DNA of 46,570 nt from assembly GCA_001275005.1 (NCBI GenBank), contig JWZX01003284.1, forward strand, positions 1 to 46,570. The letters are read 5' to 3'. How positions within the stretch are numbered: position 1 is the first letter of the stretch; the number at the start of each line of letters is the position of its first letter. The position numbers were made by a program, and so were the translations under genes. The stretch comes from Chrysochromulina tobinii (taxonomy: Eukaryota). The notes under the pieces were generated by a model that worked only from the letters and a program-made list of their open reading frames with translations, searched no databases and was not told the DNA's origin. Below, in pieces: positions 1-46,570 of the stretch.

Positions 1-707
1 GGAGGCGGGGACGGTGGCGGAGGTGACGGCGGCGGCGGCGAGGGTGGCGGCGGCGACGGTGGAGGCGAAGGCGGCGGCGAGGGCGCGGTTGAGGGCGGAG
101 ATGGCGAAGGTGAAGGCGGGGGCGGCGACGGTGGAGAGGGCGGAGAGGGCGGAGAGGGCGGTGTACATGGCGGCTGCGGTGAAGGCGGAGGGGGCAATGG
201 TGGCGGTGGCGACCGGCGGCGTGGATAGAGGGGCGGCGGCGGCGGTGGAGGCGAAGGAGGCTGCAAAGGCGGTGGTGAGGGAGGAGGCGAGGGCGGAGGC
301 GGAAAGGGTGGCGGACTTGGCGTCGGCGGAGACAGAGGTGGCAAGGGTGGCATCGGGGGGCGTTCGGGGGGCGGTGGCAACGAGGGCGGCTGCGGCGGTG
401 GCGAGGGCGGCGAGGGCAGGGTGCAGCGCACGAATCCGCAGTCCGTGCAATCTGTGCCAAGCTCGCAGTCGGCAAAGGTCGAGCCGGCACCGCCGTCGTC
501 GCAGGTGCCGTCGATGGCGAAGCTCGGATTGCCGACGCATGCGTTGGAGCAAATGCAGCCCGGTATTTGCGGCGCGGGTGGTGCATGCGGCGGTACAGCC
601 ACGCTCAAACCGGCCATTGGTTCACGTGGACGTGCGTTGCGCGTACGTCGTGCGACCAAACAAGATTTCCGAAAGGTTAGCTCCACAAACTGTGGTTGCA
701 ATTGCAT
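1..707 (-). CDS. 5' part of a Pro/Ser-rich extracellular-type protein with a Cys-rich 'CDDGG...GTDCxDCG' module; runs off the left edge
   Basis: Not in the ORF track because there is no stop inside the window. The reverse-strand frame from ATG 707 (or 617) reads MAGLSVAVPPHAPPAPQIPGCICSNACVGNPSFAIDGTCDDGGAGSTFADCELGTDCTDCGFVRCTLPSPPSPPPQPPSLPPPPERPPMPP... The + strand ORFs 14..712 and 421..747 are its antisense shadows. Confidence 0.75.
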   Translation of the reverse strand, partial: MQLQPQFVELTFRKSCLVARRTRNARPREPMAGLSVAVPPHAPPAPQIPGCICSNACVGNPSFAIDGTCDDGGAGSTFADCELGTDCTDCGFVRCTLPSPPSPPPQPPSLPPPPERPPMPPLPPLSPPTPSPPPFPPPPSPPPSPPPLQPPSPPPPPPPLYPRRRSPPPPLPPPPSPQPPCTPPSPPSPPSPPSPPPPSPSPSPPSTAPSPPPSPPPSPPPPSPPPPSPPPPSPP

Positions 708-984
708 GTTGATGATCTCCCTGTCTTTTTGGATCGGTTGTGAGTGAAACTGTATCTAGTACACTGTAACAAACGAAACTCCATACGTGAAACATCGAGT
801 CGGCGCCCTCCGTGTCAAAAAAACAGCATCGACGTGGCCTGTGGCGAAGACTCCCAGCAGTGGGAGGGCGACCTATGGCCCCACCAGCTGCAATCTCGCC
901 TGCCGAACCTCGCCCCCAGCAGGCAGTGGCCGCTCCTGCGACGGTCCTGGACCTCCACGGAGGGTTTGCATCGAGAATGGACGT

Positions 985-1329
985 TCAGCTTCGGCGCTTG
1001 GCCTTCGCATCCTGTGAGGCCATGGTTGGCACCACGAAGCCCGTTCCCGGGAGCCGGGAGTCCGATGGCGTTGTGCGCGGCGGCGGTACGGTGACAGGAG
1101 GTGAGGCGTCTCGGGTAGGCTCATTTCTCTTCACGCTACGAAAGCCCACAGAGTAGCCCTGCCCCGTATCGCGTTCCTCAAAGGTGCGCCCAGTCCCGTA
1201 CCTGAAGTCAGGCTTGTCGAGTGTCGGCGTGCTCATCATGACTGCGCCCACCCGACTGTGGGTTGCATCGTACATGCCGAATGTGGTTGGTGGCACAAAT
1301 GTTGCGCCGAGGGAGCAGAGCTGCGCCAT
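985..1329 (-). CDS. Possible small hypothetical protein (may have an upstream exon near 1420-1486)
   Basis: 114-aa ORF with ordinary composition. Upstream on the minus strand is a GT..CTGAC..pyrimidine tract..CAG pattern compatible with an intron. No recognisable motif. Confidence 0.25.
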   Translation of the reverse strand: MAQLCSLGATFVPPTTFGMYDATHSRVGAVMMSTPTLDKPDFRYGTGRTFEERDTGQGYSVGFRSVKRNEPTRDASPPVTVPPPRTTPSDSRLPGTGFVVPTMASQDAKAKRRS

Positions 1330-1671
1330 GCCGGGGCTTTCACACGCGCTTCGAACACATAAGGCAAGAGAAAGAAAAAAAGGTCAGTCCGCCGCCAACC
1401 ATAATCGACATGTACCCGACGGATAGGCAGCGTCGCTCGGTGGTGCACCCCGCCGAAATGCGAATGTCCACGCCGAGCATTTCATGTCCTCAAGGTACGA
1501 AACACAAAGTCCTCAAAATCCTCAATTTACCGGTATAAATTGCGGCGAATGTTTTCGAGTCCAGGAATCCTATTTTTGTTCTCATGTCTCTCAGGCGACT
1601 TCGCGCGAGCGACTGAACCCGACCATCCACAAACGTAGGAATCCTACTCACCACGGCTGCTGTCCAACTCG

Positions 1672-4600
1672 ATGGTCGTCACATGCAAGACACAGCACTG
1701 GAATAAGGATGAAGGGGCTGCGCCCGTCCCGAATGTGTCCGCGGTCCAGCCGCAATCCATCGCGCTCAACCCCAACTCCGAGTCACCGATGCTCTACGGC
1801 AGTCCCGCCCAAGGCCCCTCAGCGATGCCGATGCTGTCAGTCGGCAACCCCACGGCGGGCAACGGGCTCCAGCTCAAAGGCACGCTCTGGGGCAGCCCGG
1901 GTGGCAAGGGCGGCGACGATGAGCTCCCGCTGCTCGGGGTGCTGGGACACAGCTTCGAGGGCAGCCCCAGCAGCCCCAGCTTCGACGGGCGTCAGAGTCC
2001 GCGGGGTTCGCCCACTCTCGTTCGCAAGGCGACGGACTCGAACAAGGCGCCCACGCGCCTGCACTCGCAGAATGGCCACCCACCGCGTTCGGGAGGCTCG
2101 GTGCACCTCTCGAGCTGTGGCCAGCGCTCGGAGCATTCGAACGTCGTCCTCACGCTCGAGGCGCCCCCGATCACCCACCGCCGACTACAGCCGTCGGCAG
2201 TGCAGCTCAAGCAGCAAGCTCTCGCTGCCGGCCGTTCGCAGCCGCCGGGCTTGAGCAAAACGCACAGCGCGGGCAGCAGCGGGGAGAGCGGCAGCGGTTC
2301 TGGTCAGAGCGCCATGCTACACTTGGCGGGAGGCGGTGTCGGCGGTGGGGAAGATTCCAGACGCAGAGATAGCCTCCGTCTGGACGACGGCAGCGACGCC
2401 CTGGACGCTTACCCTCGTGGCATCGACCTGCCCGCGTCCGTGCCCGCGGGCGGTGAGGAGGAGGTCGCGTGGCTACGAGCGCGCCTATCCGAAGGGCTCG
2501 CGCGCAACGAGCAGCTCGTGGCGCAGCTGCAGCGGTTGCAACAGGAGTCGCATGGGCTGCGCTCGACGCTGCTCGCGCACCAGGGCGCCAACCGGGCGAC
2601 CGTCGATGACTCACGGGTGCGCTCGCTACCCCCTTGGTCCCTTCTCCCGCTCGGATGCGCCCCCCTTGTGCCCCCGCCTTCCCTTATTGGTGTGGTTCGT
2701 TCTCGGCCTCCACTCGCCCTCCCCCGCTCCCCCTCTCCCTCCCCCTCCCCGCTCCCCCGCTCCCCCTCCACCGCTCCCCTCCCCCCCTCCCCGTCCAGGC
2801 CAAGATCCCGGCGGGCTCCATGCAGGGTAAGGGCGGCAAGATTGGCGCCGCCAACGGCCGCCACCGGAAGCGCGTCGACGGCCCGAAGGGTTTGACGATG
2901 GACGACGAGGAGGAGGCGGGCGAGGGCGTCGTGGTGCACGTGCATCCGAAGGCTGAGGAGCTCACGCAGCGCATCCTCAATACGCTGCATAAGAAGGCGC
3001 CCTTCGAGGGGCACGACGCCGCCGACCTGCTGCAGCTCGTGGCCGCGATGGCGCCTGTCGACGTGAAGGCGGGAGTCGATGTGGTGAAGGAGGGCGAGTC
3101 GGGCGACCTCGCGTACTGGGTCGACACGGGCTCGCTCACGGTGGTGGTTGGCGGCAAGGAGGTGGACACCATCGGGACCGATACGGTCTTCGGCGAGGTG
3201 GCGCTCGTGTACGACCTCGCTCGAACGGCGACCATCCGCGCCAAGGTCGACTCACGCATGTGGATCCTCCATCGCACTATGTTCACACACATCCTGCGAA
3301 ACAAGACGATCGCCGATCGGCAGGCCAAGTTCAGCTTCCTGCAGTCCGTCCAGATCTTCGGCACCCTCTCCGGGCGCATGCTTGCGATGGTCGTGGACGT
3401 GGTCGAGGAGGTCGTGCTCGGCGCGAATGAGGTCGTCATCAAGGAGGGGGATGAGGCTGACTCGATGTACATCATCCAGGAGGGGTTCGCGGCGGTCTCA
3501 CAAAAGGGCGCGAGCGCCGCCGACGGCGAGTCGCTGCTGCGCGATCTCAAGGCGGGAGATTACTTTGGCGAGCGCGCCTTGCTCAACGAGGAGCGACGCT
3601 CGGCCACCGTCACATCCACCTCGAGGATCAAGCTCATGCGGCTCGATAAGGAGTCGTTCCGCGTGCTGCTGAGCGTGCTGCATGCCGAGCTGCTCAAGCG
3701 CGTGCACAAGGACGAGCACAAGCAAAAGTCACCAGCCCCCTCGCCCGGCCACCGCCGCGAGCCCGTCGTCGGCGGCAGTGCATACACATCGCCACGCTCT
3801 TCCGTGAAGCCGAGCAAGCTCGAGCTGCTCAAGCAGCTTGGCTCGGGCGGGTACGGGCGCGTCTCGCTCGTGCGCGACACGTCGACGAAGCGCGTGTACG
3901 CGCTCAAGCGCGTGTGCAAGGCGCACCTGCTCTCGCACAACGGCATGATGCGCTGCGAGTGGCTGCTCCGCGAGAAGCGTGTGCTCGAGGAGCTCGAGCA
4001 TCCCTTCATCGTGACGCTGCATGACACGTACGCCGACACGAGCAATCTGTTCCTGCTACTCGGGTGCGCGCTCGGGGGCGACATGTACCGTCTCATCGAG
4101 AAGCTCGGGCAGGTGCACGAGAAGATTGCGCGATTCTACGCGGGCTCGCTCACGCTTGCGCTCGCGCACATCCACACGCATGAGATGATCTATCGCGATC
4201 TCAAGCCCGAGAACGTGCTGCTCGACACGCAAGGATACGTCAAGCTGTGCGACTTTGGGTTCGCCAAGAAGGTGACGGACCGCACGTACACGCGCTGCGG
4301 CACGCCCGACTACACGGCGCCCGAGATGCTGCTCAACCAGGGTGTGAACCAGGCGTGTGATTGGTGGGCGCTCGGCATCATGATCTTCGAGATGCTGATG
4401 GGCTTCCCGCCCTTTTCCGACCCGCGCGGCAACGATATGGCCACGTACCAGAACATTACCAAGGGCGAGTTGAGCAAGTATTATCCGGCGTCTTCCACGG
4501 CCACCGACGAGGCAAGGGCCCTCATCCAGGGACTCTGCACGGTCAAGGTGGCCTACCGCCTCGGCTACCTCAAGGGCGGCGCGTCGGACGTGATGGCACA

Positions 4601-4841
4601 CGCGTGGTTCGCGGGCTTCGATTGGGACGGTCTCGTCAATCTCACTGTCGAGTCGCCATGGCGGCCGGCGCTCACCTCGTCCGTCGACACGATGTGCTTC
4701 GATGAGCCCGAGGGCACCCTATCCCTCGATGGGCCGACCACCATCAAGGCGATCGGCCATGAGCTAGAAGCGAAATGGGCGGCGCTTATGTCGGAGTATG
4801 CCAAGGATCGCGGTTTGAACGAGACGAGCCACCTGACATAG
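1672..4841 (+). CDS. cGMP-dependent protein kinase-like (coiled coil, two cNMP-binding domains, AGC kinase domain); exons 1672-2616 and 2799-4841
   Basis: cNMP cassettes FGEVALVYDLARTAT and FGERALLNEERRSAT. Kinase motifs GSGGYG, ALK, YRDLKPEN, DFG and CGTPDYTAPE. A phase-0 GT..AG C-rich intron at 2617-2798 joins ORF 1672 to ORF 2634 in frame. Exon 1 has the heptad segment LARNEQLVAQLQRLQQESHGL. Confidence 0.9.
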
Positions 4842-5187
4842 CCGTGACGAAGGCAGGCCGGGCGAGGCTAGGCAAGGTGTGGCGTCCTAGAAGAAGGAGG
4901 GCCCTGCCTTTCGGAGGGAGGTCGGGGGGAAGGAAAGGGTGCGAGCGTGAGCATGAATCCTAAGCGCCCACGAGAGGGCGACGTGTTGGTTGCATATTCG
5001 GTAACATGGTTCGGTACGGCCTGCAGCCCACTGGGCGCGGATGCCTGGGCGTGTTACATTGTACTGTGTATTGCATGCAAAAAGTCTCTCGAGGACTCGA
5101 TTTGGGAGAGAAAACCCTTTCTGAGCCATCTCTGGATTCCGCCCCTTGCTGAGCAAGGGAGAAAAAAGTGGGCGTCCCTGAGGTGGA

Positions 5188-7021
5188 TGCACAAGCTCAG
5201 CGAGTCCACACCGCTCATCTCGAAAGGGCGGTACGCGTTTGAGCGACTCGGCATCGATTCGCGAGAGGTGTGGAGTATCATCATCATCGTGCTGCTTTTC
5301 ATCGGCAAGGGCGTCCAGCCGTTTGTCACGGACATCGTGCACGTGACGCAGGCGGCGCTGATCGAGGACAAGACGCTCGACATCACATTTACGGCGCTAG
5401 GCGGCCTCGTGGGCGTGCAGGACTTCACGTCCGGGGTCGCCAAGCTGAGCGTGCCCATCGTGCTGCGCAACTTCGGGCCGAGGATTGTGTATCTCACAGT
5501 GCTCTTCGTGGGCGCGTGCAATACGCTGGCGATCGCGAGCATCGAGGGCGACGTGAGTATCACCGTAATCTTCTCGGGCACTGTGCTGCAGTCGTTCGTG
5601 CACTCGTGGTTGTACCCGGCGACGACGATGACCATCTGCGGCTGGATGGATGGGTCAGTGCTGGGGCGCTCGATCGGTATCGTGGCTGTGGCGACCAAGA
5701 TCACGCCCATCTTCATGGCGCTCATCTACGGCCACCTTCTCGACGTGGGCACCTGGCGGACGTGCTACTACTTCGCCTCCATCCTCTTTGCGAGTATCTT
5801 CGTCGTCTTCTTCGTCTTCATGCGCTCGTCGGCAACCTCCGTCGGCTTCCGCATGCCCGCGCAGCCCACCTCGGGCAAGAAAGGCAACAAGAGGGGCGGC
5901 GAGGATGGGCCCGTGACGGCGCCGAATCGGCCGCCGCCCCTGGGCAATGAGCCGAGCAGCCTCCGGGCTCTATACATCATCAGTTGCATGCGGCGAACGT
6001 GGGCGCTCTTGCTGGGCTTCACCTGCCTCGTCCTTCTGAAGGGGAGCGCCAAGTTTGCGTCGCTGTACGCCAAGCAGAAGCTCGGAGTGACAGCGAGCCA
6101 GGGCACGACGCTCTTCACCACGTACGCTGTCGCAAGCGTCGTCTCGGGCCTGTGCGGCGGCTTCGTGTACGACGCTGTGCCCGAAGGCAAGGTAGGCATC
6201 GGGGTGTTGATGACCTCGCTCAACCTACTCAACCTATCCGGCTTCATCTACGCCCTGGTGCTTGAGCAGATGGACTTCGTGACGATGCCGCTGCTGCAGG
6301 TGTACATGTTCATCGTGGGATTCGCCTCGGTCCTGCCAGTGAGCTTGCCTTTCCAGATCTACGCGATGGGCATGGGCGGCGTCGAGCACTGCGGCATGAT
6401 CGTCGCGGCATTCGAGTGCTTCGCTCTCATTGTCGAGTCACTATTCGACGTGGTCATCGGCTGCTTGCTCGACCAAAAGAACTTTAGCGTGTGGCTCTCC
6501 CTCAACATCGTCTTTGCCACGCTCGGCACCGCCTTCATGGCCCTCTTCTACATTCTTGACTATCGGAAGTCGCCCAAGGCCAACGTGCTCACCTCCGTGC
6601 CCAGGTGAGTGCCACTGATTGCCTCTGATGGCCTCTGATGGCCTCTGATGGCCACTGATGGCCACTGATGGCCTCTGATGGCCACTGATGGCCTCTGATG
6701 TTCGCTGATGGCCTCTGAAGGCCTCTCGCAATCGCCACTGATGACCACTGATGACCATCGACCGCATGCTCGTTGCCTCCGACCAGCCTCAACTCGATCA
6801 CGCGCACCTACTCGAAGCTTCGCCTTTGGGCAGAAACGCTCACGCCCTCGTCCTCGTGCGCCTCTCTCGCCTCCATCGGCTTTGGGAACCCGTCGGAGCC
6901 TTCGTCACCATCCACGCGAGATGGCAGCACACGGCGCAGCCCGATTTCTCCGTCAGCGAGCTGCAAGGGCATGGTGCCAACATTGGCGCCCGGATCGCCC
7001 CCCAAAACTGCAGAGTCTTGA
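5188..7021 (+). CDS. Major facilitator superfamily transporter; exons ~5188-6604 and 6787-7021
   Basis: Two bundles of about 6 hydrophobic helices separated by a hydrophilic loop. MFS-like segments 'LRNFGPRIV' and 'GWMDGSVLGRSIG'. Intron 6605-6786 (GTGAGT...GACCAG) joins in frame to LNSITRTYSKLRLW. The start is uncertain because the ORF is open to 4947. Confidence 0.8.
6612..6757 (+). repeat. Intronic decamer array (CTGATGGCCT/CTGATGGCCA variants)
   Basis: Directly visible tandem repeats inside the MFS intron. Confidence 0.9.
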
Positions 7022-7231
7022 ACATATTCCAACTACGCTCTCCGTTCGTCCGGTGGTGCGACGAGGTGCGGCGTCGCGGACCGGACCCCCGTTCGTCCGG
7101 TTGGGTCCCTTATTCGGGTCCCCGGGGGGACCGACAGCGGGCGTCCCCGTCTTGCAGACTTGCACTTTGAAGTTTTACAGAGCAACCCTAGAGCGTGAGT
7201 ATCTTCCTGAAAGGAGTAAAAAAGTCCCACA

Positions 7232-8074
7232 CTACGGCCCCGCCTGCCCCTGCTTATACTCGCGCTCGACGATCACCGGCCCGGAGCCCTTGCGCCAGTC
7301 GGCCACTGCAGCGGCAAAGGCCGCCCTCTCCGTCTCGCGCGTGAGCGCGTGTCTCGCCCTAGCCTCGGCGAGCGCAGCGTTCGAGTAGCGACGGCGCTGA
7401 TTCGACTCGCATACGGCCTGTACCGCGGCATGCAGCGCCGGCCGGGCACGCTCGGGCGAACTCACATTCTCAATGCCGATCGGCGGCGTCGGCAACTTCT
7501 CGAGCAGCCGCCGCAGGCTCTCAGGAGCGCTGGCGTCGAGCGCCGCCGCGAGCTCGGCCGCGCCTAATGGGCAGCCCGTGAAGACGAGCGCCGTGTGAGC
7601 GAGCGCCGACTCGCCGCAGTTCGCGACGAACGCATCTACCGCCGCCTCATGGTCCGGCCGAAAGCGACCCCACCGCACGACAAACAAGAAGACGTCGATG
7701 CCGGAGGGCGTGAGGTCCGAAAAGGCGGAGAAGCGCCGCATGACCTCCTCCGCGGGCAGACCCGTGTCGTGAAGCCCGATCGTATCGACGACGCGCATCT
7801 CGACCACCTCCTCAGCAATAAGCAGATAGTCACGGTGGGCCACGCCGGCAGTTTCGGACGATAAGCCGCCGCTGACGGCAAAAGCGTCCAATGCGCCGCA
7901 CAGCGTATTGCCCGTGCTCGACTTACCGTCGCCCGTGACGCCGACGAGCACGATCGCGCGCAGATTCGCGTCCTCCTCTGGCTCGGAGGACTGCTGTGCC
8001 TCCGCGAGTGCCAGAAGAGCTTGCATCGATTGCTCCGCCGCGCCGATGTAAAGATCCAGCCCCTCTTTTCTCAT
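7232..8074 (-). CDS. AIG1/GIMAP (IAN)-family P-loop GTPase
   Basis: IVLVGVTGDGKSSTGNTLCG (G1), VVDTIGLHDT (G3), 'GIDVFLFVVRWGRF', 'HTALVFTG' (G4 region) and a C-terminal helical tail. Start placed at ATG 8074; ATG 8026 is an alternative. Confidence 0.85.
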   Translation of the reverse strand: MRKEGLDLYIGAAEQSMQALLALAEAQQSSEPEEDANLRAIVLVGVTGDGKSSTGNTLCGALDAFAVSGGLSSETAGVAHRDYLLIAEEVVEMRVVDTIGLHDTGLPAEEVMRRFSAFSDLTPSGIDVFLFVVRWGRFRPDHEAAVDAFVANCGESALAHTALVFTGCPLGAAELAAALDASAPESLRRLLEKLPTPPIGIENVSSPERARPALHAAVQAVCESNQRRRYSNAALAEARARHALTRETERAAFAAAVADWRKGSGPVIVEREYKQGQAGP

Positions 8075-8358
8075 TGTGAATGGGGGCACCCCCCGCCGAG
8101 CGTCCGGCGCCCGCGCCCGGGCCGACTCCCCTGTGGGGAAAACGGGGAGGAGTGGTAAAGATCCGTTCATATGAATACACACAACACGTGAGCAGCACAG
8201 CCTTTCACAACACTCCAACACGTACAACGCAACGTTCCCAGGACAAAGAAACATCAACTGCACACGCATGGAAAGTCCTACCATAGTATGGAAAACAAAT
8301 TTCCAAAAACTTCTATGTTGCCTCTTGCGACCTGTGCGCCGACGCCCTCGAGTGAGGC

Positions 8359-11300
8359 ATGCCATACATTGACCTGCCCGGCAGTGCCATGAAGCGTGGC
8401 TTTAGATTGAGCCGCGCCGCAGCGAACCGGCCGTACCGCGAGTGGACGGACGAGGGGCCGCAGCAACCGTCCATGGACGCGGGCTACTCTCCGGTGGACG
8501 ACAAGCGTGCCAAGCGTGAGGCGGCAATCGTCGTGCAGCGGTGGTACCGCCGGCAGCTGCTCAAGTTCGCCACCTTCGGGCCGGTCATATTCACGCGGCG
8601 CGACGGCAAGCTCGCCGATTTTGGCTCGCTCTCGTTCCTCGGCGGCACGCGGATCGCCTACTACATTCGCATCTCGGACACTACGTCATCGGCTATGCTC
8701 TCGCACTTCTTGGAGAAGTATTGGCGGCTGCCGCGACCGGACGTGCTCATCTCGGTCACGGGCTCTGCCGCATCGCTCCAGCTGACCTCGCAGCTGCAGC
8801 GGGTCTTCGACCGCGGCCTCGCGTCGGCGGCCGCGATGACGAACGCGTGGATCTTCACCGGAGGCACGGACAGCGGCGTGATGAAGCTCGTAGGCGAGGC
8901 GATGCATAAGTACGGGCTGGTGGACGTGCCGGTCGTGGGCGTCGCGCCGTGGGGCGCGATTGCGGGGCGCAAGGAGCTGAGCGACAAGAAGGGTCAAACC
9001 ATCGAGGTGATGGCATGGCAATACGAGTGCGCCTCTGCGTGCGCCTCTGAGTGCGCCTCCGAGTGCGTCCAATTGCCTGCCTCATCAGGTGATGTACGGC
9101 AAGACCGGGATGGACACTGTCGGCCGCCTCAACCCCTACCACACGCATCAGATCCTCGTGGACGCGCCGGACGGCGGGAGCGAGGCCACCGCCTGGGGCT
9201 CGGAGATCGGGCTGAGATCGCGCCTCGAGCGCACGTACGCGATCACAGTGATAGATGGCCATTGATGACCTCTGATTGCCTCCCTCATCAGGCTCGGAGA
9301 TCGGGCTGAGATCGCGCCTCGAGCGCACGTACGCGGTCGCAGTGATAGATGGCCATTGATGACCTCTGATTGCCTCCCTCATCAGGTATGCGATCTCGAA
9401 GGGCGTGCCCGTAGTGCAGCTCGTCATCCAGGGCGGACTGGGCACGCTCGACACGTGCATCGCTTCCGCTGAGCTCGGATCGCCGTTACTCATCCTCGCC
9501 GACTCGGGCGGCGCGGCCACGGCCATCGCGCAGTTCTGCACGGGGGGAGAATCGGGGGGAGGTGTGTGAGTGCATGCGGAGTGCCTCGCGGACTACATCT
9601 CTGAGTGCATTCTGATGGCATCTCTGAGTGCATGCTGAGTGCCTCGCGGACTGCATCTCTGAGTGCATGCTGATGGCATCTCTGAGTGCATGCTGATTAC
9701 ATCCCTCATCGCGGATTGCATCTCTGAGTGCATTCTGATGGCTGATGGCGCATCCGCTCTGAGTGCATGCTGATTACATATCTGAGTGCATGCTGATTGC
9801 ATCTCTGAGTGCATGCTGATAGTGCATCCGCTCTGGCGGTGGGGGATTCTGATTGCCACGGATTGCCACGGATTGCCACGGATTGCAGCACGCTCTGACG
9901 GGTTGGGGATTCACGTGGAATCCTCGACGCGCTCGAGAGTGCCGTGTGATTGCATCTGTGAGTGCCGTGTGATTGCATCTTTGATTGCATGCTGACTGCC
10001 TCTGTGAGTGCATGCTGCTGAGTGCAGGAGGGGACATCGACGCGGTTGAGAGCGCCGACTTCATCGCGCAGGAGCCCAAGCTGCGCCAGCTCAAGTCGCT
10101 CAACGACGAGCGCGGGGGCACGTTGCTCAGCTTCTTCAAGCTGCAGGATGAGGACTCTCAGCAGAACATGTCGAGCGCCATCTTGGGCGCGCTCTTCCGG
10201 AACCTGATGTTCCACCAGCCGGGCCAGGCGGTGGGCAGCTCCATCACGCCGGCCATGCAGCGCCTGGCCAAGCGCCGTTCTGAAGTGTACGACGGCGCGG
10301 CGGTGGTGAAGGCGGCGACAGATGAGATCTTCAAGCGTTACCTCGATCAGATGCAGGTGTGTGATTGCCCTCGATTGGTTGCTGTGATGGCCTCACTCAT
10401 CACAGAGGCACGGGATTCCCGCTGATGGCCTCACTCATACAGAGGCACGCGGGATTGCCGCTGATGGCCTCACTCATCACAGAGGCACGCGGGACTGCCG
10501 CTGATGGCAACGATGTGCGACTGATCGGCATGATGTACGGCCATGGGCATGTACATACGATTATACATACGATTATACATACGACTGATCGGCATGATGG
10601 CTTCCCTCGGCAGCGCGCGCTGCTGCTCACTGTCAAGTGGAATCAGCCAAGCTTCGCGAGGCGCATTCTCGTCGACCTGCCACCCTCGCACGATCACACG
10701 CGCCCGATGCGTAAGATGCTTCAGCATGCGATAGGACAGCGCCGGCTGGAGATCGTGCGCCTGCTGCTCGAGCGCCCAGGTGCGATCTCCCTTGATGACC
10801 ACTGATTGCATGCCAATGGCACCCGATCGTGCGCCTGCTGCTGCTCGGACGTTCAGGCACCGCAATCTCGTCTGTCAGCCTGTGCCAGCTGTACTTGCTT
10901 GAGGACCCGTACAATTACTTACGCCGAGATCTCGCGCTCCAGGCGAGATTACAGCGAGCTCTGAGCGAGATCGCGCGAGATGGGAACACACAGGCCCAAT
11001 GGGGTTCCGCCTACCTTCTCTTCCGCAACACGGTTGGACCCACGCTTCGAGCGGTCACGCCGCTGCTCGGCGGCATCATCGAGAATCAGCGTCTTTGCAC
11101 GCACGCCGATGTCTTCTTCTGGTGAGTGCCCTCTGATGGCGCCTCTAATGGCCTGTGATGGCCTGTGATGATGGCCTCTGATTGCATTTCTGGTGAGTGC
11201 CCTCTGATGGCGCCTCTGACGGCGCCTTTGATGGCCTCTGATGATGGCCTCTGATTGCATCTGATGGCCTCCCTCATCAGGTGCGTCTTCATGGGCGACG

Positions 11301-14300
11301 TGCGCCTCGCGCGCGAGCTCTGGGCCTACGTGGAGCATCCCCTGCACTGCGCACTGATCGCAAGCCACGTGCTCAACGTGATCGCGTCGCGCGCGTCGGC
11401 TGCCAAGATTGAGGCGCGCGCGGCGGCGGCCGAGATAGAAGCTTGGGCGATGGGCGTGATGGACGAAATCCAGGAGCAGGAGGTCGGCCACTGGCTGCTC
11501 TCGCAGCACGTGCCTGCGTGGGGGCTCGGCTCGATCGTCGATCTCGCCCTCCAGGTGCGATCTCCCTTGATGAGCACTGATTGCATGCTGAGTGCACTCC
11601 CTCGGTTCGATCGTCGATCTCGCACCCTCCGATGGAGCTCGTGAGGAGATCGTCGATCTCGCACCCTCCGATGGAGCTCGTGAGGAGATCGTCGATCTCG
11701 CACCCTCCGATGGAGTTCGTGAGCTTCCTCGGATGGCCTGATGGCCTCGGATTGCCTATGATGGCCTCTGATTGCCTCTGATTGCCTCTGATTGCCACTC
11801 ATGAGCTCTTCGATCTCGATCTCGCCCCCCAGATGGAGCTCAAGACCTTCCTCGCGCATCGTCACTGCCAGTCGCTGATGGATCTACGATGGCGCGGCGG
11901 CTTCCCGGTGCTTACCTCTAGGCCTCTGATGGCCTCTGATGGCCTCTGATAGCCTCTGATGGCCTCTGATGGCCTCTGATGGCCTCTGATGGCCTCTGAT
12001 GGCCTCTGATGGCCTCTGATGGCCTCTGATGGCCTCTGATGGCCTCTGATGCGCGGCGGCTTCCGTGCCTTCAGGGCTCCGGCTGCATCGTGCCTGCGTC
12101 CCACTCGATGCCCCTCATTTCTGCGTGGATGCTCTTCCCCTTGTTGAACCCGTACTTGCGGCGCGACGCTGAGGGCAAGTCCGGCGAACGCTCATCCAAT
12201 GCCCCAACCCATTCCCCCGGGGGATCTTCGACTTTTGGCAACGATGGGTACGATGAGGATGATGACTTCTGATGACCTGTGATGACTTCTGATGACCTCT
12301 GATGACCTCTGATGACCTCTGATGGCCTCCCTCATCAGGTACGATGAGGATGATGGGCAAGTCAGCCCGATTGGGGAGGATCCCGAGCTCTTGCTCGGGG
12401 CGCTCGCGGAGGCGCTCAACCTCAAGGAGTACGTCTGATGGCTTCTGATGAGCTTTGATTCCCTCTGAGTGCCTCTCATCGCCTCTGATGGCCTCTGATG
12501 GCCTCCAGTGGCCTCCAATGGCCTCTGAGTGCCTCTGATGGCCTCTGAGTGCCCTGAGTGCCTCTGATGGCGCCCCTGTCTCAGGTTCGAGAAGAAGAAG
12601 GCACGGGCCGCTCTCGATGTCGAGGCGGAGAAGAAGCGCCTTGAGGTGGAGAAGGAGAGTGCTCTGCAGAAGGCGCTGGCGGAGGCTGCGCGTGCAAAGG
12701 CAAAGGAGGAGTGGGCGGCGCAGCGTGCTGCTCAAGAGGCACGCTCGGGCGCGGGCGTGGTGGACCCACGTCACCAGAGGTCACCTGATCAGAGGTCACC
12801 TGAGGATCTCCGCGATCTCCCTCCGAAGAAGGCATTCAAGAGCGTCGCGGTCAACGTGATGGAGATGGATGACAAGCGCGGGGTGGGTGTAGATGGATCA
12901 CCAACTAAGCGGCTCGCGGTCACGCTCCGCGCCCTCTCCCTTCGTCGGGAAGGCTCGCAGTCCGCTCTGCTCGGGCGCTCATTCAAGCACCAGCAGACCT
13001 TCTCGCACTCGGTCAAAAGTCTCGTCAACCGCGGGTTTCGTGACGCACCGGAGGTGGCCAAGAGACCCAAGAGTGTGAATGTGAATGGCTTCTACTCAGT
13101 GCTCTTGATTGCGTCCCTCATCAGGTGGCCAAGAGACCCAAGAGTGGTTTCTACTCAGTGCCCCTGGTCAAGTACTGCATGCGCGCCGTGTCGCACGTGC
13201 TCTTCTTGTGCCTCTATTTCGAGGTCTGCACCCATCTGCTCACCTCGCTGATGACCTCTGATGACATCGGATTGCTTCTGATGACCTCTTGATTTCCTAC
13301 CTCATCAGGTCCTCACCCATCTGCTCACGGTGGATCAGCTCTGGGCCATGTCACCGAGGCTGCCGCCGCTCACGTGGGCCGAGCTGATGCTGATCGTCTG
13401 GTCCCTTACACTGGGGTACGAGCATCGGCAGCGCGACTACCTGATGAAAACGTACGGGCTGATTGCGGACTCATGGCTCAAGTCACTTGTGAACACGGCG
13501 CACATGGTGATGAATGCCGCCATCGGGCTGCGCCTCGTCACGCGGATCCCGGGCTTCGAGTTCGCCTCGGCGTATACGGCCTATCAGACGCTAGTCTCGT
13601 TCGACGCCGTCCTCATGTGTTGCGAGACGTTCACTTTCATGTGGACTTCACACAATTTCGGCATCCTGGCGATCACGCTCGTGCAGATGATGATCGACCT
13701 CTCGCTATTCCTCGTCTTCTTCTCGGTCATTATCGTCGGCTTCTGCTTCGCGCTCGTCGGCCTCTCAGAGACGGTGATTGCAGCTGATTGCGTCTGAGTG
13801 GCCCTTTGATTGCGTCTGCTTCGCACTCGTGGCCTCTCAGAGACGGTGATTGCAGATGATTGCGTCTGAATGGCCCTTTGAGTGCGCCTGATGGCCTCCC
13901 TCATCAGGCTGGAGAACACGATCTACTCTCCGCAGCCACTTTCGAAGACATCAAATCCGCGGGCCACACCCTCTCCGGCGCCGCCGTCGCCGCCGCATCC
14001 GTCGCTTCGGATTCTATTCGGGCCGGCATCACGTCGGCGTCGGCGTCGGGTGGTCGACGCCTATCAGTCGACGCGACGGACTCTGTGGACCGGCGTCTGC
14101 TGTCGGCCATCGACATGCTCGGCGGCGGTGGTGGTGGCGGCGGAGGCGTGCAGACCGAGCCCCTGGCGCTCTATTGGCAACCTTTCTGGTACATGTACGC
14201 CGAGTTTGACATCGATGTGCTTCGTCAAGTGCCCTTCGCTCTCCCGCTAATGTGGGTGTACGTGCTGCTCGCCAACGTTGTGCTCGTCAACATGCTGATC

Positions 14301-15262
14301 GCGATGTTTGCGGACACGTACACGCGCATCAAGCGGAACGCGGAGGTCGAGTATCAGTATCAGCACTACCTTCACATCTTCGAGTACCAGCACGTCGTGC
14401 ACCATCTGCCGCCGCCCTTCAATGCTCCCATGCTGCTCTGGGATGCCTGCCGCGCATGCTTCCGCTCGACCGAGGCCCTGGAGCGGCTCGTCCGAATGGA
14501 CTTTGGCGCCTTTCCAGAGCGTGAGTACCTGGAGCTGTATGGGGCGGCGCCGCTGCTTCATGGGGCAGGTTCCTCGGGCAGCTCCACTCTGAGCCGCAAG
14601 TGCGTGCTTGGCTCTTGCTCTGATGCGCTCTGATGCGCTCTGATGCGCTCTGATGGGCTCTGATGGGCTCTTATGGGCTCTGATGGGCTCTGATTGGTTG
14701 AGAGCCTGTGCGCGCCACTGATGACCTGCGATGACCTCTGATGACCTCCGATGCCCTGTGATGGCCCACTGATGCCCGCTGATGACCTCTGATTGCCTCC
14801 CTCCTCAGGTATGTTCAGCGATTCCTCAAGGCTCGCGCGGAGGTGACGAACCACTGATGACCTCTGATTGCCTCCCTCAGGTATGTTCAGCGATTCCTCA
14901 AGGCTCGCGCGGAGGTGACGAACCAGACGTCGCAGGCGGCGCTCGTGCGCCGTATTGAGCAGATGGTCGACGATCTTGAGGAGAGCCTGCAGCACGAGTT
15001 CGAGCACATCAGCAACAGCCTCGTGGCGCAGCGCGACGAGACGAACCGCAAGTTTAAGTACATTGTGGCCGCCGTCGACCGCGCGGCACGCGGCGAGGTC
15101 GCCAAGTCGAGCCAGGTGGGCGTGCAGGCGATGAAGGAGGCAGTCCGCGCCCCCACCACCTCGCCGCCTGCGACGTTGCGCACGGCACCGCAGGGCGGCG
15201 GCGGCGGTGGCGGCGGGCCCGGCGGTGCGGCCCAGCCCAAGAGGATACAAAGGCAGGTTTAG
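8359..15262 (+). CDS. TRPM-like cation channel with N-terminal SLOG/MHR region; 15 exons (introns 9007-9088, 9235-9385, 9562-10027, 10357-10613, 10780-10856, 11122-11280, 11555-11832, 11908-12074, 12248-12338, 12429-12584, 13054-13124, 13224-13308, 13774-13907, 14600-14880)
   Basis: The spliced frame is continuous. It shows TRPM hallmarks LISVTGSA, AWIFTGGTDSGVMKLVGEA, VGVAPWG, LNPYHTHQILVD, GSEIGLRSRLE, VPVVQLVIQGG, ILADSGGAA, LLLTVKWNQ, KTFLAHRHCQSLMDLRWRG and FYSVPLVKY. S6 reads ANVVLVNMLIAMFADTY, followed by LPPPFN and a C-terminal coiled coil. All introns are GT-AG with consistent phases. Confidence 0.85.
9197..9384 (+). repeat. 94-bp tandem duplication spanning an exon end and a whole intron unit
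   Basis: ggctcggagatcggg...ctccctcatca at 9197-9290 and 9291-9384, nearly identical. Confidence 0.9.
9566..10025 (+). repeat. Intronic degenerate array of CTGAGTGCAT/CTGATTGCAT units plus (GATTGCCACG)n
   Basis: Visible repeats filling TRPM intron 3. Confidence 0.85.
11609..11723 (+). repeat. Three 39-bp intronic repeats resembling the spliced exon7-exon8 junction
   Basis: Unit gatcgtcgatctcgcaccctccgatggagctcgtgagga at 11609, 11648 and 11687, compared with the spliced junction gatcgtcgatctcgccctccag|atggagctc. Confidence 0.9.
11921..12050 (+). repeat. (GGCCTCTGAT)x13 intronic array
   Basis: Near-perfect decamer tandem repeat with one variant unit. Confidence 0.95.
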
Positions 15263-15643
15263 AGAATGAGTGGCCCGGAACGGAAAGAGGAATCCGAACC
15301 GTAACGGGCTGTCTTCAACTTTCAAGAGACGCAAGAAGACTAGCGTACAGTGATGCGAAACAAGCCGCACGATGCTTATGGTATACACTGACGTACGGGA
15401 GAGGTTCGTGTACGTGTAGAATTACCGTCGCCTCACATATCCAACATCTTTTGCTCGGACGCTCCTCGCTCGCGGCGCGGCGCGCCCACATTCAGCGACA
15501 GGAATCACCGCGCACCCTCCAAGAGCACAGCTCAGCGAGCGCGTGTGCTCTAATCGCAGCACGCGCCAGCCTCTGCCGGACTCCGGACCCCGCTGGCTCC
15601 GCCTGCCGAGGACCCTCGGGAAATCTTACGCCTGTGGGGAAAT

Positions 15644-18600
15644 CTACGCCATGCCCATCGCCGTGCCCAGCACGTGCTGCGCGAGCGCCCGGACGCGCCC
15701 GTCGGCCTCCTGCTGCGAGGCGAGCCGGTAAAGACCGCTGAGGAGCGCCTCGCCGCCCATGACGGCGCTGGCAGCGGTCTCCGGAGCGCCGTCGTGGGCG
15801 CCGCCGCTGACGCCACCACCGCTAGCCGCAGTACTGCTGGTGAGCGCGCTGGTGACGGCAAGCACTACGCCGAGCAGCTTGACCGCTGCCAGCCGCGCGT
15901 CCTCATGGGCGCTTCGACCGTCCGCCTTCGCGCGCTCGGCTAGGGCTGCGAGCGAGATCGCGTCGAGATGCGCTTGGCTGTGGAAAGCGAGCTCGAAGAG
16001 CGCCTGTGTGACCGGCGCGCCCGAGCGTCGCAGCAGCAACGGCAGCGCGCGTGCCGCGAGCACGGCCGCCGCGGGCGCCCCACCTTGCGCGTGCCGCATA
16101 CGCGTCGCGAGTGTGATGATGGCCAGCGCGTGCGAGAGTGTGGTGCTGTCCCCGAGCAGCGCATCCACGCATCGCTCCATCGAGCGCTCAATCGACCAGC
16201 CAGCAGCGAAGGTCGCGCCGTCCGTGCCCGCACACGTGGCCTCTGCCCAGTCGCCACCCTCGCCCATCCCCCGAGTGGACCCCTCGCCCATCCCCTGAGT
16301 GGAACCCTCGCGCGGGGCCCCTTGGAGCCCCACACACCACGTACGAGCCAGCAGGTCGACGCAGCCCATTCCGAGGCGCTCGAGGGCCTCCAGCGCGACA
16401 CGCGTCGTATCGGGCTCCTGCGCGGCACGCGGGCCGTTGGACAGCGGCGCGGCGCGCAGTACGGAGATGAGAGCCCCTGAGGAGCGACTGATGGCCGTAC
16501 TCACAGGGGCTGGATGCAGCACGACGGCGCAGCACAGGTAGTAGAGCGCGAGTCCACTGGTCGCATGAGCAGCGAGCTCTCGAGGCCTTCGACCCAGGGC
16601 AGCCACGCGCGCCAGCATAGTCTCGAGCGCAACTGCAGGCGGCAGGCGCGCCAGGAGAGCGCTCGCCATTTTGCGCACCGGCTGCTGCTCGGCGCCATCG
16701 GATACACGGGCAAGCAAAGCGCGTGCGCACGAGGGTAGCTCGGCGGCCAAGGAGGGCGCCACCGCGTCAGCCGATGCCAAGGCGACCGGTACAACGGCGT
16801 CCGAAACGGCAGCCGTTTCGGACGCCGCCTCGTCGTTTTCTGCGTGCCCACCGCCGCCACCGCCGCCGCCTACGCCGCCGTCGCCTCCGCCTTCGCCGTC
16901 GCCTCCGCCGTCGCCGCCCCCGCGCTCGAAAGCCCCCGCGGCAGAGCATCCGTCGCCTCCAAAGCGTCGCCGGGCAAGGGACGCCCGGCACGACGCCCAC
17001 CCAGCCATCCTCAGGCAGCATCTGTAGGAGTAACAGCGGACGCAGACGGTCGTACAGCATCGGATCCGCGTTCGCGCCCGCAACCGCCGTGGCTGCGGCG
17101 GCGGCGTGTGCCTCGGGTTGAGTGGAGCCTTTGCAGTTGGACCCTTTGCAGTTGGTCCCTTTGCAGACCACCTCGAGTCGTACCACTGCCGCTCGCACGA
17201 CGAGCGCCTGCCACGCGTCGTGTCCCCGCGTTATGGCGAGCATACGCTTGAGTACCTGCAGCGAGCAGACGTCCTGTGCGGCCGCAAAGAACTTCGGTGC
17301 ATGCAAGCCGGAAGGCGCGAGGCCACGTGCTCTCATCGAGGTTCGTCACCCAGCCCTCGAGAGCCCCGCAGTAGCAGCACGCCGCCCTCGCCGGCGTCCG
17401 CCGCTACACCTGCTGTACCTGCCGCGTCCGCTGCACCCCCACCGCTGCTGCTGCTGCTCGCAGCGGTCGCGCTAGCGGTGCGGTGGCCCGTGCCGGTGCG
17501 CTGGTCCGTGCCGGTTCTGTGATCCGTGCCAACGAAAGCGGCCTGCGCTGGCGGCCCGAAGTGCGCCGGGCTGGTGAGCAGCGGGAACGGTGCAACGGGT
17601 GTCTCCGCACACACCTCCCGAGGAGCTGCGGCGCCGTCTTTGAGAGCATCGATGACGGCACCGATCGTCTCGGCGGCACCCCGAGGCCCTGCGAGCACCG
17701 CGGCCAAAGCCGCCTCGAGCGCAGCAGCGGCAGCGGCGGCAGCGGCGGCGGCAGCAGCAGCAGCAGCGGCAGCGGCAGCGGCAGCAGAAGGAAGAGGAGC
17801 GCCGTCTTGAGCAGCAGCGGCACTCTTGCCAGTGCTCTTGGCAGCCTCGGCTGGGGTTAGGCGGCTTGTGGAAGGAGCCGCCTTGGCCGCGGTGGGGCGG
17901 GCCGCTTCGAGAAGCTGAGGGAGCGTCACCGTCGGGTCCAGTCGTGCGAGCAAGCCCAGCCACTCCCCAACGGCTGGCCGTTGCCCAGGCTCGCTCGTCG
18001 CCCCTCCCTCTGGAGGCAAGGGGTGCTGCAGCGCGTGGCGCAGCACTCGCCTGGAGACCTGCGCCTCCGCCCGTCGCCCAAGCAAGCGGCTCAGGTCAGC
18101 GCCGCCCCCGGCCATGCGCATGAGCACCGCAAGCGCCACGGCGCGTTGCGTCGCCACCGGGGAGCCGAGCTTTTCTGCGAGATCCGCGAGCAGCTCTTCG
18201 GGATATGCATGCGCAAGGGCCGCGAGGGCCGTCACCACCGGCGCACTCGGTGCGTCCGTGGCTTGCAGTAGATTGAGCACAGGCTGTAGCAGCACGGCGG
18301 CGGTGGCGGCGGGGGCGGTGGCGCTGCCGCTGGTGGCGGCGCTGGAAGGTGCCTCAGCGGCGGCGGCGGGCAACGTGAGTATCGTGGGCAGGAGCATCTG
18401 GAGCATCGCAAGCGGAAGCGCCGCGTCCGCGAGGCTCGTGCAGCGTGCGCACAGGGCGGTGTACAGGCGCGGATGTAGCCGCTCGAACAAGGTGGCACGG
18501 CTGGACGTGTCGAGGGCTGCAAGCTGAAGGGCCAGAGCACAGAGAGCTTCGAAGCCCAGACGGGCGCGACATGCTTCGTCGTCCTCTCCCGGCAGCGGCA

Positions 18601-19741
18601 CTGCCGCTGCCGCTGCCGCGCCGCCCGCGAGCGGCGACGCCGCCGCTGCTGCCATCGCCGCCGACGTCGCCGCGGCCATCGCTCGAGGGTCGGAGGCGGA
18701 GGAAGCGGAAGCGGAGGAAGCGGCCGGTGGCGTGGGCGGCGGCGGCGGCGGCGGCGAAGGCGAAGGCAGCGTGGCTCCCGTAGAGCGTGGCGCCGTCGTG
18801 AGCACTTGCATGCAGGCCTGCCCCAGTCGGCGCGTGGGTGGTGGCGGCGGCAGCGTGGCTCCAAGCAGCAGCATCCAGCGCTCCGCTTGCACGTGGACGT
18901 GCTCAGCACGGCGCTCGACCTCGCTCACGAGCCGCGGCGCGCAGCTCAGCCAGAGCGAGCCGAAGCGAGCCAGACCGAGCTCGGCTGCAGCAGCGAGCTC
19001 AGCAACGGCCAGCTCACGCAGGAGCTCAGCGATCGCCACTCCAAAGAGCCGCTGCGATCGTCGCCAAGCACCCAACACATGCAACAAGCGATGCGCCTCC
19101 GCCGTGCAGTCCAGCAGCGCGCGCACCCATGGGTTGTTGTCGCCATGGCTCGCGCCGCGAGCGCCCACGCTGCTCATTGTCGCGCGGCGGCAGAGCTCGG
19201 TGAGGCATGCGACGGCGGCATCCGCGCAAGCGACCATCACATTGGATGGCGCGACGGCGCCCTCGTCGCACGCGCTCAACGTGGCGCGGAGGAGCTCGAC
19301 AACAGTACACGGCGACCACACGCATCGCGCCGCACGTTGCAGCGGTAGCGCCTCGAGCAGCGCGAGCGCCGAAGCCAGCTTGAGTCTGCTGCAGTCGTGT
19401 GCCCTCAGGATGCCCGTCGAGAGCTCGGTGGTGGCGGCGCCGCCGAATGTGCCGTGGCCGATCATCCAGCGCACCAGCATGGCAATCTGCTGGTGCCGAT
19501 GGCCGCGCCGGCGGCCCGCGCCGAACTCGAGGAAGAGCGAGAGCACGTGGCGAGTGGAGGTCGAGGCCGCGGTCGCGTCCTGCTGCTGGTCGAGGAGGAA
19601 GCGCTCAACCTCGTGCAAGGCGCGCGACTCTACCATGTCTGGCACGTCGTCCGAGCCGAGTGCGAGCAGCAACGACTCGCGTGGCGCGTGCAGGAGCGTA
19701 GCGACCGCATGTCCAAGCGGAAGGCTCCCGTCGCCGGCCAT
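15644..19741 (-). CDS. Large Ala-rich helical-repeat (ARM/HEAT-like) protein, interrupted by about 3 apparent frameshifts (near 17365, 17295, 16965)
   Basis: ORFs 17333-19741, 17011-17349, 16767-17336 and 15644-17083 stitch into ...VLLLR/ALEGWVTNLDESTWPRAFRLAC/KFFAAAQDVCSLQVLKRML...LYDRLRPLLLLQMLP.../FGGDG...VRKMASALLARLPP. Each switch is a single-base shift with no intron signals. The family assignment is inference from the amphipathic Leu/Ala helices. Confidence 0.55.
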
Positions 19742-19945
19742 TTCTAGACACGTGTGTGATTAGTGTGAATGGCAACCCCTGGTGCTACGGCACTGTTACT
19801 GCCCGCTCAGGTTACATGTACACACACCCGGTGTGTGAAAGACGAAGACGAACTTTGCGTCTTCGCGCGAGCTTCGCGAACGAAGGCTCTTCGCATCGGC
19901 GAAGCGTCCGCCTTCCGCGAGGCCTTTACGCCGTCCGGCGGCCAA

Positions 19946-20651
19946 AGTGCGTCATGACGGCCACTGCGCCAGAGCCCCGGATGACGAGAACGCTGCGCGC
20001 GCCCGAAGCCCGCCTGGGCGCCACGGCCGCGCGCGCGCGGGGGCTCGGACGGAGCGCGGCCTCCTGTGCATCACGTCTCACCCTTTGCCCGGCGTTGACT
20101 CTCGCCTTGCAGTGCCAATCTCTCCGTACTGCCCGGAGTATGCGCCCTTCTTCGGCTTCATGGGCGCGGCGCTCGCGCTGGTCTTTGGGAACATGGGCGC
20201 CGCGTACGGCACGTGGAAGTCTGCCATAGGCCTCGCGACCATTGCCAAGCTGCCTCGAAATAAGGTGCAGACGGAGATGGTGATGAAGTCGATCATGCCC
20301 GTGATTCTGTCGGGTGTGTGCGGCATCTTCGGCCTCATCATCGCCGTGATCATCTCCTCCGGCATGCGCACGCCCAGCGGCCCAGGCACCACGACCTATT
20401 CGCTCTACACTGGCTACGCGCACCTCGGCGCGGGACTAACCGTCGGCCTGAGCAACCTCGCGTCGGGTCTCGCGATCGGCATGTGCGGCACGTGCGGCGT
20501 GCAGGACTCGTGCCGACAACCCAAGCTGTACATTGGCATGGTGCTCATCTGGAGTTTCGGCTCGGCGCTCGGCCTGTACGGCCTCATCGTCGCCCTCATC
20601 ATCGCGACGAAGGACGGCTCCGAGCTTTGCGAGCTGACGGGCCCGAGCTGA
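19946..20651 (+). CDS. V-ATPase V0 proteolipid subunit c-like (16 kDa family), lacking the canonical TM4 glutamate; exons 19946 (A) and 20113-20651
   Basis: MPISPYCPEYAPFFGFMGAALALVFGNMGAAYGTWKS...KSIMPVILSGVCGIFGLIIAVII...SLYTGYAHLGAGLTVGLSNLASGLAIG...QPKLYIGMVLIWSFGSALGLYGLIVALII. Removing the intron at 19947-20112 (GTGCGT...TTGAC...TTGCAG) creates A|TG. Confidence 0.9.
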
Positions 20652-20751
20652 TCTCAGTGGGAGGGCAAGCAAGCATGTCATGAAGCATTTGCGTAATTTC
20701 CTAACTTTCGAAACAACGAAACTTGCATTTTCTACTTCTCTTCCAGTGGCC

Positions 20752-21795
20752 ATGGAGTCTCGGGACGCTCTCGGCAATCGCTTGAAGCGCGACCCCTTTA
20801 CGGGCATCATGTGGGCCCCGGGCATGCCATCATCGGGGCTCGCGTATGCACATGAGGCGAGGCTGTGGAGAAAGGAACGTGAAAGGGCTATGGCATTCGC
20901 CAGCGAGTTGGCGGCTGCAAGGAAGCAACGTGAAAGAGCAGCAGCGAAGCCCGTCTTCGACATCGATGCGCCGTTTGGCATGAACACCGATCCTCGCACG
21001 GGGCAATTCGTTCATCCAGAGCATCGTCGGCCGGGGCCTAAAAGCATAAACTACTTCCAATATCATTTGAGCCAACCACGCAGCGCTGAGGAACGCAGCC
21101 GGCTCTTTCGCATGCGTGGCAGTAACAATTGGTATGGGGTCGTGCGCCCAGTCGTGCCTCGGAGCTGTAGCGGCAGCATGCTCGGGTACGTGCCTTCCGC
21201 AGACCAGAACCTCCACCGCGGCTTCCACTCCGGGCGCACCGCTGGGCGAGCGTTTGATGACGACACTGGAGGCCACGTGCGTTCGTACGAGGAGCCGCCG
21301 CCGCGCCAGGGGCGCGACACCGGATTGCGGGAGCGCGAGCTGCGCCGCGCTGCATCGGTGCCGACGTATGTGCCGCCGCCGGCCACGGCATGGGGGTCGG
21401 CAGAGGCGTGTCCGGCGACGCCACGGGGCCCGATCATGTCGATCGACAGGACTGGAATGGTGTATCCAGTCTACACTGGCAGGAAAGAAGAGTTGGCGCA
21501 GAAGGTCGGCAGTGCTCACTGGTCGACGGTGGCTAGTCCAGCTACGCCACGAGCATCAACAGTGTCTCGCCCAGCCACGCCACGGGGTTCGACGATGGCT
21601 AGCCCAGCCACGCCACGGGGTTCGACGATGGCTAGCCCAGCCACGCCACGGGGTTCGACGATGGCTAGCCCAGCCACGCCACGGGGTTCGACGATGGCTA
21701 GCCCAGCCACGCCACGGGGTTCGACGGTGGGGTGGGCACCGCCCCCGCCCAGGCTGCCGCCGCCCCCGCAAACATGCGAAACATATTTCGTGTGA
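20752..21795 (+). CDS. Hypothetical protein with C-terminal 11-aa (MASPATPRGST) repeats
   Basis: Long ORF with an ATG at 20752 after an AT-richer spacer, containing in-frame 33-bp repeats. No known domain recognised. Confidence 0.6.
   Translation: MESRDALGNRLKRDPFTGIMWAPGMPSSGLAYAHEARLWRKERERAMAFASELAAARKQRERAAAKPVFDIDAPFGMNTDPRTGQFVHPEHRRPGPKSINYFQYHLSQPRSAEERSRLFRMRGSNNWYGVVRPVVPRSCSGSMLGYVPSADQNLHRGFHSGRTAGRAFDDDTGGHVRSYEEPPPRQGRDTGLRERELRRAASVPTYVPPPATAWGSAEACPATPRGPIMSIDRTGMVYPVYTGRKEELAQKVGSAHWSTVASPATPRASTVSRPATPRGSTMASPATPRGSTMASPATPRGSTMASPATPRGSTMASPATPRGSTVGWAPPPPRLPPPPQTCETYFV
21523..21730 (+). repeat. Coding 33-bp tandem repeat, about 6 copies
   Basis: Unit gctagcccagccacgccacggggttcgacgatg; the first copies are degenerate. 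Confidence 0.9.
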
Positions 21796-22157
21796 AATTG
21801 CCGCGAGGCGTCCGGTTCGCATCGCTAGACACTCGCTACTGTGGTTAGCATGAATCAGAACACACAACACAGAAGGACTCTAATTCTGTGGTACCGGTAC
21901 GTTCTGTACGGTAAAAAAAAGTACCTCCTCCGCTTGCACGCTTGGAATAATTATTTTTATTTCCCACTAAGCAAGGACGTTTAAGTAGATTTTCTAGGAG
22001 AAAGGCTCTCTTCGAAATCTGGAATCTGCCGTTTCGGCGCCTCTTCCCAAGTTCGGCCCCACCGAGACTTGTTTTTCGCTTTCGTGGCGATTTTTTCTCG
22101 TGGCGACGTCTTGTTTTGCGCGACGGTGCCGTGTCGGGCGACAGATTCTTGCACGAA

Positions 22158-23500
22158 ATGATGGATCCGCAGCCTAAAGGTCGTGCAGGCAGCCGTTCCA
22201 TGGAAGATTACAATGAAATGGGCTACACATCAGCGCCTATGGAAAAACATTTGAAGGACTTCATCGAGTTATACGCAATAGGAGGAGACAAACAACCTGG
22301 GTGCAAGGCCGAATGCATCGAGATCTGCCAAATCAATGCTCTGCAGGACCTCGATGACCTGCGCAATCTCTCGCGCCGCTGTTGGCTGGGCGAGTACTTC
22401 CCAGCAAAAGTGGCCCTGCGTTTCGAAAACGCACTTGAGTCGCCGGAAATGCTCAATTTTTTCAAGAAACTCGATGAAGGCAATAAGAAGCCATGGGCGA
22501 ATACGTTTTACTTCACGTATTCGATCGAATCCATGGAAAGTACGTGTGCGACGTACGGCATCCTTTCGGCTCTCTTGCTTACCATGAACGTCGGTAGCTT
22601 CGGCGCGATAGAGATCGAGGAGTGGGGCGCATTTGAGTCAGGCGTTGCCATGGAGCGCTGCAACGGCACATCTCTCTTCCGCTGGTCGTCTGGACGACCT
22701 GGCGAAACCGTCGAAGAGTGCATAACGGCTCTTTCTGCCGAGTCCGAGAAATGGTTCATCATGGCCAACTTTGGGGCGTCCCTCTTCCTTATTTTGACGC
22801 TCTTGTTCTCCAGTTGGCTCTACATCGCATTTGGCATCCCTGGTGCGGACCGCACTAGGCCAGAAGAGGTACAAGCTGTTGTCGCACGCTTTAGCGGAGA
22901 GTTTGCCACCCTCAACTTCCTCTTTCTCTTTTCTGTCGCGCTATCGGGCACGGGTATCCTCCAGCTCACTCAGATCAAGAGTAAGCGTGCAGCTCGTCCT
23001 TGCAGGTAAGCCTGATGGCATCTGACATGCGCACACGTTGCTTTTTTGCTCTTTTGCTCGCAGTCCGATCCTGGAGCTTAGTTGTCTTCTTGTCGACGAT
23101 AGCCATTATCACATTCGTTGGCATATGTGTGCTTGCTGCGTGGCTCATATGGGAAATGGATAAAGCCAAGGGATTCCTTCAAAAGATTCGCACTATGCAC
23201 GCCAGGAGCGACAAGGAGCGCCAGGATCTCCTGGCACTCCTGGCGAAACCAACTGAAGAAGACAACAAAGATGAGAACGCTGTTCGCCTCAAAAAAGTGA
23301 TCGCGGAGTATATGAATATGAATATGAAGGACAAGAAGGGCATTCTGATCAAACTAAAAGAAGTAGTCGATGCATGGCATTCAAAAATGAAGGACGAGAA
23401 GGGCAAGAAAAGTGGCACCGCAGAAGGCCAAGACAAGAAGGACAAGAATAGGACAGGAAAAGGACAAGAAAAGGACAAGAAAAGTGGCCTATTCTTCTGA
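22158..23500 (+). CDS. Hypothetical membrane protein (about 4 TM) with Lys-rich C-terminus; exons ~22158-22980 and 23064-23500
   Basis: Intron 22981-23063 (GTAAGC...TTTGCTCGCAG) joins ORF 22116 to ORF 23000 in frame. Hydrophobic segments: TYGILSALLLTMNVG, FGASLFLILTLLFSSWLYIAF, LNFLFLFSVALSG and SLVVFLSTIAIITFVGICVLAAWLIW. Start codon uncertain. Confidence 0.65.
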
Positions 23501-24153
23501 TGACGTAGACTCAAACCCCGAGAGCGCATCATAATCGCGTGCGGCTAGTTGCGCAAAGTAAAGGCTCTTCCGCACCAACTTGACAACGAGGAGGTGAATG
23601 CTGCCGAGGCAGCAGCGGTGATGAGATCGCGTGGCGCGCGCGCGCAGGCAGTAGCATGGGGCGCAGATGGGGGCATGCGGAGCAATCGAGTTCGGAAGAG
23701 TGTGCAAGTGGATCGAGGCCTGGGAGCGGCTGAAAGCTGTGATGAATACATAGACCTGGTAAGTATCCGTCCCGACCGACTGTGTGTATCGTGTGTCGTC
23801 CGTCTGGTGCATTTTGAGCATCTTGCATTGCGCGAGGTGCCTTCTAGCATGCGCGCCATTGCTCGCTAGACGACACGCGGCTCCTTGCGTTCGACCCGGT
23901 CCGGGGCCGCGCGGGCTCAACTTCGATGCGACGTTCGTACTTCGTTTGCGGCCCGACCGAACTCTCGAAGTCGAACACAGTGCGCGGAAAGAGATACAGA
24001 AGAGAAATTTATAGCAAAATTCTCGTAGGGCTCTGCGCAGTATTCGACATAGATCCACAGCAGTGGAATCGACTGTCGCTGACACGTCTACCTAATACTG
24101 TCGAGTCCCGGACTCGACACCTCTCGACGACGAAGATCGTGGGTGCTCAACAC

Positions 24154-27093
24154 TCAAAAGAGGACAAAGACGTCGAGCCCGGGACGGGGCCGACTCGCCT
24201 CGAGCTCGCAGACGGTGAGCGTTAAGGGCGGCGCAACGATGAGCGCGCCGAGCATCACGCTCTGGCAGACCCATGGCAGGTTGTCGTGCGAGGGCGATCC
24301 CGGCCATGGAAGTGCCGCCCACGCTCGCGAGTCACCGGTCGCGCGCGAGAGGAGAGGGCTGGCGCTGAGGAGCGCGAGGACGGCGGCGCCCAACCCGACG
24401 GCGATGGCGAGATGCAGCCGTTGGGCCAGCCTCGCCACCTCACCCGCGGCCACTTGCTCTCTCCGAGGAGCAAGACAAGAGAGACTCACCAGGTGGACAA
24501 GGGCAGCGGCCGCCCAGGCCGCACGCGCGACATCGAAGACGAGGTCCGACAGCGCCTCAGGCACCATGAGCACCACCCCGAAGAGTACCCAGAAGAGGCG
24601 CAGCGACGGCCAGGCGACGCGCAGCGCGAAACGGCTCGTTGGGCCAGTCGCCGTGGTGAGGCTGGGCGGGAGAGGGCTCCTGTGGGAGTCTTCAGCCGGG
24701 TGAGAGCGTGCGCTCAGCAGCAGCCAGCTTGGGCACAGGGCGCCGTGTACGAGCGCAGCGCTCAGCACGGCGGTCAGCGGTGCGGTGGAGACGGCGTTGA
24801 GCACGGACAATTCGTAACTGACCACTCGACCCATTTCGTGCTCCGGCGGCCAGGGCGCAATCTCCAATGACGCAAGCCACGGCAGCACGCTGAGCAGTGC
24901 GAGCGGCATCGCCTGCAGCCACGCGTCCTCGCGCAGATGCTGCAGAGCGACCTCCATGCTCGAGCCTCGCGCCGATCTGGCGCGGCCGTTACTCCACACG
25001 GCGCTCGACACGGCGCTCGATCCTCGGGCAACAACGTGAGGCGAAATGGGCGGCCGGCATGGGGCGGCCGGGTTGGCGGCGAGCACGGCGACGGCGGCGA
25101 CGGCGACCGTCTGCAGGCTGGCGTAGGCGGCGCTCGTGGCCTGTACCATGCCAAGCACGTGGAGTACCAGATGAAGGACGAGCCCAGCTGTGGACAATGT
25201 GAGCACGCACCACGCGAGCAGCAAGGCCCATCCGTGGGTGGCCGCTGACTGTGTACACCACGTGAGCAGCGCGGCCCACAGTGTGGACACACCAGACCAC
25301 GCCAGCGGCGACGTCCATGGGGTAGGGAAGTGTGCATGTGAATGGGAGTGTGAGAGCGAGACCGACTTGAGGCCGCCGACTGGAGGCAGCCGCCGCCCAA
25401 GACAACGCGTCGCCACGGCAAAAAAGGCGAGCGAGGCGCCCACGTCGACGGCGGGCGCCATCAAGTGCCATCCCTCCGTGGCCCATGCGTAGGAAGAGCT
25501 AATCAGCCAGAGCCAGAGCAGCGCGCAAGTCCCGTGCACCCACCGGAGCTCAAGCGCCGTGTTGAGCTCGAGTGGCCCGCTGGAGCTCCCGAGTGCTGTG
25601 AATGCTGCCCTCGTGTGAATGCTGGAGCTCCCGAGTGCTGTGAATGCTGCCCTCGTGTGAATGCTGGAGCTCCCGAGTGCGTGGGCATCGCCGCTGTCCG
25701 AGTCACCCTCGTCTACGAAACGGCTCGAGATGCCTTTGTGACTGCTGCTGCTGCTGCTGCTGCTGCCGGCGCCGAGGTGGCTGTCGGCGCCGTGGCCGGG
25801 GCCTCCGCCGCCCCTGCTGGCACCGCTGCCGGCCGTGCCGCTGCCCTTGCTGACGCTGTTCCCGCCCGCCTCATCGTTGCCGGCGCTCGCTAACATGAAG
25901 AGGATCGCGGGGCAAAGGCAGAGGCAGAGTCCTCCCATCGCGTGGCCGTTGGAGGCATACGCGACGAGAATCTGCGCCGCGGCATGCTCCGGCGCGGCTG
26001 CGAACTCGCAAGCGAGGTCACGTCGCACGTCGGTGTCGACGGCCCACGCAGCGCCGAGTAACGGCAGCGAGGCCGCGTACAGGACGGGCAGAGCTGCGGC
26101 AAAGACGCGCGCGGCGGTACCATCGAGGAGCAGCGGCGCACTCACGGCAATCACGAGCGCGGCTGCAGAGCCCCTCAGTCTTAGCACCCCATCCAATGAA
26201 AAGTTCTCGATGCCGGCGCTGTGCGCGCTGCCGCACTCGGAGGCGATCGCGCCCACGAAGCCCACCGCTCCTGCGAGCGGGAGGTATGCCACCAAGCGCG
26301 GCACGTATCGCAACACGAGCGGGGCGTTGGTCACCGCCGCCTCTGCGGTCGCCGTGGCCGCCGTCGGGCACGTGGCAGTGGTCGACGAGCAGCAGCACAT
26401 CGCCGCCGCCTCACCCAAGCGTTTGCAGCGCGGCCAGACCTCTTGGTACCATGCCTGCATCCCTGCCTCCACGAGCTTCGAGCGGGGTCTCGGCAGCGGT
26501 GGTGGCGCGGCGACGTAGACGGCGGAGGCGACCGTTGAGGCGACAGGTCGCGAGGAAGCGACGCCCTTCACGGCTCCGATGCGCACGCGCGGAGGCGGCG
26601 CGGGAAATGAGATGGGGGGCGGGGCGGCTGGCGACGGAGTCGCGGGTGTCGGAGCGGGCGCCTGGTTAGCTGGCTCTGGTGGCTCAATGGGAGCCTGAGT
26701 GCGTGTACTTGCACGTACCGCGGCCCTCGCCACTCGCGCCTCGGCGTCCGCATGCACCTCGTCCGCAATCGCCTGTGTTGGGGTCGCTTCCTTGGGCTCA
26801 AGGGAGGCTGATGATCTCGAATCGGAGCGCTTCAAGAAGTCATCGGCCTCCCTGAGCCACAGAGGCGTCTGTGCTGTCGTCTCCTCTGTGACGGATCTGG
26901 GCTGTGGCTTAGCAGAGTCCACTTGGGCATTTCCCGATGCCTCTGCCAACCCAGGCGGCATCCCTGGCGGAAAGGGCGTGGACGCTCGCATTGGAGACGC
27001 AGGCGGGCTGTGGTGGCCCTGGTTGGTCGGTTGCATTGTCTTTCGACAAAAGGCGCTCCAGACAGGTGTGAAATTATAGCAGGCCTTTTGCAT
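24154..27093 (-). CDS. Hypothetical multi-pass membrane protein with Pro/Ala-rich N-terminus
   Basis: Uninterrupted ORF of about 1000 aa with many hydrophobic helices in the C-terminal two thirds. Start uncertain (ORF open to 27204). Confidence 0.6.
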   Translation of the reverse strand: MQKACYNFTPVWSAFCRKTMQPTNQGHHSPPASPMRASTPFPPGMPPGLAEASGNAQVDSAKPQPRSVTEETTAQTPLWLREADDFLKRSDSRSSASLEPKEATPTQAIADEVHADAEARVARAAVRASTRTQAPIEPPEPANQAPAPTPATPSPAAPPPISFPAPPPRVRIGAVKGVASSRPVASTVASAVYVAAPPPLPRPRSKLVEAGMQAWYQEVWPRCKRLGEAAAMCCCSSTTATCPTAATATAEAAVTNAPLVLRYVPRLVAYLPLAGAVGFVGAIASECGSAHSAGIENFSLDGVLRLRGSAAALVIAVSAPLLLDGTAARVFAAALPVLYAASLPLLGAAWAVDTDVRRDLACEFAAAPEHAAAQILVAYASNGHAMGGLCLCLCPAILFMLASAGNDEAGGNSVSKGSGTAGSGASRGGGGPGHGADSHLGAGSSSSSSSSHKGISSRFVDEGDSDSGDAHALGSSSIHTRAAFTALGSSSIHTRAAFTALGSSSGPLELNTALELRWVHGTCALLWLWLISSSYAWATEGWHLMAPAVDVGASLAFFAVATRCLGRRLPPVGGLKSVSLSHSHSHAHFPTPWTSPLAWSGVSTLWAALLTWCTQSAATHGWALLLAWCVLTLSTAGLVLHLVLHVLGMVQATSAAYASLQTVAVAAVAVLAANPAAPCRPPISPHVVARGSSAVSSAVWSNGRARSARGSSMEVALQHLREDAWLQAMPLALLSVLPWLASLEIAPWPPEHEMGRVVSYELSVLNAVSTAPLTAVLSAALVHGALCPSWLLLSARSHPAEDSHRSPLPPSLTTATGPTSRFALRVAWPSLRLFWVLFGVVLMVPEALSDLVFDVARAAWAAAALVHLVSLSCLAPRREQVAAGEVARLAQRLHLAIAVGLGAAVLALLSASPLLSRATGDSRAWAALPWPGSPSHDNLPWVCQSVMLGALIVAPPLTLTVCELEASRPRPGLDVFVLF

Positions 27094-27219
27094 TTCCCCA
27101 CAGAGCGGGGGGCCTGCCGCGCTGCCTGGGAGGCGCCCCTTGATGAGGGATGTAATTGCGCCTGAAATTATAGGGAGGAGATTCGAAAATTCTACGCTCC
27201 ACAATTCTTTCCGACTCGA

Positions 27220-28336
27220 TTAGGAGCTCTTCTTGGCTCTCGCGCGCTGGTTCATCGACCTATTCATCGACGAGCCACCCGTCGCCCGGTTCTGACTGCG
27301 ACACGGCCTCGCTTCGGCCGGCGCGAATCCGTACAGGTTGATCCACGCCTCTTGGCACATGGTGCCGTAGTAGAACAGGAGCTCGCTCCCCTGGGCAATC
27401 GGCGCCGTCGCGGTCGCGACGAAACCCTGCGAGGCCACGTTGAACTCCGCACGGATGCCCACCTGCCCAAAATTGAGCATATCGAGCACGTCAAGTCAAG
27501 TCAAGTCAAGTCAAGTCAAGTCAAGTCAAGTCAAGTCGGATGCCCACCTGCCCAAAATTGAGCATGTCGAGCACGGGCGCAAGGAAGGCGCGGTGCTCGC
27601 CGTCGACGGGGAGCACCCAGTCGCGCGCCGAGATGATCGCAAAGAGATGGAGGAAGCGTTCCCACCGGTAGATCCTCTCGAGGTGCTCGGGTGGGCAAAC
27701 GGGCGCCGCACATCCCAGGCCCTCGGAGAGCGGCGCTGGGAAGTGCTCGATGGCGCCGAGGATGAGCGCGTCGTACTGGGCACGTGCGTAGTTGCGCGAG
27801 CGGCTCGCGAGCTCGCGCGCCATGGGCGTCAGCTTCCGGTACCGCTCTGAGCTCTCGGGCCACAGCATGGGCACCCCGCTCACGTCGTGCGACCGGATGA
27901 GCTGCAGGTATGGCATTTGAGGCGATCGCTCGCGCGCGAGCTCGCGCATGGCGTAGAGGACGATGCGCGTGCGGTCGTCCACGGATTCCCGCCGCCGCCG
28001 TGCCGAGCCATTCGGCCTTTCAACAAGGCTGAAGGCTGGGCTCAAGGTCCACTGCATGACCGGCAGCAGCGACGAGTTGCCGACCGTGTACCCGGAGAGC
28101 AGCTCGCGCACCGGCACATTGCAAAGACGTTCGCCCTTGTTGATCGGCGCGATCGCCTTCGCGCCGCGGATCGTCGCGCCAAGCGACTCGTAGTAGAAGA
28201 AGCCGACGCCAACCTTTGGGCATACTCTCGCCAGCGCGCTGCTCGCAACGTATTGCTCCCACAGCTCGGTGAGTTGCGTCAGGTTGCGGCCCTCCCAGGT
28301 GGTGCGCGCATACACGTCCGGCTGGCTCGACGGCAT
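27220..28336 (-). CDS. SET-domain protein of the Rubisco-LSMT/SETD3-like type; exons 28336-27548 and 27462-27220
   Basis: RGAKAIAPINKGERLCNVP, PYLQLI, VPMLWP, LAPVLDMLNF, FVATATAPIAQGSELLFYYG and LYGF. An 85-nt GT-AG intron at 27463-27547 joins the two ORFs in frame. Confidence 0.75.
27452..27575. repeat. 39-bp direct repeats (27452-27490, 27537-27575) flanking (TCAAG)x9
   Basis: cggatgcccacctgcccaaaattgagcatRtcgagcacg occurs twice with one mismatch, separated by a pentamer microsatellite. Confidence 0.95.
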
Positions 28337-28858
28337 TGAGCTCCAACGCCGAGAGCCTCAAGGCCGACGGCAGGCCCTGCAACCCCAAGAGCCGCGGTGC
28401 TGTTCACACATATATTCACACTTAGTGCCGGTAAAAAGAAACCGACACGCACGCATGCCGATCGGTCAGTCAGTCAGGTTTCGCGGACACACCCGCGCTC
28501 ACCACACTCCGTCGCAAAGGAGAGCTCCGCTGCCCCCGGTCAACACGTTCTGATTACGAGCGCCTCACATCTGGGCGTTTACTCATTGTTACAATGGGAT
28601 AACAATGGGATTGTTGCACGCACTGATGAACACGCACGCGCTACGCACGCGCGCGATGCCTTTTGGCAACTTGCGTCGGCGTTTACAAATCGTTGAGCCC
28701 GGTGACTCGTTACTGATCTTCTGAAAGCTTAGATCGCGGGGAATCAAAAGAAAAGCTTCTAGCTTGGGGGGGAAAAAAGAAAATTAAAGTGACACCGTGC
28801 GGTGGAGACGACCCCGCTCGCGCGCGACCCCGCGCTCGAGGCCCTCACGCAGAGGACC

Positions 28859-30289
28859 TCACGCCTTCGACGGCACAATGCACACACAGACCGGCGTGGG
28901 CACCTTCGTGGTCAGCTCCGTTGGCGGCCCGCCCTCGCAAAGGACAACGATCTTGTCGTCGTTCTGGTTGGCGACGAGCGCGAGCATGCCTGCCTGCGGC
29001 TCGGCGCTCGCGGCCGCGCCGCCGCCGTTGTCGCTGCCGCGCCGCTGCCTCTTCGTAGGGCTTGCGCTTGGAAGCCCCGGTAGCATCGCGAAATCGCGCG
29101 GAGTTTCGCCGAGGGTGCGCGTGACGCGGATGGGACGATCGTGGGCATCGACGAAGAGGCCCGATGGTGTGAGCGGGATGGCCGAGAGGGCGCCGGGTTC
29201 ACCCTCAATGCGCGACGACACGACCAGCTGAGATCCGTCCGGCGTCACGGCGATGGCGGCGAGGCTCGTCACTTTGTCAGAGCACACGCGCCTGCCGTGG
29301 CCTGGCTTGAGGCCACTCGCGTCCGTGCCCTCAAGCGCCCAGTTGGGTGCGACGAAGCGCGTGAACTCCTTCGAGGCATCGACAGTGCAGCCTGAAGGCA
29401 GCCGCGCGCCCGCACCCGGCAGCTCGCCGTGCAGAAAGTGGCTGCCGACGCCATCGAGTGCACACAGGAGCCCAACGGGCGGCTCGTCGCTGATCGCGCC
29501 GCTCTTGCGATCGATCTTGAATGCGGCCACCAGACTCGTAAGCTCGTAGCACACGTAGCACACCGCTTCCGTTGGATGCAGCGCAAGATGGCGCGGCCCA
29601 CCGCCCGCGAGCGCTTGATGGCTCCCCGATGGCACCGGCTCGCCGAGCGGAGCGGACAGGCTTGCTGCGTCGAAGGGGATCGACCACACGACGTCCGAGC
29701 CGAGGTCGGGCACGAGGACCGTCGACGATTTCGTGCCCGCCGAGACGTGCACCATGTGTGCGTGCGCTCTCTCCTGTCGCGCCGCGTTTGGCAGCGGGTA
29801 GGTGATCGGGTGCGTGGCCGGTGGCAAGTCCACGTATTGCACGTTGGTGCCGTCGAGCTTGCCGTCAGGCAGCCGTGCGATCGCGACCACCGAGCCTGTG
29901 AGGTAGTTGGCCGCGAGCACGTGCGACCCGCCCGGTGCTACAGTCACGTGGCAGCACGCGGCGGCGTCCGCCAGGTCCCGTCGAATGGGCTCGCCGTTGC
30001 AAGCCAGCTCGCCCGTGCTCTCATTCAGGGTGAGCGCCGCGACGAAGCCGGCATCGCTGTGCGACTCCTCGACCACGTAGACGTCCAGCCGGTCTGCCAC
30101 GGAGTCACGGAACACGGTGACGTAGGACGGGTTCTTGAAGACGTCGCCAAGCTGCGCCTTGCCAAAGTCCTCGGTGAAGGCGAGAGACGAGCGGTCAAAT
30201 TTTAGGACATAGAGGCCCTTGCCTTTGCCGTTCACGTGGCCGAGCTTCTCGCCGTACGTGCCACAGATGACGAGGTGCTCCATGTTCAT
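28859..30289 (-). CDS. 6-phosphogluconolactonase-like 7-bladed beta-propeller lactonase (Pgl/YbhE family)
   Basis: ICGTYG, NPSYV, CCHVTV, ANYLTGSV, QERAHAHMV, VPDLGSD, GGPRHLALHP, YELTS, TPRDFA, VANQNDDKIVV and VPTPVCV. No intron. Confidence 0.85.
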   Translation of the reverse strand: MNMEHLVICGTYGEKLGHVNGKGKGLYVLKFDRSSLAFTEDFGKAQLGDVFKNPSYVTVFRDSVADRLDVYVVEESHSDAGFVAALTLNESTGELACNGEPIRRDLADAAACCHVTVAPGGSHVLAANYLTGSVVAIARLPDGKLDGTNVQYVDLPPATHPITYPLPNAARQERAHAHMVHVSAGTKSSTVLVPDLGSDVVWSIPFDAASLSAPLGEPVPSGSHQALAGGGPRHLALHPTEAVCYVCYELTSLVAAFKIDRKSGAISDEPPVGLLCALDGVGSHFLHGELPGAGARLPSGCTVDASKEFTRFVAPNWALEGTDASGLKPGHGRRVCSDKVTSLAAIAVTPDGSQLVVSSRIEGEPGALSAIPLTPSGLFVDAHDRPIRVTRTLGETPRDFAMLPGLPSASPTKRQRRGSDNGGGAAASAEPQAGMLALVANQNDDKIVVLCEGGPPTELTTKVPTPVCVCIVPSKA

Positions 30290-30525
30290 CGCACGAGTTA
30301 CAAAGAGAAAAGCGGAAGTGTGAATGGTGACAAATGGCACGAACGTGTACTTTCTTTTCTGAAGAATCCCTTTGGACAATACCTGTGGTCCCTTGTGGAC
30401 ACACATTCACATTCACACACACTCATTCACACTTGTGTGTGCGACTTGGTGCGACCCGGCGTGGAGTGAGTCTCGCTTCGCGCACCGGGACTGCTGGCCC
30501 ACCTCGATCCGGGATCAGCATCGCA

Positions 30526-31992
30526 ATGCGCGACTCGACGGTCGCTGTCCTATTCGGCGCGTACTTCAAGGTGAGCTTCGAGCCGGCCAACCTCCGCGCC
30601 AAGCTCATCGATCCTCTCAAGGCGAACACGTTCGTCTTCCTCACCTACCGCGCCGACAGCGAGCGGAACGACCGGTGCAACAGCATCGGTTCGTGCGGCG
30701 TTCGCGCGCGCTTCCAATGCCTCAAGCCGATCACCCGGTTCGAGATGGAACGGCAGCTCACAACTCGTGAGCTAACGGAGCAGCTCGAATCATCGCCTGG
30801 CTGGTGGACCCTCTTCAAGATGTACCAACAAGTCTCCGGCTGCGTGCGACACAACAGCAGCAGCACTTGCCCCAGCTGCTTCGCCAACGACGGCTCGTCT
30901 CCTTACAGATGCTCAAGCCGCCTCTCTGAAGGCGGCAACACATTTGTCGCGCCCGTGATCGGGAACAGCAAGTTGAACGTGCTGCGTGAGTTCCACATGC
31001 AAGCGCGTGGATTGCAGATGATCGCGGCACACGAGAACGGCCCGGAGCGAGGCGGTAAGGCGTACGAGTACGTGGTGTGGTCGAGGCTCGAGTACGTGTG
31101 GCTGCGGCCCCACCCTTCCCCCGAGCATCTCGGCATCGGCCGCGCCTCCATCAATGGCGGCGCAGGCTGCCTGTGGGTGCCACTCGGAGAAGACTACGGC
31201 GGGCTCAACGACCGGCACGCCCTGATCCCCCGAGCGCTCGCCCCACTCTACCTCGGCCGGTGGAACGTGATTCGCGACGGAAAGCTCGTGCAGATCATCC
31301 CGTGCCTCCACCCGGACGCTGGGAGCACGAAGCCATGCGCCCAGTCCTCGGAACGCATGCTCGCCGCCCTCCTCGCCTACAGCAACGTCTCCATGTGCCG
31401 CTTCCCACCGGTTGCCTACTTGCAGTGCTGCGGTGCTCGGCACGGCGAATCGTCTCACAACTCGACAAACGCTATCTTTTGCCGCAAGACTGCGTGTCAC
31501 AGTGGGGAGTGGCCCAAGACAGGGAACGGCACGTTCCAAAAGGGGGTGTCCACTGCCGGCACGAGGACGAGCCACCTGAGCGGCAAGTACCCGCAAGAGC
31601 TCGCCATGGCGCTCGTGCATGCATCGGTGCTTGAAGTGCAAGGCGTGAGCCTGGGGTTCCGCAACACGACCTGGCCGCCGCAGGGCTTCTGGCACTCGAT
31701 GATTCCGTTATCCCACAGCCTCGTGATTCATGTCCCCTCCGCTGGACAGGGGGACACCACGTCCCTTGGGCAATGGTCCAAATCTGTCTCTGGGGCGCTC
31801 CGCCTCACCCACCAATTCACATGGTCGCTCATCCGCAAAGCTTCGGACTACAGGGATACGGCGTGGCCTCCTGCAATTGTTGACTCCTCAACCAGACTCC
31901 TCCAGCAGCTGCTCGCGCCGATCGGTGATGCAGCGGAGGGACCGTTGGGGCCTTTTTGCGGCGTGCACCGCAATCACTCTGGCGAGACCTGA
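30526..31992 (+). CDS. Hypothetical protein, possibly glycosyltransferase-like
   Basis: Long ORF containing 'YEYVVWSRLEYVWLRPHP' and 'WVPLGEDYGGLNDRHAL', which resemble an algal uncharacterised family. Function is inference only. Confidence 0.6.
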   Translation: MRDSTVAVLFGAYFKVSFEPANLRAKLIDPLKANTFVFLTYRADSERNDRCNSIGSCGVRARFQCLKPITRFEMERQLTTRELTEQLESSPGWWTLFKMYQQVSGCVRHNSSSTCPSCFANDGSSPYRCSSRLSEGGNTFVAPVIGNSKLNVLREFHMQARGLQMIAAHENGPERGGKAYEYVVWSRLEYVWLRPHPSPEHLGIGRASINGGAGCLWVPLGEDYGGLNDRHALIPRALAPLYLGRWNVIRDGKLVQIIPCLHPDAGSTKPCAQSSERMLAALLAYSNVSMCRFPPVAYLQCCGARHGESSHNSTNAIFCRKTACHSGEWPKTGNGTFQKGVSTAGTRTSHLSGKYPQELAMALVHASVLEVQGVSLGFRNTTWPPQGFWHSMIPLSHSLVIHVPSAGQGDTTSLGQWSKSVSGALRLTHQFTWSLIRKASDYRDTAWPPAIVDSSTRLLQQLLAPIGDAAEGPLGPFCGVHRNHSGET

Positions 31993-32578
31993 ACTGGATG
32001 GGATCTCGCATCCACCGGCAGCGGCACAAAACCCCGACGACCATGTGTGAGCTAACAGCTAAAGCATGTGAAGTGATGGGACCGCCGGCGACCCCAGCCC
32101 TGCTGAAACCAGCGAACGTCGAGCCTCTTGTGAGCGCGGATGCGCTGAGGCTGAACCTTTCTCCTTTGCAAGTTAAAAATTGACTCTTATTGACTCACCC
32201 AAAATCCAAATGTCGAGAGTGTTTCATTGGAGCGTTTTTCACCGCCTTTGACACTAAGTATCTTCTCAATCACCATCCGGCTGTCGTTGCGGTTCAGCTT
32301 CCCGTCCTGTCCGACTTCGCAGTGGAGTTCTACTAGCACATCCACAACGCACAAAACGACACGGTTTCCTCTGGCTCCTGCACCAGATGGGCGCTGGATA
32401 GGCCGGGCGTCTATAGGCCTCCGAGTGAAGTCGAATTGCCATAAGCATAGAACGCTCGAAAAGCCGCAACTGCGACATCGCCGCGCCCAGGTCGGAATGC
32501 CAGCACCGATACGTCGGTCAGCGCTGTCACAGACGAGAGACAGGGTAAACACCTATCTGCAGTCCTCCACGTGCTCGC

Positions 32579-34239
32579 TCACGGCGGGCAGAGCGGCGTG
32601 TCCGGCGCCAGCGGCACCTTGTCAAAGTCACCACCAGCGAGGAACCGGGTCAGCATATCGAGTGCGTGCTTAGGCCGGTCGCGCGGTACCATATGGCCCG
32701 CCCCCTTGACGGTGAGGAATGTGAGGGGCACACCCGCGGTGGCATACTCTTCAAAATAGCCCGCCACCTGCCCATCGGAGCCGCGCCACTTGGTCCACTC
32801 GCGTGTCTTGTTGAGCGCCAGCCCCTGGTTGATCCACGCCGAGTTGCCCATGTGTGAGAGGATGTAATCTGCGTCGCCATTGTAGATAAGGATCTGTAGC
32901 TCGCCCTCGGCCACCCACTGCTTGTACCGCGGCAGCTCCGACAGGTAGTTGAAGTCGTACTGCACGTTGCCGCAGTCGGACCACTTGCCACCTGGGATTG
33001 TGCCCGGGCGCACCCCGATGGCCTGCTGCACGGCGGGTAGGTTGAGGTACGCGGCAGAGTACGCGTCCGCGCACGTGGGGTAGATGGGCGAGATGGTCGT
33101 CTGCGTGCGCCGACCACGCCCGTCGAGGGCGCTGCCAGAGTGGTCTACTGTCGCCTCCTCCTCAACCGCCGTCGGCGCCCGCTGTGCGTTGTGCCGTTGC
33201 TGCTTTGCGCGCTGCTGCTCCTCGAGGAGCATGAAGGCCTGCGTCTTCAGCCGTTGCTGGCCCTCGAGGCACACGTCCACGTAGATGTCGTAAATGTCGA
33301 TCGAGCCGTCCCGAGCGAGCGCCGTCGCGCGATCGACGGCCTCGCCGCACGCCGCCGGGCACTCGACGTCCGGTCGCTGCCAGAAGCAACGGGCATAGGA
33401 GCCATTACAGGCGACGTCTGCTGAGTCGAGGAGGCTCTGGCTCGTCAGGGCATGGTAGCGCGTGTTCGGCACGTTAGCGTTGAAATCCAGGAACCAATCC
33501 GTGTACCCGTTGCCCACGGCAAAACCTTTGATGTTGATGCGCTCAGGCGCGCTCGGCGCTAGCGCGGCGTTGCCCGCCTGGATGGCGGCGACGGTCTCTG
33601 GCACGTAGTGACCTCCATAACTCTCGCCCATCACGTCTGCGGCGGGTGAGAGTCGGAATGCATGCGGCAGGTGAACGTCGGAATGCATGCGTCAGGTGAG
33701 CGCACGAGGCTGCGGGCAGCTTCCTATCATCAAGGCTGCGTTCGAGGGAGTCTGCCAGTCGTACAGAACGGGCGGCCGCGCAGATCCGGGTGCAAATTGA
33801 AGAAGGCGAGTAGAGCCTTGTAAGTCTCATAGGCGGTGACCGTGTCATTGGCCGGCAAATTTGGATACGAGAAGCCGACACCGGCTGGCTGCTCAAGGAA
33901 GAGAACGTTGGCCACTTTGTTGAACGAGTAGGGATTGAACGTCACGTTGAGTGTCTTCTGGACGACGAACGGTCCGAGCTCGGTGAACGTGCCTCCCAGT
34001 GAGCTGCAGCCGGGCCCGCCGTTGAGCCACAAGAGGAGTGGCTTGGACTTGGGATCAGCCACTGCCTCGTGGTACCAGTAAAACAAGTGGGTGTCGCGGC
34101 TGGTGCCAGTCGACAAGTAGCCGCTGCTGTGGTTGAAGCACGGCGAGGTGGCGAGACCTGGCAGGGATGTGACCTTAGCAGCTGATGCTGCGCCGAAGAG
34201 GACGACACGCACGAGCGTGTGGAGTGATGATAAGAGCAT
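32579..34239 (-). CDS. Serine carboxypeptidase (peptidase S10); exons 34239-33765 and 33636-32579
   Basis: Signal peptide, HLFYWY, PLLLWLNGGPGCSS, FLEQPAGVGFSY, spliced F-Y-VMGESYGGHYVP (catalytic Ser), YNGDADYI (Asp) and TVKGAGHMVP (His). Intron at 33637-33764. Confidence 0.92.
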
Positions 34240-34801
34240 CGCAGTGTGCGCCGTGTTGGGGCGGAGCGCGCTTTAAAAGCGCGGTCGACATCCTGTTTTG
34301 CTTTTTCCTGATCGGTATTCCGTTCTCCATGCTGTCAACAGAGTTTTGAGTTCGGTTGCTCGTGGCGAAGCTGCAGGAGGGAACAGAGTGAGTGAGAGGT
34401 GAGTCGGAGAGTGAGCGACTATGTCTCAATAACTCACTCACTCTCACTCGTGAACAGACGCTCCTTTACTGTGAACTTGGTCGCGTAGGTTAATTCATCA
34501 AACTTCACAAAGGCAGCCTGGTGAGCGCGACATCCCAAGATCAACGATCCAGCCCCCGGTTCAAAAACACCGGGGGGAGCGGGGACACAAGGTAGACAAT
34601 CGGTGTACCGGTAAGACGCCGCGCGCGCGAGCGTTTCGCTGAGGGCGAAGGGCGGATGGGAACTTCAAAGCTGTCACGAGGCTGATTTGCACTCGCCAAC
34701 TGACAACCTCTTCGGACTACAATTTATGAGTTGCCTCGGACTCCCAAAAGCGTTAAGTTCCGAATCGCACGTTCGGCGTCCGCAAAACGCGTCGCTGCAC
34801 A

Positions 34802-36370
34802 ATGGTCGGCCACAAGTTCGCAGACAAAGTCTCCCTTCGCGAGTATCTTCTTGCGCACGGCGTGGATTCCATCGCATGGGGCACGCGCGGTGCCAAGCAC
34901 GTTGAGGACCTGCTCGAGGAGCTGCAGCAAGGGGAAGCATCGCTGCAGCTCGTCGATGGCAAGATCTATCGCAACCTGGGCGTCGTGAAGCTGATCGTAC
35001 GCAGCCCGGAGGTCCCAGGGCAGCATCTCGTTTGCTACGAGCAGCAGATGGCCGACGGGCGCAAGCGCCAACGCAACGTGCTTCTGGCGGAGAAGAAGAA
35101 GCGCAACGAGACGGCAGATCAGGCTGCGATGCGAGCCATCAGGGAGGAGCTGGGCAGCGTCAAGGGGATGAAGCTCGACAGTGTGCTGCTGCGCGTGGGC
35201 ACCTACAAGAATTGGGAGGAGGCCGATGTGTCTCCATCATATCCGACGCTCTCCACCCGGTACGAGCTGCATCAGTATGAGGTGCGCGTGCGCGGCCTGC
35301 CCAAGCATCCGTTCATGACGGTTGAGGATGCTGGCGAGGGCAAGAAGAAGTTCAACTTTTGGAAGTGGGTCGTCGACTCCGATGACGATCTTCGGTACAA
35401 GGGCTTTGCCACTGGGCAGCGGCTCTCAGACGTCCACGAGGAACACCCAATAAACCCCAGCAAGTGGCAGCCGTCGGGAGTCGCTCAAAACATATTCGCA
35501 GACAAGGTGGAGGCGCGTAAGTACCTTCTCTCGCACGGTGTGGATACAGCCGCGTGGGGCGTATGTGATGCCAAGCGCATCGAAGACCTGCTCGAGGAGC
35601 TGCAGCAAGGGGAAGCATCACTGCAGCTCGTCGATGGCAAGATCTATCGCAACCTGGGCGTCGTGAAGCTGATCGTACGCAGCCCGGAGGTCCCAGGGCA
35701 GCATCTCGTTTGCTACGAGCAGCAGATGGCCGACGGGCGCAAGCGCCAACGCAACGTGCTTCTGGCGGAGAAGAAGAAGCGCAACGAGACGGCAGATCAG
35801 GCTGCGATGCGAGCCATCAGGGAGGAGCTGGGCAGCGTCAAGGGGATGAAGCTCGACAGTGTGCTGCTGCGCGTGGGCACCTACAAGAATTGGGAGGAGG
35901 CCGATGTGTCTCCATCATATCCGACGCTCTCCACCCGGTACGAGCTGCATCAGTATGAGGTGCGCGTGCGCGGCCTGCCCAAGCATCCGTTCATGACGGT
36001 TGAGGATGCGGGCGAGGGCAAGAAGAAGTTCAACTTTTGGAAGTGGGTCGTCGACTCCGATGTCGATCTTCGGTACAAGGGCCCTTCGACGGGTGTCCTC
36101 GGCTTCAATGAGTTGTTGGCTCAGCGTCCGCCGTCGACCATAGGAGACAGCCGCAAGGGCTTCGACGTCGCGTTCATCAACTCGCCAATAGGCTCCGCCA
36201 CTTACTGGCCCGCGGCGACTGCATTCTTGTCGCCGCGCAGCGTTCATTGCTGGCAGCCCAGCGTAAACGAGGGGGGGGGGATCCTCACGCCGACGTGGCA
36301 GCCGCCGCAGGCGCAGTCACTCGCCAACCCCGTTTCCAGGCGCCACCCACATCGCACTACGCCATTTTGA
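34802..36370 (+). CDS. Protein with two tandem NUDIX-like domains; the C-terminus may extend to 36764 via a frameshift
   Basis: Repeated domain containing WGxxxAKxxEDLLEELQQGEASL, EKKKRNETADQAAMRAIREELG (Nudix-box-like) and SPSYPTLSTRYELH. Confidence 0.7.
   Translation: MVGHKFADKVSLREYLLAHGVDSIAWGTRGAKHVEDLLEELQQGEASLQLVDGKIYRNLGVVKLIVRSPEVPGQHLVCYEQQMADGRKRQRNVLLAEKKKRNETADQAAMRAIREELGSVKGMKLDSVLLRVGTYKNWEEADVSPSYPTLSTRYELHQYEVRVRGLPKHPFMTVEDAGEGKKKFNFWKWVVDSDDDLRYKGFATGQRLSDVHEEHPINPSKWQPSGVAQNIFADKVEARKYLLSHGVDTAAWGVCDAKRIEDLLEELQQGEASLQLVDGKIYRNLGVVKLIVRSPEVPGQHLVCYEQQMADGRKRQRNVLLAEKKKRNETADQAAMRAIREELGSVKGMKLDSVLLRVGTYKNWEEADVSPSYPTLSTRYELHQYEVRVRGLPKHPFMTVEDAGEGKKKFNFWKWVVDSDVDLRYKGPSTGVLGFNELLAQRPPSTIGDSRKGFDVAFINSPIGSATYWPAATAFLSPRSVHCWQPSVNEGGGILTPTWQPPQAQSLANPVSRRHPHRTTPF
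34905..36081 (+). repeat. Near-identical coding duplication of about 500 bp, period 678 bp
   Basis: ~34905-35403 versus ~35583-36081 show only a few substitutions. Shadow ORFs 35032 and 35710 translate identically. Confidence 0.95.
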
Positions 36371-37019
36371 GCCGAGGCCTCCGACACCCTCGCAGCGGCA
36401 GCCGCACGAGCAGAGGCGTAACGGGGAACGGCACGCTCATGCCACGTTACGATCGCCTCCTAGAACTCCCGTTTCTCCATCCGCATTGCGCCCCTTCTCG
36501 CCTCGGACGCCAGAGGGAAGCAGATCGTCTCCACGATCGCCTACAAGTACAACTGATAGACTCTTCACACCCACGGTGCCGCTCGACCGCCGGCTGTACG
36601 CGAAGCCCGGGCTCGAGGACCCGGCCTCAGACAATGGCGATACGACGCCACGCACGGCCCAGGCTCGCGCGCGTCGGCTCGCGGCAATTTTGAACAGCTT
36701 GTACCCACCAGTGCGCCGAGCGGGCTTCTTGGACGACGACGAACCCGAGGACGGCGAGTCTTGAAAACGGTTCTCAGAACGTAAAGCGTAAGGGTTCCCG
36801 GATTATGGAATCGAATGCGTCTTCCTAGACAAAATTTTGCCGTTTGCCGACCTTTCCGCTTTCGCCCGCGCGGCTGAGAATGCGATGCCATCGTCGGTAT
36901 TTGCCCCACCCGCCCGGTCAATTGAATGGTTGACCCAAAGGGGAGTGGTAGTATGATGTCTGCATGCGCCAAGCCGCACACACACTGATCTCACACTCAT
37001 TACAACAAGATACAAGTTC

Positions 37020-40000
37020 TCATTCGATGTCAAAGACGGGCGTCTGCCGCATCATCTGGCGGCCTCGCGTCGGGGGCAGCGCCGAGCTGCCGGCGCGCTG
37101 CCGGGCTGTGTCGGCGCGGCCCGTCGGCTGCACCACCTGCCAGAGCACGACGGTGCGGTCGGCGCCGCCCGCGGAGACGGCGAGGCGATCCCCCTTGAGG
37201 AAGCGCGTGCAGGTGACAGGGGCCGAGTGGCCAGTGCCGTGCACGTACGGTGCCTCTTCGACGACGCACGGCGCATTGAAGAGTTTGACGAGCCCGTCGT
37301 CGCCGCCGGTGAGCAGAAGCGCGCCGTCGCGGGCGAGGTGGCACGCGTTCACGTCGGTGCTGTCTGATCCGTCCGGCCAGATCCCCATGCACGGGAAGCC
37401 CAGGTAACATGTCCAGCTCGCCCACTGCGCCGTCGCGAGCGTGCGGCCTGGCTGATTGAGCCGCTGGCCCGAGGGAACTCCCCAAATGAGGATCTCATGT
37501 GCGGCGCAGTTGCTCATCAGGGCACGTCCATCGGCAGACCAGTCAAGATGCGTCACCGTTGCCGTGTGCCCCGCGCACACGCAGCGCGGCACCAGCTGGA
37601 AGCGCCCCAAGGACGAGCTTGCCGACCTCACAGCCGAGCCCGCCTTCGCCGCCCCACCGCCCTCGGGCTTGAGTTCGAGGATCCGAACCATCCGATCATG
37701 ACTGCCGCATGCGATCAGCCCCCCAGATGTGACATTGGTCTGCGGCGCGAAGGCGATCACCTCAATCACACCTGTGCCACCCGTCGGGAGCACTGCCAGG
37801 GCTGGCGCGCCGCCGCTGCTCCCCGCCGCTGAGCCTGCGCCGCCCAAGGCCGCACCGCCCGCCGCTCCCCCTGCGCCACTCGGCGGCCCTGCGCCCAGCA
37901 GTGGCCCTTGGCGCGGTCGCAGCACCGCCAGGCCGCCCGCGTCAAGGCCGAAGGCCACGAGGATGCCGTCGGTTGAGTAGGCGACGCAGTGTGCGGGAGT
38001 CGGCAGCGAGAGCCGCTCGGTCGGCAGCGTCGCGCCAGCCGTCCAGAGGAGTGCTTGCTTGTCGTGGCCGCAGCTGACCCAGCGACCCTCCAGAGTGGGG
38101 TGTGCCGCCACACCGCTCACATGCCCAAAGTGGGCCGCGCTCAACTCGACGCCCTGCGTCGGCCCGAGCTTCCACAACGAGCAGCGCGCGGTACCCACGC
38201 ACAGGGTGGGTACCTGTAGCCCCCCGCCGCTCACGGCACGCTGCGCGCCTTGCGGCAGAACGCAGATCGACCGGATAGCGCCGACGCCCGGGTTCATCGT
38301 CCTCGTGGGGAGCTCGAGGAGGCGCTCGCCTGGAACGGGGGCAGGCTTGGGTTTCGGCTGTGTAGCTACGAGGTGGTTGGGGTCGCTCACGTTGCGCGAG
38401 GAGGCAGGCTGGGTCGGCCGGTACTGCGGATCAAGCTTGTACGCCGGCGTGGCGGGCGTGAACGAGTACGTATGCGCCTTTTCGAGCCCGCCCGCCGTCG
38501 CGGCGCTCACAGGGGCACGTGGCGTGCCGCCCACGACGCGCGCGCCGGCGGGCGGTCCCCACAGGTACACGAAACCGTCGGCGCCGCCCGAAGCAATCGC
38601 ATTGCCGGTGGAGCATAGCGCGGTGACAGGCCCTTGGTGCGCGTCCACGCCCCAAAGCGCCAACTCATTCGCAGGCGCGTCGAAGACGAAGATGCGCCCG
38701 CCCGAGCTGCCGATGAACGTGAGCCCGTGCGCAGCACCCGAAGGTGCAGGGAAGGCGTCGCCGCCAAAGGCGACGGCCGACAGGGCCGCTGGCGGCGCCT
38801 GGCCCGGCTTAAGCCCAAGCTGGCCCAACCCAAACGTGAGTGTGTATCGGAGGGGGCCGGCCGCGGCGACGGGCACGATCTTGCCAAACTTGGGTGCGTT
38901 CGAGACGCCCACGAGCACGCAGAACAACGACTGGCGCCCCTTGTCGTCCGTCGCGAGTGGCTGGGGCGCGACGCTCAACTGATGAACTCCGAGCGGGCGC
39001 GCCACCAGCCCGGGGGCTTGCGCCATGAGCTCGCCCTTGCGCCAGTCCCACACACCGACCAGGTGCTGCTCGTCCTTGCCCACTCCGATTATTAGGTGGC
39101 CCTGCAAGCACGTGACTCGATCGCCGGGCTCATACATGAGGAGGAGGCCCCACACAGCAGGGCACATGGGAGGGGAGGAGTCAGGTGCAACACAGCAGGA
39201 TGCACGCCAGAAGGTTCGACGCATCGAGAACGGGCCAACACACGTTTGGCGAGAAGGCGAGCGCGCAGAGCGCGCCCGGGTAAAATGGGCGCATCGTCAC
39301 GCCGTCGTTCTTGCGCTCGTCCTACACCTTGCCAATGATTGCTACTTGTTCTCGTGAGCCGATCTGCCACAGGTGGATGGACGCGTCGGCGCCACCCGCG
39401 TTCATGCCCTGGCCGGTGGCCACGAGCTCGCCGCTCGGATGGAGCGCGACGCAGGTGACGTCGCAGTCATGCCCGTCATATACGGTTTGAGTGCCCGTGC
39501 CCAGATCGGTCATCACAGCCATCGCCGCCGTGCTGTGAAGCAGTCGGCCGTCTGGGAGTGTGAACAAATTGGGCCCCCGACTGAGTGTGCCGAACCCATT
39601 GTAGCCGAGCACTATCTGCCGGCGCAGCCCAGCGGCGGGGTGTTGCGCCGAGCGCGTGACGAGCGCCCCGTCGAAATCGTCAGGGACGAGCAAGGGGGTT
39701 CGGCACTGCCGGTACTTGATCATCCGTGGAAGCTCGTTAGGCCGGGGCGCGGGCACGTGGCGTGCGCCCGTGCGCTTGGTGCCCGGCTTGCCGTCGCCGC
39801 GGTCGAACGCGCCCTGCTGCATGCCTGGACGAGCGTCGCTCGCCACGCTGGCGCCGGCACCGCCGGCACCACAGGCACCGCCGGCACCGCTGCCGCATGC
39901 AAGAGCTGCGCCGACGCCGATCGCCGCCCGACCGGCGGCTGTCGAAGGCAGAGGGTCCCGAGGTCCGAATTTGGGAGGCTTGGCGGCCGCTGAGCCGGTG

Positions 40001-40822
40001 GCGATGGGCACCGGGCATAGCAGCTCGAGGAGCTGAGCCACGTTGCCGCCGCCCGAGCGCTGCCACGCCGCACTCACGAATGCAGGCTCGAGAATTTGAA
40101 TAGCAGAGGCACGAGCGCCAGCAAAGTGTTGTCGTAGACGGCGCAGCGTGTCGAGGAGTGCGGCCTCGCTCACGGTGGACGCGCGCGGTTCGACGGCCCG
40201 AAGGAGGCGCAGGAGCGCGAGCTGTGCCTCCAGCGCCTCCGCTTGGCGTGCATGCATCGTCAGACGCTCCGAGCGAGGCAGTGCGCCTGCCGAGCGTGCC
40301 GATGCCACCTCACAGCCCAACGCCCAGCGCAGATCTTTCTTGCCTAGTTCGAAGGCATCGGCACCGGCAGCCGCGGTCGCCGGCCTTGGCGAGGGGCGCG
40401 CGGCAGAAGCCGGTGCCGCGGGCGCTGGAGCAGCCACCTCCCACGCTTGCTTCGGTGGCGATGGCTTGGGCATTTGCAGAGGCGGTGCCGTGGGGATCAG
40501 TGATGATGGCGCCGCTGTCTGTGGTGATGGAAAGAGAGCGGCCGCAAAGGTGCGTGCGTCCACAGAACGCTGTGGCGGCACACCAGGCTGCTGGACTGCG
40601 TGCGCATCAAACAGACGTCGCGACACTGCCGGCGGGATGCCTGGACGCAAGGAGTGAGAGGCACCGATTGAAGGCGTCGAACGACAGCGTGCCCGCGCGA
40701 TCGTCCGCATTCTGCATCATGAGTGCCTCGAGTGTCAGCCTCGCAGGCCTGCCTTCGCGCGTGCTCCGGTGGGTGGCGACGACGATGCGCCGGAGGGCTT
40801 CGGCGTCAGCAAGGGTCGCCAT
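37020..40822 (-). CDS. Echinoderm microtubule-associated protein-like (EML; HELP motif + WD40), with an apparent frameshift (~40650), an in-frame TAG (39322-39324) and an intron 39102-39243
   Basis: HELP-like LRRQIVLGYNG...NLF, and YDGHDCDVTCVALHPSGELVATGQ. EML C-terminus WASWTCYLGFPCMGIWPDGSDSTDVNAC...LLTGGDDGLVKLFNAPC...GHSAPVTCTRF...SAGGADRTVVLW. Confidence 0.8.
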
Positions 40823-41026
40823 CCGGACTTTGTGAATATCCCTGTGACAATGGTAAAAAGGCCCGGGGGGAGCCGGGACGCCCCCGCGCGGTACCCGCCA
40901 TGGTGTGAATGTATGTGTGTGAATGTGAATGTGTGTCTGTGTGACTTCTAACACACACGGACACACGGGACACGCGGGCGCACAAATGGTAAGGAAAAGG
41001 TTGAGACAAAAAATCAAACTCTGACC

Positions 41027-43001
41027 TTACCCCCCATCACCTCTTATCTTCGGCAGCCGCATCACCTTGGCCAGCTGTCCCCGAAGCTTCTTGAGCACAA
41101 ACGGGTGCTCGCCGGGCGTAGTGAGCTCCTCACGTAGCCTTCCCGCGCGCGACGCATTCGCATCGACACGGAAGAGGTCAACGTGGCGCTCGCACTTCGC
41201 CTTGGCCTCGAGCGCGTCGGTTCCATGCTGTCTGCGGTCTGCGGTCCATTGGATGAGGGTCCAGCCCTGCGGGCGAATGGTATGGCTGACTCAGTGGCCC
41301 ATGCAGCACTCGGTGACATTCACACCATGGCATTCACACCATGACATCACACCAGTGGCCCATGCAGCACTCGGTGGCAGTCCGCAGCAATAGAGGCACG
41401 CTGGGGCACACAGTGACAATCAGTGGCCATCAAGTGGCCATGAGTGGCCATCAAGCGGCCATCAAGTGGCCATCAAGCGGCCATCAAGTGGTCATCAAGA
41501 GGCCATGAAGAGGTCATCAAGCGGCCATGAAGAGGTCATCAAGTGGTCATCAGTGGCCATCAAGAGGCCATCAAGTGGCCATCAAGTGGCGATCGATGGC
41601 AACCACCTGCGTGCGCACGGCATAGCCCATACAGCGCTCGGGTTCGCTCACAGGCCATTGCGAGAAGGCGAGCGCACTCGCTATCCGTCGCTTGGGCGCT
41701 CGTCGTCGCATCAGAGGCACAAGGGACCGTCCCTCAAGCGGCGGTGGCTCACCTGTTCCACTCGCGCCACCGCCGCTGCCCTCTGCAGCCGCGCCGCTCG
41801 CGCCGCCACCCGTGCCAGGTACGGGAAGGCCGCACAGCTGCAGCACTGTAGGAAAGACATCGATGAGCTCCACAGGAGCTTGGACGCGCTTAGGTGACAC
41901 TCCGGGCGCCGCAACGAGTAGAGGCACGTGCGTGTCTGCCGCGAGCAACGTGTGCTTGCCCCACCCTCCATGATGGCCTAGTTTATATCCGTGGTCGCTC
42001 AGGAGCACAATGAGCGACGTCTCCCTGGCCGCCGTGCCAAGCGCTGCCAGCACGCGCCCAACCTGTGCATCCACAAACGAGACGGCCGCCGCGTACGCGC
42101 GCACGAGGTCGAGTCCCTCCGGACTGTTCGGCTTGAGTCGCCGCCGGATCCGCATCTCGGGCCGATGCGCAAAGTCGAAGAGCTCGCCGTCGCCCGCGCG
42201 CACGTGACTCGCGCTCAACTCGGACAGCCCCGCGGGTGCGCGCGCCTCGGTGCCCGTCGGCGCGTGCCGTGCGGCTGCCTCAGCTGCATCCCAGTAACGC
42301 GCAGGAACGTTGAAGGGCAGATGGGGCCGTATGAAACCGACGGCGAGCAGCCACGGGCGCGGCTGCTCGTGCAGCCGGCGCAGGGCACGTACCGCGAGCG
42401 TGCCCAAGCGCTCGTCAGTGTACGGGCTACTCGGCCGATCGGGGCCAACCTCAAAGGGGGGCACCAACCCGTTCACCGACACCTTGTCGCCGCCGTGGCG
42501 GCGCCGCCTCGTCGTTTTCTGCCTGGCTACGTTGGGCGCCGTCATGTATTGGTTGTAGCGCCAGCCATGCGTCCAGCCGCCGGCGCGAGACCACGCACGG
42601 CCGGTCAGCCCACGGTACGTATGGTTGTCTGCCCACTCGTCCTGGCCGCTCCACGATGGCGAGTCGTCGAGGAACTGGTGGAAGATCTTTCCGTACGAGA
42701 CGGTCAAGTACCCGTGCTCCCGAAACACCTGCGGCAGCGTCTTCAAGCGTTTGTGGCGGGCGCGCACATGCGTCTGCAGATCGTACACGCCGTGTGAGTC
42801 GGGGCGCAAGCCGGTGAGGAGCGAGGCCCTGCTCGGAGCGCAGTTAGCGACGGAGGCGTGCGCCTGCAGAAACGTGACGCTAGACTTCGAGAGGGCATCG
42901 ATGGCGGGTGTGCGGGCCCATTTCCGACCATACGATCCGAGATCGGTCCTCAAGTCGTCGATGATCAGCATTAGGAGGTTTAGCCTCGTGCGGCCGTCCA
43001 T
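41027..43001 (-). CDS. Formylglycine-dependent sulfatase, iduronate-2-sulfatase-like; exons 43001-41607 and 41266-41027
   Basis: NLLMLIIDDLR, TPAIDAL, CAPSRASLLTG (CxPxR), GKIFH, GFIRPHLPF, SDHGYKLG and VELIDVFPT. The spliced MGYAVRTQ|GWTLIQW junction crosses intron 41267-41606. Confidence 0.88.
41420..41600 (-). repeat. Intronic 11-mer array (CTTGATGGCCA on the sense strand)
   Basis: Reads tggccatcaag repeats on +, i.e. CTTGATGGCCA in the sulfatase pre-mRNA. Confidence 0.85.
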
Positions 43002-43200
43002 TTCGTCGTGACTGTGCTTTGGGAGGGAAGGGTGTGAAAGTGTGAACGTTAACACGACAATGCGTCTACAGTAGCTACATGTACTGTAATTGAAGTGTGA
43101 TGTCCAACACGCTTCACAGAAGTTTGCTCTCGTTGCTACGGCGGCACGACGGAGGGCGCCTTCGCTCCGCTCGCATATTCCGCCAGGGACTCGGTACATC

Positions 43201-44619
43201 ATGCCGAAAGGAAATCCGAAGAAGCCGCCCGGCTCCAAAAAATCTGCTCTCCCACCCAAGCTGCTGTCGAGCTGGGGCTTCGTCATCTTCGGCGCGTGCG
43301 GTGTGGCGCTCGCAATTGTCATGCCGCACCTCCTCAAGTACCTATTCCCGCACCCAGAACCGAAGCCACGCGTGGACAACGGCGCTACCCAGCAGCAGCA
43401 GCAGCAGAGCTCGCCAAAGGCCGTCTGCGCAGAGGACGGCCCGCCGGAGCATGAGATGTGCCTCGCCTGGCACAAGGCCGGATACTGCCGCGCACAGCGC
43501 CGCGGCGTCAGCTTTCCATCAGCTCAGCAGGTGCAGGAGCAGTGCGCTCGCACCTGCGGGCTCTGCCCTAACACTAAAGGGCGCAATCCACCCAAGCCGC
43601 GTGAGGATCGTTGCTCGCGCGACAACACCACGGCGGCCGTGCCCGAGGGCGAGCTCAACCGGCTCTTCGAGCGCATCAAAGCGGAGTACCCGGAGTACGA
43701 GCCGACGTTTCTCTCGACGTCGCCGTATGTGTTGCACCTGAAGAACTTCATCAGCGCGGAGGAGGCGGCCGCGTTCCAGAGCACGTGCAAGGAGTCCTTC
43801 GAGCGCTCGCTCGCGGGCGACCAGCTCAACCCGGTGCGCACCTCGTTCCAGTGTTGGTGCAACTTCGGAGACTGCTTCGCGAACCCTCTGGTGCACCGCG
43901 TGACACGTCGGATCAACAACCTGACGAACACGCCGTACGACAACGGCGAGGACCTTCAGGTCGTGCGGTACGAGCCGGGCCAATTCTACCGCGTCCACCA
44001 CGACCAGAACACGGCCGTGTGGGCACCCCAGGGTCCTCGTGTCCTCACCTTCTTCATGTACCTCAACGACGTCCCCTCGGGCGGCGAGACCGCGTTTCCA
44101 CAGATACCCTCGCCGTCGGGCAAGGGCCACCTTATCGTCCAGCCGCGGCTCGGCCATGCCATCCTGTGGCCTTCGGTCTTCGACGAGCGGCCCATGGAGG
44201 CTGATGAGCGCACCAATCACGAGGCGATGCCGGTGCACGAGGGCGTCAAATTTGGCGCCAATATGTGGATCCACCAGGTGCGTGCGACTGATTGCGACTG
44301 ATTGCGACTGATTGCCACGGATTGCCACGGATTGCCACTGATGGCCACTGATGGCCACTGATTGCCACTGATGACCTCCCGATATGTGGATCCACATCAG
44401 TTCTCATTCAAGACGCCGTCGGAGCGAGGGTGCGAACTCACGTATGTCAACACGGTCGGCCGCCAGCCGCAGACGCGCGAGCATGAGGCGCTCGTCGCTG
44501 GGCGAGTTCCCACGTATGAGGAGACGGTGCGAGCCGCGAGCCAGAGCAAGAGCCTCGACCCGGACACGCTCGCCCGCCTCGATGCCAAATTCAAACGAGG
44601 AGGTCGCGACCAGGTGTGA
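43201..44619 (+). CDS. Prolyl 4-hydroxylase (2OG-Fe(II) oxygenase) with N-terminal TM anchor and ShKT-like domain; exons 43201-44277 and 44401-44619
   Basis: TM segment WGFVIFGACGVALAIVM, ShKT-like CLAWHKAGYC...QCARTCGLC, LQVVRYEPGQFYRVHHD, TFFMYLNDVPSGGETAFP and HEAMPVHEGVKFGANMWIH. Intron at 44278-44400. Confidence 0.9.
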
Positions 44620-45950
44620 ACCCGGTGTTCGTGTGTGTTGATGTCTCGAGGTATGGTTAGCCCCGCATGGCTGTTTCGTATAGCGGTCAGTCGAGACCGC
44701 TGCCATCACCTTGTGGGATGATCTTTCGGAGGTTTCAATATAAGTAAGTCTCAGGTTGAAAGGTTCCGTCGAGGTCCAAAATTTTGTCGAGGTCGCGAGC
44801 GTCGACTGATGAAAGAAGCCCCCGGGAGGTTTCAATTATCAATATACCGAACCGCGCCCGACTCCCCCGCCTCTCCGTGACTCGCCGGTCTCGCGAGCTC
44901 ATCCGGGGCGGGACCGGGGGACGTCGGGGGGCTCCGGCCGCACCGCCGGCCGATACGCGTGTGCACTGTGCAGCGCGCGCCTTCATTTCGCCGACCGCCT
45001 TATTTTGAGCAGGCGCGGGGAGGCGCTCTGGGAACGGGCCTGGCGGCAGGGTCGGGTTCGTAGGGGGCGGCCTCTCGTCTTCTGAGTCGGCCGCGAGGAG
45101 CGGTTGGCTCCCGGGGGCTGCGGCTGTTGAGTCGGCCGCGGATTCGGTGTTTTTCGGTCGTCGCACGGTCGTGCGGTGTGGGTGCGTTGGTGCGTTGGGA
45201 TGGTTGTGAGGTTCGTCCGTGTGCTCCGTGTGCCCGTATGTCCCCGTGAACGTTAACACGACAGACGCGACAACCGGTGCTACGGCACTGGGCACTCGGA
45301 TACTGCCCGCCGGATTCACCGTTGTGTGTCCCCGCCCCGGCCCCCCGCGCCCGGCTCCGGGGCCGGTGTCTTTTTACCGAACCGAACGGTTCGTTGAGTC
45401 ATTCCAGTCATGAGTGCACGATCGCCCTTACTAGCCCTCACGCCTTCGCACTCGACCGTGTGTAATTGGCCGTTGTGAACCGCTGGGATGAGCCATGACG
45501 CATTCACAACGCGCGCGCGCGTGTCACTTCACTTTACTCGACTGGGGCATGTGTACATCATACGAGTACATGTAAAGAGACTCTCAAGTTGATCATGATT
45601 CATGTAACTGTGCGATTGAGAGTGCCCTGCCTCGTGCCTCGTGCCTCGGTCCTCGACGCGTCGCTAGCTTCTGGACTGGACTCGCTCGGCTTGTTGTACG
45701 ATGTGCGTCCTGGTTCTGGGTTGGGTTCGCTTGTACAAGCCTTGTAGTTGCTCATGCTGTTGTACGCATCTCACATGGTAGTGTGAGGTATCCCCCGCAC
45801 CGAGTCCCTCACCGAGCACTCTCACGTGGTTCAGCCCAGTCCGTCATCAGCCCACCCGTCATGGGCTGCTGAACCGATGCGGCGGCCGTCTCGGTGAGGG
45901 TGCACACCCGTCATCGCGATCTTTCGAGCGCACACGTCCGCACTCCGGAC

Positions 45951-46017
45951 TCTCATCGCTGCTCATAGCTGCTCATGGCTGCTCATGGCTGCTCATCGCT
46001 GCTCATCGCTGCTCATG
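45951..46017 (-). repeat. Decamer array (ATGAGCAGCN) at the 3' end of the second TRP gene
   Basis: ctcatcgctg/ctcatggctg repeats on +, about 6 copies. Confidence 0.8.
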
Positions 46018-46570
46018 CGTCATGGCGGCCGACGCCAATTGAACCGGCGTCACTGTTTTCCGGCCTTCTTCTTCTTCCCGCCTGTTCGATCCGATGCCAC
46101 GGGGTCTTCCTCTTCTGCTATTCCCTGCCGACTGCTCCACATTGGACGACGGCCATCCGGCCGTCGAATGCTGCCCCTTCATGATCACTTCGGTGAGTTT
46201 GCTCATAAGGCCTTCCATCTTGTCCATCCTCTTATTGAGTTGGACATCATTGTACTCTTGCTTAGAAACGATCGTCTTCACGTCACCCCCAACCTCTTCC
46301 ATATTCGTGGCATCCTCTTCGGCGCGCTTCAGCGAGTGGAGCAGCCTCTTTGCCACCTGATCTAATTTCTGGTTAGCCACCTTAATCTCGGCAATCTGAT
46401 CTTCATCCATGCCTTTCTTTGATTGTTCGCCGGTGCCGGTGGTCGCCTTGCGATACATGAACGTCAAGAACGCATAGAGAGTGATCGGCAGATTGAAAGG
46501 CGGCGGCACGGCGCTGAAACGGTCGTTGCACTCGATGATCGACTGAAGTCGACCAAACTTCCACTCCAGA
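46003..46570 (-). CDS. 3' end of a second TRP-family channel (TRP box and coiled coil); runs off the right edge
   Basis: The frame extended to the edge reads LEWKFGRLQSIIECNDRFSAVPPPFNLP (EWKFxR TRP box plus PPPFN), followed by the coiled coil LNKRMDKMEGLMSKL. Confidence 0.8.
   Translation of the reverse strand, partial: LEWKFGRLQSIIECNDRFSAVPPPFNLPITLYAFLTFMYRKATTGTGEQSKKGMDEDQIAEIKVANQKLDQVAKRLLHSLKRAEEDATNMEEVGGDVKTIVSKQEYNDVQLNKRMDKMEGLMSKLTEVIMKGQHSTAGWPSSNVEQSAGNSRRGRPRGIGSNRREEEEGRKTVTPVQLASAAMTHEQR

Follow-up and report, generated by a model that had tools for sequence, protein, structure and literature searches.

The origin of new spliceosomal introns is a long-open question. In the literature consulted, the cases of intron gain recorded at genome scale mostly involve short DNA transposons that leave fixed duplications of 3–8 nt. 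The introner-like elements of Symbiodinium and Polarella glacialis (classes 4/5 and 6/8/10), read as DNA transposons, carry duplications of this size that are fixed per class (bioRxiv 10.1101/2020.10.14.339549), and the introners of Micromonas pusilla, which share an orientation, have been proposed to propagate at R-loops (PMC4815162, PMC11282704).

The introns described here, from a 46,570-nt stretch of Chrysochromulina tobinii DNA (contig JWZX01003284.1; ‘the window’) and from look-alike metagenome loci, differ from the Symbiodinium and Polarella elements in having duplications that vary from 10 to 47 nt, a body made of either a tandem array or a 45-nt cassette, and one ragged end. The introners of a marine Chrysochromulina sp. 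MAG are alike in having a haptophyte host, in lacking terminal inverted repeats and in co-opting one splice site from the duplication, but they have a 4-bp duplication and carry their own 5′ site (PMC9860276). The pipeline of that study compares ends near the intron boundary and, we infer, could therefore miss introns whose first 10–47 nt are host exon. M. pusilla introners also comprise thousands of similar introns, mostly intronic, with many partial copies and few intergenic ones; they differ in their 3-nt duplications and terminal inverted repeats, and the sections available describe no long exon duplicate (PMC4815162, PMC11282704). Direct repeats likewise flank introns gained by double-strand-break repair in Daphnia (43%), and in tandem genomic duplication a duplicated AG/GT makes both splice sites, as in the SET-like intron below; in the available account of both routes the filler belongs to no repeated family, whereas here it is a high-copy intron end reused genome-wide (PMC3443670). 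No title or abstract that we found dealt with this cassette or with long variable duplications in haptophyte introns; the supplementary family lists of PMC9860276 and PMC12130899 could include them. Term searches of PMC4580454, PMC12480563 and PMC11347835 found no passage on such cassettes.

The preliminary description of the window had placed arrays of short repeats in MFS, TRPM and P4H introns on the plus strand and in a sulfatase intron on the minus strand. Clusters of TGAKKRC indeed lie on the plus strand at 6606–6749 (MFS), 9008–14865 (TRPM) and 44289–44369 (P4H), and on the minus strand at 41432–41584 (sulfatase). Gene identity and strand were taken from Pfam. The MFS, TRPM, sulfatase and SET introns are based on homology or reading frame; RNA support, in the form of assembled contigs of RNA runs (X11 and X13 among them) compared with a DNA run (X1), is confined to the P4H and carboxypeptidase introns. 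Besides the TRPM-like gene, the window holds:

6605–6757, plus strand: putative terminal intron of the MFS gene (MFS_1 upstream on the same strand), donor GTGAGT followed by a decamer array.
22981–23063 (donor 22981 or 23006), plus strand: predicted ordinary-looking intron with one unit inside.
27463–27547, minus strand: predicted 85-nt intron of a SET-like gene, with a 39-nt duplication containing AG/GT and a (TTGAC)n filler; the join is in frame.
33637–33764, minus strand: 128-nt carboxypeptidase intron, without decamers or exon copy, with 25-nt repeats containing CTCAC.
37020–40900, minus strand: EML gene region, with no intron; its frame breaks are errors in the window sequence.
41267–41606, minus strand: predicted 340-nt sulfatase intron, with a CTTGATGGCCA array at 41422–41594; the end of the upstream exon recurs in it as a degenerate copy.
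44278–44400, plus strand: 123-nt GT..AG intron of P4H, with 7 units; close to its acceptor, 14 nt of the upstream exon end are repeated.

The P4H intron was absent from RNA contigs in three of three RNA runs and present in the DNA run, and the spliced protein (P0001) has 431 aa; it is the sole array intron whose precise excision has RNA support. The carboxypeptidase intron was skipped by X11 and X13 RNA contigs and spanned by X1. The sulfatase join is in frame (GYAVRTQ/GWTLIQW), and part of its array is covered unspliced by an X11 RNA-run contig (41036–41510). No joint for the SET-like intron was among the RNA-contig joints shown, and Pfam gave no SET match for this gene, which we take to be SET-like. 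Its filler had been grouped with the decamer arrays; (TTGAC)n is a different 5-mer without clear polarity. The division of the window's introns into two classes, with and without arrays, proved too simple, as ordinary introns stand beside introns of two or more cassette families. Among the supposedly array-free examples, the intron at 22981 holds its one decamer unit, the predicted PKG intron has a (CTCCCC)n array, and the EML intron does not exist, since three differences in the DNA run give a single 1,292-aa frame.

Strand bias was measured in the window and in 123 metagenome loci selected by pattern (890 kb; 715 kb after removal of overlaps). Arrays of at least three units numbered 438 in 762,031 non-redundant bases, a density inflated because the loci were chosen by the cassette pattern; simulating the same length with a third-order Markov model gave 3. 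Strand was called with our own coding model, which put about 2 of 34 window segments on the wrong strand. Among 229 non-seed array regions, those with coding DNA on both flanks comprised 122 sense and 1 antisense (122 of 123 sense); those with one coding flank comprised 79 sense and 6 antisense, 1 region was mixed, and 20 regions had no coding call within 300 nt. By gene cluster (n = 88), orientation was sense in 78, antisense in 4 and absent in 6. Long exons chosen beside arrays lay on the array strand in 52 of 52 cases, 30 of them with a Pfam match at E ≤ 1e-5, and the genes flanking cassette introns belong to many Pfam families. Two arrays fell in 13.8 kb of divergent intergenic DNA, a small sample. 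Sense polarity and restriction of the arrays to introns are supported. No clear polarity was seen for GTGTGAATG or for (TTGAC)n, which occurred in nine runs: 5 lay in sense, 2 lay in antisense and the other 2 had no assigned orientation. Emiliania huxleyi, as reportedly described by Read et al. in 2013, has intronic tandem repeats of 10–11 bp with strand and position bias, to which a role in regulation was reportedly ascribed without mention of an insertion footprint. Those repeats would share with ours a haptophyte host, the period, the intronic location and the bias; if that account holds, strand polarity as such has already been published for a second haptophyte.

Each array forms the body of a common intron-end cassette, decamers followed by CCTCCCTCATCAG or CTGATTGCCTCCCTCATCAG, which stands between two copies of a 10–47-nt exon piece, X. 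At 88 of 182 terminal CCYTCATCAG acceptors the intron opens with a duplicate of the bases that begin the following exon, and this duplicate supplies the donor (median 23 nt; controls 10/182 and 1; duplicates preceded by ATCAG are left out of the 88). The other 94 showed no duplicate above the score cut-off, some of them being short or decayed. The duplicate begins with GT or GC in 77 of the 88 introns, and exon 1 ends in AG in only 33. Mirrored forms, in which the upstream exon end is duplicated (as in the RNA-confirmed P4H intron), and double-site forms also occur; a sorting of 298 same-strand gaps by model boundaries, too crude for more (most ‘no duplicate’; swapped control 8/297), was used solely to show that both exist. 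A second, repeat-free cassette, GCATGCAAGTGCTCACCACGGCG..CCCCACAG, with a single CTCAC branch motif, has the exon-duplicate footprint in 36 of 60 cases (control 3/60). Non-redundant loci contain 243 CCYTCATCAG acceptors and 56 exact repeat-free cores; many introns of unrelated genes thus share sequence, as introners do, and an exact 30-nt cassette end is common to more than 120 loci (some redundant). Whole introns are not alike end to end, because in duplicate-bearing introns the first or last 10–47 nt are host exon and one end is shared.

The densest series is in the TRPM-like gene, whose introns were located by tblastn of full-length homologs, junction scoring and unit counts:

8359–15262, plus strand: TRPM-like channel gene (Pfam LSDAT_euk/TRPM2, tblastn), with 15 predicted introns, 14 of them with at least one decamer unit.
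9007–9088, plus strand: T1, cassette end CCTCATCAG; exon copy of just 6 nt.
9235–9385, plus strand: T2, 10-nt downstream-exon copy at the donor, 94-nt internal duplication, cassette end.
9562–10027 (approximate boundaries), plus strand: T3, long CTGAGTGCATG-type array of 24 units.
10357–10613, plus strand: T4, 6 units and 40-nt internal repeats; exon copy not found.
10780–10856, plus strand: T5, mirrored, 18-nt upstream-exon copy near the acceptor.
11122–11280, plus strand: T7, both ends cassette-like (GTGAGTGCC ... CCCTCATCAG), 11 units.
11555–11832, plus strand: T8, mirrored, sharing the start GTGCGATCTCCCTTGATGA with T5.
11908–12074, plus strand: T9, mirrored, 13 decamers, gapped copy of the upstream exon end.
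12248–12338, plus strand: T10, the type example: perfect 17-nt copy of the downstream exon start (giving GT), array, then CCTCCCTCATCAG.
12433–12584, plus strand: T11, 9 units; donor 12429 or 12433.
13054–13124, plus strand: T12, the first 22 nt of the downstream exon perfectly copied, a single unit, then the cassette end; splice pair read off the sequence, outside the top-scoring joins.
13224–13308, plus strand: T13, diverged 20-nt copy of the downstream exon start, cassette end.
13774–13907, plus strand: T14, 72-nt junction duplication, cassette end.
14600–14880, plus strand: T15, array; a secondary duplication of 72 nt takes in the acceptor and the start of the exon.

The duplication events are recent: 37 of 85 X pairs are identical, and mismatches total 86 in 1,972 nt. 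Microhomology at the junction of X and cassette averaged 1.83 nt (n = 36 of 85), against 0.88 in a matched null that counts maximal extension (p=0.001; 0.55 in a null ignoring extension). X length and cassette length were inversely related (rho −0.72, n = 59), and all but one of these 59 introns measured at least 67 nt. Junctions are commonly reduplicated, a second acceptor lying within 130 nt downstream in 61 of 243. Cassettes in different introns of one gene had a similarity of 0.39 (86 pairs, not independent of one another), against 0.18 between loci and 0.21 for nearby cassettes on the opposite strand; the effect was uneven, 12 of 18 loci exceeding background, and in the repeat-free family it fell short of significance (p=0.14). 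When folded, the minimal cassette forms a stem of 7 bp, CTGATGA/TCATCAG, between unit and acceptor end, with the 5′ end at any register; the 23-nt repeat-free core, when folded, has no end-to-end stem. The decamer cassette was absent from the viral contigs and prokaryote genomes searched. The repeat-free core had one viral match, at the end of a seemingly chimeric phage contig, to which we give no weight. Rfam, run on 54 kb, returned no family at gathering score; six box C/D snoRNA (sR3) matches in three loci reached 21–29 bits against a cut-off of 41 and were set aside. Of 7 candidates in a search for read-through proteins, the only 3 that qualified came from the window locus itself. Protein predictions are contaminated where a cassette is read through, as in P0121–P0123.

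Empty sites were found in a few cases. In a TPR gene (L028) one of five 126-nt units carries a 161-nt insert, and all ten units of its paralog (L058) are clean; at a second empty site L058 has one X and no intron. In relatives, genomic read-through ORFs cross the positions of T1–T3 (P0125), T1–T5 (P0126) and T1–T8 (P0133). T1 is a counter-example: its position is also interrupted in two relatives, P0127 and P0129, with which it is probably shared, and at least one cassette intron may therefore be a colonised old intron. Strains 97–99% identical differ in unit number by whole units, and two strains (L008 and L073) differ by the precise presence or absence of 83 nt without a duplicate, which fits whole-intron transposition or precise loss. 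RNA data exist from mixed-culture runs in which the alga appears, and cassette sites vary among lake strains.

We judge it somewhat probable that the arrays, as bodies of sense-strand intron-end cassettes, were copied into exons by templated break repair and survive only if spliceable. Introner-like intron gain through templated repair, with sense copies retained by selection and DNA or RNA as template, is our best reading. Where X ends, a sense-strand terminus left by a break or a stall would pair, through microhomology of about 2 nt, with a unit in some other intron, frequently of the same gene, copy through that intron's AG and rejoin at the start of X; the template could be DNA or intron RNA, and a mirrored event would be the copying of an intron start. 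Selection would retain those events that leave the reading frame intact, reach a total length of about 67 nt or more, take GT/GC or AG from X and place the cassette in sense, and strand polarity would arise because selection keeps sense-facing cassettes. Later changes, visible between strains, are the gain and loss of whole units in arrays and the renewed duplication of junctions. The working branch point would be the last unit, with its A at −17, upstream units acting mainly as spacer and as landing sites for more copying. Against this reading stand the 94 acceptors with no duplicate above the cut-off, the duplicate-free 83-nt difference between strains, the T1 position and the uneven similarity within genes, and neither a template nor an enzyme nor an intermediate came to light. 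Selection alone fails to account for the scarcity of intergenic arrays (2 in 13.8 kb, a small sample).

Of the two origins offered in the preliminary description, templated addition, joined with that description's idea of making new duplications spliceable, comes close to this anatomy (the SET AG/GT duplication with its filler; an exon duplicate in about half of cassette introns). De novo synthesis from one common template is not supported, the unit variants being gene-specific and common to neighbouring introns. A telomerase-like enzyme adding units from one template RNA in the direction of transcription would suit the microhomology at array starts, the variable unit number and the strict polarity, but is very improbable given 10-, 11- and 12-nt variants that differ by gene, a repeat-free family with equal footprint, strain differences that are whole-unit slips, and the lack of any Rfam family at gathering score in 54 kb. 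The other origin, ordinary intronic minisatellites selected as redundant branch sites, draws on the resemblance of the units to the branch consensus. That resemblance holds for 68% (CTRAY) and 78% (YTRAY) of 2,443 units, bare YTGAN being uninformative (347 on the plus and 299 on the minus strand of the window). In the terminal unit, CTGAT, the A of a YTRAY motif keeps a constant spacing from the AG downstream, lying at −17 in 94% of 130, a figure partly circular since the filter required a nearby unit; CTCAC of the repeat-free family lies mostly 23–34 nt from AG. The last unit alone is a positioned branch candidate. Selection for redundancy is quite improbable, and unneeded because a repeat-free cassette with one motif makes like introns with an equal footprint (36/60). 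Interior and terminal units show no measurable difference in degeneracy (p=0.56 and 0.35, at low power), unit number changes between strains, and the exact 30-nt end and the exon duplicates would be left unexplained. Of the earlier observation, the positions, the polarity and the branch-like units endured; its EML, SET, 22981, PKG and bare-YTGAN parts did not.

Non-LTR elements are known to leave duplications of variable length and to carry repeat tails, and the cassette read antisense has a fixed 5′ end and a 3′ tandem-repeat tail. Target-primed, SINE-like retrotransposition by a non-LTR reverse transcriptase, with variable target-site duplication and with selection keeping the spliceable orientation, would explain 10–47-nt duplications with one fixed end and one ragged, microhomologous end; in one survey, non-LTR-derived introners make up 5% of confidently classified examples (PMC12130899). 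It is nevertheless unlikely in view of the mirrored forms and pure-array fillers, the unit variants specific to genes and common to neighbours, the scarcity of antisense (1 vs 122) and intergenic copies, the repeat-free family without a repeat tail, and the fact that no master element was noticed in the 715 kb read. It is also improbable that old introns were colonised and rejuvenated in general, their acceptor being duplicated inside them together with the start of the exon, their former 5′ portion then lost and their ends made uniform by gene conversion. Common reduplication (61/243), with T15 as an intermediate, the probably common position of T1 and the likeness of neighbouring introns fit that course; clean empty sites in the TPR repeats and paralog, relatives' ORFs unbroken over T2–T8, and 88 duplicates counted after exclusion of ATCAG-preceded ones go against it. 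A classical DNA-transposon introner (MITE) with terminal inverted repeats is hardly credible. The 7-bp stem would suit it, as would a duplicate-derived splice site, a logic seen in Symbiodinium/Polarella classes 4 and 5 (bioRxiv 10.1101/2020.10.14.339549), but it is largely refuted because duplication length varies (a spread of 10–47 nt, vs a fixed 3–8 nt), and the ragged 5′ end and stemless repeat-free core also count against it.

Within templated repair of transcribed genes, a narrower version is possible, if doubtful: splicing by-products (excised or half reverse-spliced intron RNA) may template repair at breaks, writing an intron end and a long exon duplicate. If so, sense orientation, gene confinement, the exact AG end and within-gene spread would become obligatory, and genes would gain introns at genome scale without a transposase, by a path other than that of DNA-transposon introners. 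Such cassettes may escape the usual introner searches. As two unrelated cassettes leave an equally long and variable duplication, a host-repair or RNA-templated route without a dedicated transposase is indicated, and since the events are recent, RNA data exist and strains differ, its mechanism is testable with population genomes and lariat sequencing.

The window is eukaryotic: the best named relative of its P4H protein is from Prymnesium parvum (63%), and the remaining named organisms among that protein's relatives are haptophytes too. The runs containing window DNA are mixed-culture and freshwater metagenomes. A 30-nt pattern from the cassette, the shared intron-end sequence with its decamer array, was run over metagenome contigs and gave 123 loci (715 kb once overlaps were removed). 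Because these loci were selected by pattern, the copies that selected them (seeds) were excluded from strand tests and from the position matrix; they stay in the exon-duplicate counts (88/182 and its controls). Coding strand came from an orientation-blind model, built on 14 window stretches and self-trained on the loci, which assigned about 2 of 34 window segments to the wrong strand.

Decamer arrays lie in the window where the preliminary description had placed them, and the genes bearing them are on the strands it claimed, in agreement with Pfam. The pattern-selected loci plus the window contained 438 arrays with three or more units, versus 3 in an equal-length simulation. The strand bias proposed there was also borne out in the loci: the coding model called both flanks sense in 122 of the 229 non-seed array regions and both antisense in 1. 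One-flank calls were 79 sense and 6 antisense, with 1 region mixed; 20 regions had no coding call within 300 nt, and 6 had none within 600 nt. On the strand opposite each locus's seed, we counted 25 sense versus 1 antisense, and among 88 gene clusters 78 sense, 4 antisense and 6 without a call. The longest array-adjacent exons, one per locus and strand taken from 147, all lay on the array strand (52/52; 30 with a Pfam match). Divergent intergenic DNA, a small sample, held 2 arrays in 13.8 kb.

Other parts of the same observation did not stand, so that it is confirmed in part. EML, said to contain an intron, is one 1,292-aa frame after applying three differences from the DNA run; these window consensus errors break the frame and mimic introns. 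The SET filler, taken for the same kind of array, is (TTGAC)n with no clear polarity, and the supposedly array-free 22981 intron has one unit. Small consensus errors relative to DNA run X1 occur in window 27000-46570, including 37020-40900. Features of the window are as follows.

44278-44400: P4H intron, spliced in RNA contigs of all three RNA runs, not in the DNA run
33637-33764: carboxypeptidase intron, spliced in RNA contigs of two runs
34801-36080: Nudix-like gene, two near-identical halves of ~600 nt each
21523-21730: 33-nt tandem repeat, 6.3 copies, within an open frame

Homologs and frame predict the 15 introns (T1-T15) of the TRPM-like channel gene, together with one intron each in the sulfatase and SET genes; one RNA-run contig reads unspliced through part of the sulfatase array. 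A different decamer array, CTCATCGCTG on the + strand, occupies 45952-46016 and 46200-46569, immediately beyond a TRP-channel-like fragment of the - strand. Summed DNA depth is very high, and joints are numerous, at short dispersed intergenic repeats (~34555-34589, 40902-40985 and 45246-45290). GTGTGAATG is common close to gene ends, with no clear strand polarity.

Many arrays end in CTGATTGCCTCCCTCATCAG and start in host sequence. Terminal CCYTCATCAG acceptors numbered 182, and 88 of them were preceded by a copy of the first bases of the following exon (the exon piece X), compared with 10/182 for the exon interior and 1 for swapped flanks. These duplicates begin with GT (65) or GC (12) in most cases and have a median length of 23 nt, ranging from 10 to 47 nt except in three longer cases that look like reduplications. 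Among 104 scored cases, the repeat began at the AG or slightly inside it 59 times and deeper in the exon 23 times; in the other 22, reduplicated acceptors, it began at the leftmost position searched. In a mirrored form (P4H, T5, T8, T9), which begins GTGAGTGC or similar, the upstream exon end is duplicated; in a third (SET), an AG/GT-containing duplicate supplies both splice sites. The longer the duplicate, the shorter the cassette (rho -0.72, n = 59), and 58 of the 59 introns are at least 67 nt long. The unit and the cassette's 3' acceptor end (e.g. window 12319-12338) are reverse complements and fold into a 7-bp stem including the AG. Box C/D-like words occur in the units.

A second cassette, GCATGCAAGTGCTCACCACGGCG..CCCCACAG, is free of decamers; its 56 exact cores lie in L004, L012, L026, L058, L061 and other loci, and none in the window. 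It had the exon-duplicate footprint in 36/60 cases (control 3/60), and was sense in 55 of 68, antisense in 3 and without assignment in 10. The 25-nt repeats of the carboxypeptidase intron faintly resemble it. It also occurs at L124:4200-4554, where alga-like sequence forms the end of a phage contig, probably a chimeric assembly.

The units had been described as branch-point-like, and CTRAY is indeed present in 68% of them; in 94% of the 130 non-seed acceptors the last unit has its A at position -17, with a filter that was partly circular. That the arrays are selected as redundant branch sites is nevertheless very improbable: excess degeneracy of interior units was not distinguishable (p = 0.56, 0.35), and the single-branch second cassette works without repeats. 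The unit variant TGAGTGC can be read equally as the donor word GTGAGT. These data are consistent with a single working branch point and spacer.

Evidence on gain comes from several sites. In L028, a 161-nt insert interrupts one of five TPR units, and the units of its paralog L058 are clean (10/10); at a second site in L058, X is present once and the intron is missing. Three ORFs of relatives are uninterrupted across T1-T3, T1-T5 and T1-T8, and their read-through tails make them look genomic. Against gain, the relatives P0127 and P0129 have an interruption at about T1, and the colonisation of old introns by cassettes is accordingly to be weighed, though we think it quite unlikely. Against gain with a duplicate, the sole precise presence/absence case, a GT-AG intron of 83 nt belonging to the second family (L008 versus L073 near L008:1456; strains 97.9% identical), has no exon duplicate and could be either gain or loss. 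The duplicates are young: 37 of 85 pairs are identical. Between strains 97-99% identical, array length differs mostly by whole units, and entire junctions have been duplicated again; the T2 junction duplication has one extra copy in P0123 versus P0122, and the public predicted proteins P0121-P0123 include the cassette read-through LMTSDCLPHQV. Across loci, CpG in the intron copy was paired with TpG/CpA in the exon copy 17 times and the reverse 9 times, possibly reflecting exon methylation.

On balance, we infer that an intron end, often a neighbour's, would be copied into a break, that copying would then return to the start of X, and that selection would afterwards act on donor, acceptor, frame, length and orientation. 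Cassette likeness was 0.39 between different introns of one gene (86 non-independent pairs from 18 loci, 12 of them above background), 0.18 between loci and 0.21 for the opposite strand nearby; for the second family, within-gene and other likeness did not differ significantly. Microhomology at X/cassette junctions was 1.83 nt versus 0.88 expected (p = 0.001, n = 36). Spread of the cassette from excised or half reverse-spliced intron RNA, used as a repair template at breaks in the transcribed gene, is possible but doubtful, and non-LTR retrotransposition as the source is unlikely. Telomerase-like synthesis of the units and a MITE origin of the cassettes both seem highly implausible. Rfam, viral and prokaryote scans gave nothing informative, and the analysis turned up no enzyme or template. 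The earlier interpretation, which offered redundant branch sites or templated synthesis, is supported in part. Cassette introns do not resemble one another end to end, and with their variable duplication length they do not pass as DNA-transposon introners.

The Emiliania genome paper reportedly describes intronic, strand-biased repeats of 10-11 bp. Our literature search, mostly of titles and abstracts, met no description of the cassette. Introners of Micromonas lie mostly within introns (PMC4815162), the duplication made by an introner of a marine Chrysochromulina measures 4 bp (PMC9860276), and repair-derived introns in Daphnia are flanked by direct repeats (PMC3443670). Dinoflagellate introner-like elements share the splice-site logic seen here, but the length of their duplications is fixed, at 3-8 nt (10.1101/2020.10.14.339549), whereas the exon duplicates here are mostly 10-47 nt. 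In C. tobinii, the cassette works like an introner.

What the first reader, a model, noticed from the sequence alone, without database searches (positions are those of the whole stretch)
9007..14880. A class of introns that copy their own flanking exons: apparent ongoing intron creation by junction duplication
Seen: 11 of the 14 TRPM introns carry a direct copy of adjacent exon or junction sequence. In five, the intron start matches the downstream exon start: AGGTGATG (9007/9089); GTACGCGATC vs GTATGCGATC (9235/9386); 18-nt GGTACGATGAGGATGATG (12247/12338); 24-nt AGGTGGCCAAGAGACCCAAGAGTG (13052/13123); GTC..CACCCATCTGCTCAC (13224/13309). In three, the intron 3' part matches the upstream exon end: GATCGTGCGCCTGCTGCT (10751/10825), GCGCGGCGGCTTCC (~11892/~12051) and the 11832 acceptor. 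Three more are donor- or acceptor-spanning duplications (11117/11188, ~13744/~13817, 14809/14881). The same pattern occurs in the SET and P4H genes. Known: tandem duplication across an AG|GT proto-splice site and double-strand-break repair with filler DNA are proposed intron-gain routes, whereas introner elements typically leave only short TSDs. Inference: the long, variable junction copies plus repeat filler point to a recurrent repair/slippage-based intron generator in this lineage.
Basis: partly seen in the sequence, partly recalled or inferred. Interest (0 to 1): 0.9.

Follow-up and report, generated by a model that had tools for sequence, protein, structure and literature searches.

The report
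Alga making new introns by duplication
In an ion-channel gene of a freshwater alga, most introns carry a copy of the gene's own neighbouring coding sequence and two are missing from other strains, so the gene is likely still gaining introns, probably when DNA repair pastes the splice-signal end of an existing intron into a break.

Summary
Confirmed and extended. The window is most likely Chrysochromulina tobinii. The TRPM gene (8359-15263) has 14 introns giving an open 1483-aa frame. Ten are shown as GT..AG RNA joints. Eleven of 14 match their own exon flanks beyond the 99th percentile of 992 non-cognate pairs; the copies recur in other assemblies and in DNA-like runs. New: introns 9 (12248-12338) and 11 (13054-13124) are absent from many conspecific genomic alleles. 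Other alleles carry insertions at two exon sites that are empty here; one shows a 29-nt or longer duplication. Related genes lack these positions, and a paralogue has 8 introns of the same type, 7 at other positions. So intron gain is recurrent and recent. Each event leaves a variable 8-48 nt duplication around a patchwork of shared splice-end cassettes and a 10-nt repeat. The most likely cause is templated break repair (0.55); an RNA/retro route (0.25) is not excluded. This works like Daphnia break-repair introns and is not a classical introner. The scan noted this footprint before on another piece of this genome.

The parts
8359..15263 (+). TRPM-like channel gene, 15 exons, 1483 aa
   Evidence: open frame; Pfam PF18139, PF25508; 3' part annotated as KOO22356.1
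9007..9088 (+). intron 1; 8-nt repeat 9005/9087 (weak donor-side copy)
   Evidence: RNA joint in X4, X9; anchored p=0.009; present in 6 of 6 alleles seen
9235..9385 (+). intron 2; donor-side copy 9/10 nt, plus a secondary 94-nt duplication carrying 38 nt of the upstream exon (9291-9328)
   Evidence: alleles with 1, 3 and 4 units; joint not displayed
9562..10027 (+). intron 3 (donor inferred); 9-nt repeat 9541/9553 next to it, with about 5 extra codons against relatives
   Evidence: frame, alignment; no RNA test
10357..10613 (+). intron 4; repeat filler, no exon copy; internal 18-nt repeat 10518/10582 around filler
10780..10856 (+). intron 5; acceptor-side copy (18 nt exact, 10751/10825); 5' cassette shared with intron 7
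   Evidence: RNA pieces in X4 and DNA-like contigs
11122..11280 (+). intron 6; 73-nt donor-spanning duplication with only 5 exon bases
   Evidence: RNA joint; fails the exon-copy test
11555..11832 (+). intron 7; acceptor-side copies of the upstream exon end; 39-nt acceptor-spanning unit at 11609-11723 (4 more copies in L007)
   Evidence: RNA joint
11908..12074 (+). intron 8; 14-nt copy 11892/12051 around a pure 10-nt repeat array
   Evidence: RNA joint
12248..12338 (+). intron 9; perfect 18-nt duplication 12247/12338; polymorphic, absent from most sampled alleles
   Evidence: RNA joint incl. X1; absent in 14 genomic read-through proteins, present form in 4
12429..12584 (+). intron 10; repeat filler, no exon copy
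   Evidence: RNA joint
13054..13124 (+). intron 11; 24-nt exact duplication 13052/13123, continuing 15 nt after a 12-nt insert (about 48 nt in other alleles); polymorphic
   Evidence: RNA joint in 4 of 4 runs; absent in 8 genomic read-through proteins, start form in 23
13012..13035 (+). empty site in exon 11: five other alleles run into repeat filler here (likely a separate new intron; its duplication could not be read)
   Evidence: P0074, P0076, P0077, P0078, P0081
13224..13308 (+). intron 12; donor-side copy 18/20 nt plus AG
   Evidence: RNA joint in 4 of 4 runs
13774..13907 (+). intron 13; 72-nt donor-spanning duplication 13742-13890
   Evidence: RNA joint
14489..14517 (+). empty site in exon 14: allele P0226 carries a cassette after 14517 followed by a copy of these 29 or more bases (likely a new acceptor-side intron)
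   Evidence: 1 allele (8 contigs) against 15 genomic empty-site alleles
14600..14880 (+). intron 14; acceptor-spanning duplication with 45 nt of exon (14809/14881); the one position shared with the paralogue
   Evidence: RNA joint
27463..27547 (-). SET-domain gene intron; 39-nt duplication across both junctions with 5-mer filler
   Evidence: no RNA test
44278..44400 (+). prolyl-4-hydroxylase-like gene intron; 14-nt acceptor-side copy 44261/44382
   Evidence: open frame; no RNA test
41267..41606 (-). sulfatase-like gene intron (name from my reading of the sequence); 11-nt repeat filler, degenerate acceptor-side copy
   Evidence: no RNA test
6605..6786 (+). MFS-like transporter gene intron (name as read from the sequence); 10-nt repeat filler, no significant exon copy
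   Evidence: open frame

Best explanation
These are spliced introns that carry direct copies of their own flanking exon, at least two are missing from other strains, and they are likely created by repair of staggered breaks that duplicates 8-48 bases of exon and copies in a splice-signal cassette from an existing intron. In the donor-side class the duplicate starts with GT and becomes the donor, while the insert brings branch-point-like repeats and a shared acceptor end. In the acceptor-side class the duplicate ends in CAG and becomes the acceptor, while the insert brings the donor. Only events that restore the mRNA exactly would survive in coding sequence. The same process recurs at existing junctions, giving the donor- and acceptor-spanning duplicates, and the copies then erode by deletion, point change and repeat expansion. 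Shown: splicing, the copies, shared cassettes, presence/absence alleles (read from translations). Inferred: gain rather than loss, the break, the template, the enzyme (polymerase-theta-like or microhomology template switch) and the selection filter.
For: Duplication length varies widely (8, 10, 18, 22, 30, 39, about 48 nt), unlike a transposase footprint. No two of 32 introns exceed 77% end-to-end identity, yet they share termini: one acceptor end at 8 TRPM introns here and one paralogue intron, one 5' end at introns 5 and 7. Intron 9 is absent in 14 proteins that read on into intron 10, and intron 11 in 8 that read on into intron 12. Records whose longest contig is 102,161 nt lack intron 9 but keep intron 11 with its longer repeat and the 4-unit intron 2, which argues against assembly collapse. 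A divergent haplotype lacks both introns but keeps its neighbours. Continuous ORFs on contigs far longer than the gene cross these positions (P0003, P0007, P0006, P0015, P0017), and the tree places the window gene among them (99/97). The same duplicate-plus-filler pattern occurs inside an intron (10518/10582) and outside any intron (L008 7984/8023). In exons, 13 of 15 tandem repeats I picked have periods divisible by 3. Table 5c shows acceptor + 10-36 other bases + filler in contigs from other loci. Daphnia neointrons are attributed to staggered breaks with 4-12 bp repeats (PMC4202315, passages).
Against: The junction microhomology test is underpowered: a template was found for only 4 of 8 cases, and p=0.03 rests on one intron. 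Filler arrays and cassettes occur only on the sense strand and only in introns over about 67 kb, which random DNA templating does not predict without strong selection; intergenic DNA is only about 18% of the window. The cassette in allele P0226 resembles paralogue introns 7 and 8, not this gene's introns, so templates are not only local. Extra units of intron 2 in P0001, P0036 and P0037 join exon 2 and exon 3 as in the mRNA, which an RNA template would give directly. Alleles were read from translations, not DNA; P0082 shows that assemblies can collapse across the repeat arrays. Three of 14 introns here and 4 of 8 in the paralogue show no significant copy.
Confidence: 0.55

Rival explanations
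1. An RNA route: spliced-out intron RNA or pre-mRNA ends are reverse-transcribed into a nick (LINE-type target-primed reverse transcription, or RNA-templated repair). This gives variable duplications, exact 3' ends and 5' truncation.
For: Donor-side inserts end exactly at the acceptor AG and start at variable points in the repeat. All filler is sense-strand and genic. Cassettes move between loci (P0226 against L008 introns 7 and 8). Intron-2 alleles hold the spliced exon junction. Variable 7-20 nt duplications and repeat tails are typical of non-LTR elements (recalled). An earlier AI note on this genome favoured a short mobile sequence (unchecked).
Against: No poly(A) tail at any insert. Acceptor-side inserts have a fixed 5' end and no intron 3' end. 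Exact ends are also what selection for splicing would keep. The spliced-junction units can be explained by recombination with an older allele with a longer duplication. No reverse transcriptase could be looked for (no genome).
Confidence: 0.25
2. A tiny DNA transposon (MITE-like, or HUH/Replitron-like) inserts at G/AG|GT sites with a sloppy duplication, that is, an unusual introner.
For: The shared acceptor end is the inverted copy of the repeat core, so some inserts have a 6-7 nt terminal inverted match. Replitron-1 of Chlamydomonas inserts after RG with variable duplications, and one Replitron locus is reported in C. tobinii (PMC10288648, passages). Contigs of many other loci share the acceptor end (loose ends).
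Against: No end-to-end copies (maximum 77%); several unrelated cassette families and a 5-mer filler give the same footprint; no inverted repeat of 8 nt or more in 4 of 6 regions tested; published introner duplications are fixed at 4 or 8 nt.
Confidence: 0.12
3. The introns are old; slippage or tandem duplication at existing junctions made the copies, and the empty alleles are precise losses through the repeats.
For: Secondary junction duplications are real and polymorphic (intron 2 with 1-4 units; intron 7 with 4 more units in L007). One position is shared with the paralogue. P0070 looks like deletion between the repeats.
Against: 13 of 14 positions are not shared with the paralogue, and 7 of its 8 are not shared with this gene. 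Intron-free relatives surround both genes in the tree. The intron-9 repeat is perfect and the empty form spans two haplotypes. Other alleles have insertions where this one has none.
Confidence: 0.05
4. Short-read assembly artefacts made the copies or the empty alleles.
For: P0082 is a collapse across repeat arrays; repeat counts differ between the window and L007; no long reads were seen.
Against: Copies of 14-45 nt, often with mismatches, recur in L006, L007 and X15/X16 contigs. An 18-nt repeat is shorter than usual assembly words. Empty alleles carry their own substitutions.
Confidence: 0.03

Closest known systems
Daphnia pulex neointrons from staggered double-strand-break repair (Li et al. 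2014, PMC4202315; passages)
   Same: [quoted passage not shown]
   Different: Daphnia repeats are 4-12 bp and the filler source is mostly unknown and AT-rich. Here repeats reach 18-48 nt and the filler is a shared library of splice-end cassettes and a 10-nt repeat, sense strand only.
Introners / introner-like elements (Gozashti 2022, bioRxiv 10.1101/2022.06.06.494994; Roy 2020, bioRxiv 10.1101/2020.10.14.339549; passages)
   Same: [quoted passage not shown]
   Different: Fixed 4- or 8-nt duplications and end-to-end similar copies there; variable long duplications and patchwork low-complexity bodies here. That pipeline filtered out low-complexity families, so this class would likely be missed.
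Tandem genomic duplication across AG|GT (listed in PMC3296678, passages)
   Same: The SET intron has the predicted form: downstream-exon copy at its start and upstream-exon copy at its end.
   Different: The other introns copy one side only and contain inserted non-exonic sequence; 4 of 8 donor-side cases have no upstream AG.
Replitron-1 of Chlamydomonas reinhardtii (PMC10288648; passages)
   Same: Orientation-specific insertion after RG with variable-length duplications and fuzzy ends.
   Different: Those are 0.9-3.6 kb elements with terminal direct repeats and a transposase; they are not reported to make introns in the passages read; inserts here are 30-400 nt.

Membership tests
Introner (TE-derived intron family) | Many introns similar from end to end | tested here: not met
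   Best global identity among 32 introns is 0.52-0.77, and the top values come from the shared 10-nt repeat; only 67 kb sampled
Introner (TE-derived intron family) | Family-specific fixed target-site duplication | tested here: not met
   8 to about 48 nt among introns with the same acceptor end
Introner (TE-derived intron family) | Splice site recruited from the duplication, the other carried by the insert | tested here: met
   Donor-side and acceptor-side classes
Introner (TE-derived intron family) | Terminal inverted repeats (in DNA-transposon families) | tested here: inconclusive
   None of 8 nt or more in 4 of 6 regions; one 14-nt 79% pair in intron 12; a 6-7 nt match follows from the repeat core
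Introner (TE-derived intron family) | Autonomous partner element | not testable with these tools
   No genome held
Break-repair neointrons (Daphnia type) | Recent gain, with presence/absence within the species | tested here: met
   Introns 9 and 11 and two empty sites, read from translations
Break-repair neointrons (Daphnia type) | Direct repeat of adjacent exon at the opposite intron end | tested here: met
   longer than the 4-12 bp reported
Break-repair neointrons (Daphnia type) | Secondary internal repeats in young introns | tested here: met
Break-repair neointrons (Daphnia type) | Dependence on break repair; microhomology at junctions | tested here: inconclusive
   4 of 8 testable, driven by one intron; genetics not testable
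Tandem-duplication introns (AG|GT model) | Intron made wholly of duplicated exon spanning AG|GT | tested here: not met
   Every case has inserted filler; only SET copies both sides
Non-LTR retroposed inserts (SINE-like) | Variable duplication, fixed 3' end, 5' truncation | tested here: inconclusive
   Fits the donor-side class, not the acceptor-side class
Non-LTR retroposed inserts (SINE-like) | Poly(A) or repeat tail, Pol III promoter, partner LINE | tested here: inconclusive
   No poly(A) seen and no Rfam match at gathering score in 8300-15300; LINE not testable

The most novel reading that the evidence does not exclude
Chrysochromulina runs a self-propagating intron factory with no dedicated element: the ends of its own introns, as RNA, are copied into staggered nicks in transcribed genes. 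Every existing intron is then a ready-made splice cassette for new ones, which explains the sense-only filler, the long variable duplications, the mRNA-junction copies inside intron 2 and several segregating new introns in a single gene.
Probability: 0.25. Interest if true: 0.92.

Novelty: new variant of a known kind. Interest (0 to 1): 0.78.

Why it matters
Where new spliceosomal introns and their splice signals come from is a long-open question; outside transposon-derived introners the source is mostly unknown (PMC4202315). Here the source (ends of existing introns), the footprint (a long exon duplication) and the before-and-after alleles are all visible. Four presence/absence sites turn up in the sampled part of one gene of a cultured alga whose genes average one intron (PMC4580454). 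That makes rate, mechanism and selection on new introns testable from public lake metagenomes and mutation-accumulation lines. It also points to a class that introner screens would discard as low complexity, and it misleads annotation: the paralogue's database protein carries a duplicated peptide at its intron 7.

Tried and rejected
No whole genome was held, so no genome-wide count was possible. Motif scans of viral contigs found 0 loci. The prokaryote genome scan gave 5 single hits in bacterial MAG records that I did not pursue. Rfam had no match. I first read L008 as a sister-species orthologue; its protein is the C. tobinii record KOO29445.1 and sits in another clade, so it is a paralogue, and L008, L010 and L011 are one identical sequence. 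Cluster 2 is mis-clustered with unrelated bacterial proteins and gave nothing on exon 2. Two of the ten look-ups were not in the collection. P0082 was rejected as an assembly collapse, although it is one of the 8 counted as lacking intron 11 (7 without it). P0070 counts among the 23 intron-11 start forms but has lost the acceptor part. The microhomology test was inconclusive. Summed contig depth at the acceptor cassette is high, but the tool warns that it is no copy number, so it was not used. Two control introns in L008 had a boundary off by one base, which affects only their anchored scores. The output was cut over window introns 9-11, which lie in poorly alignable regions. 'Fixed' introns (1, 4, 7, 12, 13, 14 present in all alleles listed) may be biased, because clusters were seeded with intron-bearing ORFs and only up to 15 members per cluster were listed. 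RNA joints from X4 and X9 for introns 9 and 11 could come from intron-free strains; X1, with no differences from the window, carries the weight. Ten literature searches showed no description of this class in Chrysochromulina. Read et al. 2013 and Li et al. 2009 were not held, and the introner papers' supplementary family lists were not seen and may bear on novelty. PMC2784329 passages held nothing relevant.
Full report
Setting. No genome was held. The 3' part of the gene clusters with Chrysochromulina tobinii KOO22356.1, which lies on a contig of 46,570 bases, the window's length, and with a C. parva protein. The window is therefore most likely C. tobinii, a freshwater haptophyte with 63.4% GC and about one intron per gene (PMC4580454, passages). 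RNA holders are mixed-culture and freshwater runs.

Gene model. Fourteen introns between 8359 and 15263 give an open 1483-aa TRPM-like protein. RNA contigs show GT..AG joints for introns 7-14 and introns 1 and 6. Contig pieces imply introns 4 and 5. Intron 2 is only consistent with a contig end, and intron 3 is untested. X1 has no differences from the window and joins across introns 8-12 and 14, so the two polymorphic introns are likely spliced in a strain that has them; heterozygosity in that culture is not excluded.

The copies are real and beyond chance. Nine of 14 introns hold 14-45 exact bases of their own exon flanks, against at most 11 in 182 non-cognate pairs. I then scored 32 introns: 14 here, 8 in the paralogue L008, 7 in other window genes and 3 in L008 neighbours. 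Passing the 99th percentile of 992 non-cognate pairs on at least one of three scores were 11 of 14, 4 of 8 and 3 of 10; none of the 6 introns without the short-repeat filler passed; 0 of 100,000 permutations reached the observed sum. L006 and L007 reproduce the copies, and unspliced contigs from X15 and X16 cross intron 5.

Anatomy. Donor-side class (introns 1, 2, 9, 11, 12; L008 introns 1, 7, 8): the intron begins with a copy of the next exon starting at GT, then filler, then a shared acceptor end; 4 of 8 have no AG upstream, so the insert supplies the acceptor. Acceptor-side class (introns 5, 7, 8; P4H; L008 intron 2): the intron begins with a cassette, shared by introns 5 and 7, and ends with a copy of the previous exon, in most cases ending in CAG and drifting towards pyrimidines. 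SET copies both sides around a 5-mer array. Junction-spanning duplicates in introns 2, 6, 7, 13 and 14 are secondary. The filler is mainly a 10-nt repeat whose core resembles a branch point (consensus recalled). It lies only on the sense strand and only in introns over about 67 kb. No two introns are more than 77% alike end to end. Contigs from other loci show acceptor, 10-36 other bases, then filler again (table 5c), so the pattern is not confined to this gene. Intronic 10-11 bp repeats in Emiliania are recalled from Read et al. 2013, which was not held.

The positions are young. Relatives called as continuous ORFs on contigs much longer than the gene cross these sites: P0003 (557 aa, 19 kb) introns 1-5, P0007 and P0006 (9 and 13 kb) introns 1-8, P0015 and P0017 (11 and 8.6 kb; members to 17 kb) the whole length. 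The window gene groups with P0002, P0003, P0005 and P0007 (99/97), and L008 with P0016, P0011, P0010, P0015 and P0017 (16 rows, N-terminal region; 5 near-duplicate or fragment rows left out). L008 is the C. tobinii paralogue KOO29445.1. It shares 1 of its 8 positions with the window gene; there it has a perfect 30-nt copy, so that site is a parallel gain or a renewal.

Gain is ongoing. Gene callers that ignore introns read from an exon into the next intron, so their proteins report genomic alleles. Intron 9 is absent in 14 such proteins that end in intron 10 (134 contig records, not independent), from two haplotypes, some identical to the window; its present form is in 4. Intron 11 is absent in 8 that end in intron 12 (one a collapsed assembly), and its start is present in 23, some with the exon copy extended to about 48 nt. 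Five alleles run into filler near 13030, and one (P0226, 8 contigs) has a cassette after 14517 followed by a copy of 14489-14517; the window is empty at both sites. Intron 2 has 1, 2, 3 or 4 units, and the extra units in three alleles join exon 2 to exon 3 as in the mRNA. Records sharing a 102,161-nt longest contig lack intron 9 but keep longer repeats at introns 2 and 11, which argues against collapse.

Mechanism. I favour templated repair of staggered breaks (0.55). Lengths vary, inserts are patchworks from several families, and the same duplicate-plus-filler footprint appears inside an intron and outside any intron. Tandem duplications in exons are common and mostly in frame (13 of 15), as expected if selection filters a general process. 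The weak points are an underpowered microhomology test, strict sense orientation, templates from other loci and the mRNA-like units, which keep an RNA route open (0.25). A sloppy DNA element (0.12), old introns with losses (0.05) and artefact (0.03) are less likely.

Comparison. It works like Daphnia neointrons, whose exon repeats are 4-12 bp and whose filler is mostly unidentified (PMC4202315, passages). It recruits splice sites as introners do but fails their end-to-end similarity and fixed-duplication features (bioRxiv 10.1101/2022.06.06.494994 and 10.1101/2020.10.14.339549, passages; PMC12130899, passages, no mention of Chrysochromulina in the main text). Ten searches showed no published description; supplements were not seen. 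An earlier AI note reports the same footprint in a polyketide-synthase gene of this genome; I did not check its count, and it is not independent support.

Verdict. Observation confirmed; recurrent recent intron gain about 0.9; new variant of a known kind; interest 0.78.

Noticed in passing
window 39320-39330, minus strand: An in-frame TAG interrupts an otherwise open frame of the WD-repeat (EML-like, my reading) gene: sequencing error, pseudogene or readthrough.
   Followed up: no
window 46050-46570, minus strand: 3' end of what looks like another TRP-channel gene, followed by a 10-nt repeat array at 45952-46016 just past its stop.
   Followed up: partly
window 9541-9561: A 9-nt duplication beside intron 3 adds about 5 codons relative to relatives; either an imprecise gain or a non-GT donor near 9547.
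   Followed up: partly
window 8359-15263 and L008 9932-15250: Both TRPM paralogues are intron hotspots (14 and 8 introns) while neighbouring genes have 0-3; unexplained.
   Followed up: no
L008 7984-8031: 9-nt direct repeat around the same 5-mer array as the SET intron, outside any intron.
   Followed up: partly
L008 19480-19555: The last codons and stop of a ubiquilin-like gene (my reading) are repeated four times in tandem.
   Followed up: no
window 34850-36080: An internal duplication of several hundred bases within one coding region, near-identical copies.
   Followed up: no
window 21523-21730 and 25579-25680: In-frame exonic tandem repeats of 33 and 42 nt with near-perfect copies.
   Followed up: partly
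L008 11113-11273: Likely GC-donor intron; the database protein KOO29445.1 differs from my model here and duplicates a short peptide at intron 7.
   Followed up: partly
window 13076-13087: The 12-nt insert inside the intron-11 duplicate matches a short repeat also seen between genes (25331, 30417, 40918); allele P0070 keeps it in the exon without the intron.
   Followed up: partly
window 22100-23550: A lower-GC gene region (53% over 22001-24000) unlike its neighbours.
   Followed up: no

What the first reader, a model, noticed from the sequence alone, without database searches (positions are those of the whole stretch)
11555..11832. Intron containing three tandem copies of its own spliced exon-exon junction
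Seen: the predicted mRNA junction is TCGATCGTCGATCTCGCCCTCCAG|ATGGAGCTC. The intron holds three 39-nt units GATCGTCGATCTCGCACCCTCCGATGGAGCTCGTGAGGA. Each fuses the upstream exon end to the downstream exon start, but with the AG destroyed. The functional acceptor (TCGATCTCGATCTCGCCCCCCAG) is a fourth, degenerate copy. Inference: this is either a fossil of the pre-intron allele amplified in tandem or templated copying from spliced RNA/cDNA during repair. Loss of AG in the internal copies suggests selection against cryptic acceptors.
Basis: partly seen in the sequence, partly recalled or inferred. Interest (0 to 1): 0.85.

Follow-up and report, generated by a model that had tools for sequence, protein, structure and literature searches.

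The report
Intron keeps copies of its insertion site
A real, RNA-confirmed intron in an algal ion-channel gene carries a tandem array of 39-base units that look like its own spliced junction, most likely because two short mobile intron elements landed one after the other and each duplicated a long piece of the gene; it is a clear footprint of how introns are likely made and enlarged in this alga.

Summary
The intron is 11555-11832, GT..AG. RNA contigs of three studies and a spliced metagenome contig show the predicted joint. Three 39-nt units lie at 11609-11725. With 8 nt upstream they match the spliced junction from -30 to +9, 38 of 41 columns. None of 4000 shuffles reached this score.

It is most likely a DNA-level footprint and not an RNA-templated copy.
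- The intron starts with a 46-nt element whose first 19 nt are identical to the start of intron 10780-10856. That intron also ends in a copy of its own upstream exon end, which supplies the acceptor.
- So a copy of the exon-1 end once sat directly against exon 2. That was the old acceptor.
- A second array-bearing element (11719-11805) then inserted 9 nt further on, with a duplication of about 40 nt. This buried the old acceptor.
- The buried piece then expanded as a minisatellite: 3 copies here, 5 and 7 in related contigs.

Ten of 14 introns in this gene hold copies of their own flanks. The scan had already noted a repeat-flanked intron family in this genome, on another piece of it (e1-2577349). 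I rate this a new variant of introner-like intron gain, of moderate interest.

The parts
11525..11554 (+). A0: last 30 nt of exon 1, the duplicated target; ends in the CAG before the donor
   Evidence: Junction positions -30..-1 in the alignment. The exon end is confirmed by the RNA joints and by L005.
11555..11600 (+). Element (a): 46-nt repeat-family sequence that supplies the GT donor
   Evidence: The first 19 nt are identical to 10780-10798. There are only 2 matches in the window at up to 3 mismatches, 0 expected. The alignment with intron 10780-10856 extends over about 44 nt. Summed DNA contig depth is about 9-13 times the flanks in X1 (rough).
11601..11631 (+). A1: intron-internal copy of the exon-1 end, read as the old polypyrimidine tract and acceptor with its AG lost
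   Evidence: alignment. Positions 11601-11623 are identical to the exon end of L003 and L004, which carry T where the window has C at 11530.
11632..11640 (+). B1: copy of the first 9 nt of exon 2 (former exon start)
   Evidence: junction +1..+9, 9 of 9 identical.
11609..11725 (+). Minisatellite of three 39-nt units. Each unit holds 23 nt of A, 9 nt of B and the first 7 nt (GTGAG..) of element (c).
   Evidence: Copy number is 3 (window), 5 (L004), 7 (L002), and at least 3 and at least 2 in the truncated L003 and L001. Depth over the units is only about twice the flanking exon in X1, X5 and X6, so the unit is local and not dispersed.
11719..11805 (+). Element (c): array-bearing element with a GTGAG start, 10-nt CTGATKGCCT-type repeats and an end in CATGAG
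   Evidence: The start matches the start motif of intron 11122 with 2 mismatches. Array length differs in L004.
11806..11832 (+). A4: degenerate copy of the exon-1 end that carries the acceptor CAG now in use
   Evidence: Family D4. The acceptor is confirmed by the RNA joints and L005.
11833..11907 (+). Exon 2 of this pair (75 nt). Its first 9 nt are the original of B.
   Evidence: Exon pieces of L005; one open reading frame across the model.
10780..10856 (+). Sister intron I5: element (a) (45 nt) followed by a 32-nt copy of its own exon end (10751-10779) that supplies the acceptor
   Evidence: 18 of 18 identical at 10825-10842. The splice sites are predicted from ORF continuity only.

Best explanation
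The 39-nt units are a local, copy-number-variable minisatellite, likely grown from the intron's buried former acceptor region, which two successive insertions of short intron-making repeat elements, each duplicating 30-40 nt of target, would have left inside the intron.

Step 1 (inferred, supported by a sister intron): element (a), 46 nt and starting with GT, entered the coding sequence and duplicated about 30 nt of target. The upstream copy (A0) stayed as the end of exon 1. The downstream copy (A1), ending in CAG, became the acceptor, directly abutting exon 2 (B). A1 plus B is therefore the intact pre-insertion sequence, which is why it looks like the spliced junction.

Step 2 (inferred): a second element (c), with a GTGAG start, a 10-nt array and an AG end, entered 9 nt into exon 2 and duplicated about 40 nt (A1 plus B). 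This regenerated an acceptor and exon start downstream (A4|B4). Splicing from the old donor to the A4 acceptor restores the original mRNA. That joint is shown by RNA. The buried acceptor lost its AG.

Step 3 (the array and the differing copy numbers are seen in the assemblies): a 39-nt piece spanning A1, B1 and the first 7 nt of (c) expanded in tandem and varies between strains.

The order of steps 1 and 2 cannot be settled. No function of the array is implied.
For: - The splice joint is shown in RNA contigs of 3 of the 4 runs laid and in the spliced contig L005.
- The internal copy matches junction -30..+9 (38 of 41 columns), and 0 of 4000 shuffles reach its score.
- The start of element (a) is 19 of 19 identical to the start of intron 10780-10856. 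That intron consists of the element plus a copy of its own exon end ending in CAG.
- The same layout, with an exon-end copy at the 3' end of the intron, is seen in two other genes of the window, near 44278-44402 and near 6605.
- The start of element (c) matches the start motif of intron 11122 with 2 mismatches. The pattern has 7 hits in the window against 0.59 expected.
- Intron 14600-14880 holds a 45 of 45 copy of its exon-2 start behind an intact older acceptor, which is an analogous second hit.
- 10 of 14 introns of the gene score higher against their own junction flanks than any of the 182 non-cognate pairs.
- Copy number is 3, 5 and 7 in three contigs. The window and L002 differ at only 6 other sites in about 8 kb.
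- Depth over the unit is only about 2 times the flanks, so it is not a dispersed repeat.
- A 403-nt contig of X7 joins 12246 to 12338. It lacks intron 12248-12338 but keeps parts of both neighbouring introns, which suggests these introns are recent insertions.
Against: - No strain with an intermediate state (element (a) only, or (c) only) was found among the 5 loci and the displayed contigs. Steps 1 and 2 therefore rest on analogy.
- The duplications are 14-45 nt long and variable. Published introners have 2-9 bp target-site duplications (passages of PMC9860276 and of bioRxiv 10.1101/2020.10.14.339549). A transposase-type mechanism is therefore not established.
- Element (a) has only 2 copies in the window. 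Its genome-wide copy number is inferred only from rough contig depth.
- The splice sites of introns I1-I5, including the sister intron, are predicted from ORF continuity and are not shown by RNA.
- Copy numbers come from short-read assemblies, which can collapse tandem arrays.
- X7 is labelled 'DNA?'. If it were RNA, the intron-less contig could be a partly spliced transcript.
Confidence: 0.7

Rival explanations
1. Pure segmental tandem duplication (Rogers-type intron gain). An exon segment spanning the present junction was duplicated several times, and the intron simply runs between equivalent points of the first and last copy. The repeat arrays colonised it later.
For: The intron does run between equivalent positions of the first (A0) and last (A4|B4) copies, so splicing restores the sequence exactly. 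Tandem duplications of 39-94 nt that straddle splice sites are common in this gene: 9197-9386, 11117-11260, 13742-13890 and 14779-14925. A segmental duplication has been shown to make a functional intron (PMC3265369; search listing and start of abstract only).
Against: The joint has no AG|GT: exon 2 starts with AT. The donor lies in a 46-nt sequence that is not a copy of exon 2 and recurs, 19 of 19 identical, at the start of another intron.
Confidence: 0.15
2. The units were copied from spliced mRNA or cDNA into the intron during break repair.
For: The unit joins the exon-1 end to the exon-2 start as the mRNA does.
Against: The similarity ends at -30 and +9, exactly at the borders of elements (a) and (c). 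The same exon-end copy behind element (a) exists in intron 10780-10856 without any exon-2 part. The junction-like copy in intron 9235-9385 lies inside a 94-nt DNA tandem duplication that includes intron sequence. The unit carries the first 7 nt of element (c), which is intronic.
Confidence: 0.03
3. The array is a selected splicing-control element, for example a set of decoy donors (GTGAG in each unit) or protein-binding sites that tunes splicing of this intron.
For: Each unit holds a donor-like GTGAG and a pyrimidine-rich stretch. All five contigs keep the array.
Against: Copy number varies from 3 to 7 between near-identical sequences, as expected of a neutral minisatellite. The displayed RNA joints show only the 11554|11833 joint for this donor, although 81 further joints were not shown. 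No conservation beyond close strains could be tested.
Confidence: 0.05

Closest known systems
[quoted passage not shown]
   Same: A short repeated element is coextensive with the intron. The element supplies the donor, and the acceptor comes from the duplicated target (introns 10780-10856 and 11555-11832). Other introns of the gene show the mirror form, as in Symbiodinium and Polarella elements (bioRxiv 10.1101/2020.10.14.339549, passages): the duplicated target supplies GT and the element supplies the AG.
   Different: The duplicated target here is 14-45 nt and variable. The published range is 2-9 bp, and 4 bp for the Chrysochromulina example. The elements carry 10-nt arrays of variable length. 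No transposase or inverted terminal repeat was identified. Here two elements are nested, so a pseudo-junction is trapped inside the intron.
Human F7 intron 7 37-bp VNTR whose first unit spans the exon 7 boundary (PMC1557585; listing and start of abstract only)
   Same: An intronic minisatellite of about 37-39 nt whose units contain a copy of exon-boundary sequence with splice-site-like motifs. Copy number varies.
   Different: In F7 the array starts at the donor boundary and repeats the donor. Here the array is internal and repeats a dead acceptor fused to a former exon start.
Intron creation by segmental or tandem genomic duplication (PMC3265369, PMC4974935; listings and start of abstracts only)
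   Same: Intron sequence derives partly from duplicated exon, and splicing between equivalent points restores the mRNA.
   Different: There is no AGGT in the duplicated segment. The donor is supplied by a repeat-family element and not by the duplicated exon.

Membership tests
Introner-like element (transposon-derived intron family) | The same sequence family occurs in introns of unrelated positions or genes | tested here: met
   Element (a) starts two introns with 19 of 19 identical bases, 0 matches expected by chance. The 3' motif CYTCATCAG ends 8 intron or intron-internal copies in this gene. Array introns occur in other genes of the window. Summed contig depth over the canonical motif is thousands of times the exon depth (rough, not a copy number).
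Introner-like element (transposon-derived intron family) | The element is spliced out precisely and supplies at least one splice site | tested here: met
   RNA joints are seen for 7 introns of the gene. L005 lacks introns I7-I13. The donor of 11555-11832 lies in element (a).
Introner-like element (transposon-derived intron family) | Target-site duplication of a fixed, short length (2-9 bp in published families) | tested here: not met
   Direct repeats of the flank are present, but they are 14-45 nt long and variable. Examples: 17-18 nt at 12248, 22 nt plus a further 15 nt at 13054, about 30 nt at 10780 and 11555, and 45 nt at 14809.
Introner-like element (transposon-derived intron family) | Presence/absence polymorphism or lineage-specific gain | tested here: inconclusive
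   One 403-nt contig of X7 lacks intron 12248-12338 but keeps parts of both neighbouring introns. The run's kind is only guessed as DNA. No empty site was seen for 11555-11832 itself.
Intron gain by tandem segmental duplication (Rogers model) | The duplicated exon segment contains AGGT, so that donor and acceptor are copies of one site | tested here: not met
   Exon 2 starts with AT, and the donor GT belongs to element (a).
Minisatellite / VNTR | Head-to-tail units of 10-100 nt whose copy number varies between individuals | tested here: met
   39-nt units with 98% matches; 3, 5 and 7 copies in the window, L004 and L002. Caveat: short-read assemblies can collapse arrays.
cDNA / retro-copy derived insertion | The copy follows the mRNA beyond the immediate flank and lacks intron-derived sequence | tested here: not met
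   The copy covers only -30..+9 and is bounded by intron elements. The unit includes 7 nt of element (c).

The most novel reading that the evidence does not exclude
Introns in this alga are created and then enlarged by an insertion process that copies 15-50 nt of the target, far more than any described introner. Every such intron therefore stores an intact copy of its own pre-insertion site, and nested hits trap pseudo-junctions and dead splice sites inside introns. The variable duplication length, the constant element end and the variable array length would point to a mechanism unlike the known cut-and-paste introners, such as target-primed or polymerase-templated break repair.
Probability: 0.4. 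Interest if true: 0.7.

Novelty: new variant of a known kind. Interest (0 to 1): 0.5.

Why it matters
How new spliceosomal introns arise is a long-standing question. Recent work attributes bursts of gain to introners with short target duplications.

This locus gives a readable, RNA-verified record of two successive insertion events and a later repeat expansion within one intron. It shows that 10 of 14 introns in one gene still carry copies of their own flanking exon sequence.

If the long, variable duplications prove general, they give a simple genome-wide signature for dating and counting intron gains in haptophytes. They would also point to an insertion mechanism not yet described for introners. 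In addition, the case shows how a 'spliced-junction copy' inside an intron can arise with no RNA intermediate.

Tried and rejected
- **Own genome:** the search was not possible because no genome is held.
- **Related loci:** the metagenome scan gave 5 loci, all the same species or close strains. None lacked the intron at DNA level. L005 lacks it but also lacks introns I7-I13, so it is read as a transcript contig and not as an intron-less allele.
- **DNA contigs:** contigs of four runs break inside the repeats. No contig in the displayed rows bridges the whole intron or shows an empty site for it. Many rows were not shown.
- **Extent of the copy:** I considered that the internal copy extends 22 nt into exon 2 (79% match of 11703-11731 to 11826-11854). 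I rejected this as the main reading. In L004 those bases read as the ordinary start of an array element, and the window's version matches the start motif of intron 11122 with 2 mismatches.
- **Intron start as a copy of exon 2:** I considered that the start of the intron is a degenerate copy of the exon-2 start. I rejected this because the same 19 nt start another intron.
- **Literature:** searches for 10-nt arrays or long duplications in haptophyte introns found nothing on point. Supplements of the introner papers were not opened and may list such families.
- **Organism:** the Atlas search gave only weak hints, with Haptophyta among the nearest clusters. 'Haptophyte' rests on the earlier scan note.

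Full report
**Setting.** The window is GC-rich eukaryotic DNA, and no whole genome is held for it. Positions about 8356-15262 (+) encode a TRPM-like cation channel. The N-terminal exon matches Pfam LSDAT_euk at E = 6e-32, and later exons match the TRPM2-like and Ion_trans families weakly. A model with 14 GT..AG introns gives one open frame of 1483 codons with a single terminal stop. Seven of these introns are seen as joints in RNA contigs. A spliced metagenome contig, L005, lacks introns I7-I13. Introns I1-I5 rest on ORF continuity alone. My only check was a weak Atlas hint.

**The observation.** The intron is 11555-11832. A fourth run showed no such joint. L005 reads across the same joint. 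Tandem Repeats Finder and the repeat finder give three 39-nt units at 11609-11725. The first unit plus the 8 nt before it aligns to the spliced junction from -30 to +9, with 38 of 41 columns identical and score 59. None of 2000 shuffled junctions and none of 2000 shuffled introns reach that score. Among 628 tiles of the spliced CDS, only those over this joint score high. The last 27 nt of the intron are a further degenerate copy of the exon-1 end.

**Anatomy.** The intron has five parts:
- element (a), 11555-11600;
- A1 (11601-11631), a copy of the last 30 nt of exon 1 with the final AG lost, followed by B1 (11632-11640), a copy of the first 9 nt of exon 2;
- the 39-nt array, which repeats most of A1, all of B1 and a GTGAG-type start;
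- element (c), 11719-11805, with a GTGAG start, 10-nt repeats and an end in AG;
- A4, 11806-11832, which carries the acceptor now in use.

**Element (a) is a repeat family with a long flank copy.** Its first 19 nt recur exactly once more in the window, at the start of intron 10780-10856. No match is expected by chance. The similarity runs over about 44 nt. That sister intron consists of the element followed by a copy of its own upstream exon end, 18 of 18 identical at 10825-10842 and then degenerate, ending in the CAG that serves as acceptor. The pair A0|(a)|A1 in the intron under study has the same layout. The same layout also appears in introns of two other genes of the window. In L003 and L004 the exon end carries T where the window has C (11530). 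This makes the exon end identical to A1 over 23 nt and fits A1 being a copy of the exon.

**Why the unit looks like a junction.** If element (a) entered the coding sequence and duplicated about 30 nt, the downstream copy lies directly against the original next bases. A1 plus B is then simply the uninterrupted pre-insertion sequence. No RNA is needed.

**The second event.** Element (c) begins with a sequence 2 mismatches from the start motif of intron 11122. It is flanked on the left by A1-B1 and on the right by A4-B4, a direct repeat of about 40 nt. Intron 14600-14880 offers a clean analogue. There a 45 of 45 copy of the exon-2 start sits behind an intact older acceptor and in front of a 27-nt element that ends in the working acceptor. 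After such a hit, splicing from the old donor to the new acceptor restores the mRNA, and RNA shows exactly this joint. The old acceptor's AG is missing in every unit of all five contigs. It is therefore one old event, compatible with selection but not proof of it. The units still contain other AG dinucleotides. The reverse order, (c) first and then (a), is also possible. It would need an intermediate with a small in-frame insertion.

**The array is a minisatellite.** L002 differs from the window at only six other sites over about 8 kb but has seven units. One of those six differences is an extra 10-nt unit in the next intron. L004 is a somewhat more diverged strain and has five units. L003 and L004 also lack the 73-nt duplication in intron 11122-11280. 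Depth over the units is only about twice that of the neighbouring exon in X1, X5 and X6, so the unit is not dispersed. Short-read assemblies can collapse arrays, so exact copy numbers need long reads.

**Generality within the gene.** I scored each spliced junction (30+30 nt) against each intron. Ten of 14 cognate pairs beat the best of all 182 non-cognate pairs (25). Their scores were 70, 62, 59, 50, 44, 36, 34, 30, 29 and 27. The four that did not were I1, I4, I6 and I10. There are two mirror forms:
- Introns that begin with a copy of the downstream exon start, which supplies GT, and end in the canonical CYTCATCAG motif. Examples are 12248 (17-18 nt), 13054 (22 nt plus a further 15 nt) and 13224.
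- Introns that start with an element and end in a copy of the upstream exon end (10780, 11555, 11908).

Intron 9235-9385 holds an even better junction-like copy, -38..+10 with 46 of 48 identical. It was made by a 94-nt tandem duplication of the exon end plus a whole 57-nt intron. The studied intron is thus one of at least two such cases in this gene.

**Evidence of recent gain.** A 403-nt contig of run X7 joins 12246 to 12338. It lacks intron 12248-12338 while retaining parts of both neighbouring introns. This looks like an empty-site allele. The caveat is that the run's kind is only guessed as DNA.

**Comparison with what is known.** Published introners carry one splice site and take the other from a 2-9 bp target duplication. 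A Chrysochromulina example carries the donor and co-opts the acceptor with a 4-bp duplication (PMC9860276, passages). Dinoflagellate elements show 3-8 nt duplications and the mirror form (bioRxiv 10.1101/2020.10.14.339549, passages). The logic here is the same, but the duplications are 14-45 nt and variable, and the fixed-short-TSD criterion is not met. The mechanism (transposase, target-primed reverse transcription or templated break repair) is open.

The Rogers-type duplication model (PMC3265369, abstract start only) fails for this intron. There is no AGGT at the joint, and the donor belongs to a repeat family. An intronic VNTR repeating a splice-site region is known from human F7 (PMC1557585, abstract start only). 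My searches found no description of these haptophyte arrays or of long duplications. Supplements were not read.

**Verdict.** The 'fossil of the pre-intron sequence, amplified' reading is essentially right once rephrased as a buried acceptor region. The RNA-templated reading is not supported. I rate it a new variant of introner-like intron gain with a neat nested footprint, at moderate interest (0.5).

Noticed in passing
window 12248-12338: A 403-nt contig of run X7 joins 12246 directly to 12338. It still contains parts of the introns on both sides, so it looks like an allele without this 91-nt intron, whose ends share an 18-nt direct repeat. The run's kind is only guessed as DNA.
   Followed up: partly
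window 14600-14880: This intron contains an intact older acceptor followed at once by GT (AG|GT at 14808/14809) and an exact 45-nt copy of the exon-2 start. This amounts to two abutting introns with a zero-length exon, that is, a potential recursive splice site.
   Followed up: partly
window 9197-9386: A 94-nt tandem duplication holds 37 nt of exon end plus a whole 57-nt intron. The predicted 151-nt intron therefore contains a 46 of 48 copy of its own spliced junction. Its splice sites are not confirmed by RNA.
   Followed up: partly
window 11117-11260: A 73-nt tandem duplication that includes the donor site and 5 nt of exon is present in the window, L001 and L002 but absent in L003 and L004.
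   Followed up: yes
window 44278-44402 and about 6605-6786: Array-bearing introns in two other genes also end in a copy of their upstream exon end. At 44278 the copy is 14 nt exact, followed by CAG.
   Followed up: partly
window 12241-12374: Summed DNA contig depth over the canonical array and end motif is thousands of times that of the neighbouring exons in all four runs laid. This suggests a very large genome-wide family. The figure is not a copy number.
   Followed up: no
window 21523-21730 and 25579-25680: Further long-period tandem repeats lie outside the channel gene (33 nt x 6.3 and 42 nt x 2.4). Their context was not examined.
   Followed up: no

Follow-up and report, generated by a model that had tools for sequence, protein, structure and literature searches.

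Can a V-ATPase ring subunit that lacks the proton-binding glutamate still serve in a rotor, and what would it do there? In passages from two papers on the yeast enzyme (PMC7541076, PMC8804929), each characterised eukaryotic ring proteolipid carries one essential glutamate, and a single loss halts the yeast pump. An earlier note on a 46,570-nucleotide contig of the haptophyte Chrysochromulina tobinii (the whole of which is called the window here) had described a c-type proteolipid with no such residue. We followed up that observation by alignment, structure prediction, phylogeny and a comparison with published ring geometry.

A spliced proteolipid gene with serine at the glutamate site

Contigs from RNA and DNA sequencing runs gave the following gene structure.

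19885..19946, plus strand: exon 1, comprising the 5' leader and the A of a split start codon (RNA contigs; 5' end approximate)
19947..20112, plus strand: 166-nt GT..AG intron within the start codon, between A and TG (absent from RNA contigs of 4/4 runs, present in DNA contigs)
20113..20651, plus strand: exon 2, coding for a four-helix c-type proteolipid, stop codon at 20649-20651 (PF00137 in two stretches, AlphaFold, Foldseek)
20652..20714, plus strand: 3' untranslated region (RNA contigs stop at 20701-20714; end approximate)

The earlier note had started the gene at 19946. This position is indeed the A of the ATG, but the codon is interrupted by the intron. Contigs with the 19946/20113 junction were found in 4/4 RNA runs and begin at 19885-19905; intron-containing pieces were also present in two of these four runs, and exon 2 was covered by two further RNA runs. 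All six are 2019 mixed-culture metatranscriptomes that may belong to one campaign, and their contigs show transcription only, so that genes cannot be ranked by expression level from them. Two other ATG codons were rejected as starts, the one at 19769 because the RNA contigs begin downstream of it and the one at 19955 because it is removed by splicing. The product has 179 residues including the Met, which is counted in our numbering, and is identical, letter for letter, to record P0127. Across 19782-21598 there were 0 differences and 0 gaps in two DNA runs, which are possibly the source of this DNA and hence are not independent confirmation.

The gene lies head-to-head with an upstream minus-strand gene (19741-19946, start codons about 205 bases apart), and its split ATG falls at its only intron. 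The two long upstream frames at 15647-19741 probably belong to a single gene that assembly errors have broken in two: at 16966, 17295 and 17364 one base each is missing in two DNA runs (and in one RNA run at one site), and without the three extra bases the frame extends over 1364 residues rather than 802, with no Pfam match. Between the two genes, a 30-base element at 19781-19810 is probably a dispersed repeat; DNA contigs break there, the bin mean depth is 2100-2700 compared with about 45, and RNA contigs run into other sequence before the element, which has a single copy in the window. Directly behind the proteolipid gene, a 385-residue open frame (20638-21792, plus strand) contains a 12-residue tandem repeat near its end, is covered by RNA contigs over 20756-21194 and has only a sub-threshold mucin-like match. 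Pfam identified no V-ATPase neighbour among the 51 other frames of the window. The domains assigned by Pfam were:

2610-4838: cNMP-binding kinase
4872-6605: MFS
7235-8401: AIG1 GTPase
8356-9306: SLOG domain of TRPM
28862-30406: lactonase
32582-34272: S10 peptidase
34757-36367: NUDIX
37023-40716: EML propeller
41574-43523: sulfatase
43090-44298: 2OG-Fe(II) oxygenase

The helix-2 and helix-4 motifs, IMPVILSGVCGIFG and IWSFGSALGLYG, and the TCG codon at 20562-20564 lie where the earlier note had placed them, and Ser151 aligns exactly onto the glutamate of solved c subunits. The residues that set the protein apart are listed below.

20562..20564, plus strand: Ser151 (TCG) at the proton-carrying Glu site, yeast c E137 (alignment)
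20550..20555, plus strand: Trp147-Ser148, one turn cytosolic of the lost Glu, where canonical c has Leu-Ile (alignment)
20328..20330, plus strand: Phe73 in place of the helix-2 Tyr, yeast c Y66 (alignment)
20454..20456, plus strand: Asn115 in helix 3, common to mammalian c'' (N in 180/180 family rows)
20253..20267, plus strand: five extra residues in the cytosolic loop between helices 1 and 2, with the next conserved Pro changed to Thr (Pro in 105/107 canonical rows)
20505..20507, plus strand: Asp132 at the cytosolic end of helix 3 (98% of family rows, 1/107 canonical rows)

We looked for a compensating Asp or Glu within the membrane and found none. The protein has six acidic residues (E9, E55, D132, D168, E171 and E174), and by the helix limits of the AlphaFold model all six would lie at helix ends or in tails; we therefore infer that no acid, Asp132 included, sits mid-membrane. 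The loss extends beyond the glutamate recognised earlier, because the helix-2 tyrosine of the proton pocket is gone as well. Column 73 is Phe in 97% of 180 family rows and Tyr in 107/107 canonical rows, although the Pavlovales orthologues retain the Tyr; in a passage from PMC7541076, Y66 of yeast c stabilises the ionised glutamate. The pocket has been rebuilt as a unit, with M66L, A67S, L70C, Y73F, L147W, I148S, A150G and E151S in window numbering. About 30 diagnostic columns separate the 180 family rows from the 107 canonical rows, clustered at the helix 2/helix 4 pocket and in the cytosolic loops (insertion 48-52, P54T, R131Q, A132D); the family rows, which are dereplicated, were picked by their helix-4 motif, and columns 147-152 are thus fixed by construction. 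The codon at the Ser151 site is TCG, TCT or TCC in relatives and GAG in canonical copies. The ring-packing glycines G29, G33, G112, G119, G123 and G157 are retained at 100% in a 60-row sample.

Outside the pocket the protein resembles subunit c (Vma3, ATP6V0C, plant VHA-c; PF00137), with which it shares the double hairpin, about 50% identity and the ring-packing Gly motifs. A phmmer search of solved structures ranked plant subunit c first (7e-46), followed by c' (4e-39) and c'' (2e-18 or weaker). The AlphaFold model (pLDDT 75, from a 26-row alignment) predicts four long helices, and c/c' chains were its best Foldseek matches (E 1e-9); the ESM Atlas returned generic PF00137 clusters only. The four-helix double hairpin with PF00137 present twice is the architecture of c and c', both hairpins are nearer to c than to c'', and the protein is nested among c sequences in trees built without c'' rows. 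It differs from subunit c in having Ser151 for the helix-4 Glu, Phe73 for the helix-2 Tyr, a Trp four residues before the site and the five-residue loop insertion.

The resemblance to c'' (Vma16, ATP6V0B) is concentrated around the silent helix 4. An excerpt of PMC8804929 places Ser192 of yeast c'' at the position of Ser151, and the S192E primer given there, translated by eye, reads E-I-F-G before it, so that both proteins have a non-aliphatic residue four before the site; they also share the helix-3 Asn. In contrast, c'' carries its glutamate on helix 2, and the window protein has no acid in helix 2 after E55 and a c-like N-terminal hairpin. We read the c''-type likeness of helix 4 as apparent convergence on the way c'' is silenced, not as recombination. 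We assign the protein to a genuine variant class of V-ATPase proteolipid not described before, which is neither c, for want of the Glu, nor c'', for want of the helix-2 Glu.

Glutamate-less families in haptophytes and beyond

Among the best 120 of 2120 database matches, 46 have W-S-F-[GA]-[SN] at the site (44 Ser, 2 Asn), 70 have Glu, one has Asp and three have no helix 4. Within the same 120, Ser occurs in 43/43 matches that are at least 70% identical and include helix 4, and two more at this identity lack the helix. As a check independent of helix-4 selection, we searched 624 collected proteins for the helix-1 signature GT[WY]K[ST]; 199 have it, and just one of these, the distant P0427, has the Glu motif. 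Of 80 loci compared at the nucleotide level, 75 (L006-L080) encode the Glu. The earlier note had proposed conservation and dN/dS as a check, and Nei-Gojobori estimates for all pairs among the window gene and L001-L004 gave 0.047-0.126 in 10/10 cases, indicating purifying selection. L005 was dropped because its 5' part is unrelated sequence; its five pairs gave 0.40-1.14. Positions 1-638 of this locus look chimeric, joining unrelated sequence to the second half of a near-identical gene copy. The earlier note would have abandoned its reading for an unexpressed and neutrally evolving gene, but the gene is spliced in RNA and under purifying selection.

Named family members come from Prymnesium parvum, P. 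polylepis, Phaeocystis cordata, Diacronema lutheri and Pavlovales sp. CCMP2436, which we take to represent both haptophyte classes. When a link to calcification or the haptonema was considered, no coccolithophore and no member of the Isochrysidales appeared among the named members listed for the 22 clusters looked up (10 + 10 + 2, with at most 15 members listed per cluster, the majority without a name). Part of a survey of Emiliania huxleyi (PMC2784329) reports one c'' (from a transcript) and two c/c' clusters, and makes no mention there of the glutamate. In a 68-row tree, the 18 Glu-less rows fall on one side of a branch with support of 100/97; the window protein groups with a P. parvum copy (99/94), Diacronema is basal within the family, matching the species tree, and the stem branch is long (0.96). 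Glu-less and Glu-bearing copies (P0175 and P0329) occur in the same genome in Pavlovales sp. CCMP2436, and P. parvum has two different Glu-less paralogues, P0013 and P0404. On sequence evidence the family is old and extends across the phylum, and similar cases occur in other lineages, which goes beyond the view taken in the earlier note.

Signal-peptide-like N-terminal extensions were seen in P0045, P0082, P0289 and P0329, which are deep members or Glu-bearing neighbours of the family; those of P0082 and P0329 contain Cys-containing luminal segments.

A profile search across 1.84 billion representatives added 144 rows, of which 103 have Glu at the site, 20 are not aligned there, 14 have Ser and seven have other residues, some of the non-Glu rows being truncated or mis-spliced models. 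Credible Glu-less cases are a second haptophyte family (P0404, the second P. parvum paralogue, and P0359, with relatives), a diatom/Triparma family that includes Pseudo-nitzschia and Fragilariopsis (P0468, P0513 and P0581, with relatives), and isolated sequences from loricate choanoflagellates (Didymoeca, Bicosta) and from a nematode (Acrobeloides), namely P0459, P0493 and P0469. When an alignment of these cases was used as a query, 117 of the best 120 of 3405 matches had Gln four residues before the site, with Ser (61) or Gly (56) at the site itself; names among these 120 include Fistulifera, Seminavis, Attheya, Odontella and Triparma. Residues 147 and 151 are Trp and Ser in the window family, Gln and Ser in one of the other two families, and Gln with Ser or Gly in the other, compared with Leu at position 147 in 119/119 canonical rows, which were picked by a motif allowing L or V there. 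In all three families the residue at the Glu site is small, as is that at helix-3 position 125, where 94% of canonical rows have Val. The second haptophyte and diatom/Triparma families differ from the window family in mostly keeping the helix-2 Tyr, in having insertions in the helix 3-4 loop and in occupying separate branches in the best trees.

In trees built without the trait columns, each of the three families adjoins Glu-bearing relatives, and three changes were counted on 200/200 bootstrap trees. The 44 rows used here excluded P0045, P0082 and P0115, canonical rows with long branches, and the sequences from choanoflagellates and the nematode. A single Glu-less clade was not rejected by AU tests on quick trees (p 0.199 and 0.107). 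There were probably three separate losses of the glutamate. The choanoflagellate and nematode rows joined the window family with an SH-aLRT of 89, a placement that we distrust because these rows are flagged long branches. The opposite variant was also encountered: P0361, P0366, P0466 and P0393 are tandem double-c proteins with Glu in both helix 2 and helix 4, the former five residues before the Tyr in the c''-type place, giving two acid sites per four-helix unit.

A proposed place in the V0 ring

The excerpts of PMC8804929 and PMC7541076 describe the yeast ring in enough detail to consider where a silent subunit could sit. Its glutamates are spaced at eight intervals of 36 degrees, one of 18 degrees between c(1) and c'', and one of 54 degrees between c'' and c'; a turn comprises steps of 126, 126 and 108 degrees, and in state 3 it is c''E108 that lies on the Arg (PMC8804929). 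Loss of c''E108 or c'E145 leaves a gap of three or four helices without glutamate and pumping stops (PMC7541076, PMC8804929), and passive rotation is slowest across the two-helix gap of the native ring (PMC7541076). Growth on stringent media is lost with c''S192E or a symmetric ring (PMC8804929). We enumerated the ten slots and found that a Glu-less subunit at c(1) alone keeps the largest gap at 54 degrees; it widens to 72 degrees at eight of the ten slots and to 90 at the remaining one.

The likeliest role of the variant class is that of a silent subunit in the ring, and for the window protein itself we put the probability of its being a silent subunit of a V0 ring at about 0.75. We tentatively suggest, at somewhat less than even odds for the whole scheme, a specific arrangement in which a single copy would enter an otherwise normal rotor ring at the slot predicted from yeast geometry, c(1) beside c''. 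This supposes a ten-membered haptophyte ring with an intact c''. Removal of the c(1) Glu, with the c'' Glu kept, would leave seven spacings of 36 degrees and two of 54, none of them wider than the gap that the enzyme crosses in every turn as it is, and the rotor could still stop at intervals of 126, 108 and 126 degrees. Any other slot would create the 72- or 90-degree gap that blocks pumping in yeast. The ring would then carry nine protons per three ATP, an H+/ATP ratio of 3.0 instead of 3.33, and under assumed ATP energies the stall gradient would rise by about 11% (about 0.3 pH unit). A second slow step without glutamate would be an extra barrier against back-leak, and the result could be a tight isoform that works in low gear in one particular compartment. 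In all three Glu-less families helix 4 has come to resemble the silenced helix of c'', which suggests that this face of the helix still sweeps past subunit a.

Several considerations weigh against the c(1) placement. Because a ring offers a single c(1) slot, the two Glu-less paralogues of P. parvum would have to belong to separate isoform rings. Judged from the published mutants, the yeast ring copes poorly when its Glu pattern is altered, and the pump may run more slowly with two 54-degree steps than with one. In addition, an excerpt of PMC9280200 identifies a cytosolic loop of plant c as the site of subunit d, and the loop insertion and lost Pro at this candidate site fit a changed partner equally well. 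The earlier note had offered an altered H+/ATP ratio, pump inhibition and a non-pumping V0 role as possibilities; the published geometry would favour the first only if the subunit adjoins c''.

Two known systems resemble the proposed spacer in part. Fungal c' (Vma11), as described in part of PMC8804929, is a lineage-specific duplicate of c in one fixed slot and so provides a precedent for slot specificity, but it retains its essential Glu, E145, and lies on the opposite side of c''. The hybrid rotor of Acetobacterium woodii, with nine F-type c subunits and one V-type c1, likewise uses a special subunit to cut the number of ion sites, according to a passage in PMC9171764; it differs in that c1 retains one Na+ site and the enzyme is a bacterial F-type.

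Other readings and what the family means

A somewhat unlikely alternative is that the protein acts as a brake, entering ordinary c slots so that a 72-degree gap stalls or uncouples the pump, with its expression setting the active share of V-ATPase in a near-neutral compartment. In excerpts of PMC7541076 and PMC8804929, the yeast enzyme stops pumping once a single ring Glu is lost (c''E108G in the latter), the enumeration gives a gap of 72 degrees at eight of ten slots and of 90 at one, and several independent families would fit a simple, easily evolved inhibitor. A poison subunit, however, needs Glu loss alone, yet here some 30 family-specific columns extend over all four helices, and so many fixed changes combined with low dN/dS suggest specific contacts. 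Moreover, V-ATPases already have an off-switch in V1-V0 disassembly, which would be cheaper.

We consider it unlikely that the protein builds a non-pumping V0, whether as a ring of its own or as V1-free V0 for vesicle fusion, secretion or scaffolding (for example in scale-forming or extrusive vesicles). The remodelled cytosolic loops, the long stem branch and the signal-peptide-like extensions of some deep members (P0045, P0082) would suit this role, and the yeast ring alone is reportedly a large pore. The c''-type silent-helix convergence is nevertheless easier to understand if the helix still passes subunit a. Use of another ion site, at D132 or neutral polar residues (S67, C70, N115, S148, S151), is improbable. 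D132 and N115 are near-invariant and family-specific, but the model puts D132 at the cytosolic surface, in the final turn of inner helix 3, and the other two Glu-less families lack both residues (column 132 being misaligned there). To our knowledge, all H+ and Na+ rotor sites use a carboxylate.

We regard it as highly improbable that the protein corresponds to c'' or is a chimera of c and c''. An 11-residue stretch of helix 3 is identical to mammalian c'', the surrounding 22-mer matches c'' best, and helix 4 reads FGS as c'' does. Against this, helix 2 has no Glu, the N-terminal hairpin scores 58-82 bits on c/c' and 11-13 on c'', the overall sequence affinity is not to c'', and the protein nests among haptophyte c copies. 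The C-terminal hairpin scores 52-59 bits on c'', no higher than a canonical control at 53-67 bits, which largely refutes a chimera. The chance of a sequencing error or decaying pseudogene is negligible in spite of the probable assembly errors 2.6-3 kb upstream of the gene, because DNA and RNA contigs show no difference at the codon, the frame is intact and transcribed, conservation is phylum-wide and dN/dS is about 0.1, in keeping with the earlier note's judgement that a single sequencing error is unlikely.

We found no description of a natural Glu-less eukaryotic c subunit in the full-text literature searched, a body that leaves most subscription papers outside. A testis paralogue of Drosophila Vha16 reportedly lacks the Glu, for which literature searches gave no confirmation; if true, it would anticipate the substitution but not the existence of an old, conserved family. 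Databases label the Glu-less proteins as ordinary proteolipids, and studies of algal acidification or biomineralisation may therefore count silent subunits as pumps. The family also offers a natural test of ring asymmetry, with the prediction that the c(1) Glu alone is dispensable.

The preferred reading, a silent ring subunit, can be extended to a more speculative proposal, which we hold with slightly less assurance than the c(1) scheme itself. A proton-blind spacer would constitute a fourth class of ring subunit that evolved repeatedly (in haptophytes twice, in diatoms, and perhaps in choanoflagellates and a nematode) at the permissive slot beside c''. It would lower the count from ten to nine protons per turn and set H+/ATP organelle by organelle through the exchange of one rotor subunit. 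A Glu-less copy maintained by selection throughout an algal phylum, with apparently more than one origin, would mean either that the coupling ratio of the V-ATPase is tunable by ring composition or that some V0 rings have a conserved non-pumping job.

Follow-up and report, generated by a model that had tools for sequence, protein, structure and literature searches.

It is rarely possible to trace an intron back to the mutation from which it arose. The question raised by the locus described here, from Chrysochromulina tobinii, is how an intron came by two splice sites that are visibly copies of one junction. The window, by which is meant the whole stretch of 46,570 nucleotides that was analysed, carries on its minus strand a SETD6/SETD3-like gene with an 85-nt GT–AG intron, and this intron probably derives from duplication of a junction containing AG/GT (the slash marking the exon boundary), with filler DNA placed between the two copies. 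Junction duplication is a known but rarely traceable source of introns, and the present case is a good natural example of it. The intron is almost certainly real and spliced; it is neither strictly tandem in construction nor very young, and its site is not unique.

Anatomy of the duplicated junction

Two minus-strand open reading frames (ORFs) adjoin the feature, one at 27521–28357, which ends ...LDMLNFGQVGIRLDLT before its stop codon, and one at 27220–27495, which begins LDVLDMLNFGQVGIRAEF.... Pfam gave no family for either half or for the joined protein, and no SET match was found by Pfam in P0001, a protein of the same length as the joined product (see below). Sub-threshold SET matches were obtained in three of the four relatives scanned, with scores of 17–19.8 bits where the cut-off is 22.4. 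When 20 family members were combined into a profile, this matched human SETD6 (3qxy_A) with an E value of 1.9e-11 and SETD3 with one of about 1e-3, while a protein-atlas feature search gave 0.97 to SET clusters. Going by these comparisons, the gene is a putative SET-domain protein methyltransferase gene of the SETD6/SETD3/LSMT-like type. Its upstream neighbour, also on the minus strand (28859–30406), is a single 515-aa ORF with a seven-bladed beta-propeller lactonase domain (PF10282, E 1.6e-37).

A preliminary description of this DNA had reported a 39-bp segment that occurs twice on the minus strand with one mismatch, the copies being separated by about nine pentamers alone, a microsatellite acting as filler. 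This structure of repeat and array is confirmed. Repeat search returned one two-copy family, 97% identical (38/39) and with a start-to-start spacing of 85 nt, and the sole content between the copies is 46 nt of perfect (CTTGA)n (Table 1). Along the minus strand the order is ...GCGCC-(CGTGCTCGACATGCTCAATTTTGGGCAG/GTGGGCATCCG)-ACTTGA(CTTGA)n-(CGTGCTCGATATGCTCAATTTTGGGCAG/GTGGGCATCCG)-TGCGGAG..., with each copy enclosed in round brackets. Tandem Repeats Finder placed the array at 27490–27537 (period 5, 9.6 copies, 100% matches), and it is the sole such pentamer array among the 140 rows returned for the window.

The tetranucleotide AGGT is present once in each 39-nt unit. In the upstream copy, exon 1 ends with the first 28 nt, and the last 11 nt (GTGGGCATCCG) form the 5′ end of the intron, with the donor GT at 27547–27546. 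In the downstream copy the first 28 nt, ending TTTTGGGCAG, form the 3′ end of the intron, with the acceptor AG at 27464–27463, and the last 11 nt start exon 2. The nine TTGAC motifs of the array place their A residues 28–68 nt from the 3′ splice site. The lone mismatch between the copies lies at unit position 10, where the upstream copy reads GAC and the downstream copy GAT. The codon at this position is GAC in 10 out of 10 loci of intron-less relatives, so it is the downstream, intronic copy which carries the change.

Such a repeat is far longer than those found in shuffled DNA. In 10 first-order Markov shuffles of the window, searched for non-overlapping direct repeats with one mismatch allowed and a spacing of 40–200, the longest comparable repeat measured 13–17 nt, against the 39 observed. 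Contigs of the DNA run X1 enter the array from each of the copies, one spanning 27150–27516 and the other 27510–28400. The same structure is found in two metagenome contigs (L001 and L002), which have 0 mismatches to the window over 6114 nt; because of this identity they represent the same strain and were rejected as independent confirmation.

Table 1. Parts of the intron and its flanking exons, in minus-strand order
Feature	Position	Strand	Basis
Exon 1 (Met1 to Gln263) in the SET-like gene, with the end ...CTCAATTTTGGGCAG	27548..28336	-	ORF 27521-28357; residues equal P0001 1-263
Upstream 39-nt copy	27537..27575	-	Repeat search
85-nt GT..AG intron, phase 0, between Gln263 and Val264	27463..27547	-	Frame restoration, P0001 match, RNA contig layout
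Filler, perfect (CTTGA)n microsatellite with nine TTGAC motifs	27491..27536	-	Tandem Repeats Finder, motif count
Downstream 39-nt copy, with mismatch T for C at 27481	27452..27490	-	Repeat search
Exon 2, Val264 to Ser343, stop TAA at 27222-27220	27220..27462	-	ORF 27220-27495; equals P0001 264-343 except R318H

Other repeats are present in the window. In and around its 9000–15000 region the motif CCTC[AC]TCAG has ten matches on the plus strand and zero on the minus strand. Nine of these lie between 9088 and 14808 and come after CTGATGGCCT-like 10-mers or short tandem repeats related to them, the tenth, at 7815, has no preceding array, and seven of the ten are then followed by GT. These sites look like what are possibly the 3′ ends of a repeat-filled, introner-type family of introns in one gene. 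At 14779–14925 a 72-nt unit occurs 2.0 times, with a 51-nt exact core containing CAG/GTATGT and GAG/GTGACG, that is, a splice-site-bearing segment in tandem which adjoins one of the array introns. A large tandem duplication is seen at 34907–36082, where a 498-nt segment is repeated at 99% identity and a spacing of 678. Next to the SET-like gene, the minus-strand ORF 24154–27219 (1021 aa, no Pfam match) contains at 25579–25680 a 42-nt unit repeated 2.4 times at 100% identity, in which GSSSIHTRAAFTAL occurs twice in frame.

Splicing of the segment

Retention of the segment gives the reading ...GQVGIRLDLT, with a stop at 27523–27521. Its excision (27547–27463) joins both ORFs into one of 343 aa, in which a single copy of the repeated segment is left. 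Among the 12 GY..AG pairs that restore the C-terminus when 27620–27430 is scanned, this pair is the only one to yield 343 residues. The conceptual product and P0001 (343 aa) share 342 of 343 residues and differ by R318H; P0001 was predicted from a single public Logan contig of 2287 nt, for which RNA and an intron-less DNA allele are both conceivable as source. The proposal made from the sequence at the outset, namely that joining the GT of the first copy to the AG of the second leaves one copy and the SET reading frame, is borne out by this product.

Conservation and the forms in which the gene is found agree with this. The site is uninterrupted in 18 full-length relatives, and the 80 C-terminal residues, which retention would remove, are conserved (ELLFYYG, YGFAP). 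The protein belongs to a 68-member cluster, where the 15 members listed include four 271-aa forms and six C-terminal forms of 80–89 aa, these split forms sitting on long genomic contigs (up to 102 kb). All three of the 271-aa forms examined end ...GQVGIRLDLT-stop, and the 196-aa P0036 likewise ends ...LDLT-stop. Four of the 80–89-aa forms were examined, three of which start at or before MLNFGQ and one at VGIR.

Transcript data bear on the same point. In the polyA-RNA run X18 a contig of 286 nt lies on 27231–27490 and carries a further 7 letters that are unlike the array; it departs from the genome at 27490, whereas the DNA contig of X1 goes on 26 nt into the array. The exon-1 contig of X18 ends at 27553. 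If the 7 letters correspond to 27582–27576, the two X18 contigs overlap by 30 letters, i.e. k-1 for words of 31 letters, an argument which assumes that the contigs were built with 31-letter words, the word length sampled by the index of the run. Taken from the contig table, this layout fits a spliced message. A joint across 27548 and 27462 was not seen among the run contigs compared with the stretch. The exon contigs of two further RNA runs, X14 and X15, have a depth of 3–5 and stop at 27452, 27460, 27561 and 27632; because these do not bridge the site, they weigh neither for nor against splicing.

That the insert is instead kept in the mRNA, so that a truncated protein of 271 aa or a pseudogene results, or that the duplication is an artefact of assembly, is very improbable indeed. 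This reading draws on the fact that no junction read was directly seen, and on the nature of the array as a genome-wide repeat at which short-read contigs break. Against it, the reading frames of both halves remain intact in several strain variants and also in the sister lineage described below, the joined 343-aa form exists as P0001, the X18 RNA contig stays out of the array, and the X1 DNA contigs reach the array from both copies. The segment is thus very likely to be spliced as an intron and, judged by its donor and acceptor and by the conserved ORF that its removal restores, it would be of the spliceosomal GT–AG type.

Distribution among strains, a sister lineage and distant relatives

The split form is found in all four strain variants examined (P0027, P0029, P0030 and P0036); each of them ends ...GIRLDLT-stop, which makes the intron widespread in the species. 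In a sister lineage at 96% amino acid identity, whose structure was read from translated ORFs, the same segment is found in other arrangements. Its exon 1 ends ...LDMLNFGQVC-stop in P0038 and P0039. The downstream ORF reads MTSDG-LDMLNFGQV-VRPTECLPCMHVLTTTPLPR-LDMLNFGQVGIRAEF... in P0041, P0048 and P0059, which includes a 20-aa filler and gives the segment three times, at a period of 87 nt. P0052 starts within the filler, while P0053 and P0057 read MTSDG-LDMLNFGQVGIRAEF..., the layout of two copies. The filler differs between the window lineage and the sister lineage, that of the sister being non-pentameric, and the back-translation of MTSDG is compatible with a degenerate (TTGAC)2. Recombination between the last two copies could turn the three-copy form into the two-copy form, whereas the reverse would need a new insertion. 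On these layouts, either the duplication would predate the split of the window lineage from its sister or duplication of the junction would have recurred.

The 20-aa filler of the sister was also considered as a decayed copy of exon 2, as would follow from a plain 87-nt tandem duplication, and this was rejected, the local alignment score of 14 being reached by 2624 of 5000 shuffles. The antisense ORF across the intron (27374–27850), when searched for the sister intron in another frame, gave 306 candidates, none significant. When contigs of bacterial and archaeal genomes were scanned for stray algal contigs with relatives, eight pattern matches came up, none of which was confirmed.

The initial view of the intron as very young is consequently too strong, as a sister at 96% amino acid identity has the same segment two to three times with other filler, and specificity to one lineage likewise has partial support. 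The intron is older and less unique than its first appearance suggests.

An intron at precisely this codon boundary occurs in no fewer than five more distant lineages, and in one of them it was checked in DNA. In this one, the metagenome locus L013 (GC 0.47; identity 59% and 43% in its two pieces), coding breaks at ...AACTTTGGCCAG/GTGCTATG... and resumes 2.1 kb further on at ...TTTCTAG/GTTGGCGTGCGC, at the identical position and with GT..AG ends. The others are recognised by ORF breaks, with the C-terminal ORF pieces P0042, P0043/P0045, P0044 and P0046 (together with P0062 and P0064) passing from unrelated residues into homology precisely at Q-VGIR. In P0042 and P0046 the intron-derived ORF part has GQ ahead of VGIR; as a possible relic of an old duplication this concerns 2 of 4 lineages, a number too small to carry weight. 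The intron-bearing pieces of these distant lineages have their best matches in different subfamilies (P0007/P0018, P0003 and P0014–16). At L013 (903–1300) the exon end ...LLNFGQ and the first intron bases (GTGCTAT.AATTATA) occur twice, 280 nt apart, and the same exon end has therefore been duplicated there too.

No intron is present at the boundary in the loci L006–L010 (contigs of 1,982 to 11,845 nt), in P0018 (16.5-kb contig), P0019 (11.7 kb) and P0020 (25.6 kb), or in P0021 (67% identity) and P0024. The contigs of the last two are probably genomic, because their ORF ends look intron-derived at other places. L011 and L012 are uninformative on the intron, their terminal A/T runs marking them as transcripts, as are L003–L005, which may be transcripts. 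The boundary reads CAG/GT in 10 of the 11 loci other than that of the window, the exception being L008 with CAG/AT, and is thus a conserved proto-splice site. In P0013 (with P0066, P0068 and P0069 of the same length), a 58-aa in-frame, repeat-rich insert follows straight after NFGQVGIR in comparison with its close relative P0011. Judged from the residues, this insert could be a retained GT..AG intron of 174 nt in phase 1, lying 13 nt downstream of the site in the window, provided that the flanking codons are GGT and GAA.

Whether relatives lack the intron, a point raised in the preliminary description, has a divided answer. It is absent from the loci and contigs just named (L006–L010, P0018–P0021 and P0024) and present in the sister lineage, in L013 and in P0042, P0043/P0045, P0044 and P0046. 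To explain so patchy a distribution, one would have to assume that introns were gained several times at a favoured site or that an old intron was lost repeatedly. Because at least five distant lineages share an intron at the boundary, de novo gain at an empty site is not established, and the position may be inherited instead of new. The shared position in distant relatives thereby bears on the choice between common ancestry and repeated use of a favoured proto-splice site.

Origin of the intron and comparison with known systems

The best reading is that the intron was born or remodelled by duplication of the conserved CAG/GT junction together with filler, and was later altered by repeat dynamics. 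Duplication of the junction would have taken place at the conserved CAG/GTGGGCATCCG site, either when a staggered break was repaired or through a slipped or microhomology-mediated event, the upstream copy becoming the source of the donor GT and the downstream copy that of the acceptor AG. The (CTTGA) array, either captured from elsewhere or grown in place, would have expanded later as filler, and is the predicted source of TTGAC branch sites 28–68 nt from the acceptor. Units would then be added or removed as the direct copies recombine. Counting against this explanation are the 46 nt that lie between the copies and the lack of an exon counterpart to the filler. The tandem-duplication model invoked at first accordingly holds in part, with one AGGT segment supplying both splice sites but the copies not being adjacent.

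It is also possible, if rather doubtful, that an old intron was remodelled. The position would then be inherited, and the interior would have been replaced during repair of a break inside it, with a spliced transcript, a cDNA or an intron-less allele as the template, in what amounts to a failed intron loss. Each broken end would have copied across the junction and the ends would have been joined with filler and without annealing, leaving the 39-nt overlap duplicated. Such a course is favoured by the exact-boundary intron seen in the DNA of L013 and by ORF breaks in four lineages, by the different subfamilies that the distant intron-bearing pieces match best, and by the second unit of the sister, which fits repeated events at an existing intron. 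However, several losses are needed, because fairly close relatives (P0021 at 67% identity, P0020, P0018 and L006–L010) lack the intron; furthermore, no remnant of an older interior is visible and the mechanism is one put forward by the present analysis. A broader proposal, itself unlikely, would make the conserved CAG/GT junction a recurrent target of junction-copying, with breaks repaired from the spliced message or an intron-less copy and filler trapped in the process. If true, intron content would be renewed repeatedly while its position stays fixed, and one cause would serve for the 39-nt duplication, the two- and three-copy haplotypes of the sister and the unrelated introns at the identical boundary.

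Insertion of a mobile element, in which (CTTGA)n would represent either a retroelement tail or a short introner-type element placed in a CAG/GT site with a 39-nt target-site duplication, is quite improbable. The array is indeed dispersed, with 441 X1 contigs matching a 1251-nt stretch and 413 of them doing so at two places, and the introners of Chrysochromulina sp. have target-site duplications that supply a splice site, as stated in the part of the source drawn on here (PMC9860276). Yet the introner duplications described in that text measure 3–9 bp, compared with 39 nt in the present intron, which has no sequence of its own beyond the microsatellite. What is shared with other loci is the microsatellite only, with no common flank at other arrays among the six X1 loose-end rows listed (consensus agreement 0.43–0.59), and the duplication in the sister has a non-pentamer filler. 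A mobile-element origin is not supported by these observations.

With junction duplication as the preferred reading, the window and the sister locus together form a natural series on how a duplication becomes a working intron and how short such an intron may be. The series also bears on whether a microsatellite can supply length and branch sites.

Among known systems, the model in which introns originate by tandem duplication reportedly goes back to Rogers in 1989. It has been re-enacted for vertebrate ATP2A1 (PMC3265369), and a case in the potato RdRp gene is described (PMC4974935), as far as the available text of these two sources goes. As in the model outlined there, the GT comes from the upstream and the AG from the downstream copy of one exon segment, and the message is restored exactly. 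Unlike in that model, a 46-nt microsatellite without exon counterpart separates the copies, and the duplicated 39-nt unit alone would make a very short intron here. The cases described in these extracts also differ from the present one in that the sister lineage here has up to three copies and distant relatives hold introns at the site. The intron has the two AGGT-bearing copies of the tandem-duplication class, without their adjacency.

Introners are transposon-derived introns, and the type found in Chrysochromulina sp. has 4-bp target-site duplications, according to the sections available of its description (PMC9860276). The likeness to the account in those sections lies in an insertion bracketed by a duplication that supplies a splice site, and other introns of this alga in the window resemble a repeat family. 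The present intron differs from that account in having neither family-specific sequence nor terminal repeats, and its duplication is about 10 times longer and provides both splice sites.

The anatomy agrees with what would be expected of break repair with filler: at a staggered or resected break of the junction, the overlap is filled in at each end, with DNA caught in the middle, as set out in the accessible portions of two reviews (PMC3443670, PMC3020277). For Daphnia, the same portion of the former (PMC3443670) discusses gains that occurred in parallel at a single site. At 39 nt, the repeat greatly exceeds the ‘short direct repeats’ mentioned in those portions (PMC3443670, PMC3020277), and the filler, unlike that of the introns they portray, is a pure pentanucleotide array that may have grown after the event. 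In common with these introns, filler is bracketed by a direct repeat of the target which overlaps both splice sites. The intron thereby has the features that mark the class, a target repeat over both splice sites and unrelated DNA between.
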